IMG/VR virus record: IMGVR_UViG_3300020046_002068
Coordinates: 1,163 to 65,162 of that record
Source of the DNA: a virus
Taxonomy: Duplodnaviria > Caudoviricetes
Direction: 5' to 3' (one strand)
DNA length: 64,000 bases
In this document: piece after piece, positions 1 through 64,000 of the stretch
How the letters are laid out: the number at the start of each line of letters is the position of its first letter
How positions within the stretch are numbered: the first letter of the stretch is position 1
Notes under the pieces: model-generated
Database searches by the model: none
Told to the model about the DNA's origin: nothing
What the model saw: the letters and a program-made list of their open reading frames with translations, nothing else
Position numbers and translations under genes: made by a program

Positions 1-176
1 CGAATACCTGTAAACCTTACTAGATCGCGTTTGCCGTGTGCCTCCTATGTTGGAAATTAGCTACGCATCCCGCCCCAGCATGTGATATCGTGAACACTTC
101 GTGTCTGTGATCTCCGAGCGTTCTTTTTTAGCCCTCTCCCTAGCTACATTCCGATTCTTCCCCCCAAGGAAATCTT

Positions 177-2120
177 ATGCCGACCCTCACTCACCCAGCA
201 CTCGTAGCCGAACACTGTGGCCTAGACACCTACACCACAAGGCTACGCACATTGACCGGGACCGAAATCCTCCCTCACCTAATCGCCCAGTTACCTGTAT
301 CAAGCTCAGTGGATTCAGCGCTTGTATACTTTTCCGCTCCCGTTGTGGCACCCGTGCTGAAATCGCTCGAACCCGCCAAACACGTGCTGCAAGAGCCGGA
401 CCCCGCGAACGCTCGCACGATCCTGTACATCGAGAAGCATGACACCGACACTATTAACTTCGTGCTCTACCCCGATGATTTGCAGTGCCTAGTACGATCC
501 TCGTCTGCATTCAAGAACATTACACTGACTGAGAAGCGTAACTGGCCCTCAGTTCAGTCGCTCGCCAGTACACCACTAGTGCCCATCACCTACGACACGA
601 AGATTAACTCCACTAAGGCTTCGCACAGTGCCTATAGGACTAGTCTTAACTATTCATTTCGACAGCGGGCACAACTGCACATAAGGAATGAACAGGAACG
701 TCTGGACGGGGCCGGGGCGGTCGAGTTGGCGCAGGAGCGTGAACGCTTCCGGTTTATGCCTATGGAACAGCGGGAGAACGCGTACCTGTACGACCTCATG
801 GTCCAAGCGAAGATGCCAGCCGTGCTGATGGACGACCTCGTGCCGGTTCCCAGTCAGGCGGAGATCAAGCGCTTCCAATTCCCGTTGCCCCCGGAGGATC
901 GGCCGCATCGACCCGGGCAGTCAGCCGCTAAAGTGGCGCGGATCGTCAACGTGCTGGCTGATAACTGCCGCATCACACCTAGCCAGCCATTGGGGAAAGT
1001 GGACCCCGCACAGTCAGGAGTGATGGTTCCTGATCGTCTGGTGCAGACCATGGCGCTGATGCCTGCTGGCGTGCTGTCCATTGAACTGGATAGCCAGAGC
1101 CCGGATTACACGGTGGACGACACGCGCATAAGTCAGGAACTTGCGGATGACATCCGGGTGTTCGGTGCCTGCTGGCGTGTGGTGCTGACGATTGGGAGGG
1201 ATACCCGCTATGTGTTGCCCGTTGCTACTACCTACCTAACACCTAACCCGATAGTGGTCCAGTTCAACTATAGGTGCCGCCCGTCGATGGATGCAGAGGG
1301 GAACCTAGACTTTCCCGTCCCTACCTCTATCAGCCTGAACACAACCTTGCTGAAGAAACAAGGGGTGATGCACGCAGAACGACTGGCCGAGGCGCTGGGC
1401 CAGTACCCCATGCGGCACATCAACAGGACCGCAGGGCCGAGTCCATGCGGGGTGCGCAAGGCTGCGGGGGAGCGAGAGTTTATCCGCGCATTGCAGACGG
1501 TGTTCGCAGTGCGGGTGGGTGGGCTGGCGCAACAGATCATTCTCCAGAACAAGCTGCCGAAAGTGATGCGGGAGATTGCGACGGGGGAGACATCCCTGCG
1601 CCAGCGCAATGAGATCAGTCAGGCTATGTACAGAGTAATGGCGCATTACTTCAGGGAGGGAGAGGACACGCACAGCAGGATCGTCAAGCGTTTGCCGCAA
1701 GCGGTGGCCGGGGCGTATGTGGAGTTCATTAGGGCACCGGGCTATGACATGGGATCGTCGGGGTTTGGCATCGCATACGATATGTTCGTGATACAGTTGA
1801 TGCGTAACGAGAACATCCGGGTTATGTATATCAACGGTGATCTTAGGCGCGCATTAGATAGCCCGGACCTGTACAAAAAGCAGCAAGAGAAAATGGAGCC
1901 GGGAATACGGGCTGCGCTGGAGCGGACAACGTCACTACTACTGCCTCATGCACCTGACCTCGAAGAAAACTATCTTGCGCCTAAGCTGGACGGCATCGAC
2001 CCGCTGGGCATCCCGGACAACGTGCGAGAGTCTAAGCTGGAGCAGCACCATCGGCGGGTGCGGGCACTGATCGGGCCGGTGCGGGGGCTGTTGGCGGAGA
2101 CAGAGGTGAGTGATGATTAA
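177..2120 (+). CDS. Hypothetical protein, 647 aa, no recognisable domain
   Basis: Long ORF with SD-like AAGGA upstream; its stop overlaps the ATG (2113) of the first microgene. Confidence 0.8.
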   Translation: MPTLTHPALVAEHCGLDTYTTRLRTLTGTEILPHLIAQLPVSSSVDSALVYFSAPVVAPVLKSLEPAKHVLQEPDPANARTILYIEKHDTDTINFVLYPDDLQCLVRSSSAFKNITLTEKRNWPSVQSLASTPLVPITYDTKINSTKASHSAYRTSLNYSFRQRAQLHIRNEQERLDGAGAVELAQERERFRFMPMEQRENAYLYDLMVQAKMPAVLMDDLVPVPSQAEIKRFQFPLPPEDRPHRPGQSAAKVARIVNVLADNCRITPSQPLGKVDPAQSGVMVPDRLVQTMALMPAGVLSIELDSQSPDYTVDDTRISQELADDIRVFGACWRVVLTIGRDTRYVLPVATTYLTPNPIVVQFNYRCRPSMDAEGNLDFPVPTSISLNTTLLKKQGVMHAERLAEALGQYPMRHINRTAGPSPCGVRKAAGEREFIRALQTVFAVRVGGLAQQIILQNKLPKVMREIATGETSLRQRNEISQAMYRVMAHYFREGEDTHSRIVKRLPQAVAGAYVEFIRAPGYDMGSSGFGIAYDMFVIQLMRNENIRVMYINGDLRRALDSPDLYKKQQEKMEPGIRAALERTTSLLLPHAPDLEENYLAPKLDGIDPLGIPDNVRESKLEQHHRRVRALIGPVRGLLAETEVSDD

Positions 2121-3022
2121 CGTCTACCGTTTCGGTGCGATATTGATGCTCATGGACGGCAAAATCTACAATGGCAAAGTCCTGATGTTCACTGGACAAC
2201 CTACCATGGACATGCATGAGCGGTACAAGTACGCGGAGACAAGGCAATGAACGTATATCCAAGGGGCGTGGTCCTCGAAAAGTGGGGTAACTACTGGAGG
2301 TACTCCATGTTTACTATGTACTTCAACCCTAGGTTCCCCGAGTCGTGCACTGTGCTGACTAGATACGTGAGGTTCTGATGAGTCTGCACCTTGACTACCT
2401 GATTAACTACACCCCGTTCTACATCATCGAGTTCACGCTCAATGCAAACGTGCCGAGGTTCGGTGCGAATCGGTACAAGTACGCGGGGGCAAGCGATGAT
2501 TGACGTGTATTCTAATGGTATAACGTTATGCAGGACGAACGAGCTTTCCTACGCTATCCCATGCATCAGATTGGTGACTCAGAAGGTGCCCGCACCGCTG
2601 GTTAGGTACGGGTTTCTCCCACATGGGGCGATGCTATGAGACTGTACGGACTAGGACTTGTGATCGATGGGATAGTAGTGCCGAACTACCCACACCCGTA
2701 CCCTGTTACCTACATAATGCTAAGTCAGAAGGATGGGGTGGAAGCACCGACGCGGTACGCATACCTACCAGCGGGATGGGATAAATGACTCTATACTCTT
2801 GCTTCCTCACGATGCCCGGTGTGCGGGTGTCCATGATGCAATTCACCGTTGACGTGGCTGACCTCGCGGTCAGCAGGTATCAGTTCTTACAATGGGGGGC
2901 CAAGCATGTACATGTATACCCACGGCGTGCAGTTTAGAGTGGCTCCGTACCAAGTTAAGGTAGTCATGATCATCAACTGCGATGGCTATTGGAGAGTCAC
3001 GGAGAAGTACGGTCTAGTATGA
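2113..3022 (+). other. RY-microgene block I (7 tandem ORFs, 38-50 aa)
   Basis: Hand translation: 2113-2250 (ERYKY), 2247-2378 (TRYVR), 2378-2503 (NRYKY), 2496-2639 (VRYGF), 2636-2788 (TRYAY), 2785-2937 (SRYQF), 2906-3022 (EKYGL); ATGA, TGATG or short start-stop overlaps. Confidence 0.8.
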
Positions 3023-3055
3023 ACTTCCACACTCAAGGAAGTATAGATAGGGGGG

Positions 3056-3084
3056 TTGACAAGGGGGCTTGACTAGGGTATAAT
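3056..3084 (+). promoter_or_regulatory. Perfect consensus sigma70 promoter
   Basis: TTGACA (3056-3061), 17-bp spacer, TATAAT (3079-3084); predicted TSS about 3091. Confidence 0.92.
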
Positions 3085-3090
3085 GTGTAC

Positions 3091-3615
3091 TGTGGCTGGA
3101 TATAGCATCCAGTCGCAGCAGCACCGGGCTAACATCCACCGTCGGATGTTAAGTAAGCAGTAAGGCCCCTCTTTCACAACCTGATCGCAAATGCCAGCGG
3201 CCAAGACAATCGCTGCTGGTGCAGGCAAGATGCTCACGTCCCGCGAACGAAACTGGCGGCACGGTAGGTAGTCCCCCACTCCACCCCGGTGCGAGACGGA
3301 CGCCCCAAAGTTACAACATGACCGTGCCAACGGCCCCTGTGGTGGGCCAATACCGGCGACAAGTAGTACGAACCTCTGAGATCCCCTGCGACCTAGGACG
3401 CACGACGTATGCATGTACTCCACATGCGTGCCGAACCTCGATGACCCTCCCATAGCGTGGATGCGAACCGAGGCAAGGCACAGCGTTAACAAAGTCAGGC
3501 ACCGACATCCCGAGCGAGGGCAGGGATAGTCCAGATAATGCCCGTGTTCCCCTAGGTCCTACATATAGAGTGATTTGGTCGTCACTCTCATGTGCATTAG
3601 TACGTACTAGTGTGC
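3091..3615 (+). ncRNA. Candidate long structured ncRNA or leader RNA
   Basis: ~600-bp gap in otherwise contiguous coding DNA, directly behind the promoter. Stems: 3091-3101/3107-3117, 3194-3200/3213-3219, 3258-3265/3321-3328, 3332-3336/3344-3348, 3390-3397/3551-3558, 3411-3416/3422-3427, 3436-3440/3469-3473, 3507-3511/3523-3527, 3567-3573/3582-3588. Confidence 0.55.
3129..3152. promoter_or_regulatory. 24-bp palindromic element, copy 1 (operator-like)
   Basis: CTAACATCC-ACCGTC-GGATGTTAA. Confidence 0.6.
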
Positions 3616-3641
3616 ATGTATCTTGACGACTGGAGAAAGAC

Positions 3642-5066
3642 ATGAAGATCATGATCCCCGGCGAATTCAGTTACTTCGGCGTGCGGATAGTGTACGGTCA
3701 GTATCTCTGCGCTATGTACAACTGCGCGGCTGACAGCCACAAGTGGGTGCGGCGCTACCACATAGGAGTGTAACGTGGAGTTCTACGAAGGATCGTACTT
3801 CACAGTGGTCTTGGGTGTAGGCCCCGGCCCTAGACGGTACCTCGCTGCCACGCATCGGTTCGGCGACACGTCTGATCGGCGGATGTTCTTTCAACGCTAC
3901 AACCTAGCAGGGTGGTGACATGTGGTTCAAGATGGAGTATTACCTAGTGCTGGTCGGCCCGGATGAGTTCGAAGTCATGGCGCTGTCCGTCAACTGCATG
4001 ACCGACGACCGAGAGGCGTTCTTCAACCGCTACAAACTGTGGAGGTAACGTGCTGATCAAAGGCACCGTGTTCTTCGGGGTCAACCCAGACACCCGAGGA
4101 TCGGATCATTCGATACAAACGATCTGGATAATCAAGCCCATGAACCGGGGTACTTTTTCAGGTAAAACGACGGCGTTTTTCTGGAGGTACCACATCAACC
4201 TGTATGACGTGCTGAGATAGGAGTCAACACCGGATGACCATAGCAGATAGCCCCCGCCAATACTTCGGGCTGTACTTCAACAGTCGCTGGCAATGCTTTG
4301 CTGTCATCACAGATAATGTGGTGGATCAGAGAATGTGGGCCAAGCGATACAATCTTTCAACCTAACATCCGACGGTGGAGGTTAGCCCCATGGAACTAGA
4401 CACACTGTGGATGCGAGTTCAGATACATGACGAAACCCACTGGCCGTGCATGATCCGCTCCACTCGGCTCGACAATTGGCTGCGGTGGAGGTACGCGCTA
4501 TGAACCTGAGCATAGGATTGCTGGCGCTTGGGTACCACCCTGACGGCTACACCCTCATGACCTGTACCAGTTTCTCGGACAAGTGGTTAGCTAGGAGGTA
4601 CTTCCCATGAACCTAAGAGGTACCATCGTCTACTCTCACGAGGGGTTCAACCAGCACTCGTGGAACAGGTTCCCGCAGTACACCATCATCCGGATGCATT
4701 GGTATAAGAACCTAATGGCCCGAGACAAGACGCAGTTCCTTGCCTTCGTCCGGGAGAGGTACTTCAAATGATAATCACTGGGCCGTACTACGTAATACTT
4801 GTACTACTACGCAAAGGAGAGCCAGCAAAACACATCAACCTAATGCACAAGAGTATCATCGACGAGCGGATCATACTTCGCTACGGATTCCCGTCCGACC
4901 CCGGAGCGTACTAATCATGCGGATACTCGGACCGTGGTACTTGGGTGTGTGGATGCCATACACAGCGATGTACGTTACACTGGACCCAAACCACAAGAAC
5001 GAACAGTTCTTTCATTTACGGTACAACATTTCAACAGATCGCAAGATCTACTTTGGAGATTCATGA
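3642..5066 (+). other. RY-microgene block II (10 ORFs, 36-56 aa)
   Basis: 3642-3773 WVRRYH, 3775-3918 FFQRYN, 3920-4048 FFNRYK, 4050-4220 FFWRYH, 4234-4365 WAKRYN, 4390-4503 WLRWRYA, 4500-4610 WLARRYF, 4607-4771 FVRERYF, 4768-4914 IILRYG, 4917-5066 FFHLRYN; SD before most starts. Confidence 0.85.
4362..4385. promoter_or_regulatory. 24-bp palindromic element, copy 2
   Basis: CTAACATCC-GACGGT-GGAGGTTAG; contains the GGAGG SD of microgene 4390. Confidence 0.6.
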
Positions 5067-5353
5067 TGCTGGCAGTTAATATTTATGGTGCGACAGCGTT
5101 GATCGGCACCATCCACCTCGACGTGCGCCCTGCCCATGCCCTGAAGGCGGCGCGGTACTTCAAAGATAACGGCTTCCAAGTGGAGGTCGATGCGGGCATG
5201 TTGTGCGTCCGTCAACCCCGGCGGGTGGATGGCAAGTGTGCTGGCATGGCCCTGCGCAAGCGGTTCAAGTCGGCGCACAAGTACTTCGACGGCACCATTT
5301 CCGCCAAGGGTCTGGCCGAGTTCATGGGCAGGGTGGCCAAGGCAGGGCTGTGA
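5063..5353 (+). CDS. Hypothetical protein, 96 aa
   Basis: ATGA-coupled to the previous microgene, GGAG SD, GC3-rich codons. Confidence 0.75.
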   Translation: MMLAVNIYGATALIGTIHLDVRPAHALKAARYFKDNGFQVEVDAGMLCVRQPRRVDGKCAGMALRKRFKSAHKYFDGTISAKGLAEFMGRVAKAGL

Positions 5354-6044
5354 TGTACTTCAACGGACCGGTCTGTCTTGGGTTCTCCATCAACAACTAC
5401 CGCACAACGTGGATGTTGGTAGCACCGATAGAGACGCGGGCGTTCCTTCGTCGATACGCCATCTTCGAGGGGTACGGGTGGCCTAGGGAGGGGGAGGCGT
5501 GGTGACACTTGGCATGGGGTCAGGGCGGGTGGTGTGGCGGGTGCATCCGCATATCGTGGTGTTCATCAAGTTCTTCGGCTCGCCCTACTATTTGCAGCGC
5601 AGTGCCGCCATTAACTTCTTCGTGCGGAGGTATGAGCTATGAAGCTAAGTACACGGTGGGTCAACTTGACTTGGCCACACCCGAAAGTGACATGGTATAC
5701 GGTGGATATGTTTCACAAGCTGGATCTGGGGCGTCAAGCTGGTCTGCTACCGTACATTCATGCGAGGTACATGCCATGAACCTGAGCGTCAACAAGATCA
5801 ACTTGTACGCTATAGGCTTTGAGTGTCGGGTGTTTCCTTATAATGGGTACACCCCGACAACGGCGAGGTGGTTCAACGCGAGGTACTTCAAATGAGACTG
5901 TCACTTCCATCCGGGGCATGGATATCGATAGATGGTGATAAACAGATCAATCTGCGGCTCGGCCCTATCGACTCGAATGCAAACATAGATTTCAGGAGAT
6001 TCATTCATGGGAGATACAAGTACATCCATAGAGACTTCGACTAA
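5353..6044 (+). other. RY-microgene block III (5 ORFs, 39-50 aa)
   Basis: 5353-5505 FLRRYA, ~5502-5642 FFVRRYE, 5639-5779 YIHARYM, 5776-5895 WFNARYF, 5892-6044 FIHGRYK. Confidence 0.85.
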
Positions 6045-6222
6045 CACACCCACTCCACACTACATCACGCAGTGTGGTACACTAGACGGCAACACATACC
6101 AGACGAAAGGAACTGCTTACTTCGACGAGACTCGTTTTACGTTGTTCATCGGGGAGCAACCCCAACTTATTTCAATCCGAGGGTACTCAAACCTAACCCT
6201 CTCAGACTCAAGGATCAATACC

Positions 6223-6669
6223 ATGGCCGGCATTCGCTTCGAACACCACCCCTTCCGTGTCTACGGCACCGACGCCAATGACTCCAACACCTACCAGCGC
6301 CCGTTCATGCAGGCGATGGAGGATTCGCAGGATGCGGACACGACGGTGGTCATCACCGTGCTGCATGGGGGTGTCATGATGGACATCCTCGACCGCAAGA
6401 TCCAGAAGTTCGACAACCCCGAGGAAGTGGTCAAGGAAACGTACAACTTCGGACCGGCCACCGACCGTGACTCGTTCGAGAAGGCGTTCAACATGTTCAA
6501 GATGCACCGGGCCAGCAACCCCTGTGTCTTGTTCAACTTCACTGGTGTCGAGATCAAGGACCTCACTTCGCCCGTGCTCAAGTGGGATGGCATCAACAAT
6601 GCTGACCAGATCCCCGAGTCCGAGCGGGTGGTGGTCCCCTTCACCAAGCCTGCCTACCCCGACAAGTGA
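6223..6669 (+). CDS. Hypothetical protein, 148 aa
   Basis: AAGGA SD before ATG 6223; strongly GC3-biased codons from this point. Confidence 0.8.
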   Translation: MAGIRFEHHPFRVYGTDANDSNTYQRPFMQAMEDSQDADTTVVITVLHGGVMMDILDRKIQKFDNPEEVVKETYNFGPATDRDSFEKAFNMFKMHRASNPCVLFNFTGVEIKDLTSPVLKWDGINNADQIPESERVVVPFTKPAYPDK

Positions 6670-6678
6670 TGTAACAAC

Positions 6679-6706
6679 GGCTAACCTCCGACGGTGGAGG
6701 TTAGCC
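6679..6706. promoter_or_regulatory. Palindromic element, copy 3 (28 bp with flanks)
   Basis: GGCTAACCTCC-GACGGT-GGAGGTTAGCC, perfect 11-bp arms, intergenic. Confidence 0.65.
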
Positions 6707-6717
6707 AGGAGAAGGGG

Positions 6718-7289
6718 ATGTACTTCGATAAGATGGATGGGTCAGTCGACGCAGGGGGTGATACGGCACCGAACTGGATATTCATGTTCACACGATCCAG
6801 ACTAGACTTCTTCTACCGGCACCGCTATGTACTTCGATGAAGATGACATGTCGTTCTGCGCTGAGTACGTCGGCAATTCGTCCGACCGGGGGGATGACTA
6901 TGCCGGATGGAAATCCTGGAAGTTTGCGCTTGCGTGCCACGGGGTCAACCGAGCCGAGGTGTGGTTGGTGAAGCGGTACCTGCCATGATCTTCGACATCA
7001 GAGACGTATCAATAAAGGGGATGTACTCGGACGATCCTATGGCGTGGCTGTTCGTAGTGGGTAGCTACGCTCCCGGGTGGCGCAAGATCGAAGACACCTT
7101 ATCCAAGAGGTATGGATTCCAATGAACTTCGTCGTCTTTATCTTTAGGGGGAATCTCTATCAGACAATAACTACTGGACTTGGCATGAACCCTGCGTACC
7201 AATTCAGGTTTACGCAGAAGTACTTCTTTAAAGATGAGTACCTGATGGACAGGTACCACTTGTCACGTAGCAAACTACTTACAATCTGA
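6718..7289 (+). other. RY-microgene block IV (4 ORFs, 40-55 aa)
   Basis: 6718-6840 FYRHRYV, 6827-6988 WLVKRYL, 6985-7125 TLSKRYG, 7122-7289 YLMDRYH; the first two both start ATGTACTTCGAT (MYFD). Confidence 0.85.
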
Positions 7290-7300
7290 AAGGTAATACC

Positions 7301-8464
7301 ATGGCCAAGAAAGATGTCGCTCCCGTGTCCACCATTTCCCTGCGTGAAGCCAAGCAACTGATCCTCGCGGTCGGGCATCAGGTTGCCATCATGTTGGGTG
7401 GTGAAATGGGGATTGGCAAAACCGCCCTGTTGGGGTGGATCAACGAGGATCTGCCGAAGGCGGACCGGTACATCAACATGCGGGTGGACGCTGCCAATCT
7501 GTCGGTGGGTGATCTGGCCCTGCCGTCCTTCATCGACGTGGAGACCGAGCCGGGGGTGTTCGAGAAGCTGTCGACCTGGGCGGTCAACAAGCACCTGGGT
7601 CTGCATCAGAAGCGCCCGATCCACATGTTCGTGGATGAGTACACCAAGGCTGGGCAGGAGGTGAAGAACGCCCTGCTCCCGCTGATTTACGACCGTGAGT
7701 TGTTTGGCCTCAAGTTGCCGCAGGGTAGCTTGGTCACGCTGACCGGCAACCTGATCGACAACGGGTTGGGTGATGCGATGAAGGGGCACGAGCGCAACCG
7801 TGTGTGCTACGTTGTTGTGCGCAAGCCGAGCGGTGATGAGTGGATCGACGACTACGCCATCCACAACGGCATCCACCCCGCCATCCCGCGCTGGGTCAAG
7901 GACACCCCGCAGGCGTTCGCTTCGTACCTCGACGGCGAGACGGTGTCGGATGGCAAGGGCAATGGCAACCCCTACATCTACCATCCTGATCGCTCCGACA
8001 TGGAAGCGGTGGTCACCCCCCGTTCGTTGACTGCTGCCAGCCACGTGCTGCACGCTGCCGACCGGGCGCACTTCGCCCCCATGCTGACCCGCACGGCACT
8101 GGCTGGACTGATCGGCCGGTCTGCCGCTGCCGACCTGATGACGAACTACGAACTGGCGCTCAAGCTGCCCGACCGTGCCGCCATCATCGCCGACCCCAAG
8201 CGGGCACCCCTGCCCGGTAGCACGGTGGCGTGCAGCATGATCACGTTCTCCCTGGCGACGACGGGCACCGACAAGACCATCAGCCCCATCATCGACTACA
8301 TGAAGCGGCTCGACGGTGAGTGGCAGGCGGTGTTCATCAAGATGTTCACGGCCCGCAAGCAGGTGGGTGCCGACGCCAAGGGTGAGCCGATCAACGGCAA
8401 GCGTGCTCTGAGCAACACCAAGGACGGCATGGCATGGGCGCTGGACAACGGCCACATGTTGTAA
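7301..8464 (+). CDS. AAA+ ATPase (MoxR/AAA_5-like)
   Basis: Walker A GEMGIGKT, Walker B MFVDE, TGN sensor and R-finger-like RNR; partner vWA gene nearby. Confidence 0.85.
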   Translation: MAKKDVAPVSTISLREAKQLILAVGHQVAIMLGGEMGIGKTALLGWINEDLPKADRYINMRVDAANLSVGDLALPSFIDVETEPGVFEKLSTWAVNKHLGLHQKRPIHMFVDEYTKAGQEVKNALLPLIYDRELFGLKLPQGSLVTLTGNLIDNGLGDAMKGHERNRVCYVVVRKPSGDEWIDDYAIHNGIHPAIPRWVKDTPQAFASYLDGETVSDGKGNGNPYIYHPDRSDMEAVVTPRSLTAASHVLHAADRAHFAPMLTRTALAGLIGRSAAADLMTNYELALKLPDRAAIIADPKRAPLPGSTVACSMITFSLATTGTDKTISPIIDYMKRLDGEWQAVFIKMFTARKQVGADAKGEPINGKRALSNTKDGMAWALDNGHML

Positions 8465-8968
8465 TCCGGCAGTACCGGTACGGGGTGCATGTGGGAAGCA
8501 GAGTTGTGACCTTCATGCAACCCCCGCTGTCTGCGAAGTACGACTACAGGCATGTCATGGATCTGTTCGAACGGAGGTACGGACTATGAGGGGGCCTAAC
8601 GTGATGACACTCCACGTCTGGGGGACGTGGGTAGATTCCGAACGGTACGTGCACGTTGTACCCCGAGCCGCTGCTACCGTCCGGTGGTACTTGACTGCGC
8701 GGTACAACCACATACAGGTGAACCTTGGAACTTGATGGATGGGAAGCATACTGGTATGCTGGAAGTAAGTGGCCTAAGTGTGTGGCTGTACTCAAGTTCC
8801 GGCACGCTGGGTTCCTGCTGTATAAACGCTATGGAGTTCGTGAGGACCCTACATATGCGGCTTGACAACTGGGGCGCAATCGTATCGCCAATGTGTGTTG
8901 TCGATGCACTTCAATACGTCGGGCACAACTTGTTTCGTGATAGATATAAACTTGCGCGTCACTTCTAA
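8434..8968 (+). other. RY-microgene block V (4 ORFs)
   Basis: ~8434-8589 LFERRYG (start uncertain), 8586-8735 YLTARYN, 8725-8865 LLYKRYG (TTG start), 8855-8968 LFRDRYK. Confidence 0.75.
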
Positions 8969-8982
8969 CATCCGCCTTTCGC

Positions 8983-9006
8983 CTAACATCCGACGTCGGA
9001 TGTTAG
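8983..9006. promoter_or_regulatory. 24-bp palindromic element, copy 4 (perfect palindrome)
   Basis: CTAACATCCGACGTCGGATGTTAG; extra half-site CTAACATCCG at 8965 and hairpin GATGCCAAC-ATCCT-GTTGGCATC just downstream. Confidence 0.65.
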
Positions 9007-9062
9007 TCAATGATGCCAACATCCTGTTGGCATCGCTTGGATGTTAACTTCAGGAGTATCAA

Positions 9063-10334
9063 ATGAAAGCTGAACAGGCTATCCAAAAAGCCAACGTGTC
9101 GTTCATGTCGCACCCTGCCTTCCGTGGCGTGGCGGGTGTGGTGTTGTTCGGCAAGTCGGAGATCGTTGACGACCCCAAGGTCATGCCCACTGCGGCAACG
9201 GACGGGGTCAACAAGTACTACGGTCGTGGGTTCATCGACGCCGAGGATCACGCTGCACGTACCATGGTGGTCGGACACGAGACGATGCATCAACTCCTTC
9301 GTCATACCTTCGTCTACAAGGAACTGTTCAAGAAGGACCCGCAGTGCGCCAACATCGCGGCTGACTTCGTGGTCAACCTCATGCTGTACGACGGGCACAT
9401 GTCGCTCGACGCGGCACAGCAGGGCATCACTCCCATGCTGCCGCCCCTGACGGTGCAACCCCTGATGGACGAGCGGCTGCGTGGCTGGTCCACTGATCGC
9501 ATCTTCCGCCTGATCCAAGACCTCGCCGACAAGAAGGCGCAGATCCCCGGTGGTACCACGGTCAAGGAGTGGGGTGGCCGTCCGGTCAAGACGCTCGACG
9601 ACATCAAGTTCTCCCGTGGCAAGAAGGGTGGCAGTGGTGGTGTCGAGGGTGCCGACTCGATGGACGATCACATGCCCGACAGCGGCGAGGAGATGACCGA
9701 GGAGCAGGCCAAGGAACTGGAGTCGATCATCCGCACCGGCAAGATGATGGCGGGTAAGGACGCCAGCGGTGCGCTGCGTCATATCAACATGGGTGAATCC
9801 AAGATCTCGTGGGAGGAGTTGCTGGAGAACTGGGTGCAGCGCCTGTTCCATGGTGGGCACGATGAGACGTGGACCCGACCCAATCGCCGCTTCGCTGCGC
9901 ACAACATCTATCTCCCGTCCGGTCGCACCGAGGTGCTGCCGCCCCTGCTGCTGGCCATCGACACGTCGGGCTCGATCAGCAACGAGGTGCTGGCCACGGT
10001 CAAGTCACATATCCAGAAGATGGTCGAGCGCTACGCCATCCAGCAGGTGGACGTGCTGTACTGGGATAGCAGGGTAGCTGGGTTCGAACAGTACCCGCGC
10101 TCCGAGGTCAAGGGTCTGGTCGATTCGACCAAGCCCAAGGGGGGTGGCGGCACTGATCCTTGCTGCATCCGGCCCTATGTGTTGGGCAACGCACTGAAGT
10201 ACTTCGCCGCTATCGTGTTTACTGATGGGTGCTTCGGCGACGAGGGCAACTGGGACTTCGTGAACCACCGTGTCATCTGGGTGGTCGATGGTCCGGAGCG
10301 TGTGTTCAACGTCGGTCGGTCGGTGCAGGTGTGA
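9063..10334 (+). CDS. Putative metallopeptidase plus vWA domain protein (DUF2201-like)
   Basis: HETMH (HExxH), acidic linker, MIDAS DTSGS, GGGT and VFTDG motifs. Confidence 0.85.
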   Translation: MKAEQAIQKANVSFMSHPAFRGVAGVVLFGKSEIVDDPKVMPTAATDGVNKYYGRGFIDAEDHAARTMVVGHETMHQLLRHTFVYKELFKKDPQCANIAADFVVNLMLYDGHMSLDAAQQGITPMLPPLTVQPLMDERLRGWSTDRIFRLIQDLADKKAQIPGGTTVKEWGGRPVKTLDDIKFSRGKKGGSGGVEGADSMDDHMPDSGEEMTEEQAKELESIIRTGKMMAGKDASGALRHINMGESKISWEELLENWVQRLFHGGHDETWTRPNRRFAAHNIYLPSGRTEVLPPLLLAIDTSGSISNEVLATVKSHIQKMVERYAIQQVDVLYWDSRVAGFEQYPRSEVKGLVDSTKPKGGGGTDPCCIRPYVLGNALKYFAAIVFTDGCFGDEGNWDFVNHRVIWVVDGPERVFNVGRSVQV

Positions 10335-10335
10335 G

Positions 10336-10888
10336 GTGCGGTTGATCGGTCTGCACGTGTGGCCGGACCAATTCCCTGGGGGCAAGCTGCTGACGGGGCA
10401 CCCCCAAGGGATCACCATCAGCGCATATCAGTGGATGGTTAAGCGGTATGAACTGGAGTACAGCGCATGAGAGTTAGCATCGTGTATCTAGACATCCTGT
10501 TCGACCACAGCAAGTACCGCAGTCGGATCGAGGGGCTGCGCGGTCCGATCAGTGCTGTCCACGGCACCATGATGTTCAGCCGCTACTATTCTGTACCGGA
10601 GGAGTGACATGCTACAATCGCTACAACATCAGGAGGGAGAATGTATCTTGACCTGTCAGATCTGACAGTAAACACGGGTCGCCGTTGGGTGTTTAGCATT
10701 GAAGGTACGGAGACCATGAACAAGTTCGCGCGGGTCCACCGCTACAACATTAGGAGAGCAGGATTATACTAGGTAAGTTAAGCTGTACACTTTACTTTGC
10801 CGATAGAGATGCTATCTGTCTCATCTTTACCCCCGCCTACATCGTCGATAATCTGTTCATCAAGCGCTACGGCGCACTTAAGGATTGA
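10336..10888 (+). other. RY-microgene block VI (3 intact, 2 degenerate units)
   Basis: 10336-10470 WMVKRYE, 10467-10607 MMFSRYY, 10604-10651 15-aa tail-only NRYNI, 10641-10772 RVHRYNI, ~10763-10888 LFIKRYG without a canonical start. Confidence 0.7.
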
Positions 10889-10890
10889 TC

Positions 10891-11763
10891 ATGAATACCA
10901 AAGTCGTGTTGCCCGCTGTTCTCGTGTCGCTGAACACGTCCGTCTGGACTGCACAAAAGCTGGACCGCAAGACCTCGCAGGAGGTGGACGTGCAGCACGC
11001 CACCAAGACCCGTGCGGGCAACTACAACAAGCACCTGATGGCGGGTGTTGACTCGCTCGACACGGTCAAGTCGGTGGCTGCGGCCACCCGGGTGGAGTTC
11101 CATCGCATCACCCAACCCTGGTCCGACAACGGTGATCGGCTGCTGGCAGCGGAGCGCTACTTCGACTTCAAGAACTGGGCCGACACCCGGACCCAAGCGT
11201 TCGATGCCGCCGTCAAGGAGTTCGTCAGCCAGTACGCCACCAACATCAGCGTGCAAGCCTTCAAGCTGGGTAGCTTGTTCGACCGTAGCGAGTACCCGGA
11301 CCCGGCTGATGTGGCGCATCGGTTCGGCATGGTGTTCAGCTACACCCCGCTGCCGCAGTCGGGTGACTTCCGCCTGGACTCGTTCAACAGCACGCTGTCT
11401 TTGGTGGAGCGCGAACTCACCGACAAGTACGAAAGCATGATGGCAGCAAGGGTGGACACCGCCATGGCCGACGCGTGGGATCGGGTGCACAAGGCGCTCA
11501 AGCATATGGCCGAGAAGATGCTGCCCGATGCGGATGGCAAGAAGCGCCGCCTGCACGACACCACCTTGGAGAACATGTACGAACTGTGCACGCTCATGTC
11601 CTCGTTCAACGTGACCGGCGACCCCAAGATGGAGCAGTGCCGTCGTGACATCGAGAACGCACTGGCGGGTGTCAGCACCGACGTGCTGCGGGTGTCCGAG
11701 GATGCACGCAAGACCATCCATACCAAGGTCACCGGACTCATGGCTGACTACGGGTTGGAGTGA
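10891..11763 (+). CDS. DUF3150-like helical protein
   Basis: Resembles the family by recall (PWSDNGDRLL, F..SEYP motifs); AAGGA SD; often found beside AAA/vWA genes in phages. Confidence 0.65.
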   Translation: MNTKVVLPAVLVSLNTSVWTAQKLDRKTSQEVDVQHATKTRAGNYNKHLMAGVDSLDTVKSVAAATRVEFHRITQPWSDNGDRLLAAERYFDFKNWADTRTQAFDAAVKEFVSQYATNISVQAFKLGSLFDRSEYPDPADVAHRFGMVFSYTPLPQSGDFRLDSFNSTLSLVERELTDKYESMMAARVDTAMADAWDRVHKALKHMAEKMLPDADGKKRRLHDTTLENMYELCTLMSSFNVTGDPKMEQCRRDIENALAGVSTDVLRVSEDARKTIHTKVTGLMADYGLE

Positions 11764-13149
11764 GCGTACCCACCATGTTCATGGCACCGGGGGCTACGAT
11801 GATGTTAAGTCGGCTGTTCCTATCAGTAGACCTCCGGGATGCTGAGAGTTCCAATGGCATCAACGGACTCTATAGCATCCACCCCAACGAGAGCGCACTG
11901 GTGCAGAGGTATGGTTATGGATCTTGAATGGGATGCGCTGGTAGTTAGCTGGAGTATGGGAGAGTGGGCAACCTGCGGATTGCGGAGGATCCTGTTCAAC
12001 GAGTACAAGTTCGTGGAGAGGTATGGTTATGTACTTGTATAGGAGCACAATCAAGGTGAAGTGGCGGCGCACCTATCTGCGGTGGGCTCCTGAACTAGAG
12101 GGGGAGACGATGCGGATGTTCTTGCTAGAAAGGTACGGCTATGTGCTGGTATAACGTAACGTTCCGATTCAGGATGAGCACCGGGAAGTACTGGGCTATC
12201 CACGGTACGCCCAACGTCCTGGCAGCACTGAGAATGTCGGAGAGGTACTTCAATGTACCTTGAACCTGAACACCTAGTGGTGCGCCCCAGTGCCGACAGC
12301 ATTTCCCGGGCGCAAGAAGTGTGGGGGCTACAGCGCGTGGTCATCCGGGAGTACCGTCTGGTGTGGAGGTACTGCCTTGTATCTTGACCCCTCTTTCCTA
12401 GTCGCTCGTGGTAGGAATGCACATAAAAGCCCCCGGTCACACGAAGCATGGGGGCTGTACTACTACACACAAACACTGGAAGACTGGCTAACGCAGAGGT
12501 ATGGCTATGCAACTTGACGGTAGGATTCTGTACGTCTACTTGGGGAGTACTATCCACAACCCGAACCAGCGGCACAACTACATCTACGCCATAGACAGTA
12601 AGGCCCAACGGTGTGATTTCTTCATATTCCGGAGGTACTGTTATGTGGCTTAGCTCTAGGATTCTGCATGCTAGGATCGGCAGCGTGCACTACGAGACGG
12701 TGCTGGGATTCATGACAACAGTATCCGGCGAGACGGAATTCATCACTAAGAGGTACGGCTATGGAGCTTGATGCTGGTAACTTCTTTGTGGTGGACATCC
12801 GTGTCCCTTCCGTGACATCTGCGGATCAGGTATGGGGGTTCCTGTACGTAGTCAAGGGGGAGCGATTATTCGTGGATAGGTACGGCTATGCATCTTAACC
12901 CGGGTATACTGTACGTAGGGTTCGGAGCCATTAACACCTGCCACCTGTTTGCTTTCACCCCTGCCGGTAGTGGGTCCGTGGTAGGGGAGGTTAGTTTTCT
13001 GCGGAGATATAGGTATGTTCATCAGCAGTAGAGGATGGGTCTGCACGTCATGGAAAGCGGGGGAAGGGGTATGGATAACAGCAGTAGAAGATACCTTCGG
13101 GGTGTCTTACGCTGAACAATACTTGATTAGGCGTTATACATTTACTTAA
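11760..13149 (+). other. RY-microgene block VII (11 ORFs, 40-55 aa)
   Basis: 11760-11927, 11917-12042, 12029-12154, 12141-12263, 12253-12387, 12377-12517, 12507-12653, 12643-12771, 12761-12898, 12888-13031, 13015-13149; tails include LVQRYGY, FVERYGY, LLERYGY, LTQRYGY, IFRRYCY, ITKRYGY, FVDRYGY, LIRRYTF. Confidence 0.88.
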
Positions 13150-13158
13150 GGAGCAGCA

Positions 13159-13839
13159 ATGGAACTCAGTTCGTGCAGTCTGACCGTCAGCCACGGAGCT
13201 GGCACGATGTTCACCCGGGGGCTTGCACAGCGCAACATCTTCCACTACCGGACGATGGAGCGGTACAACCTGTTTAACCTCCCCATCCATGGGCGAGTGC
13301 ACAAACCGTTCGAGATCGCCAAGCAGTTCACCATGACCCATGCACCGGGGGTGGTGTGCGCTGCGATTGCAGGGGAAGAACTCTGGGTCACACCATCGAG
13401 GATGGTTTTCATCGCCACGCGTGAGCGGCAGGAGATCGCATCCATTACCTACGACCGGGACAAGAAGGCGTGGATCGGCAGGGCCAAGCACATGCCAGCC
13501 AGCCCCAAGTTCAAGCACGCCGCCCCCTACGTTCAGCGCAAGGATCTGGTCGCCCTGCTGTGGGAACTCAAGCCCTACCTGCGCGGCATGTCCGACAAGG
13601 AATGGGCGGTGCATTGCACCTACCAACGGATCATTGCCTGGGGCTGGTCGTACTCAAGGCCGTCGGTTGCGCCGGTTGATGCCTGCCAGTTCGCCGCTGC
13701 CATGACGGAGCGCGAAGCACACACCGAGCAGTTGATCGTGGCCATGGCGAAGGTCATGAAGGATGTGCACGAAGCTGCCGCTGCCAGTGCCACCATCGAG
13801 ATGTGGAAAGACTTCGACCGTCGGATGCATGGGGGGTAG
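13159..13839 (+). CDS. Hypothetical protein, 226 aa
   Basis: AAGGAG SD, long ORF with phage-like codon usage. Confidence 0.8.
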   Translation: MELSSCSLTVSHGAGTMFTRGLAQRNIFHYRTMERYNLFNLPIHGRVHKPFEIAKQFTMTHAPGVVCAAIAGEELWVTPSRMVFIATRERQEIASITYDRDKKAWIGRAKHMPASPKFKHAAPYVQRKDLVALLWELKPYLRGMSDKEWAVHCTYQRIIAWGWSYSRPSVAPVDACQFAAAMTEREAHTEQLIVAMAKVMKDVHEAAAASATIEMWKDFDRRMHGG

Positions 13840-13840
13840 C

Positions 13841-13996
13841 ATGATCCTATGTAATCCCGAACTCGAAGATGTATTTTGGGTGGGGTTAGCGAACGACCCC
13901 GACACCACGTTCCACGTCACCAATCTCAACACCATCTGTAGTACCAATCGGGACTATCAGATCGACATGTTTTTCATTTACCGTTACCTCAAGTAG
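13841..13996 (+). CDS. Single RY microprotein, 51 aa (FFIYRYLK)
   Basis: ATG 13841 directly after the previous stop; carries the motif. Confidence 0.75.
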   Translation: MILCNPELEDVFWVGLANDPDTTFHVTNLNTICSTNRDYQIDMFFIYRYLK

Positions 13997-14017
13997 TACC
14001 AACCTAGGAGTATTACC

Positions 14018-14425
14018 ATGGCTACACTGACCCCGTCGTACCTCCTGAATACTATCCGCGAACTGGAGCGGGAGAACGCGACGTTGAAGCTGCAACTGGA
14101 AATGGAACGTGAGAAGAAGACCCCCCGCATCCAGCGTGCCCCCGAACAACTGCCGCTGATTCCGCACACCCCCGTCCGGACCACCGCCCAGATGGACCTT
14201 CCCCTTCGTCGCAAAGAGGGAGCAAAATATATCGAAGGGGTGGCGTACGCCGTCAACACCGGAGCGTCTAAGGGCAAGCGTGGTAGGGATTTCAAGGTTA
14301 CCCCCGAGCCCATGCGCGTGCTGCCCAACGACAAGATGGCGGAGGAGTTCATCCATGAGCGCCGGTATGGTGCTGGTGCCATCGTGCGTATCGGTGCGTG
14401 CATCATCGAGGATGAGCGGGGATGA
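14018..14425 (+). CDS. Hypothetical protein, 135 aa, N-terminal coiled coil
   Basis: AGGAG SD; heptad-like IRELERENATLKLQLE. Confidence 0.8.
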   Translation: MATLTPSYLLNTIRELERENATLKLQLEMEREKKTPRIQRAPEQLPLIPHTPVRTTAQMDLPLRRKEGAKYIEGVAYAVNTGASKGKRGRDFKVTPEPMRVLPNDKMAEEFIHERRYGAGAIVRIGACIIEDERG

Positions 14426-14824
14426 AGTATTACATTCTCAACAATGCGGTGAGCATCACCAAGTACGGGGTGGGAATGTACCCGTGGACTAGACGTGTGG
14501 TGGATGACTGGCTCACCCTGCGTTACCAACTGGTGGTGGCATGAGCGCACTTAGGGGAGTATCCGCCGTACGGTGGAGTGGCCGCACGGTCTACATCAGT
14601 GAATCATGGGGTGGGCTTCACGACCGTGTGCTTATGTCCCAGCGATACAATATCGTTACCGATCACGCACCATGGTGATATCAACCGCTTGGATGGAAGT
14701 ATCGTGGATGATCGGAACTTATCGTGAGTACGCGCAAGCGGGAGATTGGGACCAACTGGGGGATACGTACTTGTGCCGCAGGTACGAACTACGAATCGCT
14801 GACTTTCCTAGGAGTGGCATGTGA
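14422..14824 (+). other. RY-microgene block VIII (3 ORFs)
   Basis: 14422-14544 WLTLRYQ, 14541-14678 LMSQRYN, 14672-14824 YLCRRYE. Confidence 0.8.
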
Positions 14825-15099
14825 ATAACATCAATCCGTTTACGCCAAACCCTGTTGCCTTCATCGTGCACAACAGACTGGCCGACAGCTTGGAGAAAAG
14901 AACGCACATCATGTGGTCGCATCCTACCAAGGACGACCGGTACCGATCACACCGTAAGCCCGACGTGCTGTGTCGTGGCACGGCAGGGGAGCGATGCGGG
15001 GTGAAGCTGACCGCGACCGACCGCAAACGCAAGGGGTACGCGTATCTGTGCAAGGTGTGTTACAAGGCGCAGTACTGGGCCAAGTACGATAGGGGCTGA
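14821..15099 (+). CDS. Small Cys-containing protein (possible Zn finger), 92 aa
   Basis: AGGAG SD, GTGA overlap; C..C spacing and CKVC. Confidence 0.65.
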   Translation: MNNINPFTPNPVAFIVHNRLADSLEKRTHIMWSHPTKDDRYRSHRKPDVLCRGTAGERCGVKLTATDRKRKGYAYLCKVCYKAQYWAKYDRG

Positions 15100-15100
15100 C

Positions 15101-15628
15101 ATGCACGTAGTCCCACACTTCTGGATAGAGGCTTCTGGTATGTGGTCGCTGGCTGGACATAATACTCCGGCGATCCGGGCGTTCATGTGGGTGAGGTACG
15201 AACTATGAAACTAATACAGTATTTTCGGGTGCGGATATCGTGGAGAGTAGGAGTGGCTACATGGGTAATTGTCCCAACTGCCATGGGAGAAGCTAGAATG
15301 TATCTTCGTGGTCGGTATAAACACTGGGGTCCAGACCTACTATGATCTACCAACCCTACATGAAGCTGTTCACTATTCCCACTAACAAAAAGCGTAGTGA
15401 ATTCATCTGCGCAGCGGCTCACCGCATCGGCATCCGAGATTATCTGGAGCGTAGGTACAGGTTGTTCTCATGGTAATCGCTCACTACCTACAACTCTACA
15501 TTCGGAAGCCGGGCATCCCGCTACAGTTCTTAATGTGGGTTCATCCCCAAGTTGCGTGCAGGGAGTACTTGGATAGGAGGTACATGCGTGGCAAAAAGGC
15601 TAGCAACAAACCCTCTCCCTTTCGATGA
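15101..15628 (+). other. RY-microgene block IX (4 ORFs)
   Basis: 15101-15208 FMWVRYE, 15205-15345 YLRGRYK, 15342-15476 YLERRYR, 15470-15628 YLDRRYM. Confidence 0.82.
15402..15489 (+). repeat. 88-bp inverted repeat, left copy
   Basis: Ungapped 72/88 identity to the reverse complement of 16836-16923; the last 37 bp are identical. Confidence 0.9.
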
Positions 15629-15785
15629 GGAACGATGCGCCGATGCCCTTCAGCGCTGGTGCCCTGAGCGGGACAACTGCCGACGCTGGGTGGACCGGTA
15701 CCCTGCCGGGGACCACACGCCTTGGGTTCCCTTCACCATTGACCGCACCTCTGCCGGGTGCCAACACATTATAAGGATCAAGTGA
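15588..15785 (+). CDS. Small Cys-containing hypothetical protein, 65 aa
   Basis: GGAGG SD, GTG start, C-x7-C-x4-C-RR pattern. Confidence 0.7.
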   Translation: MAKRLATNPLPFDEERCADALQRWCPERDNCRRWVDRYPAGDHTPWVPFTIDRTSAGCQHIIRIK

Positions 15786-15922
15786 TGTGCGAGATGTCTG
15801 CTTTAACCGTGCTCGCCTGGGGCGTAGCAGTTATGATCGGTGGTCCGGTCATCTTGATGCTGTTGGCCGGGGTTGTTCTCGGCGCAATTGGTATATACAC
15901 AGTCGTGACTGAGAAGAGGTAA
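15785..15922 (+). CDS. Small membrane peptide, 45 aa
   Basis: MCEMSALTVLAWGVAVMIGGPVILMLLAGVVLGAIGIYTVVTEKR; TGATG overlap. Confidence 0.65.
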   Translation: MCEMSALTVLAWGVAVMIGGPVILMLLAGVVLGAIGIYTVVTEKR

Positions 15923-15975
15923 TGGGATGATCGCAGAGAATTGATGTTCACTACTTACTTAACCAAGGAACCATC

Positions 15976-16125
15976 ATGAAAAAACTTATCATCGCCGTTG
16001 TGCTGGCCGCTGCCGCTGCTTCCGCTTACGCTGCCTGTCGTACCTATACCATCATGCAAGGTGGCCGCATGGTGATGTGCACCGAGTGCTGCTTCGGCGG
16101 GCACTGCACTATCAACTGCAACTGA
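15976..16125 (+). CDS. Secreted six-Cys peptide, 49 aa
   Basis: AAGGA SD; MKKLIIAVVLAAAAASAYA signal peptide followed by ACRTYTIMQGGRMVMCTECCFGGHCTINCN. Confidence 0.85.
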   Translation: MKKLIIAVVLAAAAASAYAACRTYTIMQGGRMVMCTECCFGGHCTINCN

Positions 16126-16132
16126 CCTGACA

Positions 16133-16585
16133 ATGAAGCCAGTCATCTGCCCATACTGCAAAGGTCAGGCGGAGTTGGTGGTGGGTAGGGACATGTACCC
16201 TACCCACTCACGGTTGTGGACCAAGCACCTCTACCGCTGTACCCCGTGCGATGCGCACGTGGGGTGCCACCCCAACACCACGACCCCGCTGGGGACGCTG
16301 GCCAACCGCCCGCTGCGCGCAGCCCGCATGGCTGCACACACTGCATTCGACAAGCTATGGCAAGGGGGAGACATGCCCCGCTGGGCTGCGTACAAGTGGC
16401 TGCGAGGGATGATGAACATGCCCCGGGACGAGTGCCATATCGGACAGTTCGACGAGACGCAGTGCGCCCAAGCTATCGCCCATGTGCAGGATTACCTGCG
16501 ACGAAAGGGGAAGATCCATCGCGCTCAGACTTCGAACACCACGGTGGCAGTGCCGCGTCCGACTATCGCATCAGCCGGGAAGTAG
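16133..16585 (+). CDS. DUF3268-like zinc-finger protein
   Basis: CPYC...YRCTPCDAHVGCH...AH.AFD.LW...AY.WL...CHIG.FD pattern. Confidence 0.8.
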   Translation: MKPVICPYCKGQAELVVGRDMYPTHSRLWTKHLYRCTPCDAHVGCHPNTTTPLGTLANRPLRAARMAAHTAFDKLWQGGDMPRWAAYKWLRGMMNMPRDECHIGQFDETQCAQAIAHVQDYLRRKGKIHRAQTSNTTVAVPRPTIASAGK

Positions 16586-16716
16586 GTGGTCTTGGGATCG
16601 GGAAGTCGAACAATGCCGCCGACTTCAATGATGAGCCCCCGGCTCCTGTCGTAGAAGCACAGGGGGTCATCGAGGTCTGACTGGATCAGAATCCGCAGCG
16701 CGTCTCTTACTTTCAT
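16525..16716 (-). CDS. Hypothetical protein, 63 aa (minus-strand islet)
   Basis: Open ORF downstream of the minus-strand MVIAHYL ORF; weak SD. Confidence 0.45.
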   Translation of the reverse strand: MKVRDALRILIQSDLDDPLCFYDRSRGLIIEVGGIVRLPDPKTTYFPADAIVGRGTATVVFEV

Positions 16717-16855
16717 GACTGCCTGCCCAGATCAGACCGACCACTATGATTGCTACAAAACCAAGGGGGAGTAGTACATGGGCGACGACCCACTGTGCCA
16801 AGTACCCCAAGGCTTTGTAGAACCATAGATGGTCGAGGTAGTGAGCGATTACCAT
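16667..16855 (-). CDS. Membrane peptide sharing its MVIAHYL start with microgene 15470
   Basis: Starts inside the inverted repeat; hydrophobic segment VLLPLGFVAIIVVGLIWA. Confidence 0.55.
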   Translation of the reverse strand: MVIAHYLDHLWFYKALGYLAQWVVAHVLLPLGFVAIIVVGLIWAGSHESKRRAADSDPVRPR

Positions 16856-16923
16856 GAGAACAACCTGTACCTAGTTTCCAGATAGTCCCGTGCGGCAATG
16901 AAATTAGACGCCGCGCAGATGAA
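16836..16923 (-). repeat. 88-bp inverted repeat, right copy
   Basis: Reverse complement of 15402-15489 (72/88; 37 bp perfect). Confidence 0.9.
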
Positions 16924-17175
16924 GACGCTGTGGCCCATAGCAGTGGGGCGAGTGAGCGTGTCGAGCCGGGTCATGAGCCGGTTCAGCAAAACTAAAGTAT
17001 TCTGCTGTTGCAACTCGATCCTTGCGATTGCGCGACTGAGTTCATCCAAACGGTCTTTGGTTGTAGTCGCGTTGTCGCGCTCCCAGTGTGGGCGGGGTGG
17101 AAGCGGTTGCATTCGGAAATGGTACAACGCTCCAATGACAGGAGCAAGACTTTTCAACAGGAGTATCTGTGGCAA
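16849..17175 (-). CDS. Coiled-coil protein fused to an RY tail (RDYLETRYRLFSW)
   Basis: C-terminus homologous to microgene 15342-15476; start uncertain. Confidence 0.55.
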   Translation of the reverse strand: MPQILLLKSLAPVIGALYHFRMQPLPPRPHWERDNATTTKDRLDELSRAIARIELQQQNTLVLLNRLMTRLDTLTRPTAMGHSVFICAASNFIAARDYLETRYRLFSW

Positions 17176-17411
17176 CTAAACCAGTCCTCACCCTGCATTC
17201 CCGTGGATGGCACAACTCTCTCGTGATGACCGCCAAGCAAGGGGCGCGTATTGCTAAGGCTAAGGGTGGTCAGGCAGAATCGAAACTATCTGACTACAAG
17301 CCCGGGACATCGGGGCAACAGGAGTTCTACAGCACGTACAAGCAACTCGCTGAGCGAGAGTATGAAAAGGAACTACGTGCTATCCAAGAGGGTAACGACT
17401 ACGGGGTGTAG
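17169..17411 (+). CDS. Hypothetical protein, 80 aa
   Basis: AGGAG SD before GTG. Confidence 0.7.
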   Translation: MATKPVLTLHSRGWHNSLVMTAKQGARIAKAKGGQAESKLSDYKPGTSGQQEFYSTYKQLAEREYEKELRAIQEGNDYGV

Positions 17412-17413
17412 TG

Positions 17414-17848
17414 ATGCACATCAAATTTCAGAGGATGCTCAACGAGTTCGCAATTATCATTCTGCCTCCTATTCCACGTAAGAGCGTGGACACTTACTAC
17501 CTGATCGACACGGCGGACGCTGACAGGTGGTTGTATAGTCGGTACATAGGGGTGTAGTGATATGAAGCTGTTTGATAATGGCTTAGACGACGGGCCTGGA
17601 TTCAGTGTCCTTGTTCAAGACTTACATCATGACTACTACATGGACGGTAGTTACTACATTATCAGAGCCATAAATGTGTTCTTGTTAGCGAGGTACTCCT
17701 AATGAACGTAGATATACATAAAGGGGGCGCGTTAGGTAGTACCTACTTCCACTTCATGGTCCAGCTTAATACCCGCGACGAGCCATTAATCCTAGTCGAG
17801 ATCGGTGAGTGCGACCAATACTTAGCTGAACGTTACGGAGTGTGGTGA
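17414..17848 (+). other. RY-microgene block X (3 ORFs)
   Basis: 17414-17557 WLYSRYI, 17562-17702 FLLARYS, 17702-17848 YLAERYG. Confidence 0.82.
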
Positions 17849-18186
17849 TGACCCCCGAGGCGAAAGTCAAAGTTAAGGTACGCAAGATACTGGACCTGTC
17901 TGATGTGTACTGGTACCAGCCTAACGCCGGGATGTACGGCACGTCTGGCATTGCCGATTTCGTGGGGGTGGTGGACTCGGTGCCGTTCCAGATCGAGACG
18001 AAGGCAGGCAAGGGGAAGATGACCGCACTGCAGCGCAAGAATGCTATGCACTTTCAGAACCATGGTGGTGTGTTCTTCCTGATCGATGGCACCGAGGTGG
18101 AGCTACTTCGACTGGAGGTGTTCCTGGAAAATCCTCACTTGCTATCTGCAAGGCCACCGTTGATACTCCCTCTTGTCGATGAATGA
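17848..18186 (+). CDS. VRR-NUC domain nuclease
   Basis: TPEAKVK...G.SGIADF...IETKAGKGKMTALQ (PD-(D/E)xK VRR-NUC pattern). Confidence 0.85.
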   Translation: MTPEAKVKVKVRKILDLSDVYWYQPNAGMYGTSGIADFVGVVDSVPFQIETKAGKGKMTALQRKNAMHFQNHGGVFFLIDGTEVELLRLEVFLENPHLLSARPPLILPLVDE

Positions 18187-18207
18187 CAGGCAGAGTACGA
18201 TGGCGAG

Positions 18208-18612
18208 ATGAGCGCCAAACTTTCTGTTCGGTCTGAGAAAAATCTTGTTGGTGTGCATCCGGATCTTGTCCGTGTTGTGCGCACTGCCAACGCTGCCACG
18301 GGGGAAGGCACGCCCATCCCCGGCTTCACGGTGATCGAGGGGCTGCGAACCAAGGACCGTCAGTCAGCACTGGTGCGGGCAGGCGCAAGCTGGACGATGA
18401 ACTCCCGGCACCTGACAGGGCACGCGGTAGACTTAGCTGTATGGGTAGAGTCGGAGAAGGACATCCGCTGGGAGTGGCGGTTGTACGAGGCTCTGTCCAA
18501 GATCGTGCTGCAAGCAGCCAAAGATGAGGGTGTCAACCTAGTCTGGGGTGGGTCATGGACAACCCGGGACGGGCCGCACTTTGAACTGAACCGAGACGTG
18601 TACCCAGCATGA
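18208..18612 (+). CDS. Endolysin, M15 family L-Ala-D-Glu peptidase
   Basis: EGLRT..RQ, SRHLTGHAVD, WGGSW...DGPHFEL motifs. Confidence 0.92.
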   Translation: MSAKLSVRSEKNLVGVHPDLVRVVRTANAATGEGTPIPGFTVIEGLRTKDRQSALVRAGASWTMNSRHLTGHAVDLAVWVESEKDIRWEWRLYEALSKIVLQAAKDEGVNLVWGGSWTTRDGPHFELNRDVYPA

Positions 18613-19178
18613 TCCCAGTCGCCTTGCTTTGGAAAGCTGCGCCCTACATTGCTGTAGTGGTGGGCTTGTCAGTATCGCATGGCTACATGTACGTCAAGGG
18701 TGTCAAGAGCGCAGAGAACAAACAGGCAGTGGCCACAGCACTAGCCAAAGAAGAAGCGCGCAAAACAGAACTATCCCTGCAGAGCAAGGTAGAGATGCAG
18801 GCGCTAGAGATTGAAGTCGAGCGAACCCGTCGGACTGCGGCGGAGAAGAAGCAACAGGAGAAGGTCAAGGTCTATGTCACTAAGATTGATCCTAATTGCC
18901 CTTCTATTGGTGGTGAGTTCAGGGTGCTCCACGACTCAGGCACCGGCACCAAGCCTGATCCGGATCCCGCCCCCGCCCCCGTTCGTGATGCTCCCGCCCG
19001 ACAACCTGATCCCCCTGCCGTCGAAGAAACCGAACTCGCCAGCACTACCCCCGGCGAAGTGATCGAGACGGTCAGCGAAAACTATCGTCGCGCTGGGGTC
19101 TGGCGCATGCAGCTAGTCGCCTGCCAGCAATACATCAACACAGTTGTGCGTCCCTTTTTCGCACCGGTCGGAGAATAA
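18609..19178 (+). CDS. rz: Inner-membrane spanin (Rz-like)
   Basis: N-terminal TM plus coiled coil directly after the endolysin; carries an embedded lipoprotein gene. Confidence 0.8.
   Translation: MIPVALLWKAAPYIAVVVGLSVSHGYMYVKGVKSAENKQAVATALAKEEARKTELSLQSKVEMQALEIEVERTRRTAAEKKQQEKVKVYVTKIDPNCPSIGGEFRVLHDSGTGTKPDPDPAPAPVRDAPARQPDPPAVEETELASTTPGEVIETVSENYRRAGVWRMQLVACQQYINTVVRPFFAPVGE
18874..19062 (+). CDS. rz1: Outer-membrane spanin lipoprotein (Rz1-like), embedded in +1 frame
   Basis: MSLRLILIALLLVVSSG-C lipobox and a Pro-rich mature part, fully inside Rz. Confidence 0.85.
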   Translation: MSLRLILIALLLVVSSGCSTTQAPAPSLIRIPPPPPFVMLPPDNLIPLPSKKPNSPALPPAK

Positions 19179-19181
19179 TCT

Positions 19182-19625
19182 ATGGCTACCTTTGTCCTCT
19201 TTCATGAGTTCGCTAACCATCTAGGTAAGAAGCTCATCAATCTGCAGGCCACTGATGTATTCAAGTGGGTGCTGGTACCAGCCGCTAACACTCCATCCCA
19301 GGCTAACGATACCCAGCTATCGAATATCACGCAGATTGCGAACGGTAACGGGTATACCACGGGTGGTACAGCGGAGCCGGTTACTACCTACGCCGAGACT
19401 GGTGCGGGTACGGGCATCTGGCAGTTTGGTACTGCATCCTCCGGACCGACATGGACAGCATCGGGCGGGTCTATCGCTACGTTCCAGTATGCTGTGCTCT
19501 ACGATGACACTGCTACCAACGATGAGTTAGTAGGCTACCTTGATTATGGTAGTACGGTGACCATCACGGTAGGCAATACCTTCACCATTGATGTGGGTGC
19601 CAACGGTATCTTCCGCATCTCGTAA
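19182..19625 (+). CDS. Putative virion structural or fibre-associated protein, 147 aa
   Basis: Beta-rich Thr/Gly protein; GNGYTTGG and YAVLYDDT...LVGYLDYG resemble a common phage family. Confidence 0.6.
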   Translation: MATFVLFHEFANHLGKKLINLQATDVFKWVLVPAANTPSQANDTQLSNITQIANGNGYTTGGTAEPVTTYAETGAGTGIWQFGTASSGPTWTASGGSIATFQYAVLYDDTATNDELVGYLDYGSTVTITVGNTFTIDVGANGIFRIS

Positions 19626-19627
19626 TC

Positions 19628-19930
19628 ATGGCACTGACCGCACTGCAGATTGCTGCGCTCAAGGACCGCCCCGAGATCTACAACCGGGTGCGGTACTACC
19701 TTGTCGGTCTGGCTGTGACCAAGGCGGGGGCAGCAATGCCATCGGATGTTGATCTGGCCATGGCTAAGCAGGTGCTGCAGGGTAAGGCTGACATCTCTCT
19801 GTGGTGCGAAGCGGTGCTCAACCAGTCGGACGTAGCCACATCGGCAGACCCGACTAAAGTTAGTGATAGCACTATGAACAGTGCTGTCTCATCCGTCTGG
19901 ACAGCGTTCGCTGTCGCTAGTTCTGTTTAG
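19628..19930 (+). CDS. Hypothetical protein, 100 aa
   Basis: Closely spaced ORF in operon. Confidence 0.7.
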   Translation: MALTALQIAALKDRPEIYNRVRYYLVGLAVTKAGAAMPSDVDLAMAKQVLQGKADISLWCEAVLNQSDVATSADPTKVSDSTMNSAVSSVWTAFAVASSV

Positions 19931-19938
19931 GAGTAGAC

Positions 19939-20418
19939 ATGGGTACCCTCACCAACGCCCAAGTGGCGACCCTACGTACCAACATGCTGGCTGATCCGGC
20001 ACTGGCTACGCACCTTGCCAACCAAGACGTTGCGTCTATCATGGACTACTACAATACGGAAGCCCCTGGTCCGTATGTGGTGTGGCGCTCCGACTTTACT
20101 CCCGAGCGCATGCGCGCTGCCATTGTCTGGACGGAAGTGGATGCGCTGACCGTAGGTAAGGCGCGGATCTGGGAGTGGCTGACCAACCGCATGACCATGA
20201 CCATCAACATGAACGATGGTAGTGTGCGTCAAGCCGTGGGCGATGCGTTCACTGGCACCTCGACCCTGTCCCCCCTGCGCAACGCAGCCAAGCGCGCAGC
20301 CACCCGCATCGAGCAGATGTTCGCCACTGGCACTGGGGCGCAAGGCGTGCCCAGCGTGCTGGGATTCGAAGGTCCGGTCAGTCTCGCCGACATCATCCGC
20401 GCCAACACCCCTGTCTAA
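19939..20418 (+). CDS. Hypothetical protein, 159 aa
   Basis: AGGAG SD. Confidence 0.75.
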   Translation: MGTLTNAQVATLRTNMLADPALATHLANQDVASIMDYYNTEAPGPYVVWRSDFTPERMRAAIVWTEVDALTVGKARIWEWLTNRMTMTINMNDGSVRQAVGDAFTGTSTLSPLRNAAKRAATRIEQMFATGTGAQGVPSVLGFEGPVSLADIIRANTPV

Positions 20419-20432
20419 CTTAAGGTCCCATC

Positions 20433-21089
20433 TTGCTTACTACAGTCAAGCTGGGGATCTGCATCCCCACATCCGGCATGTGCCGTACTTGGTTCACCTA
20501 TTCGCTGGCTAATCTTGTTGCCCGTGTTGGCTCGCTGCGCTTCCCCCCTACCATCAAGTCGTTTGAATTATCGTTGTTTGTGCAAGAGACCTCGGTCATC
20601 CATGCGAACCGCGAGAAGCTGGTAGAGGAAGCGCTGGGATGGGGGGCTACCCACATCCTGTTCCTTGATGATGACATGGCATTCGACCCGCCAGTGCTGG
20701 AGTTGCTGTTCTCCCGGCACCAACCGATGGTGGCGTGCAACTACCCGAAGCGTGGATTCCCCATCACGTTCACCGCAGTTCGGGCGGACATGCAGGGCAC
20801 CATCGTAACGACAGAGCATTCGACGGGGCTGGAAGAGGCGTACTACACCGGGTTCGGTGTGGCGCTGATCGATGCCGAAGTCTTTAAGAAGATGCCGCAG
20901 CCTTGGTTTATGCCGTTGTACGTGGCTGAGCAGAAGCAGTACACCACTGAAGATAATCCGTTCTGCGAGCGACTGCGGGCAGCGGGGTTTAAGGTATTCG
21001 TTGACCACGATGCTAGCAAGATAGTCACCCATATCGGCACCCACTCATACAAGTGGGACCAGTACAGCCCGGAGAAACAAGATGGCTAA
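20433..21089 (+). CDS. Glycosyltransferase, GT-A fold (GT2-like)
   Basis: ICIPT, NREKLV, ILFLDDD (DxD), GFGVALI, EDxxFC, HIG motifs. Confidence 0.8.
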   Translation: MLTTVKLGICIPTSGMCRTWFTYSLANLVARVGSLRFPPTIKSFELSLFVQETSVIHANREKLVEEALGWGATHILFLDDDMAFDPPVLELLFSRHQPMVACNYPKRGFPITFTAVRADMQGTIVTTEHSTGLEEAYYTGFGVALIDAEVFKKMPQPWFMPLYVAEQKQYTTEDNPFCERLRAAGFKVFVDHDASKIVTHIGTHSYKWDQYSPEKQDG

Positions 21090-21543
21090 TCAGGTAATCT
21101 ATCAGTACAGTACCCAGATCGTTGCGGCGTCGGATACCAACACGGTACCGGCAGGGTCGTTCAGTGTGGCATCGGCATCGGTCGCACTGACCAGCGCGAA
21201 CCACTTCAACTACCCGATGGGGGACTTCTCCCTGTTCCACTCGGCCACCGCCTCGGTGTCGTCGGCGTCGAACACGGTGCTACTGTTCCGTCGGGATATC
21301 AACATCGACAGCACGAACGATGGGCCGGTGCCGATCACGTCCACGATCAGCCCGTATTCCAATACGTTCGTAGGTGCATTCACGGTGCCTGCCTACACGG
21401 GGGCCACGTCATCGTACATCTCGCTGACCGATATCCCGATCACCAAAGAGTGCGAGTTCTACCTGCAGAACAGCACCAACCAGCCCATCGCTGCGAACTG
21501 GGTACTGAAGTTCACGCCTAAGACCTGGGCACCGGGCGCTTAA
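21082..21543 (+). CDS. Ser/Thr-rich hypothetical (likely virion) protein, 153 aa
   Basis: GGAG SD; beta-rich composition. Confidence 0.65.
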   Translation: MANQVIYQYSTQIVAASDTNTVPAGSFSVASASVALTSANHFNYPMGDFSLFHSATASVSSASNTVLLFRRDINIDSTNDGPVPITSTISPYSNTFVGAFTVPAYTGATSSYISLTDIPITKECEFYLQNSTNQPIAANWVLKFTPKTWAPGA

Positions 21544-21610
21544 GGACTACCGTGCACGTACTGCATGCCGTCGTAGTGGCAGGTATCGTCATGTCTGACG
21601 AGGTGTTGCT

Positions 21611-23146
21611 ATGGGCATGATCTGGACGAGTAAGACTAGGACTAGGCAGCCGCAAGGAGCTATAAAACCGGCGGCTGGTTTGCCGCTAGCCTATCTCGGG
21701 GGGACGCATAACGGATGGCGGAATTTTGCCAATGTCGCGCCGACCATTCCGTCTGGCTGGTCGGTCACCACTGATAGGTTTGGTATCGCGAACGCGTGCG
21801 ACGGCGCCAGCACGATGGCGGTCTCAGGGCAGGGGTTAGCCACCGATAGAAAATCAATTGTAATCCTGTTCAAGACCGGGGCGACCGCATCGGCGTTTGG
21901 CGTTGTAATGTCGCTCGATGATGCCGGGGGCGCAAATTCACCGGCGCGCATCCAATATGACGCCTCTGGAGTTTCGCTGGTTTACACGGTGCGGGACTCA
22001 GTTGGAAACTATCAAACACCCACCTTAATTGCCTCACCGGCTCTCAATACTTGGTATTGCGTCGCGCTGTCTGACAATCAAGCATCCGGTGTGCGGGTTA
22101 GTATTAACGGCTCCGCAGCGCAGTCCATAGCAGGATATGCTAAGCAATATGTGATAGTCGCTGGTTTGTATGTTGGCGGCTACGGCGGCTCGGGCGCAAA
22201 CTGGACCGGCAAAGTCGCATTGATCGGATGGTCGAACAATCTGCTGTCTGATTTTCAGCTACAGGCGTACGCAGCAAACCCCTGGCAACTCTTCGCCCCC
22301 GAACAGACCCCTAAGTTCTACTCCCTACCCGCTGCTACTAGTAGTGGGATGATATGGACAAGTAAGACAAGAACTAGGCAGCCTAGCGGACCTGTTGGGA
22401 TTAATCGTTCAAACCCAGTTAGTCGTCAAATTATTGATTCTCTGTTGTTTAGCAACGGAATTCCAATAAATGTCGCACGAACTTCGTCAACGATAAGTAA
22501 AACCGGAACACCTGTTACTGAAATAACAAGTAAAGGCGTTGCCTCCTATTTGTCCGCCGGGGCATCTTGGAACATAACTAGCTCCACCAATTACGCGGCC
22601 GGCGATTTCACGATTCGCTGCGTTGTGATGTTTAGAGCCTTTGGCTCTTATGCCACGCTTATCGATAAAGATAATGGCGCAGGGTTTCGAGAGATAGCTT
22701 TTTTCTTAGATACGTCGGGGAACATTAATTACATCGGGATCGGCGGTGTAAACAACACAGATAGTGTCTCTCTTGGTTTAAGTCTAAATGTCTTATACGA
22801 CATTGTAATAACGCGTGTTGGTTCAACAGTTGCATTTTACGTTGACGGGCGGTTCAAGGGGAACCCCACGTTGCCCTACTCTGGGACAACTGGGTCGGCA
22901 AATCCGCTGGTGCTTGCCAGGAACTCGTCCGGCGGCGGGGTAAACACAAACGCGGTGTTTTTATCGTTTGATACTTGGAGTCGTGGTTTATCCTCTCCTG
23001 AGATTAACTCTCTGTATCAAAACCCCTGGCAACTTTATGTTCCAGAAAAGCGTCCTCTTTTCTTTAGCACAGGTGGTGGAGGGGGCGGTGCTGGTACTAA
23101 GATCCTAATCCCCTATCGACGCGTATGGACTAGGCAACCCCGATGA
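21611..23146 (+). CDS. Tandem ConA/LamG-like lectin domain protein (putative receptor binding)
   Basis: Two ~230-aa beta-sandwich modules, each MIWTSKTRTRQP...NPWQL; LamG-like WYCVA, VAFYVDG segments. Confidence 0.7.
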   Translation: MGMIWTSKTRTRQPQGAIKPAAGLPLAYLGGTHNGWRNFANVAPTIPSGWSVTTDRFGIANACDGASTMAVSGQGLATDRKSIVILFKTGATASAFGVVMSLDDAGGANSPARIQYDASGVSLVYTVRDSVGNYQTPTLIASPALNTWYCVALSDNQASGVRVSINGSAAQSIAGYAKQYVIVAGLYVGGYGGSGANWTGKVALIGWSNNLLSDFQLQAYAANPWQLFAPEQTPKFYSLPAATSSGMIWTSKTRTRQPSGPVGINRSNPVSRQIIDSLLFSNGIPINVARTSSTISKTGTPVTEITSKGVASYLSAGASWNITSSTNYAAGDFTIRCVVMFRAFGSYATLIDKDNGAGFREIAFFLDTSGNINYIGIGGVNNTDSVSLGLSLNVLYDIVITRVGSTVAFYVDGRFKGNPTLPYSGTTGSANPLVLARNSSGGGVNTNAVFLSFDTWSRGLSSPEINSLYQNPWQLYVPEKRPLFFSTGGGGGGAGTKILIPYRRVWTRQPR

Positions 23147-24576
23147 TCCGCATCAACTGGGCAGACCCTATCACGAAAGGCTTGAAGTCCCTCATTGCGT
23201 GGGACGGGCGGGATTACGTCGCCAACAAGCCAGCCGTGTGGTCGGGCACTGCAACCGGTACCGATGCTGGACCGAGGGGAGTGGGGCGGCAGTTCGCTGG
23301 GTCAGGAGATCAGTCGTCAGTAACAACCACCGGGTGGGCCACAGCCGGAACGATGCTGGTTGTGCTGAACAAGGTAGGCAGCACGGGTACTGGCTATGGC
23401 GTTGCGGGCAATCGGAACGGGGGACTGACCGGCGGTGGGATCATGCTTGCCGGACTGGGAACTGGACAGTGGGGTTACATCGACGGTACTACGGAGAAGC
23501 CTAGCGGGCAAACTTTAGCGGCTAGCGACTCTCCGGTTCTGGCTGTATCGGTTGTGCCAAGTGCCGTGTACATGTACTACAACGGGGTAGAAGTATATGC
23601 CGATACGATAGCTAACCAAGCCAACGGCGTGTTCTGCATAGGCGCTGTGGGGGTAGGTTACGGCGGTAGTGGTGTTAGCGCCAACGTTGTATACGGGGCG
23701 TACTGGGACCGCAGGCTGACGGTACGGGAGCAAGCGCGCATTGCGAAGAACACATGGTGTCTGTTCGAACCTGAGTTGGTGTTCCTCCCGGCTAGTAATT
23801 ACAGTGCTAGTACCAGTACTACGTTAACTGTAACAGCGGGTGCCCTGACGATCACCGGGCAGAGCATTACGTTCAACCGCACGCTGGTGGCTACGAACGG
23901 GGCACTGACCCTGGCGGGCCAAGCGATCACGTTCAACCGCACGATGCCGGTCACGAACGGCGCGCTGACGGTAGCAGGGCAGACAATCACCATGCCTCGC
24001 ACGGTGGTGGTAGGTAACGGGGATGTCACCCTCACGGGTCAGTCCATCAGCCTGCTGCAAGGTACCTCGCTGTCGGTAACGGCGGGTGCTCTGACGATCA
24101 CCGGGCAAGACATCACCTTCGCCCACACCATGCCGGTCACAACCGGTGCGGTGACGATCACCGGGCAGACGATCACCCTGACAGCGGGTGGGTCGGTCTC
24201 GGTGGCACTGGACGCAGGCGCACTGACGATCACCGGGCAGTCCATCGGGATGGCCATCTCGCAGACGGTTACGTCCGGGGCATTGGCACTGAACGGCCAG
24301 AGCATCGTATTGTCACGCACCATGCCGGTGACGGCGGGTGCTTTGACTATCACTGGTCAGAGTATTACTCTAACTGTAGCTGGAAGCGTTACCCTATCTG
24401 TTACGGCTGGGGCGTTGACAATTACAGGGCAAGACATTACAATGACTAACTCGGGGGGTGACGTTTATTTCCGTCGTGTGCCCGCCGCTGCAGCTACTTC
24501 GTTCGTAGAGATCAGCCAGTCTACTGGCAACTTCACTGAGATCGTACCTAAACCTGCCGGATCTGTTGACCCATAA
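23143..24576 (+). CDS. LamG-like domain plus ten GALTITGQ repeats (fibre-like)
   Basis: N-terminal lectin-like module, then 10 repeats of ~19-23 aa (about 23830-24440). Confidence 0.7.
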   Translation: MIRINWADPITKGLKSLIAWDGRDYVANKPAVWSGTATGTDAGPRGVGRQFAGSGDQSSVTTTGWATAGTMLVVLNKVGSTGTGYGVAGNRNGGLTGGGIMLAGLGTGQWGYIDGTTEKPSGQTLAASDSPVLAVSVVPSAVYMYYNGVEVYADTIANQANGVFCIGAVGVGYGGSGVSANVVYGAYWDRRLTVREQARIAKNTWCLFEPELVFLPASNYSASTSTTLTVTAGALTITGQSITFNRTLVATNGALTLAGQAITFNRTMPVTNGALTVAGQTITMPRTVVVGNGDVTLTGQSISLLQGTSLSVTAGALTITGQDITFAHTMPVTTGAVTITGQTITLTAGGSVSVALDAGALTITGQSIGMAISQTVTSGALALNGQSIVLSRTMPVTAGALTITGQSITLTVAGSVTLSVTAGALTITGQDITMTNSGGDVYFRRVPAAAATSFVEISQSTGNFTEIVPKPAGSVDP

Positions 24577-26408
24577 TGGCTGTCATTACACTAGATCTAG
24601 AAACACACTACTCACAAGACTACTCACTAACCAAGCTAACCACCGAGAAGTACATTCGTGATCCACGCTTCGAAGTTATCTTGGTTAGCATTGCACGGGA
24701 CAACGATGATCCGATCTGGTTCACGGGGGACGACTCTGAAGTAGGAGAATTCCTACGAAGACACGTAACCTCAGACGACATCCTTGTCGCACACAACGCC
24801 GCATTCGATGCGGCGATTTTGTCTTGGCGGTACGGCATCCGTCCGGGGCTGATCATGGACACGGTGTCAATGGGGCGGGCGCTGGTGGGCGAGCAGTCGG
24901 GTGCATCCCTGGCCAAGCTGGCGGGCTTCTTCGGGCTAGGCGAGAAGGGGCACGAGGTCGTCACGTTCAAGGGCAAGCGGCGGGCTGACTTCACCCCCGA
25001 GGAACTGCGGGCCTATGCCGGGTACTGCATGAACGATGTGGTGCTGTGCCGTGCGCTTGCACACAAGATGCTAGAGACGTTCCCGGCCGAAGAACTGGAG
25101 ATCGTGGACATGACCATGCGCATGTTCACCGAGCCGGTGCTGGAGTTGGATGAGCCGCTGCTGACTGCGTACTACAAGCGGGTGGTGGACAGGCGCAATG
25201 CCCTGCTGGAATCGTCGGTGGTGGACCGCAAGTCGCTGATGTCCAACCCCAAGCTGGCGGCGATCCTCGAAGCGTTCGGCGTGGATGTGCCACGCAAGAT
25301 CAGTCCGACTACCAAGAAAGAAACCTGGGCCTTCGCCAAGACCGATGCTGCATTCACTGCATTATTGGAACACCCTGACGAGATGGTGCGGGACATTGTG
25401 GCCGCACGGTTGGGGGTCAAGTCAACGTTAGAAGAAACAAGGATACAATCCTTCATAGAGGTGAGCCATCGTGGAACTTTGCCTATTGCACTCAAGTATT
25501 CCGGGGCTGGGACGCACCGTTACAGCGGTGCAGATGGCCAAAACATTCAAAACATACCATCCCGTGATGCGACTAAACGGGATCTTAAGCGTTCGATACG
25601 GGCTCCCGATGGATCTGTCATCGTATCTGCCGACTCTTCCCAAATCGAAGCTCGGCTCACTCCATACTTTTGTGGACAGCAGGATCTAGTAGACATCTTC
25701 GCCAGCGGTAGGGACCCCTATTGTGAGTTCGCTACTATGGCGTACAATAGACCCATAACGAAGGCGGATAAGAATGAAAGGTTCACCGGCAAGACCTGCA
25801 TCCTTGGGCTTGGTTACGGTACCGGGCGCGACAAACTACAGGGTACACTCAAGCAACAAGGTGGGGTGGTGGTTACCACAGAAGAGTCTCAGCGTCTCGT
25901 TGACCTCTATCGGAATGCATATCCACGAATTCCCGAAATGTGGAGACATCTGGGGACGGTACTTCAGGCTCTGATGCGCGGGCAGTTCATGCCGGTGGAC
26001 AACTACGGTCTCATCCGCATGGTGCCAGACGGACTGATGGGGCCGACAGGCTTGGTCATGCAGTACCCCAAGCTGCACCAGCGTAAGAACACGGAGACAG
26101 GCTATGATGAGATGGTGTATTGGTCAGAGCGTAAGCGGTCGTACCAGTATATATACGGCGCCAAGTTATTGGAGAACTGTATACAGCATCTAGCACGTTG
26201 TGTCATCGCCGAGCAGATGCGGACCATCAACCGCAGGTACAAAGTATTGTTTCAAGTACACGATGAGATTGTACTGCTGGTCCCCGAGCAAGAGGCCGAC
26301 GTGGCTTTGGACTTCGTGGTCAGCACGATGAGAACCGCCCCCGCCTGGGCACCGGGCCTGCCGGTGAATTGTGAAGCGGGATACGCGGATAACTATGGAG
26401 ATGCGTGA
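24576..26408 (+). CDS. DNA polymerase, family A, with 3'-5' exonuclease
   Basis: DLET, AHNAAFD, YCMND exonuclease motifs; SADSSQIEAR (A), KTCILGLGYG (B), QVHDE (C). Confidence 0.95.
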   Translation: MAVITLDLETHYSQDYSLTKLTTEKYIRDPRFEVILVSIARDNDDPIWFTGDDSEVGEFLRRHVTSDDILVAHNAAFDAAILSWRYGIRPGLIMDTVSMGRALVGEQSGASLAKLAGFFGLGEKGHEVVTFKGKRRADFTPEELRAYAGYCMNDVVLCRALAHKMLETFPAEELEIVDMTMRMFTEPVLELDEPLLTAYYKRVVDRRNALLESSVVDRKSLMSNPKLAAILEAFGVDVPRKISPTTKKETWAFAKTDAAFTALLEHPDEMVRDIVAARLGVKSTLEETRIQSFIEVSHRGTLPIALKYSGAGTHRYSGADGQNIQNIPSRDATKRDLKRSIRAPDGSVIVSADSSQIEARLTPYFCGQQDLVDIFASGRDPYCEFATMAYNRPITKADKNERFTGKTCILGLGYGTGRDKLQGTLKQQGGVVVTTEESQRLVDLYRNAYPRIPEMWRHLGTVLQALMRGQFMPVDNYGLIRMVPDGLMGPTGLVMQYPKLHQRKNTETGYDEMVYWSERKRSYQYIYGAKLLENCIQHLARCVIAEQMRTINRRYKVLFQVHDEIVLLVPEQEADVALDFVVSTMRTAPAWAPGLPVNCEAGYADNYGDA

Positions 26409-26481
26409 TGGAGTTACGAGTCATTGAGTATGGTAGTATGTTTCACGTTATCCACATCATGTACAAAGGTAAGGGGGCAAG

Positions 26482-27207
26482 ATGGCTGAGGTCAGCGGGC
26501 GCAACACGCATCCCATCAAGTGGAGCTATTCATCGCTCTCTCAATTTAAACAGTGCCCCAAGAAGTATTACCATAGCAGGGTAGCCAAGGACATTCCGTT
26601 CGAAGAGACGGATGCCATGCGGTACGGGAACTACGTGCATGATGCTATCGAGAAGTACATCATGGATGGCAAACCCCTGCCCGACAACATCAGCCAGTTC
26701 AAGCCGGTGGTCGATCAACTGATTGATCTACCGGGTGTCAAGACCGCCGAGCAGAAGATCGGCATCACACTGGACCTTGAGCCTTGCGACTACTGGGCCA
26801 AGGATGTCTGGTATAGGGGCAAGATTGATTACCTTGTACGATGTAACCCTGGCGAACTCGGTGATGAACACAGCAGAGTACTACCACATGATGCATTTAT
26901 GGTGGACTGGAAAACGGGAGCCAATCCCCGTTATGCTGACCAATCCGAACTTGATCTCTTTGCAGCTACCGTCTTCATTAGCTATCCAGAGATACGGTCT
27001 CTGCATACCGCCTTTGTCTTTCTCGTAACGGGTGACGTGATCCCGAAAACCTACGTACGGGACGACCTAGCGGACATACTTCTCAAGCACTTACCGGATG
27101 TACACCGGATGCAGGTAGCGCACGACACTGATACGTGGAACGCTACCCCTAACTTTACTTGCCGCAACTACTGCAAAGTATCTTCATGTCAGTACTACCG
27201 AACGTAA
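26482..27207 (+). CDS. PD-(D/E)XK exonuclease, Cas4-like
   Basis: WSYSSL..F..CPKKY, GKIDYL, VDWKTG, C-terminal CRNYC..C. Confidence 0.85.
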   Translation: MAEVSGRNTHPIKWSYSSLSQFKQCPKKYYHSRVAKDIPFEETDAMRYGNYVHDAIEKYIMDGKPLPDNISQFKPVVDQLIDLPGVKTAEQKIGITLDLEPCDYWAKDVWYRGKIDYLVRCNPGELGDEHSRVLPHDAFMVDWKTGANPRYADQSELDLFAATVFISYPEIRSLHTAFVFLVTGDVIPKTYVRDDLADILLKHLPDVHRMQVAHDTDTWNATPNFTCRNYCKVSSCQYYRT

Positions 27208-28775
27208 GACTGTTCGACGACAGCGCAATCCTTATCGAAGGGGAGGGGGCTAAGGCTTATGGAGCTACACTTAGTAACGGCGTATGGCTCGAAGACCGCG
27301 AAAATTGTGGTCTTTTTGAATGGTCAGTCGAGAACGTATCCCGCCTACGATTGTTGGGTTGTGATGTCCCGACCCCCTTCCTATCAGACTATTCCATCCG
27401 ATCCGTTTATAGTCCTTTCCTCCATCAACTTGACACGGCCGACTTCCTTGTTGGAACGAAGCGGGGGTTTGTATTCTCTTCGCCCGGGGTCGGAAAGACT
27501 GCTTCAGCTATCTGGGCTGCGGACTACCTTATGGAACAGGGCGAGATCGAAGCTGTCTTGGTGGTATGTCCGCTCTCCATTATGCGTGCGAGCTGGCTTG
27601 GCGATCTATTTACCTGCGCTCCTCATCGCCACGCTGTGGTTGCTCATGGTAGCAAAGCGCGTCGTATTGCCGCCGTAACGTCCAATGCTAACTTCGTCAT
27701 CACTAACTACGATTCGTTTGAGCGGTTCAAGCCCCATTTACTTAAACGATTTGGGCTCATCATTATAGACGAAGCGAACGCATATAAAGGAGTAACAACC
27801 AATCGCTTCCGTCACATGTATAAGTACGTGCAGGAACGGCCCGAGCTACGCCTGTGGCTGATGACCGGCACGCCCGCTTCGCAGTCGCCCGAGGATGCAT
27901 ACGGGCTAGCTAAGTTAGTGTGTCCTGACCGCGTGCCGAAATTCTTTGGGCGGTGGCGGGACATGGTGATGACAAAGGTCTCGCAGTACCGGTATATTCC
28001 TAAGTCCGACGCCAACGACCGCGTGTTCGAGGCCCTGCAGCCCGCGATCCGGTACCGGAAAGAAGACTGCCTCGACCTCCCGCCGATGACCTACCAGACG
28101 AGGGAGATCCCGTTGTCGTCCCAACAGCGTGTGTACTACGAACGTATCCGCAAAGAGATGCTGGCCGAGACATCGCACGGGACAATTTCCGCCGTCAACG
28201 CGGGGGTTAAGCTCAACAAGCTACTCCAGATATCGGCCGGTAGTGTGTACACCGACGACGGTACCACCCTCACATTCGACGTTAAGCAGCGAACGCAAGA
28301 GTTGCTGGATATCATCAGTAATGCAGACGGTAAGGTGATCGTGTTTTGTGGATACCGTCACACCATCGAGGTAGTTTCTAACGTACTAGCCAAGGAAGGA
28401 ATAACTCATGATAGGGTGGACGGCACTGTATCGGAAGGCAATCGGTCTCGCATCTTCTCTGAGTTCCAATCTACCGCCAATCCACGAGTTTTGGTTATGC
28501 AGCCCCAGGCGGTCGCGCATGGCCTTACCCTTACAGCCGCCAACACTATTGTATGGTGGGGTCCTACCCCCTCCCTTGAAACCTACGACCAGGCTAATGC
28601 ACGTATCGACCGGCAGTCGCAAAGACTGCCTACAAACATTATACATTTCGTTTCATCACCTGCCGAAGCCAAGACTTATACAAGTTTACGTACCCGTAAA
28701 TCGGTACAATCTTCTCTCTTAGCCATGTACGATGAGGTGCTCAACGAGGGGGTTGACACATTCTTCGATGAGTAG
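27186..28775 (+). CDS. SNF2-family (SF2) helicase
   Basis: PGVGKT, IIIDEA, MTGTP, QANARIDR motifs. Confidence 0.9.
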   Translation: MSVLPNVRLFDDSAILIEGEGAKAYGATLSNGVWLEDRENCGLFEWSVENVSRLRLLGCDVPTPFLSDYSIRSVYSPFLHQLDTADFLVGTKRGFVFSSPGVGKTASAIWAADYLMEQGEIEAVLVVCPLSIMRASWLGDLFTCAPHRHAVVAHGSKARRIAAVTSNANFVITNYDSFERFKPHLLKRFGLIIIDEANAYKGVTTNRFRHMYKYVQERPELRLWLMTGTPASQSPEDAYGLAKLVCPDRVPKFFGRWRDMVMTKVSQYRYIPKSDANDRVFEALQPAIRYRKEDCLDLPPMTYQTREIPLSSQQRVYYERIRKEMLAETSHGTISAVNAGVKLNKLLQISAGSVYTDDGTTLTFDVKQRTQELLDIISNADGKVIVFCGYRHTIEVVSNVLAKEGITHDRVDGTVSEGNRSRIFSEFQSTANPRVLVMQPQAVAHGLTLTAANTIVWWGPTPSLETYDQANARIDRQSQRLPTNIIHFVSSPAEAKTYTSLRTRKSVQSSLLAMYDEVLNEGVDTFFDE

Positions 28776-28781
28776 TACACT
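28753..28781 (+). promoter_or_regulatory. Sigma70 promoter in the 3' end of the helicase gene
   Basis: TTGACA, 17 bp, TACACT; upstream of 28804. Confidence 0.7.
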
Positions 28782-28803
28782 GGGCTCTTACTTAAGGATA
28801 GCC

Positions 28804-29214
28804 ATGTCAGACACTAACCCTACCGCCGCCGATCTTGCCGGGGTATACATCGAGATGCGCGAAGAGAAAGAACGCATCGACCGCGAGGCGAAAGCCCGCG
28901 TTGCTGAAATCAAAGAACAGATGGACATCGTGAAGTCCGCAATGCTGGAGATGGTCGCTGATGCTGGTGCCAATAGCATCAATACACCAAACGGCACGAT
29001 CATCCGGAAGATTAAGACTACGGTCTGGACCAACAACTGGGATGCGTTCTACGAATTCATGAAAGAGAACGACGCTCCCGATCTATTGGAGAAACGTATC
29101 GCGCAGAACAACATTCAGGAGTTCTTGGAAAAGCACCCGGACAAACTGCCCGAGGGACTGAACATCGACCGCAGCTACGAGATCATCGTACGCGCACCCA
29201 AAGCCAATACTTAA
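28804..29214 (+). CDS. Conserved phage protein (coiled coil plus beta region; Gam-like by recall)
   Basis: AAGGA SD; WDAFYEFMKENDAPDLLEKRI motif. Confidence 0.65.
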   Translation: MSDTNPTAADLAGVYIEMREEKERIDREAKARVAEIKEQMDIVKSAMLEMVADAGANSINTPNGTIIRKIKTTVWTNNWDAFYEFMKENDAPDLLEKRIAQNNIQEFLEKHPDKLPEGLNIDRSYEIIVRAPKANT

Positions 29215-29225
29215 TCAGGTATATC

Positions 29226-30197
29226 ATGTCTAACGAACTCGCTCTTCTCATCCAAGCCCAGAAGCCCGCCTATGCCCTGACCACGTCGGGCGAGAAGGAC
29301 TCCATTTCAGGTGCACTGGCTGGGGCCGGTGCTGGTGTCAAGCGTATCTCCATCCGTGGCGGTGTCTGGCGGCTGCAGCAAGGCAATCAGGAACTGGGGA
29401 TCAACGACGCCCGGTTCATGCAGGTGGTGATCGTCGATGCCGCGCCCAAGGCGTACCGCACCTTCTATGCAGGGAAGTACGTGGAAGGCCAGAACGCAGC
29501 GGCCACCTGCTGGTCCAAGGACGGCAACACCCCCGCGCCCGAGGTCATCAAGAAGCAGTCCGACTCGTGTAATACCTGCCCGCAGAACATCAAGGGTAGC
29601 GCCGAAGGGGATCGCCGTGCCTGCCGTATGCAGCACCGGGTGGCGGTGGCCCTGCCGGATGACCCGACGGGTGACCTGTACCAGATGATCTTCCCCGCGA
29701 CCTCGCTGCTGGGTGACCCGCAGGATGGTCAGTACCCGCTCCGTGCCTACGCCAAGATGGTTGCACAGAACAAGGTACGCATGACGGCGCTGATCACCGA
29801 GATGCGTTTCGACACGTCATCGGCTACCCCCAAGGTGATGTTCAAGCCCGCCGGGTTCGTTGATCAGGATGTGCTGGAGTTGCTCGATGCCCGCCGTGCG
29901 GCTGGTGAGTGCGAGGAACTGCTGGACATCTCGTTCGATCAGACCGAGCAGGATGAGCCGTTCGAGACCCTGGCACCCCCCGCCCACGCCAAGGCACCCG
30001 AGCCTGCCCCCAAGGCAGTTGCCGCCCCCAAGGCCACGCCTGCGCCCGCACCGGCCCCCGTGTACGTGGCTACCCAGCAAGCCGAGCCCGAGACCGTCCC
30101 TGAGCCGCAGCCCATTGCCCAGGCTGCCCCGGTGGAGGTGACGGACAAGCAACGCAAGCTGGCCGAAGCCCTGGCCAAGTTCAAAAAGACTGCCTGA
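29226..30197 (+). CDS. Putative single-stranded DNA-binding protein
   Basis: KRISIRGG, CWS.DG..P, CxxCP, RAC motifs and Pro/Ala tail; sits in the replication block. Confidence 0.6.
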   Translation: MSNELALLIQAQKPAYALTTSGEKDSISGALAGAGAGVKRISIRGGVWRLQQGNQELGINDARFMQVVIVDAAPKAYRTFYAGKYVEGQNAAATCWSKDGNTPAPEVIKKQSDSCNTCPQNIKGSAEGDRRACRMQHRVAVALPDDPTGDLYQMIFPATSLLGDPQDGQYPLRAYAKMVAQNKVRMTALITEMRFDTSSATPKVMFKPAGFVDQDVLELLDARRAAGECEELLDISFDQTEQDEPFETLAPPAHAKAPEPAPKAVAAPKATPAPAPAPVYVATQQAEPETVPEPQPIAQAAPVEVTDKQRKLAEALAKFKKTA

Positions 30198-30318
30198 GCG
30201 GACGGGCGTCCACTGCCCGTGGGACTGAACACCCCTAAGTGGACCGGATGGAAACCGTACGGCAAACGGACCCAGTGCGAGCCGGGGGACCTTTCGACTT
30301 CGAGCGGCGCATAGCGTA

Positions 30319-30350
30319 GCGGGGTGCGCTTAAACACCCCGCCCTTCTTT
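30319..30350 (+). terminator. Intrinsic terminator
   Basis: GCGGGGTG-CGCTTAAA-CACCCCGC followed by CCTTCTTT. Confidence 0.6.
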
Positions 30351-30363
30351 CATAGGGCTAAGA

Positions 30364-30609
30364 ATGCGAACTAACAACTTCGGGCATCGAGGGCTCAACG
30401 CTATCCTTAACGATGCTGACATTCAGGACGAGCTTGTCCTGTCGTTAGCCACTATCATCGTGTCTTACAAAATCCCTGTCACCAGTGTGTCACGCCAACT
30501 AGGCGTGTCCCGGGCCACCGTCTATAAGTGGCTTGGCGGGAAGAGCGTCCCTACGGGGCGGAACCGCGATTCGGTCGCTTTCTATGTGAAAGAATATGAG
30601 CCGAATTAA
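30364..30609 (+). CDS. Helix-turn-helix protein
   Basis: VTSVSRQLGVSRATVYKWLGG. Confidence 0.85.
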   Translation: MRTNNFGHRGLNAILNDADIQDELVLSLATIIVSYKIPVTSVSRQLGVSRATVYKWLGGKSVPTGRNRDSVAFYVKEYEPN

Positions 30610-33600
30610 TGAATACCGCTACCTTCCTGCGTACGTTGCTACCGGGCGACGGGTTCACGTGCTTAGTTTCTATAGAGAAAGCTGACAGCACGGCTAGGGT
30701 CAAGCATATCTGGAGCCAATCCGTTGGTACCCTTGTTACTGACCATCTCCCTAGCGTACTTGACAGCGACGACACCGGACTAGACTACTACTTTGGATTG
30801 GGATCATATGAGTCGGCAACCCGTAGGGCAGGGAATCTTCGGTGGCTACAATCCTTTTGGCTCGACATCGATGCCAAAGACTACCCCTCGCCAGAGCAAT
30901 GTCTTGAGAGTATTTCACGATTTGTCAATGAGTCAGGAGTTGCCGAGCCGACATACATTGTCGATTCTGGAGGTGGGTATCACCTCTACTGGGCTCTTAG
31001 TGAGCCGATCAGTGCTGACCTATGGCGAAGTACAGCGGAGATTTTCCGACTATTTGTTGGAGAGGGCGCAAAAGGAATACCAGCTAAAGTTGCAGACGTT
31101 GCAGCTACAATCCATAGAGATAAAGCAGAAGATGGAGCAGTTGATACAGCATCAGGCGATGACGAACCAGCAGAACCCCTACCGCCCTGGTCCCACGTCT
31201 TCAATGTTGACCATTCACGAACAACAGATGCGGCAAGCATTCTCCGTCTCCCCGGGTCTCTTAACCGCAAATACATCCCTGCCCGAGAAGTCGAGGTGGT
31301 ACGTGAGGGTCCGGTCCACTCTCTCGAAGACTTTGTCGCGTCTATTCAGGCGGAAGTCCCAGTAGTCACTAGCGTACCTACCCTGTTCGGGGGTGGGTTC
31401 TCGGTACCGCTGCATGCCAAGGCTGAACTGGATGACCTGTCGTCCAGGCTGTATGACGACAAGAAGTTCTCGGCTGAGAAGATCTTGCTGCAGTCCATCG
31501 AGGGCACCGGATGCGACATCTTCCGGGAAGCCTACGAGGATCAGGCCAACACGCCTGAGCAGATCTGGCAGGCGCTCATGTCGGTGCTGGTGTTCTGCGA
31601 TGACGGGGAAGCGGTTGCCCATTTCACTTCGATGGAGCACCCGAACTACACCCATGCTGAGACTGCCAAGAAGTTCGCTATAGCATTGCAGACCAAACGG
31701 GACCAAGACATCGGCCCCCGTACCTGCACGTGGTTCAACAAGGTCAAGCCGAAGACATGCGCTGGATGCGTCAACTTCGGTCGAGTCAAGACCCCCCTCT
31801 CGATAGGCATTCATGTTGAAGCGATTACTGCTGCGACTCCTCTCCCCCCGGTTATCAGCACTGCTAGCCATGAACCGAGCAGCCAACCAGTGGTCCACGC
31901 AAATGGAACCCACCGGCCCGACGTATGGCACCCATCATCAGTCAAGCTGCCAAGGGGATACAAGTTCGCTCAATCAGGCGGGGTCTACAAAGAAGTCCTG
32001 ACGCCGGTAAAGGATAGCAATGGCGCAACAAAGATGGTTGTATCCGACGTGGAAATCTTTGCCCACCCTGTCTACCTCGTCAACCACGTGTCGGTGGGGG
32101 ATCAACGCACCCTATCTGTTAGTCTTTGCTCCCGAGGTCCAAACGAAAAGCCACGGGTTTTCACTATTCCAAACAGTGCTGTCGCAGCATCCGATAAGCT
32201 ACGGGACGCGTTGGCTGACAATCACTTGGTGGTAGAGGATGAAAGGCTGAAGCTCGTGAAGAACTACCTGCAACAATCCATCAAGCTACTTCAGGAGTCC
32301 CGCCAAGCGGGGTCGATCTATGAGCGCTTCGGCTGGCATGCGGATGATGGCGAGAACAAGCCCCAGTCGTTCGTGCTGGGTGACCGGGTGTACCGTCCTG
32401 ATGGATCGTCCGCTCACGCTGAAATCTCCTCGGGTGCTACGCAGCTAAAGATGATGCTACGCCCAGCAGGCGACCGCGCCGACTGGAATCGAGTGAAGAT
32501 GCTGTATGAACACCCGGATATGCGGGCACTGCACGGGGTGATCGCTATCGCCTTGGCTTCACCTTTCTACCACCTAGCGGATGTCGAGGGGATCTGGATC
32601 AACATCTTCTCGTCCGACTCCGGCCGGGGTAAGACCTCGCTGCTGAAGTTCTGCAACTCGTTGTACGGTAACCCGTCGATTAGTGAAGGCTTCATGCTGT
32701 CCAAGGATGATACGCTGGCGGCGCGGACCCATCGTATGGGTATGCTTAGCCATATCATCATGCCGTTGGATGAGGTCACCAACATGGAGGGGGCGGCTAT
32801 CTCGGATCAGTCGTACCTGATCTTCACCGGACGACCCAAGAACCGGCTGGCTTCGTCAGCCAACATCGAGCGCTCCAATCCCTCGCGCTGGAAAGCCCCG
32901 CTGGTCAGCACGTCCAACCAATCATTGCCGAATGTCCTGCGCGCCCACAAGGCCATGCCGGACGGGGAGATGGCACGGATTCTGGAGTTCCAGATGCCGC
33001 CCATCGTGAACAAGGACACGTGGACCCACACCTCGGCCCTGCTGGATTCCCTGAACTCTTCGTACGGACACTTCGCCGCCGACTGGTTGCCCCTTGTGGT
33101 CAGCAATCAGGAAGCAATCAAGGAACTGATCTACACAGAGATAGAGGTTCTGTCGTCCCGTGGTTACTTTGCTGTCAGCGAGCGGTACTGGTTGAAGACG
33201 ATGGCCATGGCCATGGTCGCAACTCGGCTGGTCAAGGCAGCGGGTATGCTGGACCTGTCGGAGAAGGCGGTAGAGCATGCGTTTCTGGGGGCAAACGGGA
33301 TGGTCACTCGCATGCGTGAGCAGCGCAAAGCGGTGGCGCACAACTCGGTGGAGATCTTCACCCGCTTCGTCAATGAGCACCTGCGGGAAATGCTGGTCCT
33401 GGGCGCGGTTGGCTCGATGCCCGGACTGGTGCCTCGGGTGGTGCTGCGGCCCAACGGGACCTCGCTGTCGATCAGGGTTGAAGAAGAAACGCAAACCATG
33501 TACATTGATTCCAACAAGTACAAGAAGTACTTGGCTGGGATGCACCTCGGGTTCAACGAACATGTTAGAGAACTACAATCCAGCATCGCAATTCAGTCCA

Positions 33601-33740
33601 GCTTCATCTCACTCGGCGAAGGTGCATCCATCTACGCCCCTGCTTCTGCGGTGCTCAAAGTCGACATCTCCAAGTTCGCCGAAATCCGAAGCGTCATCAC
33701 CGAAGCAACTTCCATTTCTCCTGAGACGCCCGATGTCTGA
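30609..33740 (+). CDS. Primase-helicase (AEP/RepB-like primase, DUF927, P-loop)
   Basis: FWLDID, SGGGYHLYW, LRLPGS primase motifs; Cys cluster; SGRGKT Walker A; LDE. Confidence 0.88.
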   Translation: MNTATFLRTLLPGDGFTCLVSIEKADSTARVKHIWSQSVGTLVTDHLPSVLDSDDTGLDYYFGLGSYESATRRAGNLRWLQSFWLDIDAKDYPSPEQCLESISRFVNESGVAEPTYIVDSGGGYHLYWALSEPISADLWRSTAEIFRLFVGEGAKGIPAKVADVAATIHRDKAEDGAVDTASGDDEPAEPLPPWSHVFNVDHSRTTDAASILRLPGSLNRKYIPAREVEVVREGPVHSLEDFVASIQAEVPVVTSVPTLFGGGFSVPLHAKAELDDLSSRLYDDKKFSAEKILLQSIEGTGCDIFREAYEDQANTPEQIWQALMSVLVFCDDGEAVAHFTSMEHPNYTHAETAKKFAIALQTKRDQDIGPRTCTWFNKVKPKTCAGCVNFGRVKTPLSIGIHVEAITAATPLPPVISTASHEPSSQPVVHANGTHRPDVWHPSSVKLPRGYKFAQSGGVYKEVLTPVKDSNGATKMVVSDVEIFAHPVYLVNHVSVGDQRTLSVSLCSRGPNEKPRVFTIPNSAVAASDKLRDALADNHLVVEDERLKLVKNYLQQSIKLLQESRQAGSIYERFGWHADDGENKPQSFVLGDRVYRPDGSSAHAEISSGATQLKMMLRPAGDRADWNRVKMLYEHPDMRALHGVIAIALASPFYHLADVEGIWINIFSSDSGRGKTSLLKFCNSLYGNPSISEGFMLSKDDTLAARTHRMGMLSHIIMPLDEVTNMEGAAISDQSYLIFTGRPKNRLASSANIERSNPSRWKAPLVSTSNQSLPNVLRAHKAMPDGEMARILEFQMPPIVNKDTWTHTSALLDSLNSSYGHFAADWLPLVVSNQEAIKELIYTEIEVLSSRGYFAVSERYWLKTMAMAMVATRLVKAAGMLDLSEKAVEHAFLGANGMVTRMREQRKAVAHNSVEIFTRFVNEHLREMLVLGAVGSMPGLVPRVVLRPNGTSLSIRVEEETQTMYIDSNKYKKYLAGMHLGFNEHVRELQSSIAIQSSFISLGEGASIYAPASAVLKVDISKFAEIRSVITEATSISPETPDV

Positions 33741-33981
33741 TATCAATGTGTCATCTTGGCATAACGTGCCATACGAAGTAGAGATGGCTATCAGAGCCGA
33801 CGAACGACGGCGATTGAAATATAAGTTCGGGAAACGTATCGAATGGCTGAAGCTGCAGGGTAGGTTGTCTGCTGCATTCAGCGTGCAGAGTGCGTGTACT
33901 GCACTGATCAGAGACCCGATGGATCGCAAGTCTGTTTACAACGAGGAGACTAAAGATGACCGCAGCAATACCCAAGGATGA
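33733..33981 (+). CDS. Hypothetical protein, 82 aa
   Basis: ATG overlapping the primase end. Confidence 0.5.
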   Translation: MSDINVSSWHNVPYEVEMAIRADERRRLKYKFGKRIEWLKLQGRLSAAFSVQSACTALIRDPMDRKSVYNEETKDDRSNTQG

Positions 33982-34192
33982 AGCGCTCGCTAGTAGTATG
34001 CTTTCTGTCTACGTAGGTATCGTGGAGAGAACTACGCCGATGATGCTGGACTATCAAAAAGCTCTTGTACAGATCGTCGCTCTATGCCGGGGGCACTACC
34101 CCATCGATACGGATGCGATCTACGAGACCGCGTTGGCTGCGCTAGAGAAGCACAACAAGCCACATGACACGCCGCCGCCCGCGCAGGGATGA
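33956..34192 (+). CDS. Hypothetical protein, 78 aa
   Basis: GAGGAG SD. Confidence 0.65.
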   Translation: MTAAIPKDEALASSMLSVYVGIVERTTPMMLDYQKALVQIVALCRGHYPIDTDAIYETALAALEKHNKPHDTPPPAQG

Positions 34193-34493
34193 GTCCGACG
34201 AACCGGAGACGATGCGCCTGGAACCCGACGGGCGCAAAATCCGGATGGTCTGTAACGGTTACACCTATGAGTTCAACCCGGATGCGATGGACCCGGGGGT
34301 GACCTTCTTCATCCCTACCATCCACTACAACGATCTTGCTATGGCCCTGGATGAGTACATCATCTACAGGGAAGAGAAGTCTACTATCGAGTTGATAGCC
34401 ACAGCATGCCTAACCCCGAAAGGCTACGGGGTTAGGGTCATCGTTATTCCAGCGTCCGCACGAGAATCCTTGCCTCCGAGGCGCGGGTATTGA
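34164..34493 (+). CDS. Hypothetical protein, ~109 aa
   Basis: Overlaps the previous ORF; convergent with the giant gene. Confidence 0.6.
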   Translation: MTRRRPRRDESDEPETMRLEPDGRKIRMVCNGYTYEFNPDAMDPGVTFFIPTIHYNDLAMALDEYIIYREEKSTIELIATACLTPKGYGVRVIVIPASARESLPPRRGY

Positions 34494-37400
34494 TCGCACG
34501 GGTGAACTCGTCGCGCAGGTTGGACTTCTCGTCTGCGCCGATCTCGGGGTCAGCCAGCATCTTGCGCTGTTCTTTGCGCAGCTTGACGATCTCTCCGTTG
34601 ATACCGTCGAGTAGTTTCTTGCCTTCGATGATTGCCTTATGCTCGTCGAAGTACTCGCTCGCTGCGTCCTTATCCTTAGTCTGCAGATCCTTCCACGTCT
34701 TGGCGGCACGGTCTGCCTGCTGCTTCAGTTCGTAGAAGATCGCCTGCTGGTTGCCCTTCACGTCACTGGCAAACATGCTGGACAGACCCGCCATGCGGGT
34801 GGCCGGACGTGAGGGGGCTTGGTTGTCGCCGCCCCAGACCGCATCGACCATCGCCGATGACATCTGCAGGCCGAACATCGCCGCATTGCCCAGCACGCCA
34901 CGGACCATGTGTTCCACCTTGACGGGGGACTGGGTCCACTCGGGGGCACCGGGCACGTGGCTGAACAGCGAGCCAATCATCTTCGCCACTTCGGTGGTGT
35001 CAGCGGTGTACTGCTCTTTCGGATCGAGCCCTTGCAGGCGCATCGGCACAATGGGCGCTCCACTGTGCAAGCTCTTCCCAGCGGCCAGTTCCACCCACGG
35101 CTTGATCAACTGCGGCCCGCCTTCACCGGGCATGATGCCCCACAGCGGGTTGTAGTTGTCCATCAGCGAGCCGCCAATCCCCCGCCACGCGTCGTCCTTG
35201 CCCATCATCCACCGCACCATGCGCTCGACCGGGATCTTGAACAGCAGCGCGGCTTCCGGCGCAATCGGCATGCGCAGACCTTCGTGCTCACTGATCGGGA
35301 TGATCAAGTTCATGTCCCGACTGGACGGGGACTCGGCGTTGTAGATCTCGTCATCATCCATCAGCATGGCGTACACGCCGATCAGCAAAGCTGTATACGC
35401 TCCACGCCGCCAGAACATCTGCTTCACCGCTTGACGTTGCTCAACCGGGATGGTGCTGGCGTTGCCCCGGATCATGAGACTGAGTACGTGCAAGCCTTTG
35501 ATGTTGGCCTGGATAAACGGGGCCATCGATGCAATGGTACGCACAATGGGCCAGCGGCCACGCTGGCTAAACGGGGCCATACCGTACGCACGGTACATGG
35601 CTTCTTCCCGGCTAGCGCCCTGCGCTTCAAGCTGCTTGACCAAGTTTTCTTTATTGGCCATATCCGTGTCGATGTAGACCGCGTCCATCATCTTACGGAA
35701 CAGCTTGGTACTGGTACCCGCCAGTAATCCAAACCGGGAACGCACGCTGTCCATCTCGTGCATATCACCGATGTAGTTGTATCCCCCTGCCAGACCAGCG
35801 GATTTCAATGCCTTGTTGACATCGCTATAATTACCCTGCCCGCCCGCCAGTTGCTTGGCATGCTGGCCCCAATTCTTGGCCGCATTGCCGTACACCCGCA
35901 TCATGGTCTTGACGATGCCGGACTGGTCGCCCGAGAAGTAGTACGCCTGCGAAGAGTTCCGCGCCAAGTCGCGCACAGCGAAGTCAGGCATGCGCACGAT
36001 GCCCGCCCGCAGCAGGGCGGAGGTCTTCTGGAACAGGGTCATCAGCGGGCCGAGTTCCTGGGTCGTGCTGCCGATAGCCAGCGCATCTTCCCGGTCGAAA
36101 AACCGGACCCCCCGCTCACTACCATCTTCCTCGTAGAACTTCACATCGTAGTTCTTGCTGCCCTCACCGCTGATGTGCGGCTTCTTGACCCATGCAGCTA
36201 GGCCCAGCGAATAGGCTTGCTTGCCGATGGCGCGGGCGGCGTTCGACTTGATAGCCGCTGCAGTCATGAACATAGACTGGTCCATCATCCCAGTCAGCAC
36301 GTCCTTGAGGGGTTCCTTTCCGCCAATCAGGGTCCGGACCACGTTCATCGGGGAGTTCAGTCCAGCCACCGAGCTATTGGCATCATCCAGCATGGACTCG
36401 TTGAACACCCGAAGGAACGGTACGTAGTAGGTAGCGTCCTTCCACTCCTGCGCCTTGACCTGTGGGATCTTCCCGGCTTCGACCATCGCATCAATCTGCC
36501 CGTTCAGGTGGGCGCGCATGATGTTGTAGGTCTCAGCAATCCAGGGGTTCTCGTTCCAGATCTTGTCGCCCAGTGCCTGCTCTTCGGCAGGGATACCGAG
36601 GTTGCGCACCCGGGCATTGGCCTCGATGTCGTTAGACATGACGGCTGCAGCGCGCTTGCCTTTCAGGGCAGCGTTGAGCATCCCTACCGCACGGGTGATG
36701 GGCATATCCGCTGCTTTGGCCGCAGCCGACAGACTGTCCATGACCTGAATATAGTTCGGCCCGGGGTTGTCCGTGTCCACGATGGGACGCCCGACCTCAT
36801 TGAACTTCAGCGGGCCGTACTCCAGCACGCCTTGGGCCAGGGTGGGGATGGTCGAGTCCGCGTAGTCAGCCAGTGCGATGCCGCTCAGCTTGCCCGATTC
36901 ACCGATGATGGGGTTGCCCAGCGCATCGAACTTGGCGCGCAAGCGGGCCTTGTTGTCGGCGATGTCGACCTCAGCCAGCGATGGCAGCTTGGTTTCAACG
37001 ACCGTACCGTCTCGTTTTTTGAGCTTAACGGTATTGCCCAGGATCGTATCTAGGAAGTTAGCTGACATCTTCCGCAACCCGGACTCCGGGCTGGGTGTTT
37101 CCCGCTTGATCAGTTCCTCTTCGGTCAGCGGTGCTTTGGCCGGACCCTCGACAGCGGCGCGCTCAGGTGCTTCGGCGTACACATTCCCACTCGGAGTGTC
37201 AGCCGCGAAGTCCGGGGTACCCAGGATGCGCTCGATGGCGGCATCGGTCTGCTTGAGCACGCTGTTCTTGCTGGGACCTTGCGGGATGCCCAGGATGCGT
37301 TGCACCAAGTACACGAGCCGATCCCACAGCGACCGGAAGCTGGGGCCGGGTGACGGGATGGCCTTCAGCTTGGTGACGAACGCCTCGTTCGACCACGTCT

Positions 37401-40400
37401 CCGAGACAAACTCGCTCAGGTCGGTGAGCGCATAGTCATCCGCCTTCTTGCCGAGCATACCTTTGACGTAGGTATACATCTGCTCCAGTTCATTGACCGC
37501 TTTGATCTGGTCCTGTGTGACGGTGCCCTTAGCCGTACCTTTGACGATCCGAATGACCCGTTCCGTAGCCGCGTGCGTACCCTCATGCAGCACCAGATGT
37601 TCGGTGACATGTTCGGGATCCAGCGTGATCTGGTCCAAGTCCGGGTTGTACGCGCCTACCTTCTCGCTATCGTACTTGTTGCCGTATGCGTTGTACAGCC
37701 CGACTGCCTTGTTAGCGTAGGCTTCTTCCTCCACACGCTTGATCGTACGCTTGCGTACAGTTGCGTCAGCGCCGGGGTTATAGATTACAACAGCGCGATT
37801 GCCAAGATGCGAGTCGAAGTGAGTACCGCCAAGCACGCCCTTCTGCCACAATGCTTTGGACGCTAGTGCTTTGGCGTCTTCAGATCCTTTAGGTTCGTAC
37901 CAATCTCGCAGCGCGTCAATATTAGCGTCCATACCGCGAGTCCCATCGTTAGCTAGCTTAACCGCTAATACATGGTAGAGAACTCCGGATGACTGCGACG
38001 AATTTTCTAGTGCGCTACGGATACTACCTTGTGCGCTGATAATGCGATTAGCTTCTGGTGTAAACGTGAAGTGCCCGTAGTTGTCATAGGTCTTAATAAC
38101 ACCAAGATCCTCAAACGCCTTCGTCACCTTGTATGCTTGGTTCATCTTATAGACGACCGCATCCCTGAACTGCGGGGCGCGTTCAACCGGGTTGTCCCAG
38201 ACCAGCAGGCTGCTAGGATCAGCCTTGAACTCTAAAAGCAGTTTGTTATACGACTCTTCGTCGAACTCTTTGCTATACGCTCCACGTATCCTCGAACGCA
38301 AGCGCTCTTTCGCCATGTCCGTTTTCGTTTTCTTCGTCGCCATATCAGCGATGCCTTGTATCACGCTGTTGATACTCTGCATAGCTTCGTATATTTTATC
38401 TAGCTCAACTCCAAATATAGCTGCGTCTAGCGAAGAAACAGCCAGTTCCAAGCTGTTGTCTAACTCATCTTTTTGAGCAAGTAGGTCGCGCACCGACCGC
38501 CTAAGAGTGCCTTGCCCCAAAGCCGGTATATCTATTACTGCTCCTGCGTCCATGTTTAGCTGCACAACATTCTGATACAGCCTATGAGTCTCCCTCGAAG
38601 CGTCGTCAAATAGCTTCATCTTGTCGAGTAACGCTACGTACTCGTCGCTAGTACGCTCTCCAGTTTCATCTCTTATGGCCATAGCGTCGTTACGCAGTCC
38701 CCCTCTAACATTACTCAGTGCGCTTCTGAGTTGCTTTGTAGGGCCAAACGATATATTTTCATCGATCATTGGGTCTAGAAACGACCGTAAGGCTAGTGCA
38801 TCAAACTCCGTGCTAACGTCTGGTAGACTGTCCAACAGTTCTTTTGTGCTGAACGGGGTAGGAGCGCCTGCGGTGCTCCGGTACCTTCTAGCTCTGGTAG
38901 CAGCGGTCCCATAGTCATCGCCTGATAGTCCAGTCTTGAATCTACCTTTGTTGGATACCGTACCGAACGATGTGTAGAATCCAGCATCATAGTATTGATC
39001 GCCCAGTCCACCACGCATCTTCATCTCATCACGATCAGTGATGGTGGTAAACGGATTGCTAGGCAAGCCAACCGTCTTGTTCTTGGTGTAGTGGGTAAGC
39101 TGGAACACCTTTTTCTTGTCGTTCCACATGAACTTACCGGGGCCAATCACATCCCCCAGCATCACCTTGGCTTTCATGCCAATGGCTTTGAGCCGTGCCG
39201 CAATGGTACGGTTACGTTCGTTGGGGCTATTGGCAGCGATAGTGTCCAGCAGGGCGTTCACATCCCCGGTCTGCGCCGCTTCAAGCAACGCCGGGTCAGA
39301 CTCCCCCATGGGACCAGCAAAGTAGCTGTTAGCGTCGGGGTCTTGCCCAGTGTATTCGTTATGATCTTTGGCAATCTCGTCAACGTCGATCTGCGATAGC
39401 CCCTTATATCCAGGGGTCTCTGGATCGGCGAAAGCGTCGAATGTTTCCTTCGCTTTGGGGTGCAGATCTACATACGCAGGGGCGCCAGTCGGGCGGTTCT
39501 CGTCATAGAAGTCACGGGCTGCTTGGATAACAGGATCCACCGTCTTTCGAGCACGGCTTTTCTTGAACGGGGCGGGAGGCGTGACAACAGGCGCGACAGG
39601 CGGCGCACTGGGTAGCTCAGCAGGTGCTTGGGGTTGCTCCGCCACTGGGACGGGAGCGGGTTCGACAGGTGTTTCACGTGGAACATCCTGGGTTGCGGTG
39701 GGCTCAGGCGGGGCGGTCGGGGTCTCGATCTCCTGCTGCAGCGACTGGCGGTCGGTGTCAGCCTCGGGATCGTAGCCGAACTTATCCATCAGGTTTTGCA
39801 GGTACCTGGGAACACCTCCACTATCGATGCTATTGACGAACGCCGAATACAGGGCATCCTTGATAGCTTCGACATCTGCATTGGGGTCTTTGCCCAGCAG
39901 CAGTTCACGCAGTGCGCGTTGTTTATTGGTGTTGCCCGACAGGCCAGCTTTCTTCAGATCCTGGGGCGTGATCACCACAACTTCGGGCGCAACGACACCC
40001 TGCTCGGCGGGCGTTTCCGGCACCGGGGCAGCGACGGGGGCAGGTGCAACCACCTGCGCGGCGGGTACCTGCGGGACGATGTTGGGGCCATGCACGGGCA
40101 TGGCGATGTCCACCAGATTGGGGAACCGCTTCATGCCCGCTTCATCGGCCGCACTTTGGGCCTTGCGGGTAGTAGCGGCGGCTACCGCTTCTTGCTTGCG
40201 CTTTGCGCGGTTGGCTTCATCGAACTGGCTCACCCGGTTCGCTTCGTTTACCGCAGCGGCTTCGGAGAACAGACCAAGCTGGCCATCCGCCTCTTCCGCC
40301 GGGAAGTGTGCGTTGTAGGATGCTCGGTTCTCCGCTTCGGTACCGGTCGTGAGCCTGTTAAACATGGGCTCACTGCCCTGCATAGGGGTAGCTACGGTAT

Positions 40401-41664
40401 TGGAACGGGGGAGTTCCGGAGCGACAAAACTCTCTTCGTCCGGGGCGCGCATGTACTCGCGCAGTTGCTTGGGCACCTTGTTCTTAGGTGCAGGCATGTA
40501 ATCGGAAGGCAGGGAATATTGACCGTTGTCATCGACTTCCCCGATCTGCGCCTTAATCGCGGCTTCCTCGGCCAACAGCGGGGCCAACCGCTTGGCTTCC
40601 TCAGCCTTGCGTGCCGCTTCTGCCGCTGCCTTCTCCCGCTCGCCACGGTACCCGGAGTACGCTCCACCCACGGCACCCATACCCGCACCGCCAATCAGAC
40701 CCTGCACCCCTGCGGTACCGGCACCTTCGTACAGCCCACGGCTCGGGTCGATCCCCTGGATCATGGCGTTGCTAGCGACCTTGCCGCCGAACTCCTCGCC
40801 GAACTCGCCACCACTTTCTTTCGCGGCGACCGCTCCCGCTGTCTTCAGAACACCCTTCGCCCCTGCTTTGCCGAAGACTGCGCGTTCAAGTGCTCCACCA
40901 ATGGGGGTCCTGCCCAACACAGCGGATATCCCACCAGCAATACCCCCTGCCTTACGGGCAGCAGACAACGCAATGGCTTCGGCCGCCTCAGCCTCCGACT
41001 TTCCACTAGCAACCAACTCCCTAAACTCGGGCATAGCTCGGAACAGCCCGGGGCTCTGAGCCCAGATCTGTCTAGCTTCCGCAAGGGTGTCACCGCCAAC
41101 ATCACCCCCCTGCATCACAGCATTGGTACCCACTGCCGTGCCCACCGCCACCCGACCCGCCGCCTTGGCCCCCAACTGGAGACCTTTCGAAGCAGCGCCC
41201 GCCGCGCCACCGGTCAACAGGCTGATGATGATCTGCGGTGCGTTCGACGCCAGCACCCCCAGTGCCGCGTGGGGGTTCGTTGCATACTGCTTGATAGCCT
41301 CAGTGACCTCTGACCCCAGCCCTTCCTTCTCTGCTACGGTCAATGCTTGTTGGATACGCATGCGCTCCAACTGCGTGGCAGCGGACTGTTCGCCCCGTGT
41401 TGCCTTACCCTGTTGCTCGAACCAATCACCCACCCGATTGGACCCGAGCCCAACCAGTTCCGGGATGTCTTTGGTGACGATCTTCCCAACATCGTACGCA
41501 CCAGCAACAAGATCCTTGCCTAAGTCTTTCGCCGATGACCGGCGCAGTTTCTTCTCGAAGGCAGGGATCTTCGCTGCGATGTTGGCGTAGGCAGTGTTCG
41601 GCGGGACATCATCCGGGATATCACTGACCAGCGTACCGTCAGGTAGCTTGAGGGTGTACGGCAC
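34444..41664 (-). CDS. Large polyvalent protein, 2406 aa (internal virion/ejected, DarB-like class)
   Basis: Gly/Ala-rich N-terminus, HEGTH zincin (MPTase-like), ART-like segment, C-terminal LPD38-like region; last gene of the morphogenesis operon. Confidence 0.8.
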   Translation of the reverse strand: MPYTLKLPDGTLVSDIPDDVPPNTAYANIAAKIPAFEKKLRRSSAKDLGKDLVAGAYDVGKIVTKDIPELVGLGSNRVGDWFEQQGKATRGEQSAATQLERMRIQQALTVAEKEGLGSEVTEAIKQYATNPHAALGVLASNAPQIIISLLTGGAAGAASKGLQLGAKAAGRVAVGTAVGTNAVMQGGDVGGDTLAEARQIWAQSPGLFRAMPEFRELVASGKSEAEAAEAIALSAARKAGGIAGGISAVLGRTPIGGALERAVFGKAGAKGVLKTAGAVAAKESGGEFGEEFGGKVASNAMIQGIDPSRGLYEGAGTAGVQGLIGGAGMGAVGGAYSGYRGEREKAAAEAARKAEEAKRLAPLLAEEAAIKAQIGEVDDNGQYSLPSDYMPAPKNKVPKQLREYMRAPDEESFVAPELPRSNTVATPMQGSEPMFNRLTTGTEAENRASYNAHFPAEEADGQLGLFSEAAAVNEANRVSQFDEANRAKRKQEAVAAATTRKAQSAADEAGMKRFPNLVDIAMPVHGPNIVPQVPAAQVVAPAPVAAPVPETPAEQGVVAPEVVVITPQDLKKAGLSGNTNKQRALRELLLGKDPNADVEAIKDALYSAFVNSIDSGGVPRYLQNLMDKFGYDPEADTDRQSLQQEIETPTAPPEPTATQDVPRETPVEPAPVPVAEQPQAPAELPSAPPVAPVVTPPAPFKKSRARKTVDPVIQAARDFYDENRPTGAPAYVDLHPKAKETFDAFADPETPGYKGLSQIDVDEIAKDHNEYTGQDPDANSYFAGPMGESDPALLEAAQTGDVNALLDTIAANSPNERNRTIAARLKAIGMKAKVMLGDVIGPGKFMWNDKKKVFQLTHYTKNKTVGLPSNPFTTITDRDEMKMRGGLGDQYYDAGFYTSFGTVSNKGRFKTGLSGDDYGTAATRARRYRSTAGAPTPFSTKELLDSLPDVSTEFDALALRSFLDPMIDENISFGPTKQLRSALSNVRGGLRNDAMAIRDETGERTSDEYVALLDKMKLFDDASRETHRLYQNVVQLNMDAGAVIDIPALGQGTLRRSVRDLLAQKDELDNSLELAVSSLDAAIFGVELDKIYEAMQSINSVIQGIADMATKKTKTDMAKERLRSRIRGAYSKEFDEESYNKLLLEFKADPSSLLVWDNPVERAPQFRDAVVYKMNQAYKVTKAFEDLGVIKTYDNYGHFTFTPEANRIISAQGSIRSALENSSQSSGVLYHVLAVKLANDGTRGMDANIDALRDWYEPKGSEDAKALASKALWQKGVLGGTHFDSHLGNRAVVIYNPGADATVRKRTIKRVEEEAYANKAVGLYNAYGNKYDSEKVGAYNPDLDQITLDPEHVTEHLVLHEGTHAATERVIRIVKGTAKGTVTQDQIKAVNELEQMYTYVKGMLGKKADDYALTDLSEFVSETWSNEAFVTKLKAIPSPGPSFRSLWDRLVYLVQRILGIPQGPSKNSVLKQTDAAIERILGTPDFAADTPSGNVYAEAPERAAVEGPAKAPLTEEELIKRETPSPESGLRKMSANFLDTILGNTVKLKKRDGTVVETKLPSLAEVDIADNKARLRAKFDALGNPIIGESGKLSGIALADYADSTIPTLAQGVLEYGPLKFNEVGRPIVDTDNPGPNYIQVMDSLSAAAKAADMPITRAVGMLNAALKGKRAAAVMSNDIEANARVRNLGIPAEEQALGDKIWNENPWIAETYNIMRAHLNGQIDAMVEAGKIPQVKAQEWKDATYYVPFLRVFNESMLDDANSSVAGLNSPMNVVRTLIGGKEPLKDVLTGMMDQSMFMTAAAIKSNAARAIGKQAYSLGLAAWVKKPHISGEGSKNYDVKFYEEDGSERGVRFFDREDALAIGSTTQELGPLMTLFQKTSALLRAGIVRMPDFAVRDLARNSSQAYYFSGDQSGIVKTMMRVYGNAAKNWGQHAKQLAGGQGNYSDVNKALKSAGLAGGYNYIGDMHEMDSVRSRFGLLAGTSTKLFRKMMDAVYIDTDMANKENLVKQLEAQGASREEAMYRAYGMAPFSQRGRWPIVRTIASMAPFIQANIKGLHVLSLMIRGNASTIPVEQRQAVKQMFWRRGAYTALLIGVYAMLMDDDEIYNAESPSSRDMNLIIPISEHEGLRMPIAPEAALLFKIPVERMVRWMMGKDDAWRGIGGSLMDNYNPLWGIMPGEGGPQLIKPWVELAAGKSLHSGAPIVPMRLQGLDPKEQYTADTTEVAKMIGSLFSHVPGAPEWTQSPVKVEHMVRGVLGNAAMFGLQMSSAMVDAVWGGDNQAPSRPATRMAGLSSMFASDVKGNQQAIFYELKQQADRAAKTWKDLQTKDKDAASEYFDEHKAIIEGKKLLDGINGEIVKLRKEQRKMLADPEIGADEKSNLRDEFTRAINTRASEARILVRTLE

Positions 41665-43251
41665 TTAGTAGGCTCGCTTGATCTCTTGTCCGTTAGGGGC
41701 GCGGGGGACTGCTTTACCACCAGTGAGGTCGCCGTAGGAGATGCTACGCCCTGATGCTCCACCTTTCAGCGGGCGACCAGTGATACGTTCGTACGCCTCA
41801 CTTACGGCTTCCAGATCGGTCTTACCAACACGCTGTGCAATGGCCAGTGCTTTAAGATCGTTGCCATTAGCATCTGTACCGCCGCTGCCACCACCTGCCC
41901 CACTCCGACCAGCCCTAGCCGCTGCAGCATTGGCTCGAACAGTATTCGACCCAGCATCCGCCTTAGCTTTCTCAGCCTGCGCACTGCGCAGTTCTCCAAG
42001 TTGTGCGGTGTTAGCTTTAGCATTCTCCGCCAGGGCTTTGTAATATTCGCCTTTATTCCGTTCTGCGCTTGCTGCAATGTCTGCTGTTCTGGACTGTTGG
42101 GCAAACGTACGGTCCCACCGGTCGTCGGTGATATCTTGTGCACGCAGTTCGCGGGCAGTCTTGTTGATGTTGGCCGCACGGGTAGCACCGTACTTGGCGA
42201 AGTCCATCCCCGCAGCGAGGCGTGCCTTGTCTGTATCTTTGTTGCCGCGAAGGTCGTGCTCGTACTGCATGAGGGCCGATGCTGCCCCCTCACCCGCTGC
42301 CGACAGAAATCGACTGGACTTGGTGTTCATCATGCCGATGCCTGCCTTGAGCATGGCGTTATTGACCATATCCTCTTTGGACGTTTTCTGCTGGTCCATC
42401 ATAGCCATGTACTTCTCACGCATCCCAGCGATACCATCCGGGTTAGCGTCTTCCGCCTGTTTCATGTAGGCAGCGAAGTCATCCGGGCGTTTGCTGGTGG
42501 GCGCGACTGCGCCAATCCCTGCGGCGGCGGGACTCGAAGCCCCTGTGAGCGCCGTTGACCCGACATCCATGGAAGCAAGATACGGTGCTTGGTCTTCGAC
42601 AGGCGTGCTGCTTTGGCCAGCATAGGCGCGAACAGGCCCAGCTTCGGGGTACGGACCGGCACTGACGGGCGGCGCAGCCACTTGCGGGCCGGGTCGGACA
42701 GCGCCGATCCCTGCGCGGGCGGCGGGTGGGGCAGCAACACCGGGCTGGTTGGGTACTGGGGTCACGGGGGTCGGGACATTCCCAGGCTCATAGCCCGCGC
42801 CACGCTCACGCATGGCAGAGGTCGGACGCGGCGACCCGTAGATACCCGCCGATGCCTTCACGCGCTCAGGAGTCAGGAACGTGTTCTCCGGACCCATCTG
42901 GTACCAGGGTCGCTTGCGGCGCTTGATCTCTTCCAGTGCGCGCCACGTCTCGATGTCCATCCCGGGCGGGGGTTGAGTCGGGCCAGAGTTCAGTTCAGCC
43001 GTATCGGTGTACATGCCACGCAGGTTGATGGGCGCACCGATGCCACCCATCCGGTCAAGCTCAGATCGCCCCCCGCCGCTGAAATGCTGCACCTGCCCGC
43101 CTTGCGCGAACTTCTTGCGCAGGGCTTGGCGGCGTTCAAGCTCACCCAGAATGACATAGGACGGTGCCGCACCGGACGGGCGCTGCATCTCCTGCATCAG
43201 CACTTCATCGGGTAGGTTCTTGATCCGCTCCGCCAGTTGCGCCGGGTGCAT
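41665..43251 (-). CDS. Putative internal virion protein, 528 aa
   Basis: Low-complexity helical protein in the ejection-protein position. Confidence 0.6.
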   Translation of the reverse strand: MHPAQLAERIKNLPDEVLMQEMQRPSGAAPSYVILGELERRQALRKKFAQGGQVQHFSGGGRSELDRMGGIGAPINLRGMYTDTAELNSGPTQPPPGMDIETWRALEEIKRRKRPWYQMGPENTFLTPERVKASAGIYGSPRPTSAMRERGAGYEPGNVPTPVTPVPNQPGVAAPPAARAGIGAVRPGPQVAAPPVSAGPYPEAGPVRAYAGQSSTPVEDQAPYLASMDVGSTALTGASSPAAAGIGAVAPTSKRPDDFAAYMKQAEDANPDGIAGMREKYMAMMDQQKTSKEDMVNNAMLKAGIGMMNTKSSRFLSAAGEGAASALMQYEHDLRGNKDTDKARLAAGMDFAKYGATRAANINKTARELRAQDITDDRWDRTFAQQSRTADIAASAERNKGEYYKALAENAKANTAQLGELRSAQAEKAKADAGSNTVRANAAAARAGRSGAGGGSGGTDANGNDLKALAIAQRVGKTDLEAVSEAYERITGRPLKGGASGRSISYGDLTGGKAVPRAPNGQEIKRAY

Positions 43252-43252
43252 A

Positions 43253-44266
43253 TTAGGTTCCCATCATCTTATACAGGGCAGCGGCCGACAGGCCCGCACC
43301 GGTCAGTTGCGCCAGTTGGTTGGGCGCAGGCTGGGTCTGCGTAGTCACAGTACCGTAGTTGCCACCACGGAGCATGGCGTTGTAGAATTGGAGTTGGGTC
43401 TTATCCCAGTCACGGTTCTCTAGGTAATTGTTGTACGCAATATCCCTAGCGGTCTGGCCTAGCTGTTGCTGCTGTTGTCCGGACTGGTTCAGAGCCGCCA
43501 AGTTTTTAAGCTGTGCGTCTTGCTCCATCGTGCCAAGTTGTCCAAGTTGCCCCGCAGATGACAGCATAGTACGAGCAGCATCAAGCCCAAAACCAGCGCC
43601 GTACTGATTAGAAGCCTCGCGCATTTGCTGCGCAGTCTGGAAGGCGCGTTGATTAGCGAACTGGGAATTCGCGTCAGAAAGCCTGTCCCTCTCGAATTGG
43701 CCTTGCGCATTCTCAAACCCCGATTGGAGACCCTGCACGCCGATCTTATTGATCTCTGCAGCCGTGTTGCGTTCCGCCTCGGACTGTTGAATGCCATGAC
43801 GATAACCGCCATATGCACCTGCTTTGGCGGCATCGAGCCCACGAAGACTGGTCTGAACATCGGCACTGCGTTGGGCTGCGCCCTGTGCCAACTTGGTGAC
43901 GTTCTCTTGGTACGGACTGTTGTAGAAGTTCAGTGCATTCTGGTCGAACTTGGACGATGTGGTGTACATCGGGTCGAAGTTGCCAGGGGTGTAGTTCCCC
44001 ATAGCCTGCATAGCCGTATCACCAGCGAAGGCGGTACGGTTAGATGCATCACCGATCTGTCCAGGGATGGCTAGTGATCTAGCCTGAGTCATACCAGCGA
44101 TCTGGTCCATATTGAAGTTCTCAATACGGGGATCTTGGTACGGCTGATACTGCTGGGTGCCCGCACCGCGAGACTTCTCCAGCAACTCAGTGAAGTAGGG
44201 CCGAGCGTACTCCGGCAGGTTGGTTTGCGTTACCGTTGAATTGCCGCCGCCGTCGGAACCTGACAT
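43253..44266 (-). CDS. Putative DNA-transfer (pilot-like) protein, 337 aa
   Basis: Q/A/G-rich; TQTNLPEYARPY and GAYGGYRHGI motifs typical of podovirus ejection proteins. Confidence 0.65.
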   Translation of the reverse strand: MSGSDGGGNSTVTQTNLPEYARPYFTELLEKSRGAGTQQYQPYQDPRIENFNMDQIAGMTQARSLAIPGQIGDASNRTAFAGDTAMQAMGNYTPGNFDPMYTTSSKFDQNALNFYNSPYQENVTKLAQGAAQRSADVQTSLRGLDAAKAGAYGGYRHGIQQSEAERNTAAEINKIGVQGLQSGFENAQGQFERDRLSDANSQFANQRAFQTAQQMREASNQYGAGFGLDAARTMLSSAGQLGQLGTMEQDAQLKNLAALNQSGQQQQQLGQTARDIAYNNYLENRDWDKTQLQFYNAMLRGGNYGTVTTQTQPAPNQLAQLTGAGLSAAALYKMMGT

Positions 44267-44273
44267 AACTACC

Positions 44274-44714
44274 TCACAATTGTTTGCGAACCACTGCGCA
44301 TACTTCTTCGAACCCTACTTTTCGAAGCAGCCGAGCGATGGACTTCCGTACATTACCTTCTATGTACCTACATCCGTTGGCTTTAGCGTACAGTTCCAGA
44401 TCTTCGTACATCCGCTTCTGCGTGGTCGGGCCGTAGCCCCCCGCAGCTAAGACAAAGCCAACCCGGAAGTTGGCGTAGTCTTTTATACTCATCACAACTG
44501 CCCCTAATACATCCACCGTATCAGGGTCTATCATCACTAACAGTTGAGCTTCACGTCTGGCCAGTAGGAACCTAAGTTGCTCAATTGTCATCCCATCGTG
44601 GGCATGCTTCAACGCAGGTACTAGGTACGGTACAGCTTTCGGCCAGACTACTTCATACAACTCTGGCTGTACTAACTGCAACCGTAGTTCAACCGCCGTC
44701 CCCACCTTGCGCAC
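44274..44714 (-). CDS. GNAT-like small protein, 146 aa
   Basis: AKANGCRYIEGNVRKSIARLLRKVGF C-terminal GNAT-like pattern. Confidence 0.55.
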   Translation of the reverse strand: MRKVGTAVELRLQLVQPELYEVVWPKAVPYLVPALKHAHDGMTIEQLRFLLARREAQLLVMIDPDTVDVLGAVVMSIKDYANFRVGFVLAAGGYGPTTQKRMYEDLELYAKANGCRYIEGNVRKSIARLLRKVGFEEVCAVVRKQL

Positions 44715-46227
44715 CGTTGTATGCAGGGGTCGTTGCCGCTGCCCGAGCCGTCGCCGCTGCGTCGCTGGCGATCTCTTCCGCCTTGTCAGCCAAAGGCTTC
44801 ACCGCAGTGGTCTGGAAGTTCTGCATCACCGTTGGGGCGAATCGAGTGGTGAACAAACCATCATTACCATAGGGGGACACGCGGCCCTCAGCTTCACCAT
44901 GGGTATTAAAGTGTAGCGCTGCAAACTGTGCAGGGGTATACTGATCCATATACCCGTTCGACTTGGGTGTACCCCGGCCCACGTTCGCGTCGTTGTAATA
45001 CGCATCTCTCACATCTTTATATGCGTCGAAGTACCTCGCCTTGCCCGGGCCATCAACTTCAGCGTAACCAGTGAACGGGGTATAGAACGGCATCTGGGGC
45101 GAATAAGCTCCAGTAGTACCATACCCATACAATGCAGCAAGACCAGCAGAAGTAGGAGACATCTGCCGCTGGCCCTGCATACGGTCATGAAGCTGTTGGG
45201 CAAGTTCAGCGTTGTTCCCCTGCAGTTGCGGGCTCACCCGATTCTGGCCGACGGGGTAGTAGTTGCTCTGCGCACCCAGCCCCAATGCATTGGAGAAGTT
45301 ATTGGTAGGCTGGTAGGTACGCTGCTCGCCCTGTCCATGTGTGCTGTAATGCTGATTGGCGAACGTCACCGGATCCATACCCGACGCTTCCCACGCCGTC
45401 TGCAGATCAGGGTAGTTGTAGATGTACTGCAGGGACTGAGTGCGCGTCAGCCCCCCTTGGCCTGGAGTGATGGTGTTACCCAGCCCCCCAAGCGCGCCAC
45501 CAATCGACCCTCCCGCTGCGGGAGGGGGTGCAGCCGAGCCTCGATCAATCAGGCCCGGATTGATGTTACCACCGGCTCCGGAGCCGGTCCCACCACCGGT
45601 AGGGAGAGGTGAACCGCCACCTCCCGGGGGCGGAGCAGTGACGGGTGCGGGGGCTGCGACGGGGGCGGGGGTAGGTGCAGGGGTGCCAGCGGGCACGCCC
45701 CAGGCACGACCTTCTTTGCTACCGTGGTTGTTGTAGTGCGTCTGCGCAAACGCCGTGGGGTTGAGCCCATAGTTGTTTGCTTGGTACGCGCCCCACACAT
45801 CCGGGTTGGCAGCGAAGTATGCCTGCGCATCCTGGCTCATGTAGTTCGAGCCAGCCGAAGACGTTCCCGTGGGCATAGCGCCGGACGCCATGAGTTGCTG
45901 CTGAGCCATAGCCCCGGCGTTGTAGTTCTCGGGGAACGGGCTCGGGTCAGGCACTCCGGTGTTGGCCGGAGTAGCGTTGCCAGACCACTTCATCAATTCC
46001 TTGGCCTGCTCCGGGGTGTACTTGATGGAGCTATCCCCACGGACAAGGTACCCGTCAGTCGTTTGCTGCCAACCTTCCGGTAAGGTAGGCGGAGCCGCTT
46101 GACCAGTAGACCCCGCCAATTGACTAGGGGTCATGATGTTGCTAGGGTCCCCAGCAATGGGGTTGATTCTGGCGTAGACTGTGCCAGTCCAGACATACCC
46201 GTCCGGAGCAGGGAGGGGTGCAGCCAT
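44689..46227 (-). CDS. Putative virion protein with three HY..hG..EGR repeats, 512 aa
   Basis: Repeats separated by Pro/Gly linkers. Confidence 0.65.
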   Translation of the reverse strand: MAAPLPAPDGYVWTGTVYARINPIAGDPSNIMTPSQLAGSTGQAAPPTLPEGWQQTTDGYLVRGDSSIKYTPEQAKELMKWSGNATPANTGVPDPSPFPENYNAGAMAQQQLMASGAMPTGTSSAGSNYMSQDAQAYFAANPDVWGAYQANNYGLNPTAFAQTHYNNHGSKEGRAWGVPAGTPAPTPAPVAAPAPVTAPPPGGGGSPLPTGGGTGSGAGGNINPGLIDRGSAAPPPAAGGSIGGALGGLGNTITPGQGGLTRTQSLQYIYNYPDLQTAWEASGMDPVTFANQHYSTHGQGEQRTYQPTNNFSNALGLGAQSNYYPVGQNRVSPQLQGNNAELAQQLHDRMQGQRQMSPTSAGLAALYGYGTTGAYSPQMPFYTPFTGYAEVDGPGKARYFDAYKDVRDAYYNDANVGRGTPKSNGYMDQYTPAQFAALHFNTHGEAEGRVSPYGNDGLFTTRFAPTVMQNFQTTAVKPLADKAEEIASDAAATARAAATTPAYNGAQGGDGG

Positions 46228-47321
46228 TATACCTCCGACAAATAACGTTCCGCGTCGATAGCGGGAGCTTGATTAGACCTACCCGTGCGGGCCTTGCGAA
46301 GCTGCTTAACTAGATCGTCGAGCTTACCGGCCCCAGCATTGGACGAACCATTACCAATATGTGATACAGCGTCAGCAGGAATGACGTATTCTCCATCTGC
46401 CAGTGCCGCCGGTTGCTCACCTTCAATGGTCGTCGGAACATCATCACTCATCCCATCACCAGCGCCTTGCACGTACCGACCGGATCCCTCACCAAATGCG
46501 TACATCAACTTAGGATCATCCGGACCGGTGAGGAGTTCTGCAGCGGGGCCTTCACCACGCATCAGATCGGACAGCGCTTCCTGCCGACTACCATAGTTCT
46601 GCCGAAGCATCATGATAGCGCCCATTGGGTGATCAGGCGAGTGCAATTGTGCAAGCCCACCCTGCGCGAAGTACCGCTGTCCACCCCCAAACCCACCGGA
46701 GTATCCATTGGCCCCCGGAGCGTTCATCCGGCGGCGCTGCGCGACCGGGTCGAGCGGCTTGCTGAAATCCTCCTGCGGTGCCCCGCCACCCCCACCACCG
46801 ACCAACGCACCCAAGCCCTGCGCACCAGCCATCATCATCATGGGATTGCTGGCCATCTTGGAGAAGAACCCAGGTGCCTGTGCAATGCCGGACGCGGGGC
46901 CTTGCATGCCGCCGATCCCTTGGGTCAGTGCCGGAATGTTGCCGCCTGCCATCGGCTGCGCCATGGCTCCGAGTCCCTGGCTCATCAGGGGGGAGTTCAG
47001 ATTGGCGGGGGGTAAGGCAGCGCCCGTCAGCGGCATGGAGTTCATGGCGGTGGTCGGCAGTTGTGAGGCTGCTTCCATCCCCGCTGCGCCGATCCCCTGA
47101 GTCGCGCCTTGGGCTGCGGCTTCGCCGATCTGCATGCCACCAGCAAGATTACCGCCAAGCCCACCCATCGCAGCGGCCATCAGGATCGCTTCAGCGCCAC
47201 CCCCATCAGCAGCAGCGCCAGCGCCCGACCCAGCGGCAGCGCCCCACGCGGTGCCCACTCCCGGGATGATCGACCCGGCCAAGCCGCCGAGTACCCCACC
47301 GATAAGCGATCCCCACTTCAT
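46227..47321 (-). CDS. Putative internal virion protein, 364 aa
   Basis: Gly/Ala-rich N-terminus; C-terminal GAGDGMSDDVP...LADGEYVIPADAV motif as in tail/tape-measure-type proteins. Confidence 0.65.
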   Translation of the reverse strand: MKWGSLIGGVLGGLAGSIIPGVGTAWGAAAGSGAGAAADGGGAEAILMAAAMGGLGGNLAGGMQIGEAAAQGATQGIGAAGMEAASQLPTTAMNSMPLTGAALPPANLNSPLMSQGLGAMAQPMAGGNIPALTQGIGGMQGPASGIAQAPGFFSKMASNPMMMMAGAQGLGALVGGGGGGAPQEDFSKPLDPVAQRRRMNAPGANGYSGGFGGGQRYFAQGGLAQLHSPDHPMGAIMMLRQNYGSRQEALSDLMRGEGPAAELLTGPDDPKLMYAFGEGSGRYVQGAGDGMSDDVPTTIEGEQPAALADGEYVIPADAVSHIGNGSSNAGAGKLDDLVKQLRKARTGRSNQAPAIDAERYLSEV

Positions 47322-47328
47322 AGTTCAC

Positions 47329-47538
47329 CTATACGATCTTGACCGTACCTGAGTCATTCCAGAGATCCCCGGTTCGGAGTCCTGTGGCCGCTGTAGGTAG
47401 GTTAGTGATGTTGATACGCTGTACCTGAACAGCCTGCGGTGTAGATTGCTTCTGGATGTACAGGTTCAATTGGTGTATCACAGACGCCCAATACTTGGGG
47501 TCATATGATGTCGGCACTGGCCCAAAGACTACGTTCAT
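47329..47538 (-). CDS. Hypothetical tail-associated protein, 69 aa
   Basis: ATGA overlap; GLRTGDLWNDSGTVKI. Confidence 0.65.
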   Translation of the reverse strand: MNVVFGPVPTSYDPKYWASVIHQLNLYIQKQSTPQAVQVQRINITNLPTAATGLRTGDLWNDSGTVKIV

Positions 47539-49367
47539 ACTTTCCTACCGTCCGGCCTGCCGTCAATGCGAGGGATACCCAACCGCCACTGGACTCCAGT
47601 GCCACTACTCGACACTTTAATCTTGGCCTGTCGCCCGCGCAAGCGGATATGAAGCTGGTTTGTAAACTCGTCTACAGTAGCTGAAGCCGTTCGAGTAGTA
47701 GTCTGCTGGTCATCAGTAGTGTAATTGGTTCCCGGTTCAGTCCGCGCCCGTATATCAAACACGACCGAAGCACCAGTAATTGTCGATTCGTTAAAATCCA
47801 CATCGGGGATCACCTTCTGAATCAACACGTACTTGTCGCCATTCTCTAGGTCGAAGTCGGCGCTTTCGATGTAGCTCTCAATAGCTACTGGTGACCCGGT
47901 CTCATAGTCGTCGATCCCAGATTCTTGGTAGACAAGATTTCCTGAAGTAGTAGCGGCAATAGGGTACCGACGCAGAGGAGAATCCAGCCATGCTGTACGA
48001 CCCATAGTACCGTAATACCAAGTTCCATTGCCATAGTTGTATACGACATATCGATCGTTCAACTCGGAGCCGGCCGATGGATAGTGCCACCAGACTTCGT
48101 TATGTCTACGATTAACTCCCGCGTAGACCTGCTCGCGTTGACCGTAGTTGAAGTTTGAGAACACGTAGTCCAGCACGGGGCATGGGAGGACTTCGGTCCC
48201 ACCACGATACATGTGGAACCGGTTCTCGCTCATCCAATAAACAACGTTATTGGAGATCACCGCTGAATTGGGGGAGATGCACGACACCCCGAACGCAATG
48301 GGCGAGAAGGAATAGACGTACTCCCCCGCCACGAACTGCATGGAATACAGCGCAGCATCCGTCCAGATCAGGATCTGTCGATCCGACTTCAGCGCTGTGA
48401 TGATCTTGGTACCCGCGTCCAGGCGGTACCCGCCCGAGGTGTTCGACGCGCTTGGGTTCCACTCGGCTGCATCTTCCTGATCAGACCACCGGACGAACAG
48501 CGCGTCCTGTGTTGACGATCCGATGGGATTGGTGCCGAACGCGATCACGTGCCGCTCATCGCCCACCATCACCCACGTCGCCACCGTCGGCACCTGCGAA
48601 GCGCCAGCCAGCGTAGTCAGTTCAACCGCACGGGTGCCCGTGCCAGTCCCGGCGTCCCAGTAATAGATCGACCCGTTGTAGACATTGAAGACGAGGTCTT
48701 CACCGAAGTTGTCCTGCGACCACAGGCGCAACGTGTTGCGCAGAGTACGTGCAGTCGCCTCGCCCCAACCACTTTCGCCCCAACTACCTACCCCCCACCC
48801 AGTCCCACTGACCCCGTAATCGTTACCCGGAGTAATAAGATAGTCAAAAGTAACAGTACCACCACCGGAAGTAGTTGAAGAAGCATTTGATGTATGAGTA
48901 ATAGTATAGCTATCAGCAGTTGGAACAGTGGCGACTTCATATTCCCCGCTAACAGTAATGCCGCCCACAGCAGCAGCGCCAGATACAACCACCAGATCCC
49001 CGACTGATGCGCCATGGGCTACGTCGGATATTGTGACGGTAGGGGACCCACTAGACACTGAAATGGGGTTGAGTATCGACGCAGTAGATCGCAGTGGGGT
49101 GATGTCGTATAGTGTTCCATCATCCTCAACGTAATATTTTTTGGTTGTCCCGACTGCCAGATAGTTAGTCCCAGCCAGAGTGACCCACGAATGAAGGGCG
49201 CGAGCATAACCATTGAGGGTACTCCCGTTGAACTTGACCCAGCCACCGATCTTCTGGGGAGTCTCATAGAAGAAGCGTACCTTGTTACAGTCGTACCACC
49301 CCCCTTCACGCGCATAGCGCGTGTTGGAGCGGTCAATCCCGGGGCGGAATTTTAGTTGCTGGAACAT
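47535..49367 (-). CDS. Tail nozzle / stabilisation protein (P22 gp10 / T7 gp12-like), 610 aa
   Basis: Size, position and beta-propeller-like W-rich pattern (VRWSDQED..W). Confidence 0.7.
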   Translation of the reverse strand: MFQQLKFRPGIDRSNTRYAREGGWYDCNKVRFFYETPQKIGGWVKFNGSTLNGYARALHSWVTLAGTNYLAVGTTKKYYVEDDGTLYDITPLRSTASILNPISVSSGSPTVTISDVAHGASVGDLVVVSGAAAVGGITVSGEYEVATVPTADSYTITHTSNASSTTSGGGTVTFDYLITPGNDYGVSGTGWGVGSWGESGWGEATARTLRNTLRLWSQDNFGEDLVFNVYNGSIYYWDAGTGTGTRAVELTTLAGASQVPTVATWVMVGDERHVIAFGTNPIGSSTQDALFVRWSDQEDAAEWNPSASNTSGGYRLDAGTKIITALKSDRQILIWTDAALYSMQFVAGEYVYSFSPIAFGVSCISPNSAVISNNVVYWMSENRFHMYRGGTEVLPCPVLDYVFSNFNYGQREQVYAGVNRRHNEVWWHYPSAGSELNDRYVVYNYGNGTWYYGTMGRTAWLDSPLRRYPIAATTSGNLVYQESGIDDYETGSPVAIESYIESADFDLENGDKYVLIQKVIPDVDFNESTITGASVVFDIRARTEPGTNYTTDDQQTTTRTASATVDEFTNQLHIRLRGRQAKIKVSSSGTGVQWRLGIPRIDGRPDGRKV

Positions 49368-49502
49368 AGGGTTTCTTCTGTATCTTGCTCAGTATTCGGT
49401 CTACCTTGTTGCCGTCACGTATGTCCTGCGCCGATCTAAGTATCCAGTCAAAGACATTTTCATCTGTCTCTAACCACGGGTAGTTGGGGCGGCGCTTGGA
49501 TT

Positions 49503-49952
49503 TCACTCGGGTTTCTCTGGCCAGACAGGGGCGGTCAGATCGTCCGTGTTGATAGGGAGGTCCCGCAGGCGCTGACGGTAGGCACTCCACTTAGCAAGTG
49601 TAGCTGGATCCACTGGAACATCCTTGAAAAACATCCAGTCACACTCGCTCAACCGTCGATTACGTTCTGCTCGAAGCTCGGCCAAGGCAGCATCCATCCG
49701 GGCCTGGATGGTGTCCGGGTTCATCGGACGGATCTCCCAGGTCTGCAGCCATCCTGCGCCCACCCGCGTGGGGGCCACTTCCACCGCCATGGTGTTGGGT
49801 GGCATCGGGGGAACCGGCGAAGGCGTCACCACCCGCACGTTCTTGGGCAGATCATCCAGCGACGGGTTCAGCGGAAAGCTGGTGTTCGGGAATTCCTGGC
49901 GCAGATAAACCGGGTATCGCACCGTACCGTCTGGGTCTTCAATCAGATACAT
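49503..49952 (-). CDS. Tail fibre assembly chaperone
   Basis: LRAERNRRLSECDW...WSAYRQRLRDLP...WPEKP. Confidence 0.8.
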   Translation of the reverse strand: MYLIEDPDGTVRYPVYLRQEFPNTSFPLNPSLDDLPKNVRVVTPSPVPPMPPNTMAVEVAPTRVGAGWLQTWEIRPMNPDTIQARMDAALAELRAERNRRLSECDWMFFKDVPVDPATLAKWSAYRQRLRDLPINTDDLTAPVWPEKPE

Positions 49953-49954
49953 GG

Positions 49955-51121
49955 TTACATCCCATAGTATGTCTCGGTCGGCGACACCGATGAGTAGGTG
50001 TGTCCTGCCGATGAAACGCTGCTACTGGCCCCAGTAGTCACGGTCTGCGATCCAGCGGGGATCGTCGGCGAACTAGACGTGTACGTCGGATTGGTCAATG
50101 CGGTGTAGATCAACGACCCGTACGTACCCGCCGCAGGGGCTGCGCCGATCTCAGAGTTAACAACGTACACGTCACTGCTGACCGTTGTTACATGCCCGAA
50201 CGAATCTTGCCATTGTGCTCCAACATGGAACAACACTGATGCGTTTACTTCAGTCGCCCACTCCACAGCATTAGACGTGTTGACTTTGAACAGTGTATGC
50301 TTTGTAGACTGGTACGTGATTACATAGACATTGCCGGGGATATCCACCATAGCTCTTGCCACAGTGCCCGACGTGTAGTATCCCGATGACACCGTACCGC
50401 CTGTCGTCATCTTGATGACGTAACACCGGCTGTTCGTCGTATCCAGCGCGCCTATTACTAGAGCATTACTGGAGTCTAGATCGATGGATTTCATGTCCAG
50501 CACGGGTGTAGCAGCGGCGAAGTCTCGCTGCCATACCTCAGCGCCCGACGAATCCAGCTTGACCAACACTCCGGCGGAGTTATACACGTACGAGTTGCCA
50601 CTGCTATCTGTTATACCAAGCGGAACTCCATTGGTCCCAGATAAATCAGTACTCCACTGAACGGTTCCAGAGGAATTGAGCTTGTATACGCGCATACTAG
50701 AACTGCCGCCAGTAGTAAGATATACATTACCACTGCTATCAATTCCCAGTACGTACATCCGCGATGAGGTGATGTTCCCCTCATAAAAATCCCACTGCAA
50801 CGACCCGGCTGAATTGAACTTGGCGATATACCCACGCGAAATGGATACGTAGGTACCCGCCACATAGATGTTGTTGCTGCTATCAGTGCGAACAGATTGG
50901 ACGGTACCGTCCCGGTTCGCTTCTTGAGTGAACACCGCTGTACCGTACTTGTTGTACTTAAATACGGATAGCTTGTTGGTAGTATTGTTGACGCGAGAAG
51001 CAAAGATGTAGCTGCCTGCCGTGTCAATGGCGATAGCCGGACTGCCGGAGAAGCCCGAGCCCAGACCCACCCGACGGGTGAAGTCAGGAGCCGTGGAGCT
51101 ACCCATCCCAGCGAACAACAT
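49955..51121 (-). CDS. Beta-propeller receptor-binding-like protein, 388 aa
   Basis: Repeats DSSNNIYVAG, DSSGNVYLT, KLNSSG.VQW. Confidence 0.7.
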   Translation of the reverse strand: MLFAGMGSSTAPDFTRRVGLGSGFSGSPAIAIDTAGSYIFASRVNNTTNKLSVFKYNKYGTAVFTQEANRDGTVQSVRTDSSNNIYVAGTYVSISRGYIAKFNSAGSLQWDFYEGNITSSRMYVLGIDSSGNVYLTTGGSSSMRVYKLNSSGTVQWSTDLSGTNGVPLGITDSSGNSYVYNSAGVLVKLDSSGAEVWQRDFAAATPVLDMKSIDLDSSNALVIGALDTTNSRCYVIKMTTGGTVSSGYYTSGTVARAMVDIPGNVYVITYQSTKHTLFKVNTSNAVEWATEVNASVLFHVGAQWQDSFGHVTTVSSDVYVVNSEIGAAPAAGTYGSLIYTALTNPTYTSSSPTIPAGSQTVTTGASSSVSSAGHTYSSVSPTETYYGM

Positions 51122-52014
51122 TACCGGCTATCCCTCTGCGACATCATGCCGCGCCACGTGGTACCTGCATCGTCGGTGATGAACACCAGCACGTCGGTAC
51201 CGGAAGCCGTCAGCGTGGGGGCCGTGCCACTGGGCCACTTGGTGCCGCTCATCCATGTTTGAGCGTATGCACCACCATTAGTAAGCTCCAGGACAAACAT
51301 ATATACTCCAGTTGGAACTGAAGTGATAGCCCATGTAGTGACGCCGCCAGCCGTCGCTTCAACATAGTTAGTTGTAGTAGCATCATAGGAACGAGTACCT
51401 GAGCCTGATCCCGATGCCGTCTTAGACATCGAATAATTACCGTTAATAACCAGATTATTAGCAGTAGTACCCGACGAATTAAATAATGCCCGCTGGGTAC
51501 CCCCAGTAGTAATCGCGAAATTGTCTGCCGACGGAAAGTACCCACCGGTATTACTATCACCCGTAGTAGTGATGCTGGGTGCACTAACTGAACCTGCCCC
51601 GAATGTGCCCGAGGTTGCTACATACAGCGAAATGAAGTCGGTTCCGACGAACGCCACCGCACCGGTTGCACCGGCCGCGACGTTGACCCCGGTGGTAGCC
51701 GGAGCCTTGATGGTGACCGTGCTGTCGCTGGCGTTGCGCACCCAGTAGATCTTCTCCTGAGCAGGAGCGGTGATCACGCGGGTGGTGCCCGGGGATCCGG
51801 TGACGTTGAGCAGAGCGTGCCGTGCTTCGTCGGTGGAACCGTTAGCCGTAGACAGCGTCACATCACCTGCAGTCACACTGATATCCACAGCGCCAGCGAT
51901 GGCCTGCTCGATCAACGTACCCAGATTCGTGTTGACGATCTGACCCCACGTGCCGGTCTTCTCACCGTCAGCGGGGAGTTCCAGCCGCAGGCTGGTCGAA
52001 TAACTACTGGCCAT
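51121..52014 (-). CDS. Tail fibre protein, 297 aa
   Basis: MASSYSTSLRLEL...TWG...NTN N-terminus; KWPSGTAPTLT..G.DVL.F C-terminal fibre motif. Confidence 0.75.
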   Translation of the reverse strand: MASSYSTSLRLELPADGEKTGTWGQIVNTNLGTLIEQAIAGAVDISVTAGDVTLSTANGSTDEARHALLNVTGSPGTTRVITAPAQEKIYWVRNASDSTVTIKAPATTGVNVAAGATGAVAFVGTDFISLYVATSGTFGAGSVSAPSITTTGDSNTGGYFPSADNFAITTGGTQRALFNSSGTTANNLVINGNYSMSKTASGSGSGTRSYDATTTNYVEATAGGVTTWAITSVPTGVYMFVLELTNGGAYAQTWMSGTKWPSGTAPTLTASGTDVLVFITDDAGTTWRGMMSQRDSR

Positions 52015-52672
52015 TCATGCCTCCCGTCAATCCAGCAACGCGAGGCTGGCCGCTGCGGAACGAATCCCGCATGTCGAGTCCTTCGCCCATCCGTCGCAGT
52101 TGGGCAAGGGCTTCCAGATACTTGCTATCGTATAGCGCGATGATATCCGGCTCACCCTTCATATATACTGCGGCTTCTCTCAGCGATCCGTAGAGAAGTA
52201 CTTGTTCATAATTGTCGCCCACCCACGTCGTATCCGCTGTGACAATGCTTTCAGGATAGTAATAGTAGTCGTACTGAATTTCACTACCACTGGACGGAGT
52301 AGGCCCCAAGATGATTTCAGTTGATCTGATAATGGCATAGTATTGCGGGCTCCCAGTGACGCTACTATCCGGAAAGGCTTCTAGAATGAAGTCCGGATCT
52401 TTTTGAATGAGGTACGAATACGAGTAGCCAGTGCCCGTATCAACGCGGATGGCTGCGGAGAACATAGCCAGGAAATCATCCGGTAGGGGGAACCGATTAT
52501 CAGAAGCCACCAGCGAAGCATAGACACGCTTCCTTAGCTCAGGGATGTAGCATGAGTTATAGATGCGGCGCTCAGCCTGCTTGATGAACGTAGGGATCTT
52601 CGCTACGAACGAAGTCTCTAGGTTCTCTGAGTATTTTTGGATGTTGTCGGTCAGTTCAGCGTAGTCCATCAT
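52004..52672 (-). CDS. Putative head-tail adaptor / tail tubular protein, 222 aa
   Basis: FIKQAERRIY, G.PQYYA, LLYGSL.EA..YMK motifs; position. Confidence 0.65.
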   Translation of the reverse strand: MMDYAELTDNIQKYSENLETSFVAKIPTFIKQAERRIYNSCYIPELRKRVYASLVASDNRFPLPDDFLAMFSAAIRVDTGTGYSYSYLIQKDPDFILEAFPDSSVTGSPQYYAIIRSTEIILGPTPSSGSEIQYDYYYYPESIVTADTTWVGDNYEQVLLYGSLREAAVYMKGEPDIIALYDSKYLEALAQLRRMGEGLDMRDSFRSGQPRVAGLTGGMNGQ

Positions 52673-52887
52673 GGCTCCATGGGTCGTGGGTCATGGAGCG
52701 GATGCGGGTCCGTAGGCTTCAGTTCATTCACGAAGTTCTGCGGATGGTCCCCATCCCAGCAGTCGGGGCACACCTTCCCGCCTGTCTTCTTGCGATTGAC
52801 AGTCTCGTACTTAAGCTGCGACAGCTTGTACTTAAATCCGCACCTATCGCAGATCCCGGGGTGTTTGTCTGGGTTAGCGTAGGGCAT
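52669..52887 (-). CDS. Small Zn-finger protein, 72 aa
   Basis: CDRC...CPDC. Confidence 0.7.
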   Translation of the reverse strand: MPYANPDKHPGICDRCGFKYKLSQLKYETVNRKKTGGKVCPDCWDGDHPQNFVNELKPTDPHPLHDPRPMEP

Positions 52888-52888
52888 G

Positions 52889-53557
52889 TCAGTACATCAT
52901 CGGCATGATGGTAAAGGAAGCGCGTTCGCGATCTTCCTCCGTAGCATTACGCCATTCTTTCTCGTACATAGCTTCGAGGGTAGGAATACGTTCGAATGCT
53001 TCTGGCACCTTCTGTGCCAGATAGTAGGCTAGCCCAGCGACGAACGCTGGGAGGAAGCGAGTGGGAACATCCAAGTTGAGTGAACCGGTAGCCCCGGCGT
53101 CTTCGATCCGACGCAGTCGCCAGTACACAAAGGTGCCCGGTGTGGACCCTGTTGGCACTTGCCAGAATGTAACCGTGGGAGTTGCAACACGAGCCACGTA
53201 GACAGCGGTCGGTACCCCGGTTTGAGTCTTACTGGGAACAGCCGAATAGTCTGATATCGATAGTCGTCTAAGGACGCGGTCGGAACCTGAATCGGGCCGA
53301 AATACCGTCTCAATAACATCGACTGTATCGGCTGGGAGGTCGTACGTAGCTGTGCCAGAAACAAGGGGGATGGTTCCTGAGTCAATTGTCCAGAGATTTA
53401 AACCTCGATTTTGCCAATCGAGCATCATCAGGTCAATACTACGCCTTGCGGTCCGGTATTGATACCCCCCGCGTACTTCAATCCCTACTCGTTCGTAGGC
53501 TTCTTCAATTGCTTCTACGATGTTAAGGGTAAATGTGGTGGTACCGGACGTTGCCAT
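52889..53557 (-). CDS. Putative head-tail adaptor, 222 aa
   Basis: WQNRGLNLWT, P.RFLPA.VAGLAYYLA motifs; position. Confidence 0.65.
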   Translation of the reverse strand: MATSGTTTFTLNIVEAIEEAYERVGIEVRGGYQYRTARRSIDLMMLDWQNRGLNLWTIDSGTIPLVSGTATYDLPADTVDVIETVFRPDSGSDRVLRRLSISDYSAVPSKTQTGVPTAVYVARVATPTVTFWQVPTGSTPGTFVYWRLRRIEDAGATGSLNLDVPTRFLPAFVAGLAYYLAQKVPEAFERIPTLEAMYEKEWRNATEEDRERASFTIMPMMY

Positions 53558-53562
53558 GAATC

Positions 53563-53799
53563 TTATTTCCCTATCGTTTCATGCCACCACAAAACGATTT
53601 TAGTAATCATTGCGCCAAACGCTGTGAAAAACCCCCCAACTGCGATAATGACTTTCCATCCACCTTGGGTTTTCATCAGCATGTCGTGCATGTTATCGAC
53701 CTTAACGGCCATAATCTCAACACGCTTGCCGATATGCTGTACTCGTTCGTCCAACTTGCCGTACTCGACGGGGTCGATCTGCCTATTGCCTGTATTCAT
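53563..53799 (-). CDS. Coiled-coil plus C-terminal TM protein (possible holin/antiholin), 78 aa
   Basis: Hydrophobic GGWKVIIAVGGFFTAFGAMITKIVLWW. Confidence 0.55.
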   Translation of the reverse strand: MNTGNRQIDPVEYGKLDERVQHIGKRVEIMAVKVDNMHDMLMKTQGGWKVIIAVGGFFTAFGAMITKIVLWWHETIGK

Positions 53800-54113
53800 G
53801 GCTTAGATTTCCAGTTGTCAACAGCCTTAGCCAGCACCATCGATCCGGACCATGTAAGCAAATAGGCTGTATACAGCCATTCGGTCAGTTTCCCCTCAAC
53901 GGTGACATGCATAATCACCCAGGTAGAGATCGCTAGTGCTACCAATGCACCGAGTCGAGCAATAGACTCTTTGCCTTGTTCATCCTTCAGGCTATTCGCC
54001 CAGTCGAAGTCATTACGTCGTTGGGCACGGACAGCCACGTACACCGCTAACACCAGCATGATAGCCAGCGTTAGGTTGACGGGCTTTGTCCACTGTGCCC
54101 AATCGATGTTCAT
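53796..54113 (-). CDS. Multi-pass membrane protein (holin candidate), 105 aa
   Basis: Three hydrophobic segments and a basic C-terminus. Confidence 0.55.
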   Translation of the reverse strand: MNIDWAQWTKPVNLTLAIMLVLAVYVAVRAQRRNDFDWANSLKDEQGKESIARLGALVALAISTWVIMHVTVEGKLTEWLYTAYLLTWSGSMVLAKAVDNWKSKP

Positions 54114-54505
54114 GCACCGCGTGCCTTCCCATATCCACGGCGCACCATGCCGCCTGCCTTCATCGCCGTCACGCCACCTGCATTGCCCTCGGGCAGCTTC
54201 TTGCGGGTGGTCAGACCCAGCCGCTCACCCAGAGATTCTTCCTGCCCACGGGACTCCCGCTGGCGCTCCGACGCCTCTTCACGCTTGGCAGCACCTTTGG
54301 CTTCCGACGCCTTGGTGCGGGCGTTGTACGCCGTCTCACCCATCGATCCCGCCTTCACCTTCGAGGCAGTGACCTTGTCGTTGCTGTCGTCGGACTTCGA
54401 AGGCTTGTCGGACGCCAGATCGGTGGTGTACTTCTTGCCGTTCCATTCGAACGTCTTGCCGCCACCAGCCCGAGCTTCACGGAATGCTTCCTTGAAGGTA
54501 GCCAT
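54110..54505 (-). CDS. Basic hypothetical protein (FKEAF..AR..G.KTF.WNGKKYTT motif)
   Basis: Likely ATG at 54505 after GAAGGGG SD. Confidence 0.7.
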   Translation of the reverse strand: MATFKEAFREARAGGGKTFEWNGKKYTTDLASDKPSKSDDSNDKVTASKVKAGSMGETAYNARTKASEAKGAAKREEASERQRESRGQEESLGERLGLTTRKKLPEGNAGGVTAMKAGGMVRRGYGKARGA

Positions 54506-54506
54506 A

Positions 54507-54668
54507 TCAGCACCCCTTCTTGGCGACCTTGCCACCAGCCTTCATGCCGCCGGGGCGCTTGTTGGCCATCTTCATACCCCGGATGTTCTTCGGTGCCTTG
54601 GCGGCCCCAAAGGGGTTGGCTTTGGCGAAGGGGTTTGTGCCCCCCTTGGGCTTGACAGTCGGCTTCAT
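54507..54668 (-). CDS. Lys-rich 53-aa peptide (not in ORF track)
   Basis: MKPTVKPKGGTNPFAKANPFGAAKAPKNIRGMKMANKRPGGMKAGGKVAKKGC; ATGA overlap with the upstream gene. Confidence 0.7.
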   Translation of the reverse strand: MKPTVKPKGGTNPFAKANPFGAAKAPKNIRGMKMANKRPGGMKAGGKVAKKGC

Positions 54669-54967
54669 GCGACCCCCGCTTGTAAGTAGTTCACTTCAAG
54701 ATTGCCGCCGGACAGCGCGGACACGTTGATCCGGATAGCCTCGACAGGCACGACGTACGTGACCTCTGCTGAAGCGGTCTTGGCGGACCCGTTGGTGAAC
54801 CATCGGGGCGTTGCAGCCCCTAGGTTGTAGCAATGTTCCAGGGTGTACGACGTTGTACCAGCGGTCAGGGTCACTGACACGTTGATATTAATCGTCTGGA
54901 TATCGCGGTTAGCGATCCAAGTCGCCGCCGTACCCGTAGTCGTGAGGGTGAACAAAGAGGGTTTCAT
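54665..54967 (-). CDS. Small beta-rich virion protein, 100 aa
   Basis: SD; position after the capsid genes. Confidence 0.65.
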   Translation of the reverse strand: MKPSLFTLTTTGTAATWIANRDIQTININVSVTLTAGTTSYTLEHCYNLGAATPRWFTNGSAKTASAEVTYVVPVEAIRINVSALSGGNLEVNYLQAGVA

Positions 54968-54979
54968 AGTCCCCCCTCA

Positions 54980-55471
54980 TTACGCTGCGCTAGGATATTG
55001 CGATCCGTCAGCCGCACGTTGGATGTACTCAGCCGTGACGATGATAGTGCCAGCGGTCGGATCACCCGTGGTTGCCGTGAACGTGCCGTACACCGTCACA
55101 TCGGAAGTGCCGATGTTGTTGCACTCGGCCGGGACCATGGCAGCGTCGATGGTGGCTTGCACCGTGGGGATGGCGGTCAGCGCCAGCGCAGCGGAGCCCA
55201 TGTACAGCGCAGCGGAACCCGCCGTACCAAAGGTAGCGGCAACTGCACTGACGCTGCCGCCCGAGATGGCGACAGTCTTTTCAACACGGAAGCGCAGGAT
55301 CTTCGCGCCAGCGGGCAGGGTGAACAGGGCTTGGGCCACGGCACCGGTCGTCTTAGCGACGGTGGCAGCAACGGTGGCCGATTGGGTCAGAAGCAGGTTG
55401 CCGGTATTGCGGCTTGCGCCCTCTTTTACCGTACCGACGCGCACCGGACCTTGATGGGTGGTGAATGGCAT
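54980..55471 (-). CDS. Putative capsid decoration / fibre protein, 163 aa
   Basis: TTHQGPVRVG N-terminus; LFTLPAGAKI. Confidence 0.65.
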   Translation of the reverse strand: MPFTTHQGPVRVGTVKEGASRNTGNLLLTQSATVAATVAKTTGAVAQALFTLPAGAKILRFRVEKTVAISGGSVSAVAATFGTAGSAALYMGSAALALTAIPTVQATIDAAMVPAECNNIGTSDVTVYGTFTATTGDPTAGTIIVTAEYIQRAADGSQYPSAA

Positions 55472-55608
55472 AACTTGTTACTCCTGTCAGGGAGAATTCA
55501 CCTTGCTGTCTCTGACACGTCCGGCAGGCTAACGGTCAGCAAGATTGTATGGAGCCTGATTCCTACACTGTACAGGGGAAGTGCTGGCCCCACAAGGGGG
55601 GCGCATCG

Positions 55609-56463
55609 TCACGCGTAGCGGAAGGACCAGCCCTGATGCAACCCTTTTGCTACTGGGTTTCCCGACTGCAGCGCACGGTTCACGGTAGGGGGCTTGAGTC
55701 CTGTGGCTTCACGTAGGGCTGTGATGCTGGGGTATGCCGTCACTTCGCCCGTGGGGGAGACGGCCTCGATGCGGCGGCTCATCTTGGCCTTGGCTTCTTC
55801 GGTGTGGGTCTTGCCCTGGAAGTGGCTGTAGTTGCCTGCGGCGGCTGATGCACGGATCTTCGCCATACCCTCTGCGGAGATCGTCCGGGGGGCCTTGGGC
55901 ACGCCACGCTGTGTGTCGCCGATCTTCGCCCGCACTTCGTCACTGAGCGTCTGGCCGTAACGGTAGTGGTTGGCACCGGCCATTTTGCCCGTGCGTGATT
56001 CGCTGATACGAGCCTTGGTCTCTTCGGTGTGGTGCTTGCCGTAGCGGGGGTGGTTTTCGGGGGCTTTGGCGTAGTATTCCTTCAATGCGATAGATATCTG
56101 CTCTTTAGTATATGGTGTACGGGCGACTCCGAAATTCGGGTGCTGTTCTTTAGGCGCACCGCGCCATGGAGAATCTGCCGTATACCCGGTGTTGTAGCAG
56201 TGCGGCTTTCCTACATGCTTAGCTAGGAGCGCGTTTTCCGCTTTGTTTAAGTTGTCCATACTATCCACTACCATTATGACTTCAAATTTGAAGCATTCTT
56301 CTCCGTAGTGGTTCCACTCGCTTTGCAATTTGCTACAGTGGTGGTTGCCGTTGCGTAGCTTGATACGATGTGTGCGAAAGCGTTCTTTCGGGTTTGATGT
56401 CCCGCCAATGTAGAAATCATCGTTGACGACGTTACGGATTTGGTAGACAGCGTGCTGTTTCAT
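55609..56463 (-). CDS. Free-standing GIY-YIG homing endonuclease with NUMOD3/NUMOD1 repeats
   Basis: AVYQIRN...FYIGGT..RF..H; repeats KHHTEETKARIS and KTHTEEAKAKMS; YPSITALREATGL. Confidence 0.9.
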   Translation of the reverse strand: MKQHAVYQIRNVVNDDFYIGGTSNPKERFRTHRIKLRNGNHHCSKLQSEWNHYGEECFKFEVIMVVDSMDNLNKAENALLAKHVGKPHCYNTGYTADSPWRGAPKEQHPNFGVARTPYTKEQISIALKEYYAKAPENHPRYGKHHTEETKARISESRTGKMAGANHYRYGQTLSDEVRAKIGDTQRGVPKAPRTISAEGMAKIRASAAAGNYSHFQGKTHTEEAKAKMSRRIEAVSPTGEVTAYPSITALREATGLKPPTVNRALQSGNPVAKGLHQGWSFRYA

Positions 56464-56524
56464 AGGGATCTCCGGTACTTAACTAGGAGATCGTAATGTA
56501 CCCGCCGTGTGGTGTGGAAGTCAA

Positions 56525-56554
56525 GAAAAAGAAAGAGCCGCCCGGAGGCGGCTC
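56525..56554 (-). terminator. Intrinsic terminator after the major capsid gene
   Basis: Minus strand GAGCCGCC-TCCG-GGCGGCTC followed by TTTCTTTTTC. Confidence 0.9.
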
Positions 56555-56582
56555 GCAAAGCCTTGATTTATAAGGCTTTTTA

Positions 56583-57497
56583 TCAGGTTGACCCGCTAGT
56601 TCCCCAAATGCCCAAATGGTCAGACCAGCCAAAGCTATAACGCTCTCTCGCCTTATACCTCATCACGCCGGTCTCGAACTCGCCTTCCATGGCGGTCTTC
56701 ATCGGCACGCGCTGGAACATCTTCAGACCGTTGGGGATATCGGTCTTGATGAACCATGCATTGGTATCGGTAAGCCAGTGATTGACCGAGAACCCACCCG
56801 GCAGAGCCGAGCTATTCACGATAGCATTCACGTCGTTATCCGCAGTACCCACGCGCTGCTCCGACTTCAGCAGGCGAACCGCCACAAACTGCAGGGCGGT
56901 GGGGATGATCAGCTTCATGCCGCGAGCGGCAATCAGCAGGCCCCGTTCGTCCGTCCAGGCGGCGATGCGGATCAGCGCATCTTCCAGCGAGGTCTCGTTC
57001 AGGTCAGCATTGGTGGACAGCGAGTTGCTGTTGGTACCACCACCGACCAGCGGGTGGTCCGTCGCGCACAGTTTCTTGCCGTCGCCACCAAGATAGCTGG
57101 TCGAGAAGGCGTTGTTCAGGACCGACGCCGCTTTGACTTGCTTGGTATACGCCATCGCACGTGCAAGTGCTTTGGTGTAGCGAGCCGACAGCGAGTCGTA
57201 CAGGTTATCCTCGATAGCTTCATCGGTGATCTTGAAGCCAAGCGCAATGGTTTCGTGGGTATACCGCGAAACGTATGCTTCCTGACCACTGTCGTAATCG
57301 ATGGCAGCGCCCTCGGTCTTGACACCTGCAGCACCGAAACCAGAGATCTTCAGTTCTTCCTCGAAGCTACGATCCGAGGTCTCGACATCGAAGATCTCTT
57401 TGTGCTCTTCGGGATAACGTTTGTACTCCAGACCAAACAGCCCGTTAAGCCCAGGCAGCAGTTCTTTAAGGAGTTGGGAACGGTTCATGACACTCAT
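56583..57497 (-). CDS. Major capsid protein, 304 aa
   Basis: RSQLLKELLPGLN..FG..Y, YTHETIALGF.IT.EA.EDNLY, YKARERYSFG motifs. Confidence 0.9.
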   Translation of the reverse strand: MSVMNRSQLLKELLPGLNGLFGLEYKRYPEEHKEIFDVETSDRSFEEELKISGFGAAGVKTEGAAIDYDSGQEAYVSRYTHETIALGFKITDEAIEDNLYDSLSARYTKALARAMAYTKQVKAASVLNNAFSTSYLGGDGKKLCATDHPLVGGGTNSNSLSTNADLNETSLEDALIRIAAWTDERGLLIAARGMKLIIPTALQFVAVRLLKSEQRVGTADNDVNAIVNSSALPGGFSVNHWLTDTNAWFIKTDIPNGLKMFQRVPMKTAMEGEFETGVMRYKARERYSFGWSDHLGIWGTSGST

Positions 57498-57507
57498 GTT
57501 CTACTCC

Positions 57508-58092
57508 TTATTTACCGGTGGGCAGGCGATGCAGGTGCACGGCCGGATTGATGATCACATGCGCCGTGGGGTACGAAGACGTGGGGTCCACCACATCAAC
57601 GATGCGCACAGCCAGTGACGACGTACCCGCAGCCGAAGCAGCGGTCAGGTTGACCGTCGAGCGACCCGTGGCGCTGTTCACCGTGAAGCTGCCCAGCGGT
57701 GCGTTCAGCCCGATGGTGGCGCTGGTGAGCGCGCCGTCAGCCTGGACCTTATAGATCACGTCCGGGTTGTCGATGACCTTGACCCAGATATTGGTATATC
57801 CAGCCGTGGTCGCACTGCCAGGGAGATATTGGCCGTGCAGTTCCTGCGCGCCAGCGGCGGCAGGGGTGGTGTAGCGAACCCCGACCACGACACCGATGGG
57901 CAGACTCGATGCGGTAGCGGGCGTGGGAGTGACGGCGATCTTCGTGGCGGCCCCCGAAGTCAGGGTGACCAAGTCACCCGCGCCGATAGCAGCGGTATCC
58001 GCCGGAACCCGGTACTCCCGGATAGTGCCAATCGGGTCACCAGTCAGCGTTTTGACCGGCGTAAGACCATTGTATGCTGCAGAAGCAGGCAT
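57508..58092 (-). CDS. Capsid cement / minor capsid protein, 194 aa
   Basis: Directly upstream of MCP; I.AGDLV, IGVVVG, DNPDVIYKVQAD. Confidence 0.65.
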   Translation of the reverse strand: MPASAAYNGLTPVKTLTGDPIGTIREYRVPADTAAIGAGDLVTLTSGAATKIAVTPTPATASSLPIGVVVGVRYTTPAAAGAQELHGQYLPGSATTAGYTNIWVKVIDNPDVIYKVQADGALTSATIGLNAPLGSFTVNSATGRSTVNLTAASAAGTSSLAVRIVDVVDPTSSYPTAHVIINPAVHLHRLPTGK

Positions 58093-58128
58093 GTTACCTC
58101 CTATAGTCTAACAAACCGGTCCGTATCT

Positions 58129-58620
58129 CTACTCGCCGGATCCAAACGAGACCTTAGACTTACGCTCGATGATGAGCGGCATCCGTGAGTCTTGTTCCTT
58201 CATCAGTGACGAATCGATAGAACTCATCGCCTTCTGATTCAATTCTTGGTAGTACTTAGCCCGGGCTTCCAACCGCTCTTTCGGAATACGGCACAGGATC
58301 AGACCACCAATCTCAATCACATCTTCGTTGCGCGCTGTACCCAGCATCATCTGGTATTCCGGATAGTCAGCCATCTTGCAGGGCTCCCATCCTTCACGCC
58401 GCTGACGCCACACATTCTGGTCATCCGCAGCATTCAGCATGCTCATACGCACCCACCGGTGTTTCCATCCCGGCCGTTCATCCGGCTCAGGCAGGTTGCT
58501 GGGCGGCACGTAGGTGTACGTGGTGTCACGCGCTTGATCTACCCGAGTATCTTGTGCCCGCGTCTCGTACTCACGCGATTGGGGGGCAACGGGTCGGAAC
58601 GCACTTGTAGCCATGATCAT
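58129..58620 (-). CDS. Conserved head morphogenesis protein, 163 aa
   Basis: P.RPGWKHRWVR...REGWEP, IGGLILCRIP motifs. Confidence 0.65.
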   Translation of the reverse strand: MIMATSAFRPVAPQSREYETRAQDTRVDQARDTTYTYVPPSNLPEPDERPGWKHRWVRMSMLNAADDQNVWRQRREGWEPCKMADYPEYQMMLGTARNEDVIEIGGLILCRIPKERLEARAKYYQELNQKAMSSIDSSLMKEQDSRMPLIIERKSKVSFGSGE

Positions 58621-59636
58621 TTCTCGTTGTTGATTGCTTGGAATTGCCGAGCGTACTCAGCCAGCGGCACACCCAGCTTGCGGGCGATCTCGGCTTGAGA
58701 CTTCGTGAGGGTGATCTTCCCAGTCTTAGTGGGGGCACCGCGCCCAGCGGGCGCAACACGAGAGTGGTTCTTGGTGGCGGTCTGCTGTGCCTGACGTTCA
58801 GGCCAGTTGTAGGTGGGGAAGACCTCACGAACCCGCTTGTCGATGGCACGGTAGTACGCATCGGGGTTCTCGCGGGGATCGACACCCTCCGCGACGAGTC
58901 GTTCATGGGTGGAGAACGCAATCGCGGTCATCTCACCCTCGACCCCATCTTTGCCGCCGAACCACTTGTTTCGGCTCATCCAAGCGCGGGTACTTGCGTC
59001 CGGCTCAGGTACAGGCTGTGGCCTGTTTGCTCCCGGCTGTTGCACGGGATGCTCACTTTGTACCACAGGCTGCTGTGGTTGTACAGACATTTTTTCAAGC
59101 GCATCGATACTGCGCGTGAAATGATCCACTTGGATGCGTGAATCAGTCATCTTCTCCTGCAGATCGGCGACCTCATCCCACCCGAGATTCAGTTCACCAG
59201 CACGCGACAGCTTAGCTTTCGCTTCTGCATAGGCGGTACGTGCCGTGTCCAGCTTAGTCTGCAGGGTGCGGAAGGCCCCCGTGGTCTGGGAGACGTTGTG
59301 CTGGTTCTGCTGGAGTTGCCCCTGGATGTTGCGGGCGTACTCGATGGCAGCATCCTTCTCGCGCTGCGCAGCCTCGGCCCTACGTCGTTCATCATGGTAG
59401 GCGTGGCGAAGGTCGTTGATCCGCTTCTGGACTTTCTCGTTGTACCCAGACAGTTCGTCATCGTCGGGCTCAGGGTTCTTGACGGCGGAGACGCCCCTAT
59501 CTTGCTCGGGGGTGTCGTCAACGACTTCTACTTCGATGCCAGTGTCATCATCGGTAGATGTAACAAGCTCGTCTTTAGGGAGCCCGTCATCACCAATGCC
59601 ACTATCAAATTCATCTTGCGTGTTATCGGTAGGCAT
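58617..59636 (-). CDS. Scaffolding protein, 339 aa
   Basis: Acidic N-terminus, coiled coil, C-terminal LTKSQAEIARKLGVPLAEYAR; position. Confidence 0.75.
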   Translation of the reverse strand: MPTDNTQDEFDSGIGDDGLPKDELVTSTDDDTGIEVEVVDDTPEQDRGVSAVKNPEPDDDELSGYNEKVQKRINDLRHAYHDERRRAEAAQREKDAAIEYARNIQGQLQQNQHNVSQTTGAFRTLQTKLDTARTAYAEAKAKLSRAGELNLGWDEVADLQEKMTDSRIQVDHFTRSIDALEKMSVQPQQPVVQSEHPVQQPGANRPQPVPEPDASTRAWMSRNKWFGGKDGVEGEMTAIAFSTHERLVAEGVDPRENPDAYYRAIDKRVREVFPTYNWPERQAQQTATKNHSRVAPAGRGAPTKTGKITLTKSQAEIARKLGVPLAEYARQFQAINNEK

Positions 59637-59647
59637 GATACGTTACC

Positions 59648-60019
59648 TTAAATGCGGCGATAGCCAGTGGGGTCTTCCACTACAGCTTCAACTTGGTCGT
59701 CGTTCAACATACGGAACTCTTGGTCATGCACACGAAACCGACTACCCCGATACGCGGACAGCAGCACAAAGTCGCCCTTTACACAGTATGGGCCACTTGG
59801 AAAACGGGTCTTATCGGAGTAGGCGTCAGGCCCTACGTCGAGTACGTACCCGACGACAGACCCGGTCTCTTCTATGAGTTTGGTGGTGTCAGCTTTAACC
59901 AGTCCGGAATCGAATGTTTCTTTCGACTTCGGGATAGCAACGAGTACCTTGAACCCACAAGGCTTAGGGAGTTGTTGCGGTTTCTTGATGTCCGATGGGA
60001 CAATGTCTTTGACATCCAT
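59648..60019 (-). CDS. groES: Co-chaperonin GroES (Cpn10)
   Basis: PCGFKVLV, SGLV, VLDVGPDAY, GDFVL, FRMLNDDQVEAVV. Confidence 0.88.
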   Translation of the reverse strand: MDVKDIVPSDIKKPQQLPKPCGFKVLVAIPKSKETFDSGLVKADTTKLIEETGSVVGYVLDVGPDAYSDKTRFPSGPYCVKGDFVLLSAYRGSRFRVHDQEFRMLNDDQVEAVVEDPTGYRRI

Positions 60020-60039
60020 ATTACATCCTTACTAAGTGG

Positions 60040-60222
60040 TTATTCATGCAACTGCATATACAAGTTCACACCGAGTCCCGAGATTACGCGCAGAACATCT
60101 CGCATTCGGTCAGCATTGAAGTCCGTCTGAGCCTCCCGGAGAAGCGGATACGTATTCAGGAGTTGCGTGTACAATTCCGTGAATGCGACGGGATCTCTCG
60201 GCAAGCCGTGGCTATCCTGCAT
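60040..60222 (-). CDS. Hypothetical protein, 60 aa
   Basis: Fills the gap between neighbours, overlaps the upstream stop. Confidence 0.5.
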   Translation of the reverse strand: MQDSHGLPRDPVAFTELYTQLLNTYPLLREAQTDFNADRMRDVLRVISGLGVNLYMQLHE

Positions 60223-60415
60223 CGTTATCTCCCTGCTCTGCTCGGTTCGTCATATCGAGAATCGCCTGCTCTGCGAGCGCTAGCCCGCGAATTACACCCT
60301 GATTCTCCCGGTATTCATCAATCCCGAGTTGACTGGTTAGGATAACGTCGGCAACCTCGTTCATTCGCTCACGCAGTTCTTTACGGAGACGGTTAATGGC
60401 TTCTGGGTGGTACAT
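60212..60415 (-). CDS. Hypothetical helical protein, 67 aa
   Basis: EYRENQGVIRGL motif, typical after portal genes. Confidence 0.7.
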   Translation of the reverse strand: MYHPEAINRLRKELRERMNEVADVILTSQLGIDEYRENQGVIRGLALAEQAILDMTNRAEQGDNDAG

Positions 60416-60420
60416 GTCAA

Positions 60421-62931
60421 TCAGCCCTTATCTGATTTATTGCTGCTGGAGGACTGTTGTTTCGCTGCCATCAGACGATCTCGCTTGGACTGAACAAGTA
60501 CTTTGGTTCTGTCACTCGCTGCGCGCAGACCAAGCTCAGCCCCTTTCATCCTTTCTTTCGAACCGATATCAGCTAGCTTTCCACCTGCTTGGATCGACAG
60601 TTCCTTCTGCCGAAGCGCTGTATCATCCAAGTGTTTCTGCTTGCGGAACTCCAGTTCACCACGGCGGATCTCCATCTCTTCCTCCTGCAGTTGCATGACA
60701 GGATCGTTCTGCTGGGCTTGTTGGGCCTGCTGTGCCGCGATCTGCTGATTGCGTTGTAGCACTTTATCACTAGCGTCCGCAATGGCCTTGGCCACCATCC
60801 CTGCCATCTGCGGGTCCATGGGTGCACCGGGGGGCGGCAATGCCTGCCCGATCTGCATCTCAATACTGCGTCGGTACTGGAACGCCACATGCTCTTGAAT
60901 GTGAGCCATCAGCGAGGACATCATCTGATTGGCATTCGGGCTCTGCCCCACGGTCGCCCGGATCATCGGGTCCTGCATCGTGTTCATGTGTACGCGGATA
61001 TGGGACTCATGATCTTGCTCAAGGATAGCCCGCACCGGTTGCCCCATCAGCACGGCCATAGTCTCAGCAGCGGGGTCAAGCGGCGGCACTTTGGTCTTAT
61101 CGGGAAGCATCTTATCTACCTGCGGCACCCCAGCGACATTGAGCGCCATGCGGTGGGCAACAGCCTTGTCGTACAGGTCCGGTGCCTGTGACATCAGTTG
61201 CAGGGAGTATTGTGCCTGCATCATGCGCACTGCAACGCTCGAAGCGTTGGGATCACTGACCGGTACAATGTCAATGATATCGTAGTCAGCCCTCGACGCT
61301 TGGCCGTTGTCATACCCATAATCATCGGCTGCATAGGTGCGGATAATGCGCTTGAGCAGCTTAAGCTCTGCCCGCATGGCATGGTGCACCCGGGACTGGA
61401 TGGCCGTCATGGGCTTGAACATCTTGTCCAGCACCGCGATGATGGTCCCGACCGGCGTGTCGCCCGTCATCCCCTTCAGGTCGATATTGTCCATCGCCGC
61501 CAGGGTGCGCCCCTCTTGCACGAGGTTCTGGTACAACTGGAACAGCGTTGCGCTCGGCTCCTTGAAGGGCAGCGCCATGATGTTCTCTTGGATCTTGCCC
61601 GAGATCACATCCACATCCTTGAACTCACCCGGCGCGATGGGCGTGTCCCCCGACTTGATGCGCAGTCCCCGGGTCTTGAAGCCACCCGGCAGGTTGACCA
61701 GCGTCCCCGCGTCGACTAACTGGCGGATGTTCTTGGTGGCCGCATCTGCAATGCCCCCAATGAGGTGGGCGTATCCGAAGCCATAGGCCCCGAACCCCGG
61801 GATCAAGCTATACGAAGTGAAGTACTGGAGCGGTGTATGTTTAGGGTCATCCTCCGCCCAATTCCTATACACACTCAGCACCGACCATCCGTTCAGGTCA
61901 ATGGTGACGATGTAGGGCTTGGGCTCTTCATCCCCCTCGAACTCGAACTCACGGTGCATCTCGACCAGCCAGACAAGGCCATCGTCATGCACGGTCTGGC
62001 TGAACTCACTCTCCGCAACCCCGATCACGTCGGCCTTGATGCGGCGGATCGCATCGTTGTACTGCGTACCTTGGTTCTCCTCTACGTCCACATCCCGGTA
62101 GAACCCTACCTTCTTAAGCCGCTCCACTTCACGGGCCGACTTACGAATAATATGCGCAGCCCACTCCGGCTCATGGACGTTCTCGGTATACCATGGGATC
62201 ACCATATCTTCCGGTGGCACAAAGGTAGAGCGAGGCCGCTCCGCCGCCGGGTCGTGATAGACCTTCTTAAACGCTTGTCCTGACAGCCCCAGTGTCCATA
62301 GCATCTTCTCGTGCTCGGACCGGTACTCCGGCATCTTCTCGGTCAGGTACATGTTCATGTCCCTAGCCACTCGATGCGCAGCAGCACTCTTCTCAGGCGT
62401 CTCTTCGCCCAGGATGGTGGGCTTGCACGGCCCCCCGGGTCGGAACGTCTCGACGCTGGTCTCCGACTGGAAGCGGAACAGGCTCTCCATCAGCAGGGGA
62501 TGGGTCACGCCGCACGCGCCCTGCCAGGGCCGCACCCGCTCCTCGTTCTTGATGCCCAGTAGCTCGATGGCCTTGCGATAGGCGGTCGCCCACCCCTCCC
62601 TCGCCGTTATATTCTGCTGCACCAAGTCCAGAATCTCTTGCGACGCGTCGTTCAGGATGCCTTCATCCTGTTCGTCCAGCATGTCCGCAATGTTGGCTTC
62701 ATGGTGGTAGACCTCACCCATGTTGGCCAACGCCATGGCCGCAGCCGCCATATCGTCGTCGCTGGGCTCCCCACTGTAGTCATCCGGGTCATCGATGATC
62801 TCGATCCCCTCATCCCCCATGGCACCTTCCTGCCCTACCTCTGGGTCCGGCGCAGCCGTGACCTCGATCTCTCCGGAATCGGCAAAATCAATGCCTTCCG
62901 GGGCCTGATACGGGGACTTTTCAATGCTCAT
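60421..62931 (-). CDS. Portal protein, 836 aa (P22/T7-like, long Q-rich C-terminal barrel)
   Basis: Follows terminase; R.W...Y.KAIELLG, HPLLMES, AFKKVY.D, LVDAGTL.NLPGG. Confidence 0.88.
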   Translation of the reverse strand: MSIEKSPYQAPEGIDFADSGEIEVTAAPDPEVGQEGAMGDEGIEIIDDPDDYSGEPSDDDMAAAAMALANMGEVYHHEANIADMLDEQDEGILNDASQEILDLVQQNITAREGWATAYRKAIELLGIKNEERVRPWQGACGVTHPLLMESLFRFQSETSVETFRPGGPCKPTILGEETPEKSAAAHRVARDMNMYLTEKMPEYRSEHEKMLWTLGLSGQAFKKVYHDPAAERPRSTFVPPEDMVIPWYTENVHEPEWAAHIIRKSAREVERLKKVGFYRDVDVEENQGTQYNDAIRRIKADVIGVAESEFSQTVHDDGLVWLVEMHREFEFEGDEEPKPYIVTIDLNGWSVLSVYRNWAEDDPKHTPLQYFTSYSLIPGFGAYGFGYAHLIGGIADAATKNIRQLVDAGTLVNLPGGFKTRGLRIKSGDTPIAPGEFKDVDVISGKIQENIMALPFKEPSATLFQLYQNLVQEGRTLAAMDNIDLKGMTGDTPVGTIIAVLDKMFKPMTAIQSRVHHAMRAELKLLKRIIRTYAADDYGYDNGQASRADYDIIDIVPVSDPNASSVAVRMMQAQYSLQLMSQAPDLYDKAVAHRMALNVAGVPQVDKMLPDKTKVPPLDPAAETMAVLMGQPVRAILEQDHESHIRVHMNTMQDPMIRATVGQSPNANQMMSSLMAHIQEHVAFQYRRSIEMQIGQALPPPGAPMDPQMAGMVAKAIADASDKVLQRNQQIAAQQAQQAQQNDPVMQLQEEEMEIRRGELEFRKQKHLDDTALRQKELSIQAGGKLADIGSKERMKGAELGLRAASDRTKVLVQSKRDRLMAAKQQSSSSNKSDKG

Positions 62932-62991
62932 GCTGGGCCTTTATGGGGTCTTAGTGCTGTGACGGGGTGCATTTCTGGATTCTTGCACGTA

Positions 62992-64000
62992 TCAATAGTA
63001 AGCGTAATCCATCGGCGCGTCACCACCCTTCCCGTCTTCATCTTCGTCATCCAGCACAGGTTTATCGGTCCCAATCGTCAGGAATCCACCCAATCTTAGG
63101 CGTAGCATGCTCATGATAAAGGTGTCCAAGAGGTCATCGTGCTCTGCGGACGGGAATGCAGCCACTTCTTCGACCAATTCCTCCGCCCAACGGGTCCTTG
63201 GCACCCAAACAAGCCCCGATTTGACCAAATCAGCCACTGAATTGAGCCTTGCCCGCTTATCACCGGTCGCACGGGTGGGGGTAAACTCGGAAACTGGCAG
63301 TCCGGAACGTCGTAATTCTTGATATAGGGCTGTTCCAGAGCCTTTTTTCTCTACAACCAGTACATCCAGCTTCCATTCGTCATAGATTTCCCGCACGGCT
63401 ACCTTCAACTCCGGGAATTCCATGCGTTTCTTGATTGTGTTTAGCAAGATAACGTGAGCTACTGCGTCTTCATCATCCGCTTTAGCCTCATGAATGCCGT
63501 CCGCAGCCATGTAGAACACACCCCAGACTGAAATAGCACTGTAGTCGGAGTACGTTTTGGTCTCTGCAGCGGTATCCAAGGCCCCGATGAGGTAGGCGCA
63601 CTCGGGTGGATCCTCATGTTCCCAGTATTTCCACCATTCCCGCTTGACGATTGCACCTTCTTCCGAGGTCGGATTCTGCTGATACTGTGCATTCCAGTAC
63701 TGCGCCTCGATAGAGTTCTTAAGTTTGAGCAGTGCTTCGAGGGACCAGAACTCAGGCCACAGCGGCTTGCCCGATGGCAGGATGGCAGGGAACTCTACGA
63801 CCTCCCACTGATCCGCATCAGGGTTCGCAGCCATGTTGGCTACCAATCTACCAGTCAAGTCACGCTTGCTCCAGCGGGTATGCAAGACGAGCAGGGAGGC
63901 TCCAGGTTGTACTCGCTGTCTAGCACCGGTCTGCCACCATTCATACACTCTATCAAAGACGGCCGGATCGCCTGTTTTAACGTCTTGTTCTGAATGCGGA
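62992..64000 (-). CDS. terL: Terminase large subunit, C-terminal part (5' end outside window)
   Basis: TRW...DL, YQQNP, LDTA...SDYSA, VVEKKGSG, AFP.AEHDDLLDT; frame stays open to the window edge. Confidence 0.92.
   Translation of the reverse strand, partial: PHSEQDVKTGDPAVFDRVYEWWQTGARQRVQPGASLLVLHTRWSKRDLTGRLVANMAANPDADQWEVVEFPAILPSGKPLWPEFWSLEALLKLKNSIEAQYWNAQYQQNPTSEEGAIVKREWWKYWEHEDPPECAYLIGALDTAAETKTYSDYSAISVWGVFYMAADGIHEAKADDEDAVAHVILLNTIKKRMEFPELKVAVREIYDEWKLDVLVVEKKGSGTALYQELRRSGLPVSEFTPTRATGDKRARLNSVADLVKSGLVWVPRTRWAEELVEEVAAFPSAEHDDLLDTFIMSMLRLRLGGFLTIGTDKPVLDDEDEDGKGGDAPMDYAYY

Follow-up and report, generated by a model that had tools for sequence, protein, structure and literature searches.

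What kind of genetic element is formed by dozens of very short genes packed into the early region of a phage, and are their dissimilar products one family? The window, which is the whole stretch of 64,000 nucleotides that was analysed, comes from an uncultivated 65-kb phage and carries an array of microgenes at 2113-17848 on the + strand, each product bearing a C-terminal Arg-Tyr (RY). At least 53 curated RY units of 35-56 aa (mean 45) stand back-to-back in 11 blocks, and the family takes up about 7 kb, which is 11% of the phage genome and 45% of the 15.7-kb region. There are 3 to 4 further borderline units besides, a tally that fits the "about 57" units in "ten blocks" of an earlier note on this DNA, whose observation of the array is confirmed. 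The array lies upstream of the replication genes and is laid out as follows:

2113-2250, 2247-2378, 2378-2503, 2496-2639, 2636-2788 and 2785-2937, + strand: block 1, six RY units, the first three called in variant L011
About 2906 to 3022, + strand: borderline K-Y unit after block 1
3056-3084, + strand: sigma-70 promoter, a sequence match to the perfect consensus (TTGACA-17-TATAAT, 12/12)
3126-3154: hairpin downstream of that promoter, with an ORF-poor leader of about 550 nt
3642-3773, 3775-3918, 3920-4048, 4050-4220 and 4234-4365, + strand: block 2, first five of ten RY units
4390-4503, 4500-4610, 4607-4771, 4768-4914 and 4917-5066, + strand: block 2, last five RY units
5066-5353, + strand: 95-aa gene, from its translation; also called, at 95 aa, in L011
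5353-5505, 5502-5642, 5639-5779, 5776-5895 and 5892-6044, + strand: block 3, five RY units
6718-6840, 6848-6988 (start may be 6827), 6985-7125 and 7122-7289, + strand: block 4, four RY units
7301-8464, + strand: AAA ATPase (phrog_1297), a conserved core early gene outside the RY family
8434-8589, 8586-8735, 8725-8865 and 8855-8968, + strand: block 5, four RY units, flanked by the ATPase and peptidase-VWA genes
9063-10334, + strand: conserved core gene outside the family, for a protein with DUF2201_N metallopeptidase-like and DUF2201 VWA-like parts
10342-10470 (TTG start), + strand: borderline unit of block 6
10467-10607 and 10641-10772, + strand: block 6, RY units
11775-11927, 11917-12042, 12029-12154, 12141-12263, 12253-12387 and 12377-12517, + strand: block 7, first six of eleven RY units
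12507-12653, 12643-12771, 12761-12898, 12888-13031 and 13015-13149, + strand: block 7, last five RY units
13841-13996, + strand: block 8, one RY unit
14422-14544, 14541-14678 and 14693-14824, + strand: block 9, three RY units
15101-15208, 15205-15345, 15342-15476 and 15470-15628, + strand: block 10, four RY units
17414-17557, 17562-17702 and 17702-17848, + strand: block 11, three RY units

Two borderline K-Y ORFs stand outside the curated set. The promoter at 3056-3084 is likely to be an early promoter feeding the array from 3642 onward. One stem-loop is repeated in 5 copies, just one of which adjoins a consensus promoter, and a 65-nt indel in L011 deletes the copy at 8984; tRNA and Rfam scans of the window gave no match. 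The units of block 2, except 3775-3918, are called as genes in L011 by the source pipeline. In the 95-aa gene, an N-terminal part that resembles an RY unit, with its motif A-L-K-A-A-R-Y-F-K near residue 30, is fused to about 60 aa of C-terminal extension. In block 6, an out-of-frame remnant tail, R-Y-N-I-R-R-E-N-V-S, ends at 10651, and its source unit is intact in L014 and L016.

Tail RY, counted within the last 16 aa, occurs in 56 of the 170 + strand stop-to-stop frames of at least 30 codons at 2100-17860, compared to 10 of 168 frames on the minus strand of the array region, 8 of 121 in a control region at 18-34 kb and 7 of 234 in the late genes. The claimed enrichment also holds over shuffled controls, since 200 shuffles of the array region gave a mean of 8.1 such frames and a maximum of 14. 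RY is the commonest tail dipeptide (56), with RR as the runner-up (30). Shuffling residues inside the 53 units gave tail RY a mean of 5.8 and a maximum of 15; the units were picked by the presence of RY, and nearly every small ORF of the tiling carries it.

The consensus tail of the 53 units is [DRE]-x-[FYWL]-[LFMI]-x-x-R-Y-x-[LYIF], with hydrophobic residues in 72% of the units at position -4, 89% at -3 and 73% at +3. The RY tail of the original description stands, but the hydrophobic pair said to precede it is corrected to -4 and -3, and +3 is hydrophobic as well. Residues at -4 and -3 are free to vary among hydrophobics, unlike R-Y itself: in the curated units the Tyr is never Phe or Trp and the Arg is never Lys, and the only invariant residues of the family are M1, R and Y. 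The gap from RY to the C-terminus ranges from 1 to 18 residues across units.

Is the dipeptide kept for the peptide or for the ribosome? Spacings between units include -4 (ATGA) at 18 junctions, -11 at nine and +1 at five. In block 7, where most overlaps are 11 nt and the repeat families are D1 and D5, the overlap reads AGG TAY GGN TAT G, which supplies R-Y-G-Y, a Shine-Dalgarno (SD) site and the next ATG together. To judge by the ATGA and 11-nt overlaps, the units are read polycistronically from one or a few messages with tight translational coupling. The motif Arg is AGG in 19 of the 21 units where it lies 9-16 nt before the next start, compared to 8 of 32 elsewhere (Fisher p = 3e-6), while in the long genes of the phage 9% of Arg codons are AGG. 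By spacing and codon choice, the R-Y codons that lie 10-11 nt before the next start and are written AGG-TAY double as a Shine-Dalgarno site.

All six Arg codons (AGG 27, CGC 8, CGG 8, CGT 4, CGA 3, AGA 3) and both Tyr codons (TAC 41, TAT 12) were counted in the motif over the 53 units, as had been proposed. Because 26 units use non-AGG Arg codons (CGN or AGA), 24 of them at least 17 nt from the next start, RY is selected in the peptide and not just as an AGGTA ribosome-binding site, and the claim of peptide-level selection beyond the SD-overlapping cases is supported. In one allele, CGT TAT in the motif is replaced by AGG TAC, with the flanks changed too. The units at 11917 and 12029, for which synonymous differences had been reported, keep the shared ending ERYGYVLV with 5 such differences in 8 codons, and their stop codons differ.

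Twelve population variants of the same phage were compared. The population pN/pS of the units is 0.33 (heads 0.28), based on 72 synonymous and 82 non-synonymous differences among pairs that are not independent. RY is retained in 198 of 198 allelic copies, twice through changed or swapped surroundings; four extra units present in variants and absent from the window all have it, and unit indels between variants preserve frame. The annotated frame is the best of six in 37 of the 53 units under a model trained on long genes, GC3 is 0.64 in units compared to 0.67 in long genes, and most units were called as genes independently by the source pipelines. Judged from these comparisons, the microgenes are real genes with peptides under purifying selection, and the view of them as coding units with variable heads and a constant tail is borne out.

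Units are gained, lost and swapped in register with unit junctions between variants that are otherwise mostly 95-99% identical. For example, L022 lacks exactly one unit (12145-12239), unit 14422-14544 is missing from 5 of 6 variants, and L014 and L015 have one additional RY unit directly after 17848. The L011 allele of 15101-15208 has a head about 31% identical, near-equal length and the same R-Y-E-L end, and the L012 allele of 8586-8735 retains RY with an in-frame 3-nt insertion and many third-position changes. Alleles of 6848-6988 in L012 and L013 have altered head residues with W-L-V-K-R-Y-L-P intact, and 13841-13996 occurs as three alleles, all with RY.

The N-termini had been called unrelated, and they are indeed highly variable, but not wholly unrelated. 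The heads show almost no relationship to each other, yet residue 3 is L, F, I or V in 43 of 53 and they share a weak recurring pattern of beta-strands. In leave-one-out, a head HMM scores the heads higher than shuffled ones (p = 5e-4), and one pair of heads reaches E = 1.5e-5. The mean Smith-Waterman score is 19.2 for adjacent heads compared to 16.5 +/- 0.5 for random pairs (p < 2e-4); neighbouring heads are more alike than chance, which points to tandem duplication as the probable source of the units. The AF2 model of 12761-12895 has strands at 8-13 and 22-27 and a helix at 35-41 (pLDDT 75), and that of 3920-4045 has the same order of elements (pLDDT 67); the two models share one paralogue alignment and are of moderate confidence only. 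The unit product is predicted to be a small beta-hairpin plus a C-terminal amphipathic helix ending at R-Y, and both models match the beta-beta-alpha fold that had been guessed. A beta-beta-alpha-Me (HNH-type) finger was considered and rejected, as the conserved His, Asn and metal ligands are missing and only M1, R and Y are invariant.

The earlier note knew of no described family of this kind, and searches of Pfam, PHROGs, PDB, BFVD and protein sets of 1.8 and 5.8 billion sequences turned up none. Scans of all 53 members against Pfam-A and PHROGs gave best E-values of 0.05-0.09, each for a single member. The family profile, which at 45 aa is low-powered against 1.84 billion protein representatives, returned an own member and repetitive junk, and a word-indexed search of 5.8 billion proteins, where microgenes often go uncalled as genes, returned own members only. 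Structure comparison, by Foldseek in PDB and BFVD and by VIA-align over 48,161 chains, gave nothing above noise (best Z 2.0), and two units had no usable match in the ESM Atlas. With tblastn, one unit against 50,697 phage genomes (E <= 10) gave chance matches in tailspikes only. At the DNA level, neither the array nor 20-44 kb had a near-identical match among cultured phages, and no relatives were found for the 647-aa ORFan at the head of the region. The junction pattern, three AGGTAY-N4-ATG at unit spacing, had 3 matches in IMG/VR, rejected for want of an RY array, and more than 120 in metagenomes, rejected as ordinary tandem DNA repeats and not diverse microgenes.

The AAA ATPase served as the anchor gene in the search for relatives; its single-protein scan of IMG/VR gave no match. 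Three relatives have the ATPase and DUF2201 genes but no RY array, and the small early genes of relatives L001, L008 and L009 show no RY-like or other common tail dipeptide. The position of block 5, in the gap between the ATPase and the peptidase-VWA gene, holds zero or one gene in relatives. The array is accessory, because the nearest phages manage without it, and since relatives keep the AAA/vWA pair without any RY array, these neighbours are unlikely to be array-specific partners.

What could such an array do? The chances are about even that it is a family specific to this lineage, amplified in tandem, of at least 53 early host-directed microproteins that are translated separately and share a common R-Y contact. 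The microproteins would be produced jointly early in infection, with the host as their target. Interchangeable hydrophobics at -4, -3 and +3 would build the mini-fold, the invariant Arg-Tyr would contact the same ligand or partner in every copy, and the fast-evolving hairpin heads would give each copy its own specificity, as in an arms race against factors or defences of the host. A docking partner common to the RY tails is plausible. More tentatively, and at less than even chances, the array may be a library of variable heads on a constant handle, in which R-Y at the helix end docks one host or phage machine or ligand and the hairpin heads of about 30 residues form a repertoire renewed by duplication, loss and head swapping, a combinatorial set of binders for host takeover or counter-defence.

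The same paralogous family could instead use R-Y and the helix merely as a structural core, with separate, unrelated targets and no shared partner. The motif lies inside a predicted helix expected to pack on the hairpin, its hydrophobic positions have helical spacing, and purifying selection acts on the heads themselves (pN/pS 0.28). Structural positions in such diverged families usually retain residue class, not identity, whereas no F or W replaces the Y and no K replaces the R in any of the 53 curated units, the 198 alleles or the 4 variant-only units; because identity and not just class is strictly kept, this reading is less likely than the main one. It is improbable that the array is largely selfish or regulatory filler, spread by unequal crossing-over, with ribosome coupling along the early message as its main role and peptides that matter little. 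DNA conservation confined to the junction (SD, stop/start overlap, M-x-L; families D1-D3), unit gain and loss in register and the relatives without the array all agree with filler, but it does not account for the selection on heads, the 24 units that keep RY with non-SD codons at non-SD distances, or the retention of ORF length and tail in heavily diverged alleles.

A precursor library like that of RiPPs, the prochlorosins mirrored, with a constant C-terminal "follower" for one enzyme and the variable head as product, would also place a constant recognition element beside a hypervariable remainder in dozens of tandem genes, and neighbouring ORFans of 647 aa, 220 aa and 226 aa without assigned function could be drawn on. 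It is nonetheless improbable, as the larger neighbours include no modifying-enzyme family by Pfam and PHROG, Cys makes up only 29 of 2403 residues (1.2%), the heads are predicted as folded beta-hairpins packed on the tail, and the distance from RY to the C-terminus is so variable. Although the units are very short, many of them under the cut-offs of gene callers, the idea that they are not genes but ORFs arising by chance, or a repeat at the nucleotide level that has been read as peptide, is scarcely credible, contradicted by the RY enrichment and by the codon, coding-model and variant evidence.

The main reservoir of unknown host-manipulating proteins in phages is the early region, and annotation routinely overlooks genes of fewer than 50 codons. 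The array supplies, from nature, more than 55 versions of one scaffold of about 45 residues that are diverse in sequence. It is also a clean case in which the same bases spell a peptide motif and a ribosome-binding site, and in which the choice of codon depends on position. If R-Y is a common handle, the array provides a directly testable model of a phage diversifying binders against host targets.

Among known systems, prochlorosin precursors, which have a constant N-terminal leader and a single known enzyme, ProcM, are alike in comprising dozens of genes that each pair a hypervariable part with a recognition part that stays constant (PMC10783134). In the array the constant part stands at the C-terminus instead, and the neighbours yielded no such enzyme. 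Prochlorosin cores are rich in Cys, Ser and Thr, whereas Cys is rare in the RY units. The lytic phage SPO1 has a host-takeover module of 26 small early genes, a similarly dense cluster whose products are presumably co-made as infection begins, with the host as target (PMC6873191). The RY units, putatively early, likewise stand on the + strand ahead of the replication genes, with a likely early promoter (12/12 sigma-70) at 3056-3084. The SPO1 genes are not known to be paralogues of each other or to have a common motif, unlike the at least 53 units of about 45 aa here, with one fold pattern and an invariant R-Y. The hyperplastic regions of T4-type phages, which carry promoter/stem-loop (PeSL) cassettes, resemble the array as plastic, ORFan-rich early regions in which close relatives differ by small genes inserted, deleted or replaced at short repeats (PMC2839356). 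The repeated stem-loop and the strong sigma-70 promoter are further likenesses, but most indels here are bounded by unit coding junctions, not by such cassettes, and the genes that are shuffled belong to one family.

The RY units, small tandem genes with a variable head and an Arg-Tyr dipeptide (R-Y) near the C-terminus, stand out by counting alone, and the array described in the earlier note is confirmed. R-Y lies in the last 16 residues of 56 out of 170 plus-strand stop-to-stop frames of at least 30 codons between 2100 and 17860, compared to 10 of 168 on the minus strand, 8 of 121 in the next 16 kb, 7 of 234 in the late genes, and a mean of 8.1 (maximum 14) in 200 shuffles. With starts picked by Shine-Dalgarno site and chaining, the curated set comprises 53 units of 35–56 amino acids in 11 blocks, and another three or four are borderline. 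The units take up 7,051 of the region's 15,736 bases, and larger genes 5,814. These short genes form a tightly coupled chain, the commonest junctions being the ATGA overlap (18) and an 11-nt overlap (9). Anchored on RY, the motif has [DRE] at -6, an aromatic residue or Leu at -4, L/F/M/I at -3, a hydrophobic residue at +3, and 1–18 more residues before the stop. Residue 3 is L, F, I, or V in 43 of 53 units, and the proteins are rich in aromatics (17%), poor in Cys, basic (median pI 8.9), and not hydrophobic overall (GRAVY -0.15). Under a coding model trained on the long genes, the annotated frame scores best for 37 of 53 units; the corresponding figure for long-gene pieces of equal size is 91 of 94.

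The R-Y codons have a dual use. AGG makes up 27 of the 53 motif Arg codons, compared to 9% of Arg codons in long genes, and it is concentrated where the Arg codon lies 9–16 nt (in practice 10–11) ahead of the next start codon: 19 of 21 such units have AGG versus 8 of 32 at other distances (Fisher p = 3e-6). AGG-TAY thus doubles as the Shine-Dalgarno site of the next gene where the geometry allows. The earlier note had staked its claim on the enrichment outlasting the removal of such AGGTA cases, and it does. Since R-Y is preserved by CGN or AGA codons where a Shine-Dalgarno role is impossible, 26 units remain, more than in any shuffle. The motif draws on every one of the six Arg codons and on both Tyr codons, and the two copies of the ending ERYGYVLV are separated by five synonymous changes.

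The ATPase of the early region and unit 12761 (units are named by their start in the window) were each found on further contigs from other samples. Twelve contigs from this same phage reach into the array; their identity is mostly 94–99.8% and falls to 87% in patches. In the annotated frames, 72 synonymous and 82 non-synonymous differences over 584 and 2062 sites give a pN/pS of 0.33, and the heads alone give 0.28, both from pairs of variants that are not independent. The peptides are under purifying selection, and conservation of R-Y is absolute: it is retained in 198 of 198 allelic copies examined, and the 11 that an automated check singled out depart solely in stop position or through alignment truncation. 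For unit 13015, the window has the tail I-R-R-Y-T-F-T, with R-Y encoded by CGT TAT, and the variant L011 has I-D-R-Y-N-I-T, with AGG TAC. Heads are replaced and whole units gained or lost. In L011, the head of unit 15101 is about 31% identical to that in the window, with frame-preserving indels, and the divergence ends exactly at the R-Y-E-L codons. Four extra RY units in the variants are missing from the window, where the out-of-frame tail of one survives at 10608–10651. Unit 14422 is absent from five of six variants, L022 lacks exactly one unit (12145–12239), and L014 and L015 carry one more directly after 17848. Given this selection, retention, and turnover, the RY units are coding genes under selection, and their turnover keeps to the unit junctions.

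Trimmed to end six residues ahead of RY, the heads can hardly be aligned with one another; one pair reaches E = 1.5e-5. A leave-one-out head profile outscores shuffles weakly (p = 5e-4), and neighboring heads are more similar than random pairs (p < 2e-4), which would fit tandem duplication followed by fast divergence. AlphaFold2, run with the paralogues as a single alignment common to both models, places strands at 8–13 and 22–27 and a helix at 35–41 that ends in R-Y in unit 12761–12895 (pLDDT 75), and the same order of elements, with the helix at 28–38, in unit 3920–4045 (pLDDT 67). A hairpin-plus-helix mini-fold is therefore predicted from two moderately confident models that share one alignment.

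The IMG/VR virus record is 65,162 bp, rated complete, and nearly all of it lies in the window. The early and replication genes are on the plus strand, and the array lies in the early region upstream of the polymerase and helicase, also on that strand. Two genes of this set are as follows:
7301–8464, plus strand, AAA ATPase
9063–10334, plus strand, DUF2201 peptidase-VWA protein
The family-A DNA polymerase shares 36% identity with its counterpart in Rhizobium phage RHph_TM3_14A and 34% with those of Pseudomonas phages KPP25 and phiR18. At the head of the early region, a 647-aa ORFan (177–2120) has no match in Pfam, PHROG, phage tblastn, or metagenome proteins. The minus strand encodes a 2406-aa protein (34444–41664) with a match to the N4-type virion RNA polymerase family (phrog_2206), in which residues 98–506 align with the family's N-terminal part. 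The last third of the protein matches families whose function is unknown, and family scans detected no polymerase domain in it.

The early region also carries a perfect sigma-70 consensus promoter (TTGACA-17-TATAAT) at 3056–3084, followed by about 550 nt without a convincing ORF, up to 3640. This stretch folds better than 100 of 100 shuffles (z = -2.7), has no Rfam match, and might serve the second block as a structured leader or represent a non-coding RNA in front of it. A palindrome or stem-loop of 22–26 nt, (C)TAAC(A/C)TCC-N6-GGA(T/G)GTTA(G), occurs in five copies:
3130–3151, window
4363–4384, window
6682–6703, window
8984–9005, window
596–620, genome (564 nt before the window)
The record also opens with a partial copy. 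The stem shows covariation at one position (A:T and C:G). Every copy falls in a gap of the early region, either between genes or between blocks; the first comes after a canonical terminator, and L011 has lost the one at 8984. Possible roles are as operators, as processing sites, or as hairpin promoters read by a virion RNA polymerase.

An 88-nt inverted repeat (15402–15489 and 16836–16923, 82% complementary) repeats, on the minus strand, the tail of unit 15342 together with the beginning of unit 15470. At the same spot, L011, L014, L015, and L017 have an insert of 764 nt that encodes three genes on the minus strand (169, 67, and 63 aa); the window has 16842–16945 in its place. The site resembles the scar of a rearrangement in which a microgene took part. 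Pieces resembling RY units also occur in larger genes:
13159–13839, 226-aa protein, F-H-Y-R-T-M-E-R-Y-N-L-F near the N-terminus
14018–14425, 135-aa protein, F-I-H-E-R-R-Y-G 18 residues from the end
14821–15099, 92-aa Cys-rich protein, C-terminal Y-W-A-K-Y-D-R-G
These may be fusions or relatives of RY units. Two small genes lie outside the family:
15758–15922, 54-aa predicted membrane peptide
15976–16125, 49-aa peptide with a signal-like N-terminus and a Cys-rich end

No family in Pfam or PHROG matches the units. A profile search of 1.84 billion representatives returned one of the array's own members and repetitive junk, a word-indexed set of 5.8 billion returned own members only, and fold searches gave no match. 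The nearest phages by ATPase, L008 and L009 (38–42% identity), keep the order ATPase, peptidase-VWA, polymerase, as does RHph_TM3_14A; in all three, the small early genes are ordinary and unrelated, with RY counts at background. Between ATPase and VWA gene, the relatives have none or one gene versus four RY units here. From these absences, the family looks confined to this phage species complex, as far as a low-powered 45-residue profile and protein databases blind to uncalled microgenes can tell.

The units would be co-expressed early, possibly from the perfect sigma-70 promoter, and their products would act on the host. What R-Y itself does can be read in several ways. The hydrophobic motif positions behave like core residues, in that they change but stay within one class. 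In R-Y, no Phe or Trp ever takes the place of Tyr, and no Lys that of Arg, across the curated units, the alleles of these, and the units found only in variants. This strictness, set against the looser hydrophobic positions, weakly favors a specific contact common to the units over a role in fold packing alone. The full reading as a docking library of variable heads on a constant tail is possible, if tentative, and a purely structural role is only slightly less likely. A reading of the units as filler that keeps the chain coupled is less likely; the selected peptides, with R-Y kept by other codons, speak against it. Precursors of the RiPP type, which the constant-plus-variable layout brings to mind, are less likely as well.

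Among known systems, the array is most alike in role to a phage host-takeover cluster such as that of SPO1 (PMC6873191), and in dynamics to the hyperplastic regions known from T4-type phages (PMC2839356). Its layout recalls lineage-specific expansions and also the prochlorosins, which are constant-plus-variable peptide libraries (PMC10783134). It belongs to neither the SPO1-type cluster, the T4-type hyperplastic regions, nor the prochlorosin-type libraries. The RY array is a lineage-specific expansion of small early phage proteins, notable for its scale, the population evidence, and its invariant dipeptide.

Follow-up and report, generated by a model that had tools for sequence, protein, structure and literature searches.

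The gap between positions 3091 and 3641 of the window, as we call the whole 64,000-nt stretch of viral DNA analyzed here (bases 1163-65162 of an IMG/VR virus record of 65,162 bp, complete according to CheckV), probably represents, judging from its sequence, a divergent representative of an untranslated RNA family, not yet catalogued, that is headed by a boxA in related phages. The reading that we favor, and that we hold to be reasonably probable, is that a Nus-factor antitermination leader of the rrn/T7 type heads an untranslated RNA of ~0.53 kb leading into an operon of microgenes. In at least about 30 viral contigs, the combination of a consensus promoter with an exact boxA was found at the start of non-coding elements that are uncatalogued, suggesting that lytic phages routinely borrow the transcription mode of host rRNA for long untranslated RNAs. 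In the phage under study, it is probably through the gap that host RNA polymerase gains access to the microgene region, the candidate controls of which are a dyad that may act as an operator, the boxA, and a stem masking a Shine-Dalgarno (SD) sequence.

A consensus promoter and a non-coding gap among microgenes

The + strand of the genome carries genes for DNA polymerase A, a primase/helicase, a helicase, a MoxR-like ATPase and a vWA/metallopeptidase protein, and the - strand those for the portal and a 2406-aa virion protein. The ATPase is ~23% identical to the ATPases of N4-like phages. No DNA-level relatives were retrieved by blastn among cultured phages, and single-protein scans of IMG/VR and metagenomes yielded no close relatives. 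Microgenes flank the gap on both sides, and the ATPase gene lies 4.2 kb downstream. A 647-aa ORF neighboring the gap had no homologue anywhere searched, and no DNA homologue of the gap itself was returned from the phage collection or from 80 related loci [see below] by blastn, nhmmer or profile HMM.

The initial annotation of this DNA had placed a perfect sigma70 promoter ahead of the gap, and this was confirmed: TTGACA (3056-3061) and TATAAT (3079-3084), separated by 17 nt on the + strand, make up at 3056..3084 the sole site matching the consensus at 12/12 positions, not just within the first 20 kb but throughout the 65-kb genome. Transcription from this promoter is predicted to start at ~3090-3092. 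An 11-bp hairpin had also been described at the predicted +1, and was indeed found to begin there and to span 3091-3117 on the + strand; it includes two G-U pairs and folds with an energy of -15.1 kcal/mol (z -4.96) on the + strand versus -7.6 kcal/mol on the - strand, where it is weaker because of the G-U pairs.

In agreement with the annotation, position 3642 is where the next gene preceded by an SD begins, its SD (GGAG) lying at 3632-3635 and the SD and ATG of this first downstream microgene together occupying 3632..3644 of the + strand. Codon scores revealed no coding signal in the gap in any of the six frames, which scored -0.17 to -0.67 bits per codon versus +0.43 for the ATPase gene. 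The statement that this was the only large coding-free gap was nearly right: the two longest stretches devoid of a positive coding frame on the + strand between positions 1 and 34000 were 3166-3615 and a second one, 16-345, at the left edge of the window. Judged by eye, the part of the record that precedes the window likewise looked gene-free. The non-coding assignment further held against the possible conservation of a 78-aa ORF at 3219-3455, the GC content of which is flat by codon position, with no GC3 skew, and for which one marginal match, made up of five separate stretches (E 8.8e-4), was the yield of a search of 1.8 billion representative proteins. Six-frame translations of the gap showed no similarity by tblastn either to the relatives or to the phage's own genome. 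With microgenes on either side, one might think of decayed microgenes or of the remnant of a larger gene; this we hold to be extremely unlikely given the lack of coding signal or GC3 skew in any frame, the negative six-frame comparison with own genes and relatives, and an ORF78 devoid of any real homologue.

The Infernal search against Rfam that the annotation had proposed assigned the gap to no family: none matched the window at its gathering score and none matched within 2900-3800 at E ≤ 10, the families at issue being ROOL, GOLLD, OLE, group I/II introns, RNase P, tmRNA and 6S. The reported absence of tRNA, tmRNA, RNase P and intron hallmarks is in keeping with this result and with the finding of no tRNA or tmRNA.

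Folding of the gap was more modest than first described. Rather than being stem-rich throughout, it folds better than chance only at its two ends, with z-scores of -3.4 for the 100-nt segment starting at 3075 and of -2.2 and -2.5 for those starting at 3550 and 3575, 100-nt segments of the interior scoring ~0 to +2.6 and the gap as a whole averaging +0.17. The whole-gap minimum free energy (MFE) of -196.5 kcal/mol has a z-score of -2.72 relative to shuffles (-0.64 for the - strand). Compared to the genome's own 551-nt segments after adjustment for composition, the residual was -14.8 kcal/mol (z -1.85), with 4.5% of the segments lower, which places the gap in just the top 4.5% of the genome background. 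On the basis of these genome-background MFE controls and of the local z-scores, stem-richness as a global property was ruled out. The long-range pairs of 8-mers pointed out earlier (GGCACGGT/ACCGTGCC and GACCTAGG/CCTAGGTC) do exist but at chance frequency, since 900 nt of sequence contain six exact inverted repeats of 8 nt, these two included, where, by our own estimate, about six are expected. The interior (3152..3560 on the + strand), which appears untranslated and free of local structure from composition, codon scores and z-scores, is C-rich and T-poor (32.5% C, 15.6% T), with a C/G ratio of at least 1 in every 78-nt segment sampled from 3100 to 3440. This composition is as expected for a Rho loading region, and the interior is to this extent rut-like.

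A boxA-headed element family in related phages

boxA-dependent antitermination is a feature of rRNA operons and lambdoid phages. Through an alignment of ATPase homologues, 575 related IMG/VR stretches were identified (≤42% identity), from which 80 loci were kept. Most of these loci display a perfect or 11/12 TTGACA-17-TATAAT promoter on the coding strand, usually ~100 nt before the ATPase gene. Out of 60 unique consensus promoters, the window's included, 55 are followed by leaders of 19-166 nt and five by leaders of 473-695 nt, the 550-nt leader of the window being one of the five long ones. The long leaders share conserved blocks, and some of them end in a long hairpin and a U-run before the next gene. 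They also share an invariant YCGYTCWTTAACAA located ~60-90 nt after the start, which equals the boxA of the E. coli rrn operons, UGCUCUUUA, plus the spacer ACAAU (PMC2724277) and which fits the gamma-proteobacterial boxA consensus GYTCTTTAANA (PMC5725501). The exact rrn-type boxA of the relatives' elements reads GYTCTTTAACAA. Several boxA matches with up to two mismatches in coding regions of the relatives were set aside as chance, and the interpretation of a motif beside boxA as an IHF site was dropped, the motif not being conserved.

A scan of IMG/VR for a perfect promoter followed after 60-90 nt by YTCTTTAACAA returned 44 stretches, versus about one that we estimate to be expected by chance. 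About 30 of the 44 appear to be true elements, most of them having a leader of 385-696 nt, and those whose loci are long enough harbor homologues of the ATPase, vWA protein or p292 on the same strand, indicating that they belong to the same clade, several phages of which are represented by contigs of ~60-67 kb. The element family as listed (L053, L066, L069, L071, L073, L075, L076, L089 and L095-L134) has a common build, namely a non-coding stretch of 0.4-0.7 kb free of SD-led ORFs, 1-6 kb upstream of the ATPase/vWA/p292 module and on the coding strand, in which a perfect or near-perfect sigma70 promoter, a stem-loop, a phage-specific dyad, the boxA and a non-coding body follow each other in this order. 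Among the 32 elements kept for statistics, a few of which are near-duplicates, the boxA is found at a median position of +61 (range +14 to +96); pairing begins no later than +6 in 26 elements, and two or more hairpins precede the boxA, again in 26 of the 32. The window shows the same 5′ build, with its 12/12 promoter, first pair at +1, dyad at +40 and boxA-like motif at +78, and two hairpins before the latter; its 550-nt leader and the location of the ATPase gene 4.2 kb downstream likewise agree with the length and position of the other elements. Similarity of the window gap to family members at the level of sequence or profile was not found using blastn, nhmmer and profile HMM. We rate its membership in the promoter-plus-boxA family as likely, not proven.

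Two subfamilies could be distinguished. The core of subfamily A reads GCCGAU.GUUCGGGUG, and compensatory changes are present at 29 of its 107 predicted pairs (four sequences). Subfamily B consists of the boxA, AAAUGC, a hairpin, GUGCNNNG-UAGGCGUAGG, a variable insert, and GAGCAGUAYC-CNNNGCG. In the helices of subfamily B, 95% of the cells are paired versus 34-49% with slid partners, both partners have changed in 7/13 pairs, and a covariation score of 0.554 was obtained, compared to 0.212 in shuffles, none of 500 of which reached it. No Rfam match was obtained for the relatives' elements. The proposal that the gap encodes a new large phage ncRNA therefore gains indirect support in that the gap fits the relatives' family, in the elements of which two helices covary, but it does not stand on the sequence of the gap by itself, the interior of which is unstructured above chance and without close homologues. 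We tentatively suggest, with somewhat less than even confidence, that the boxA-protected ~0.5 kb RNA of the clade may have a function of its own, as decoy, scaffold or primer, and may be fast-evolving, its build alone surviving, the window element then being a diverged third subtype fused to the microgene operon.

In every member of the clade the element precedes the genes for the ATPase, vWA protein, DNA polymerase and primase, and an RNA of ~0.5 kb would be of suitable length to act as the primer of a transcription-primed replication origin upstream of the replication module, similar to ColE1 RNA II or the T7 primary origin. That the gap serves this purpose nevertheless seems very unlikely to us, as it contains no AT-rich unwinding element and no iterons, its RNA is C-rich and not G-rich, and boxA typifies stable or untranslated RNAs, not known primer RNAs.

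The boxA-like motif and 5′ core of the window element

A mismatch scan of the window located a boxA-like motif, CCCCUCUUUCACAAC, at +78 (3166..3180 on the + strand, core 3168-3179). Its letters, CCTCTTTCACAA, also given as CCUCUUUCACAA, include two mismatches, and it is the only match in the window, on either strand, with up to two mismatches to GCTCTTTAACAA. Such matches occur by chance at a frequency of 2.26 per 128 kb, from which the chance of encountering one at +50 to +100 of the promoter is ~1e-3. Compared to GYTCTTTAANA, CCTCTTTCACA agrees at 9/11 positions and both mismatches fall at specified positions, the consensus being a gamma-proteobacterial one that may not be that of the host. 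One of the two changes, G to C, is common to three relatives whose boxA is otherwise perfect (L098, L102 and L105), while the other, A to C, is unique to the window; no other IMG/VR contig was found with the window's boxA variant behind a perfect promoter. The same G is altered by the boxA5 mutation of lambda, which reduces the activity of N (PMC2724277). The motif of the window lies on the transcribed strand and is followed by ~460 nt without coding signal.

Downstream of the motif, the arrangement typical of subfamily B was recognized at 3189..3225 (+ strand) by a subfamily-B descriptor, and its hairpin is present in the MFE structure. AAAUGC sits eight nucleotides after the boxA-like motif and its C opens a 9-bp hairpin (3193-3220), the closing G of which is followed by UGCAGG, giving GUGCAGG in the same register as in subfamily B. 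CCUGCG at 3385..3390 (+ strand) is a candidate 3′ strand for a junction helix with UGCAGG at 3220-3225; the GCAGG/CCUGC pairing is present in the MFE structure and the equivalent helix covaries in the relatives. CCUGUG at 3336 is an alternative partner for UGCAGG. In the related loci the descriptor matches only members of subfamily B, and in the window it has the one match just described; those of its parts that are independent of boxA matched at 180 of 127,400 anchor positions. Part of the motif comparisons were selected with the window already in view.

Eight relatives, without the window, were used to build R1, a covariance model for the 5′ core of subfamily B (boxA, AAAUGC, hairpin and GUGCNNNG-UAGGCGUAGG). 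Its best match on both strands of the window is 3165-3226, at 12.4 bits (with a rough E of 0.23), the next one scoring 6.6 bits; family members outside the training set scored 13.7-61.6 bits, all above the 12.4 bits of the window. The strongest motifs of subfamily B, UAGGCGUAGG and GAGCAGUAYC, are absent from the window or at most vaguely present there, UAGGCGUAGG being missing.

The closest system in print is the early region of T7, followed by the rrn leader and the nut sites of lambda. In T7 as in the window, strong host sigma70 promoters (one in the window) head the early genes, and in T7 an untranslated leader and a long stem come before the first small gene. An exact boxA, GCTCTTTAACAA, is found in T7 at nt 813-824, +64 from promoter A3. 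The leader from A3 measures ~175 nt, with nothing in it that corresponds to a large RNA body, whereas that of the window reaches 0.55 kb; T7 presents promoters A1-A3, the exact boxA, the RNase III site R0.3 and gene 0.3, compared to one promoter and a degenerate boxA in the window, and the phage-specific dyad between promoter and boxA is a feature of the window that T7 lacks. The E. coli rrn leader resembles the window in having a hairpin and then a boxA after a strong promoter, at the head of an untranslated transcript. It comprises a boxB hairpin, boxA and boxC, and the rrnTAC complex consists of NusA/B/E/G and SuhB. The elements of the relatives match the rrn boxA and spacer exactly, whereas the motif of the window has two mismatches; moreover, no rRNA follows in the window, where the place of the upstream 'hairpin' is taken by a dispersed dyad, probably recognized at the DNA level. 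The rrn leader transcript, being untranslated, needs protection from Rho (PMC2724277, PMC5725501).

The lambda nut sites, with boxA CGCUCUUA, a spacer, boxB and the N protein, share with the window a phage-specific hairpin beside boxA, downstream of an early promoter. In our alignment, CCCUCUUUCACA of the window agrees at 10/12 positions with the boxA and spacer of lambda nutR, CGCUCUUACACA (sequence in PMC2724277). The order is nonetheless reversed in the window, where the hairpin precedes the boxA, and no N-like protein was identified.

An operator-like dyad, the terminal stem and the predicted course of transcription

Between the 5′ stem-loop and the boxA-like motif lies a 22-bp dyad, TAACATCC-N6-GGATGTTA (3130..3151, +40 to +61), which is repeated in the early region. 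Five copies are found there, at 3130, 4363, 6682 and 8984 and one upstream of the window; the four in the window compare with 0.24 expected, and the fifth is elsewhere in the record. Scanning for the dyad pattern returned one unrelated contig and nothing else. The center of the dyad occurs in either orientation, A/C variation of the two arms is independent, with 2/5 copies mismatched, and the copy at 8984 is palindromic through its center and surrounded by extra half-sites. The other copies have no adjoining boxA. In the relatives, perfect dyads of their own occupy the same position and recur where the element ends or ahead of the ATPase gene. Because the arms vary independently, both orientations occur and the copies are dispersed, and because the symmetry extends to a center of 0-1 nt, a DNA site is favored over an RNA hairpin, and the dyad is more likely to be the operator of a dimeric protein encoded by the phage. 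The variant arm GGAGGTTA gives, in two copies, a GGAGG SD-like sequence just before a start codon.

The annotation had offered, as another possibility, a cis-acting antiterminator leader of the HK022 put kind. What we found agrees with an antiterminator in kind, given a boxA-like signal that is degenerate, with two mismatches, but not with the put-like type. HK022 put acts without boxA or Nus factors. A put-like RNA at the window would be, as in HK022, a cis-acting RNA just after an early promoter whose two stem-loops bind RNA polymerase directly and confer terminator resistance without host factors, and two stem-loops do fill the first 61 nt of the predicted transcript. The second of these, however, is the dispersed dyad, with its two orientations and independently varying arms, the signal conserved clade-wide is a boxA, acting via Nus factors, and Rfam gave no match, such that we give this interpretation almost no credence.

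Another view of the gap is that of a plain long 5′ UTR or regulatory spacer, in which promoter and operator dyad control the microgenes while the boxA- and subfamily-B-like features are coincidental and the interior is functionless. The behavior of the dyad as a DNA operator fits this view, and so do the degenerate boxA, an R1 match that is not significant alone, and an interior that is unstructured above chance and without homologues. On the other hand, the positions of the promoter, the hairpin at +1, the dyad, the boxA-like motif at +78 and the AAAUGC-hairpin-GUGC arrangement jointly fit the family, which is unlikely to arise by chance, a 0.55-kb untranslated and C-rich leader would, if unprotected, face Rho, and the length and position agree with those of the relatives' elements. 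On balance we find a plain spacer improbable, though deserving of some weight.

At its 3′ end the gap closes with a bipartite terminal stem (3574..3634 on the + strand), in which 3574-3584 pairs with 3624-3634 around a 13-bp hairpin at 3589-3618. The whole stem folds with an energy of -28.9 kcal/mol (z -3.83), and the inner hairpin with -15.1 kcal/mol on the + strand versus -6.5 kcal/mol (z 0.08) on the - strand; the hairpins at the two ends of the gap are strand-asymmetric and include G-U pairs. The 3′ strand of the terminal stem covers the GGA of the SD, and this 24-bp stem may serve for processing or for the control of translation. A U-tract terminator was not detected at the 3′ end of the element; thus, transcription probably runs on into the microgene operon.

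In the Nus-factor antitermination reading that we favor, host sigma70 RNA polymerase would start at ~3091 from the only perfect promoter of the phage to yield an untranslated RNA of ~0.53 kb, the first 90 nt of which would form an antitermination leader of the rrn/T7 type. The 5′ stem-loop at +1 probably shields the 5′ end of the RNA, thereby stabilizing it, and the 22-bp dyad at +40 would be the operator to which a phage regulator binds. Once transcribed, boxA is predicted to recruit NusB-S10 to the nascent RNA together with NusA, NusG and SuhB, and the Nus-loaded polymerase would be Rho-resistant across the C-rich, unstructured and untranslated interior. Transcription would then continue into the microgenes, with the bipartite stem half-covering the first SD and possibly providing a processing site.

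Alternatively, the product could be a discrete, functional large ncRNA (a decoy, scaffold or anti-defense RNA) that is freed by processing at the 24-bp stem, boxA simply getting it made. The conserved blocks and covarying helices of the relatives' elements argue for such an RNA, as do the hairpin and U-tract in which some of these elements end and the RNA-strand specificity of the 5′ and 3′ hairpins of the window. Yet the window has no terminator and its interior is unstructured above chance, which makes this account a doubtful, if possible, one for the phage under study. In a crude scan, a hairpin and U-tract were found within the element or at its end in just 9/29 family members; whether a free RNA or a leader is made may therefore differ between members.

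Non-coding elements in related phages

At least some 30 IMG/VR contigs carry non-coding elements, 0.4-0.7 kb in length, that belong to an uncatalogued family. In these related phages, every element combines a perfect sigma70 promoter with a stem-loop at the 5′ end, a dyad specific to the phage and an rrn boxA without mismatches; the elements split into two sequence subfamilies, their helices covary, and none of them had a match in Rfam. Members lie at L069:727-1271, L073:7594-8135, L066:4488-5011, L089:3107-3538 (minus strand), L071:234-675, L075:189-720, L076:3812-4262 and L053 (start only, 5096), with further members in L095-L134 (L-numbers being IMG/VR loci of these relatives).

Across the gap of the window, the coding-free interval between its sole perfect sigma70 promoter and the first microgene, TCCAGTCG (3108-3115), part of the 3′ arm of the hairpin at +1, is the exact complement of CGACTGGA (3627-3634), which lies at the Shine-Dalgarno (SD) sequence of that microgene. 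The two may form an alternative, long-range pairing, or the match may be due to chance.

The dispersed dyad and the left-edge stretch

A 22-bp dyad, TAACATCC-N6-GGATGTTA, occurs in five copies at intergenic junctions, at window positions 3130, 4363, 6682 and 8984 and, upstream of the window, at bases 598-619 of the whole record. In two of the five, the variant arm GGAGGTTA places a GGAGG SD-like sequence immediately 5′ of a start codon. Additional half-sites are grouped around the 8984 copy (about 8960-9045), ahead of the vWA gene.

A second gene-free stretch of ~780 nt (window 1-176 plus record bases about 560-1162) contains a terminator made up of a hairpin and a T-run, one of the dyad copies, a section rich in C and an AT-rich tract (TATATATAAATAACTTTTTTACTAACTAACTAAC). 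It precedes a 647-aa ORF (177-2120, plus strand) adjoining the gap, for which no homologues were found in Pfam, PHROGs, cultured phages or a 5.8-billion-protein index.

The 2406-aa protein

The match of the 2406-aa protein (34444-41664, minus strand) to the N4 virion RNA polymerase family is confined to its N-terminal part, covering positions 187-584 of the 3406 in the profile, and no polymerase domain was detected in the protein; it is thus doubtful that this is a virion RNA polymerase.

Promoters ahead of the ATPase and DNA polymerase A genes

In most relatives (L006-L085), a perfect TTGACA-17-TATAAT stands directly before the ATPase gene, ~100 nt upstream (e.g., L009:9882 and L018:9896), followed by TAACAG-type palindromes in the short leader. 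In the window, the sole perfect promoter lies 4.2 kb upstream of the ATPase gene, with microgenes intervening. An 11/12 promoter, TTGACA-17-TACAAT (24415-24443, plus strand), is located ~130 nt upstream of the DNA polymerase A gene (24576).
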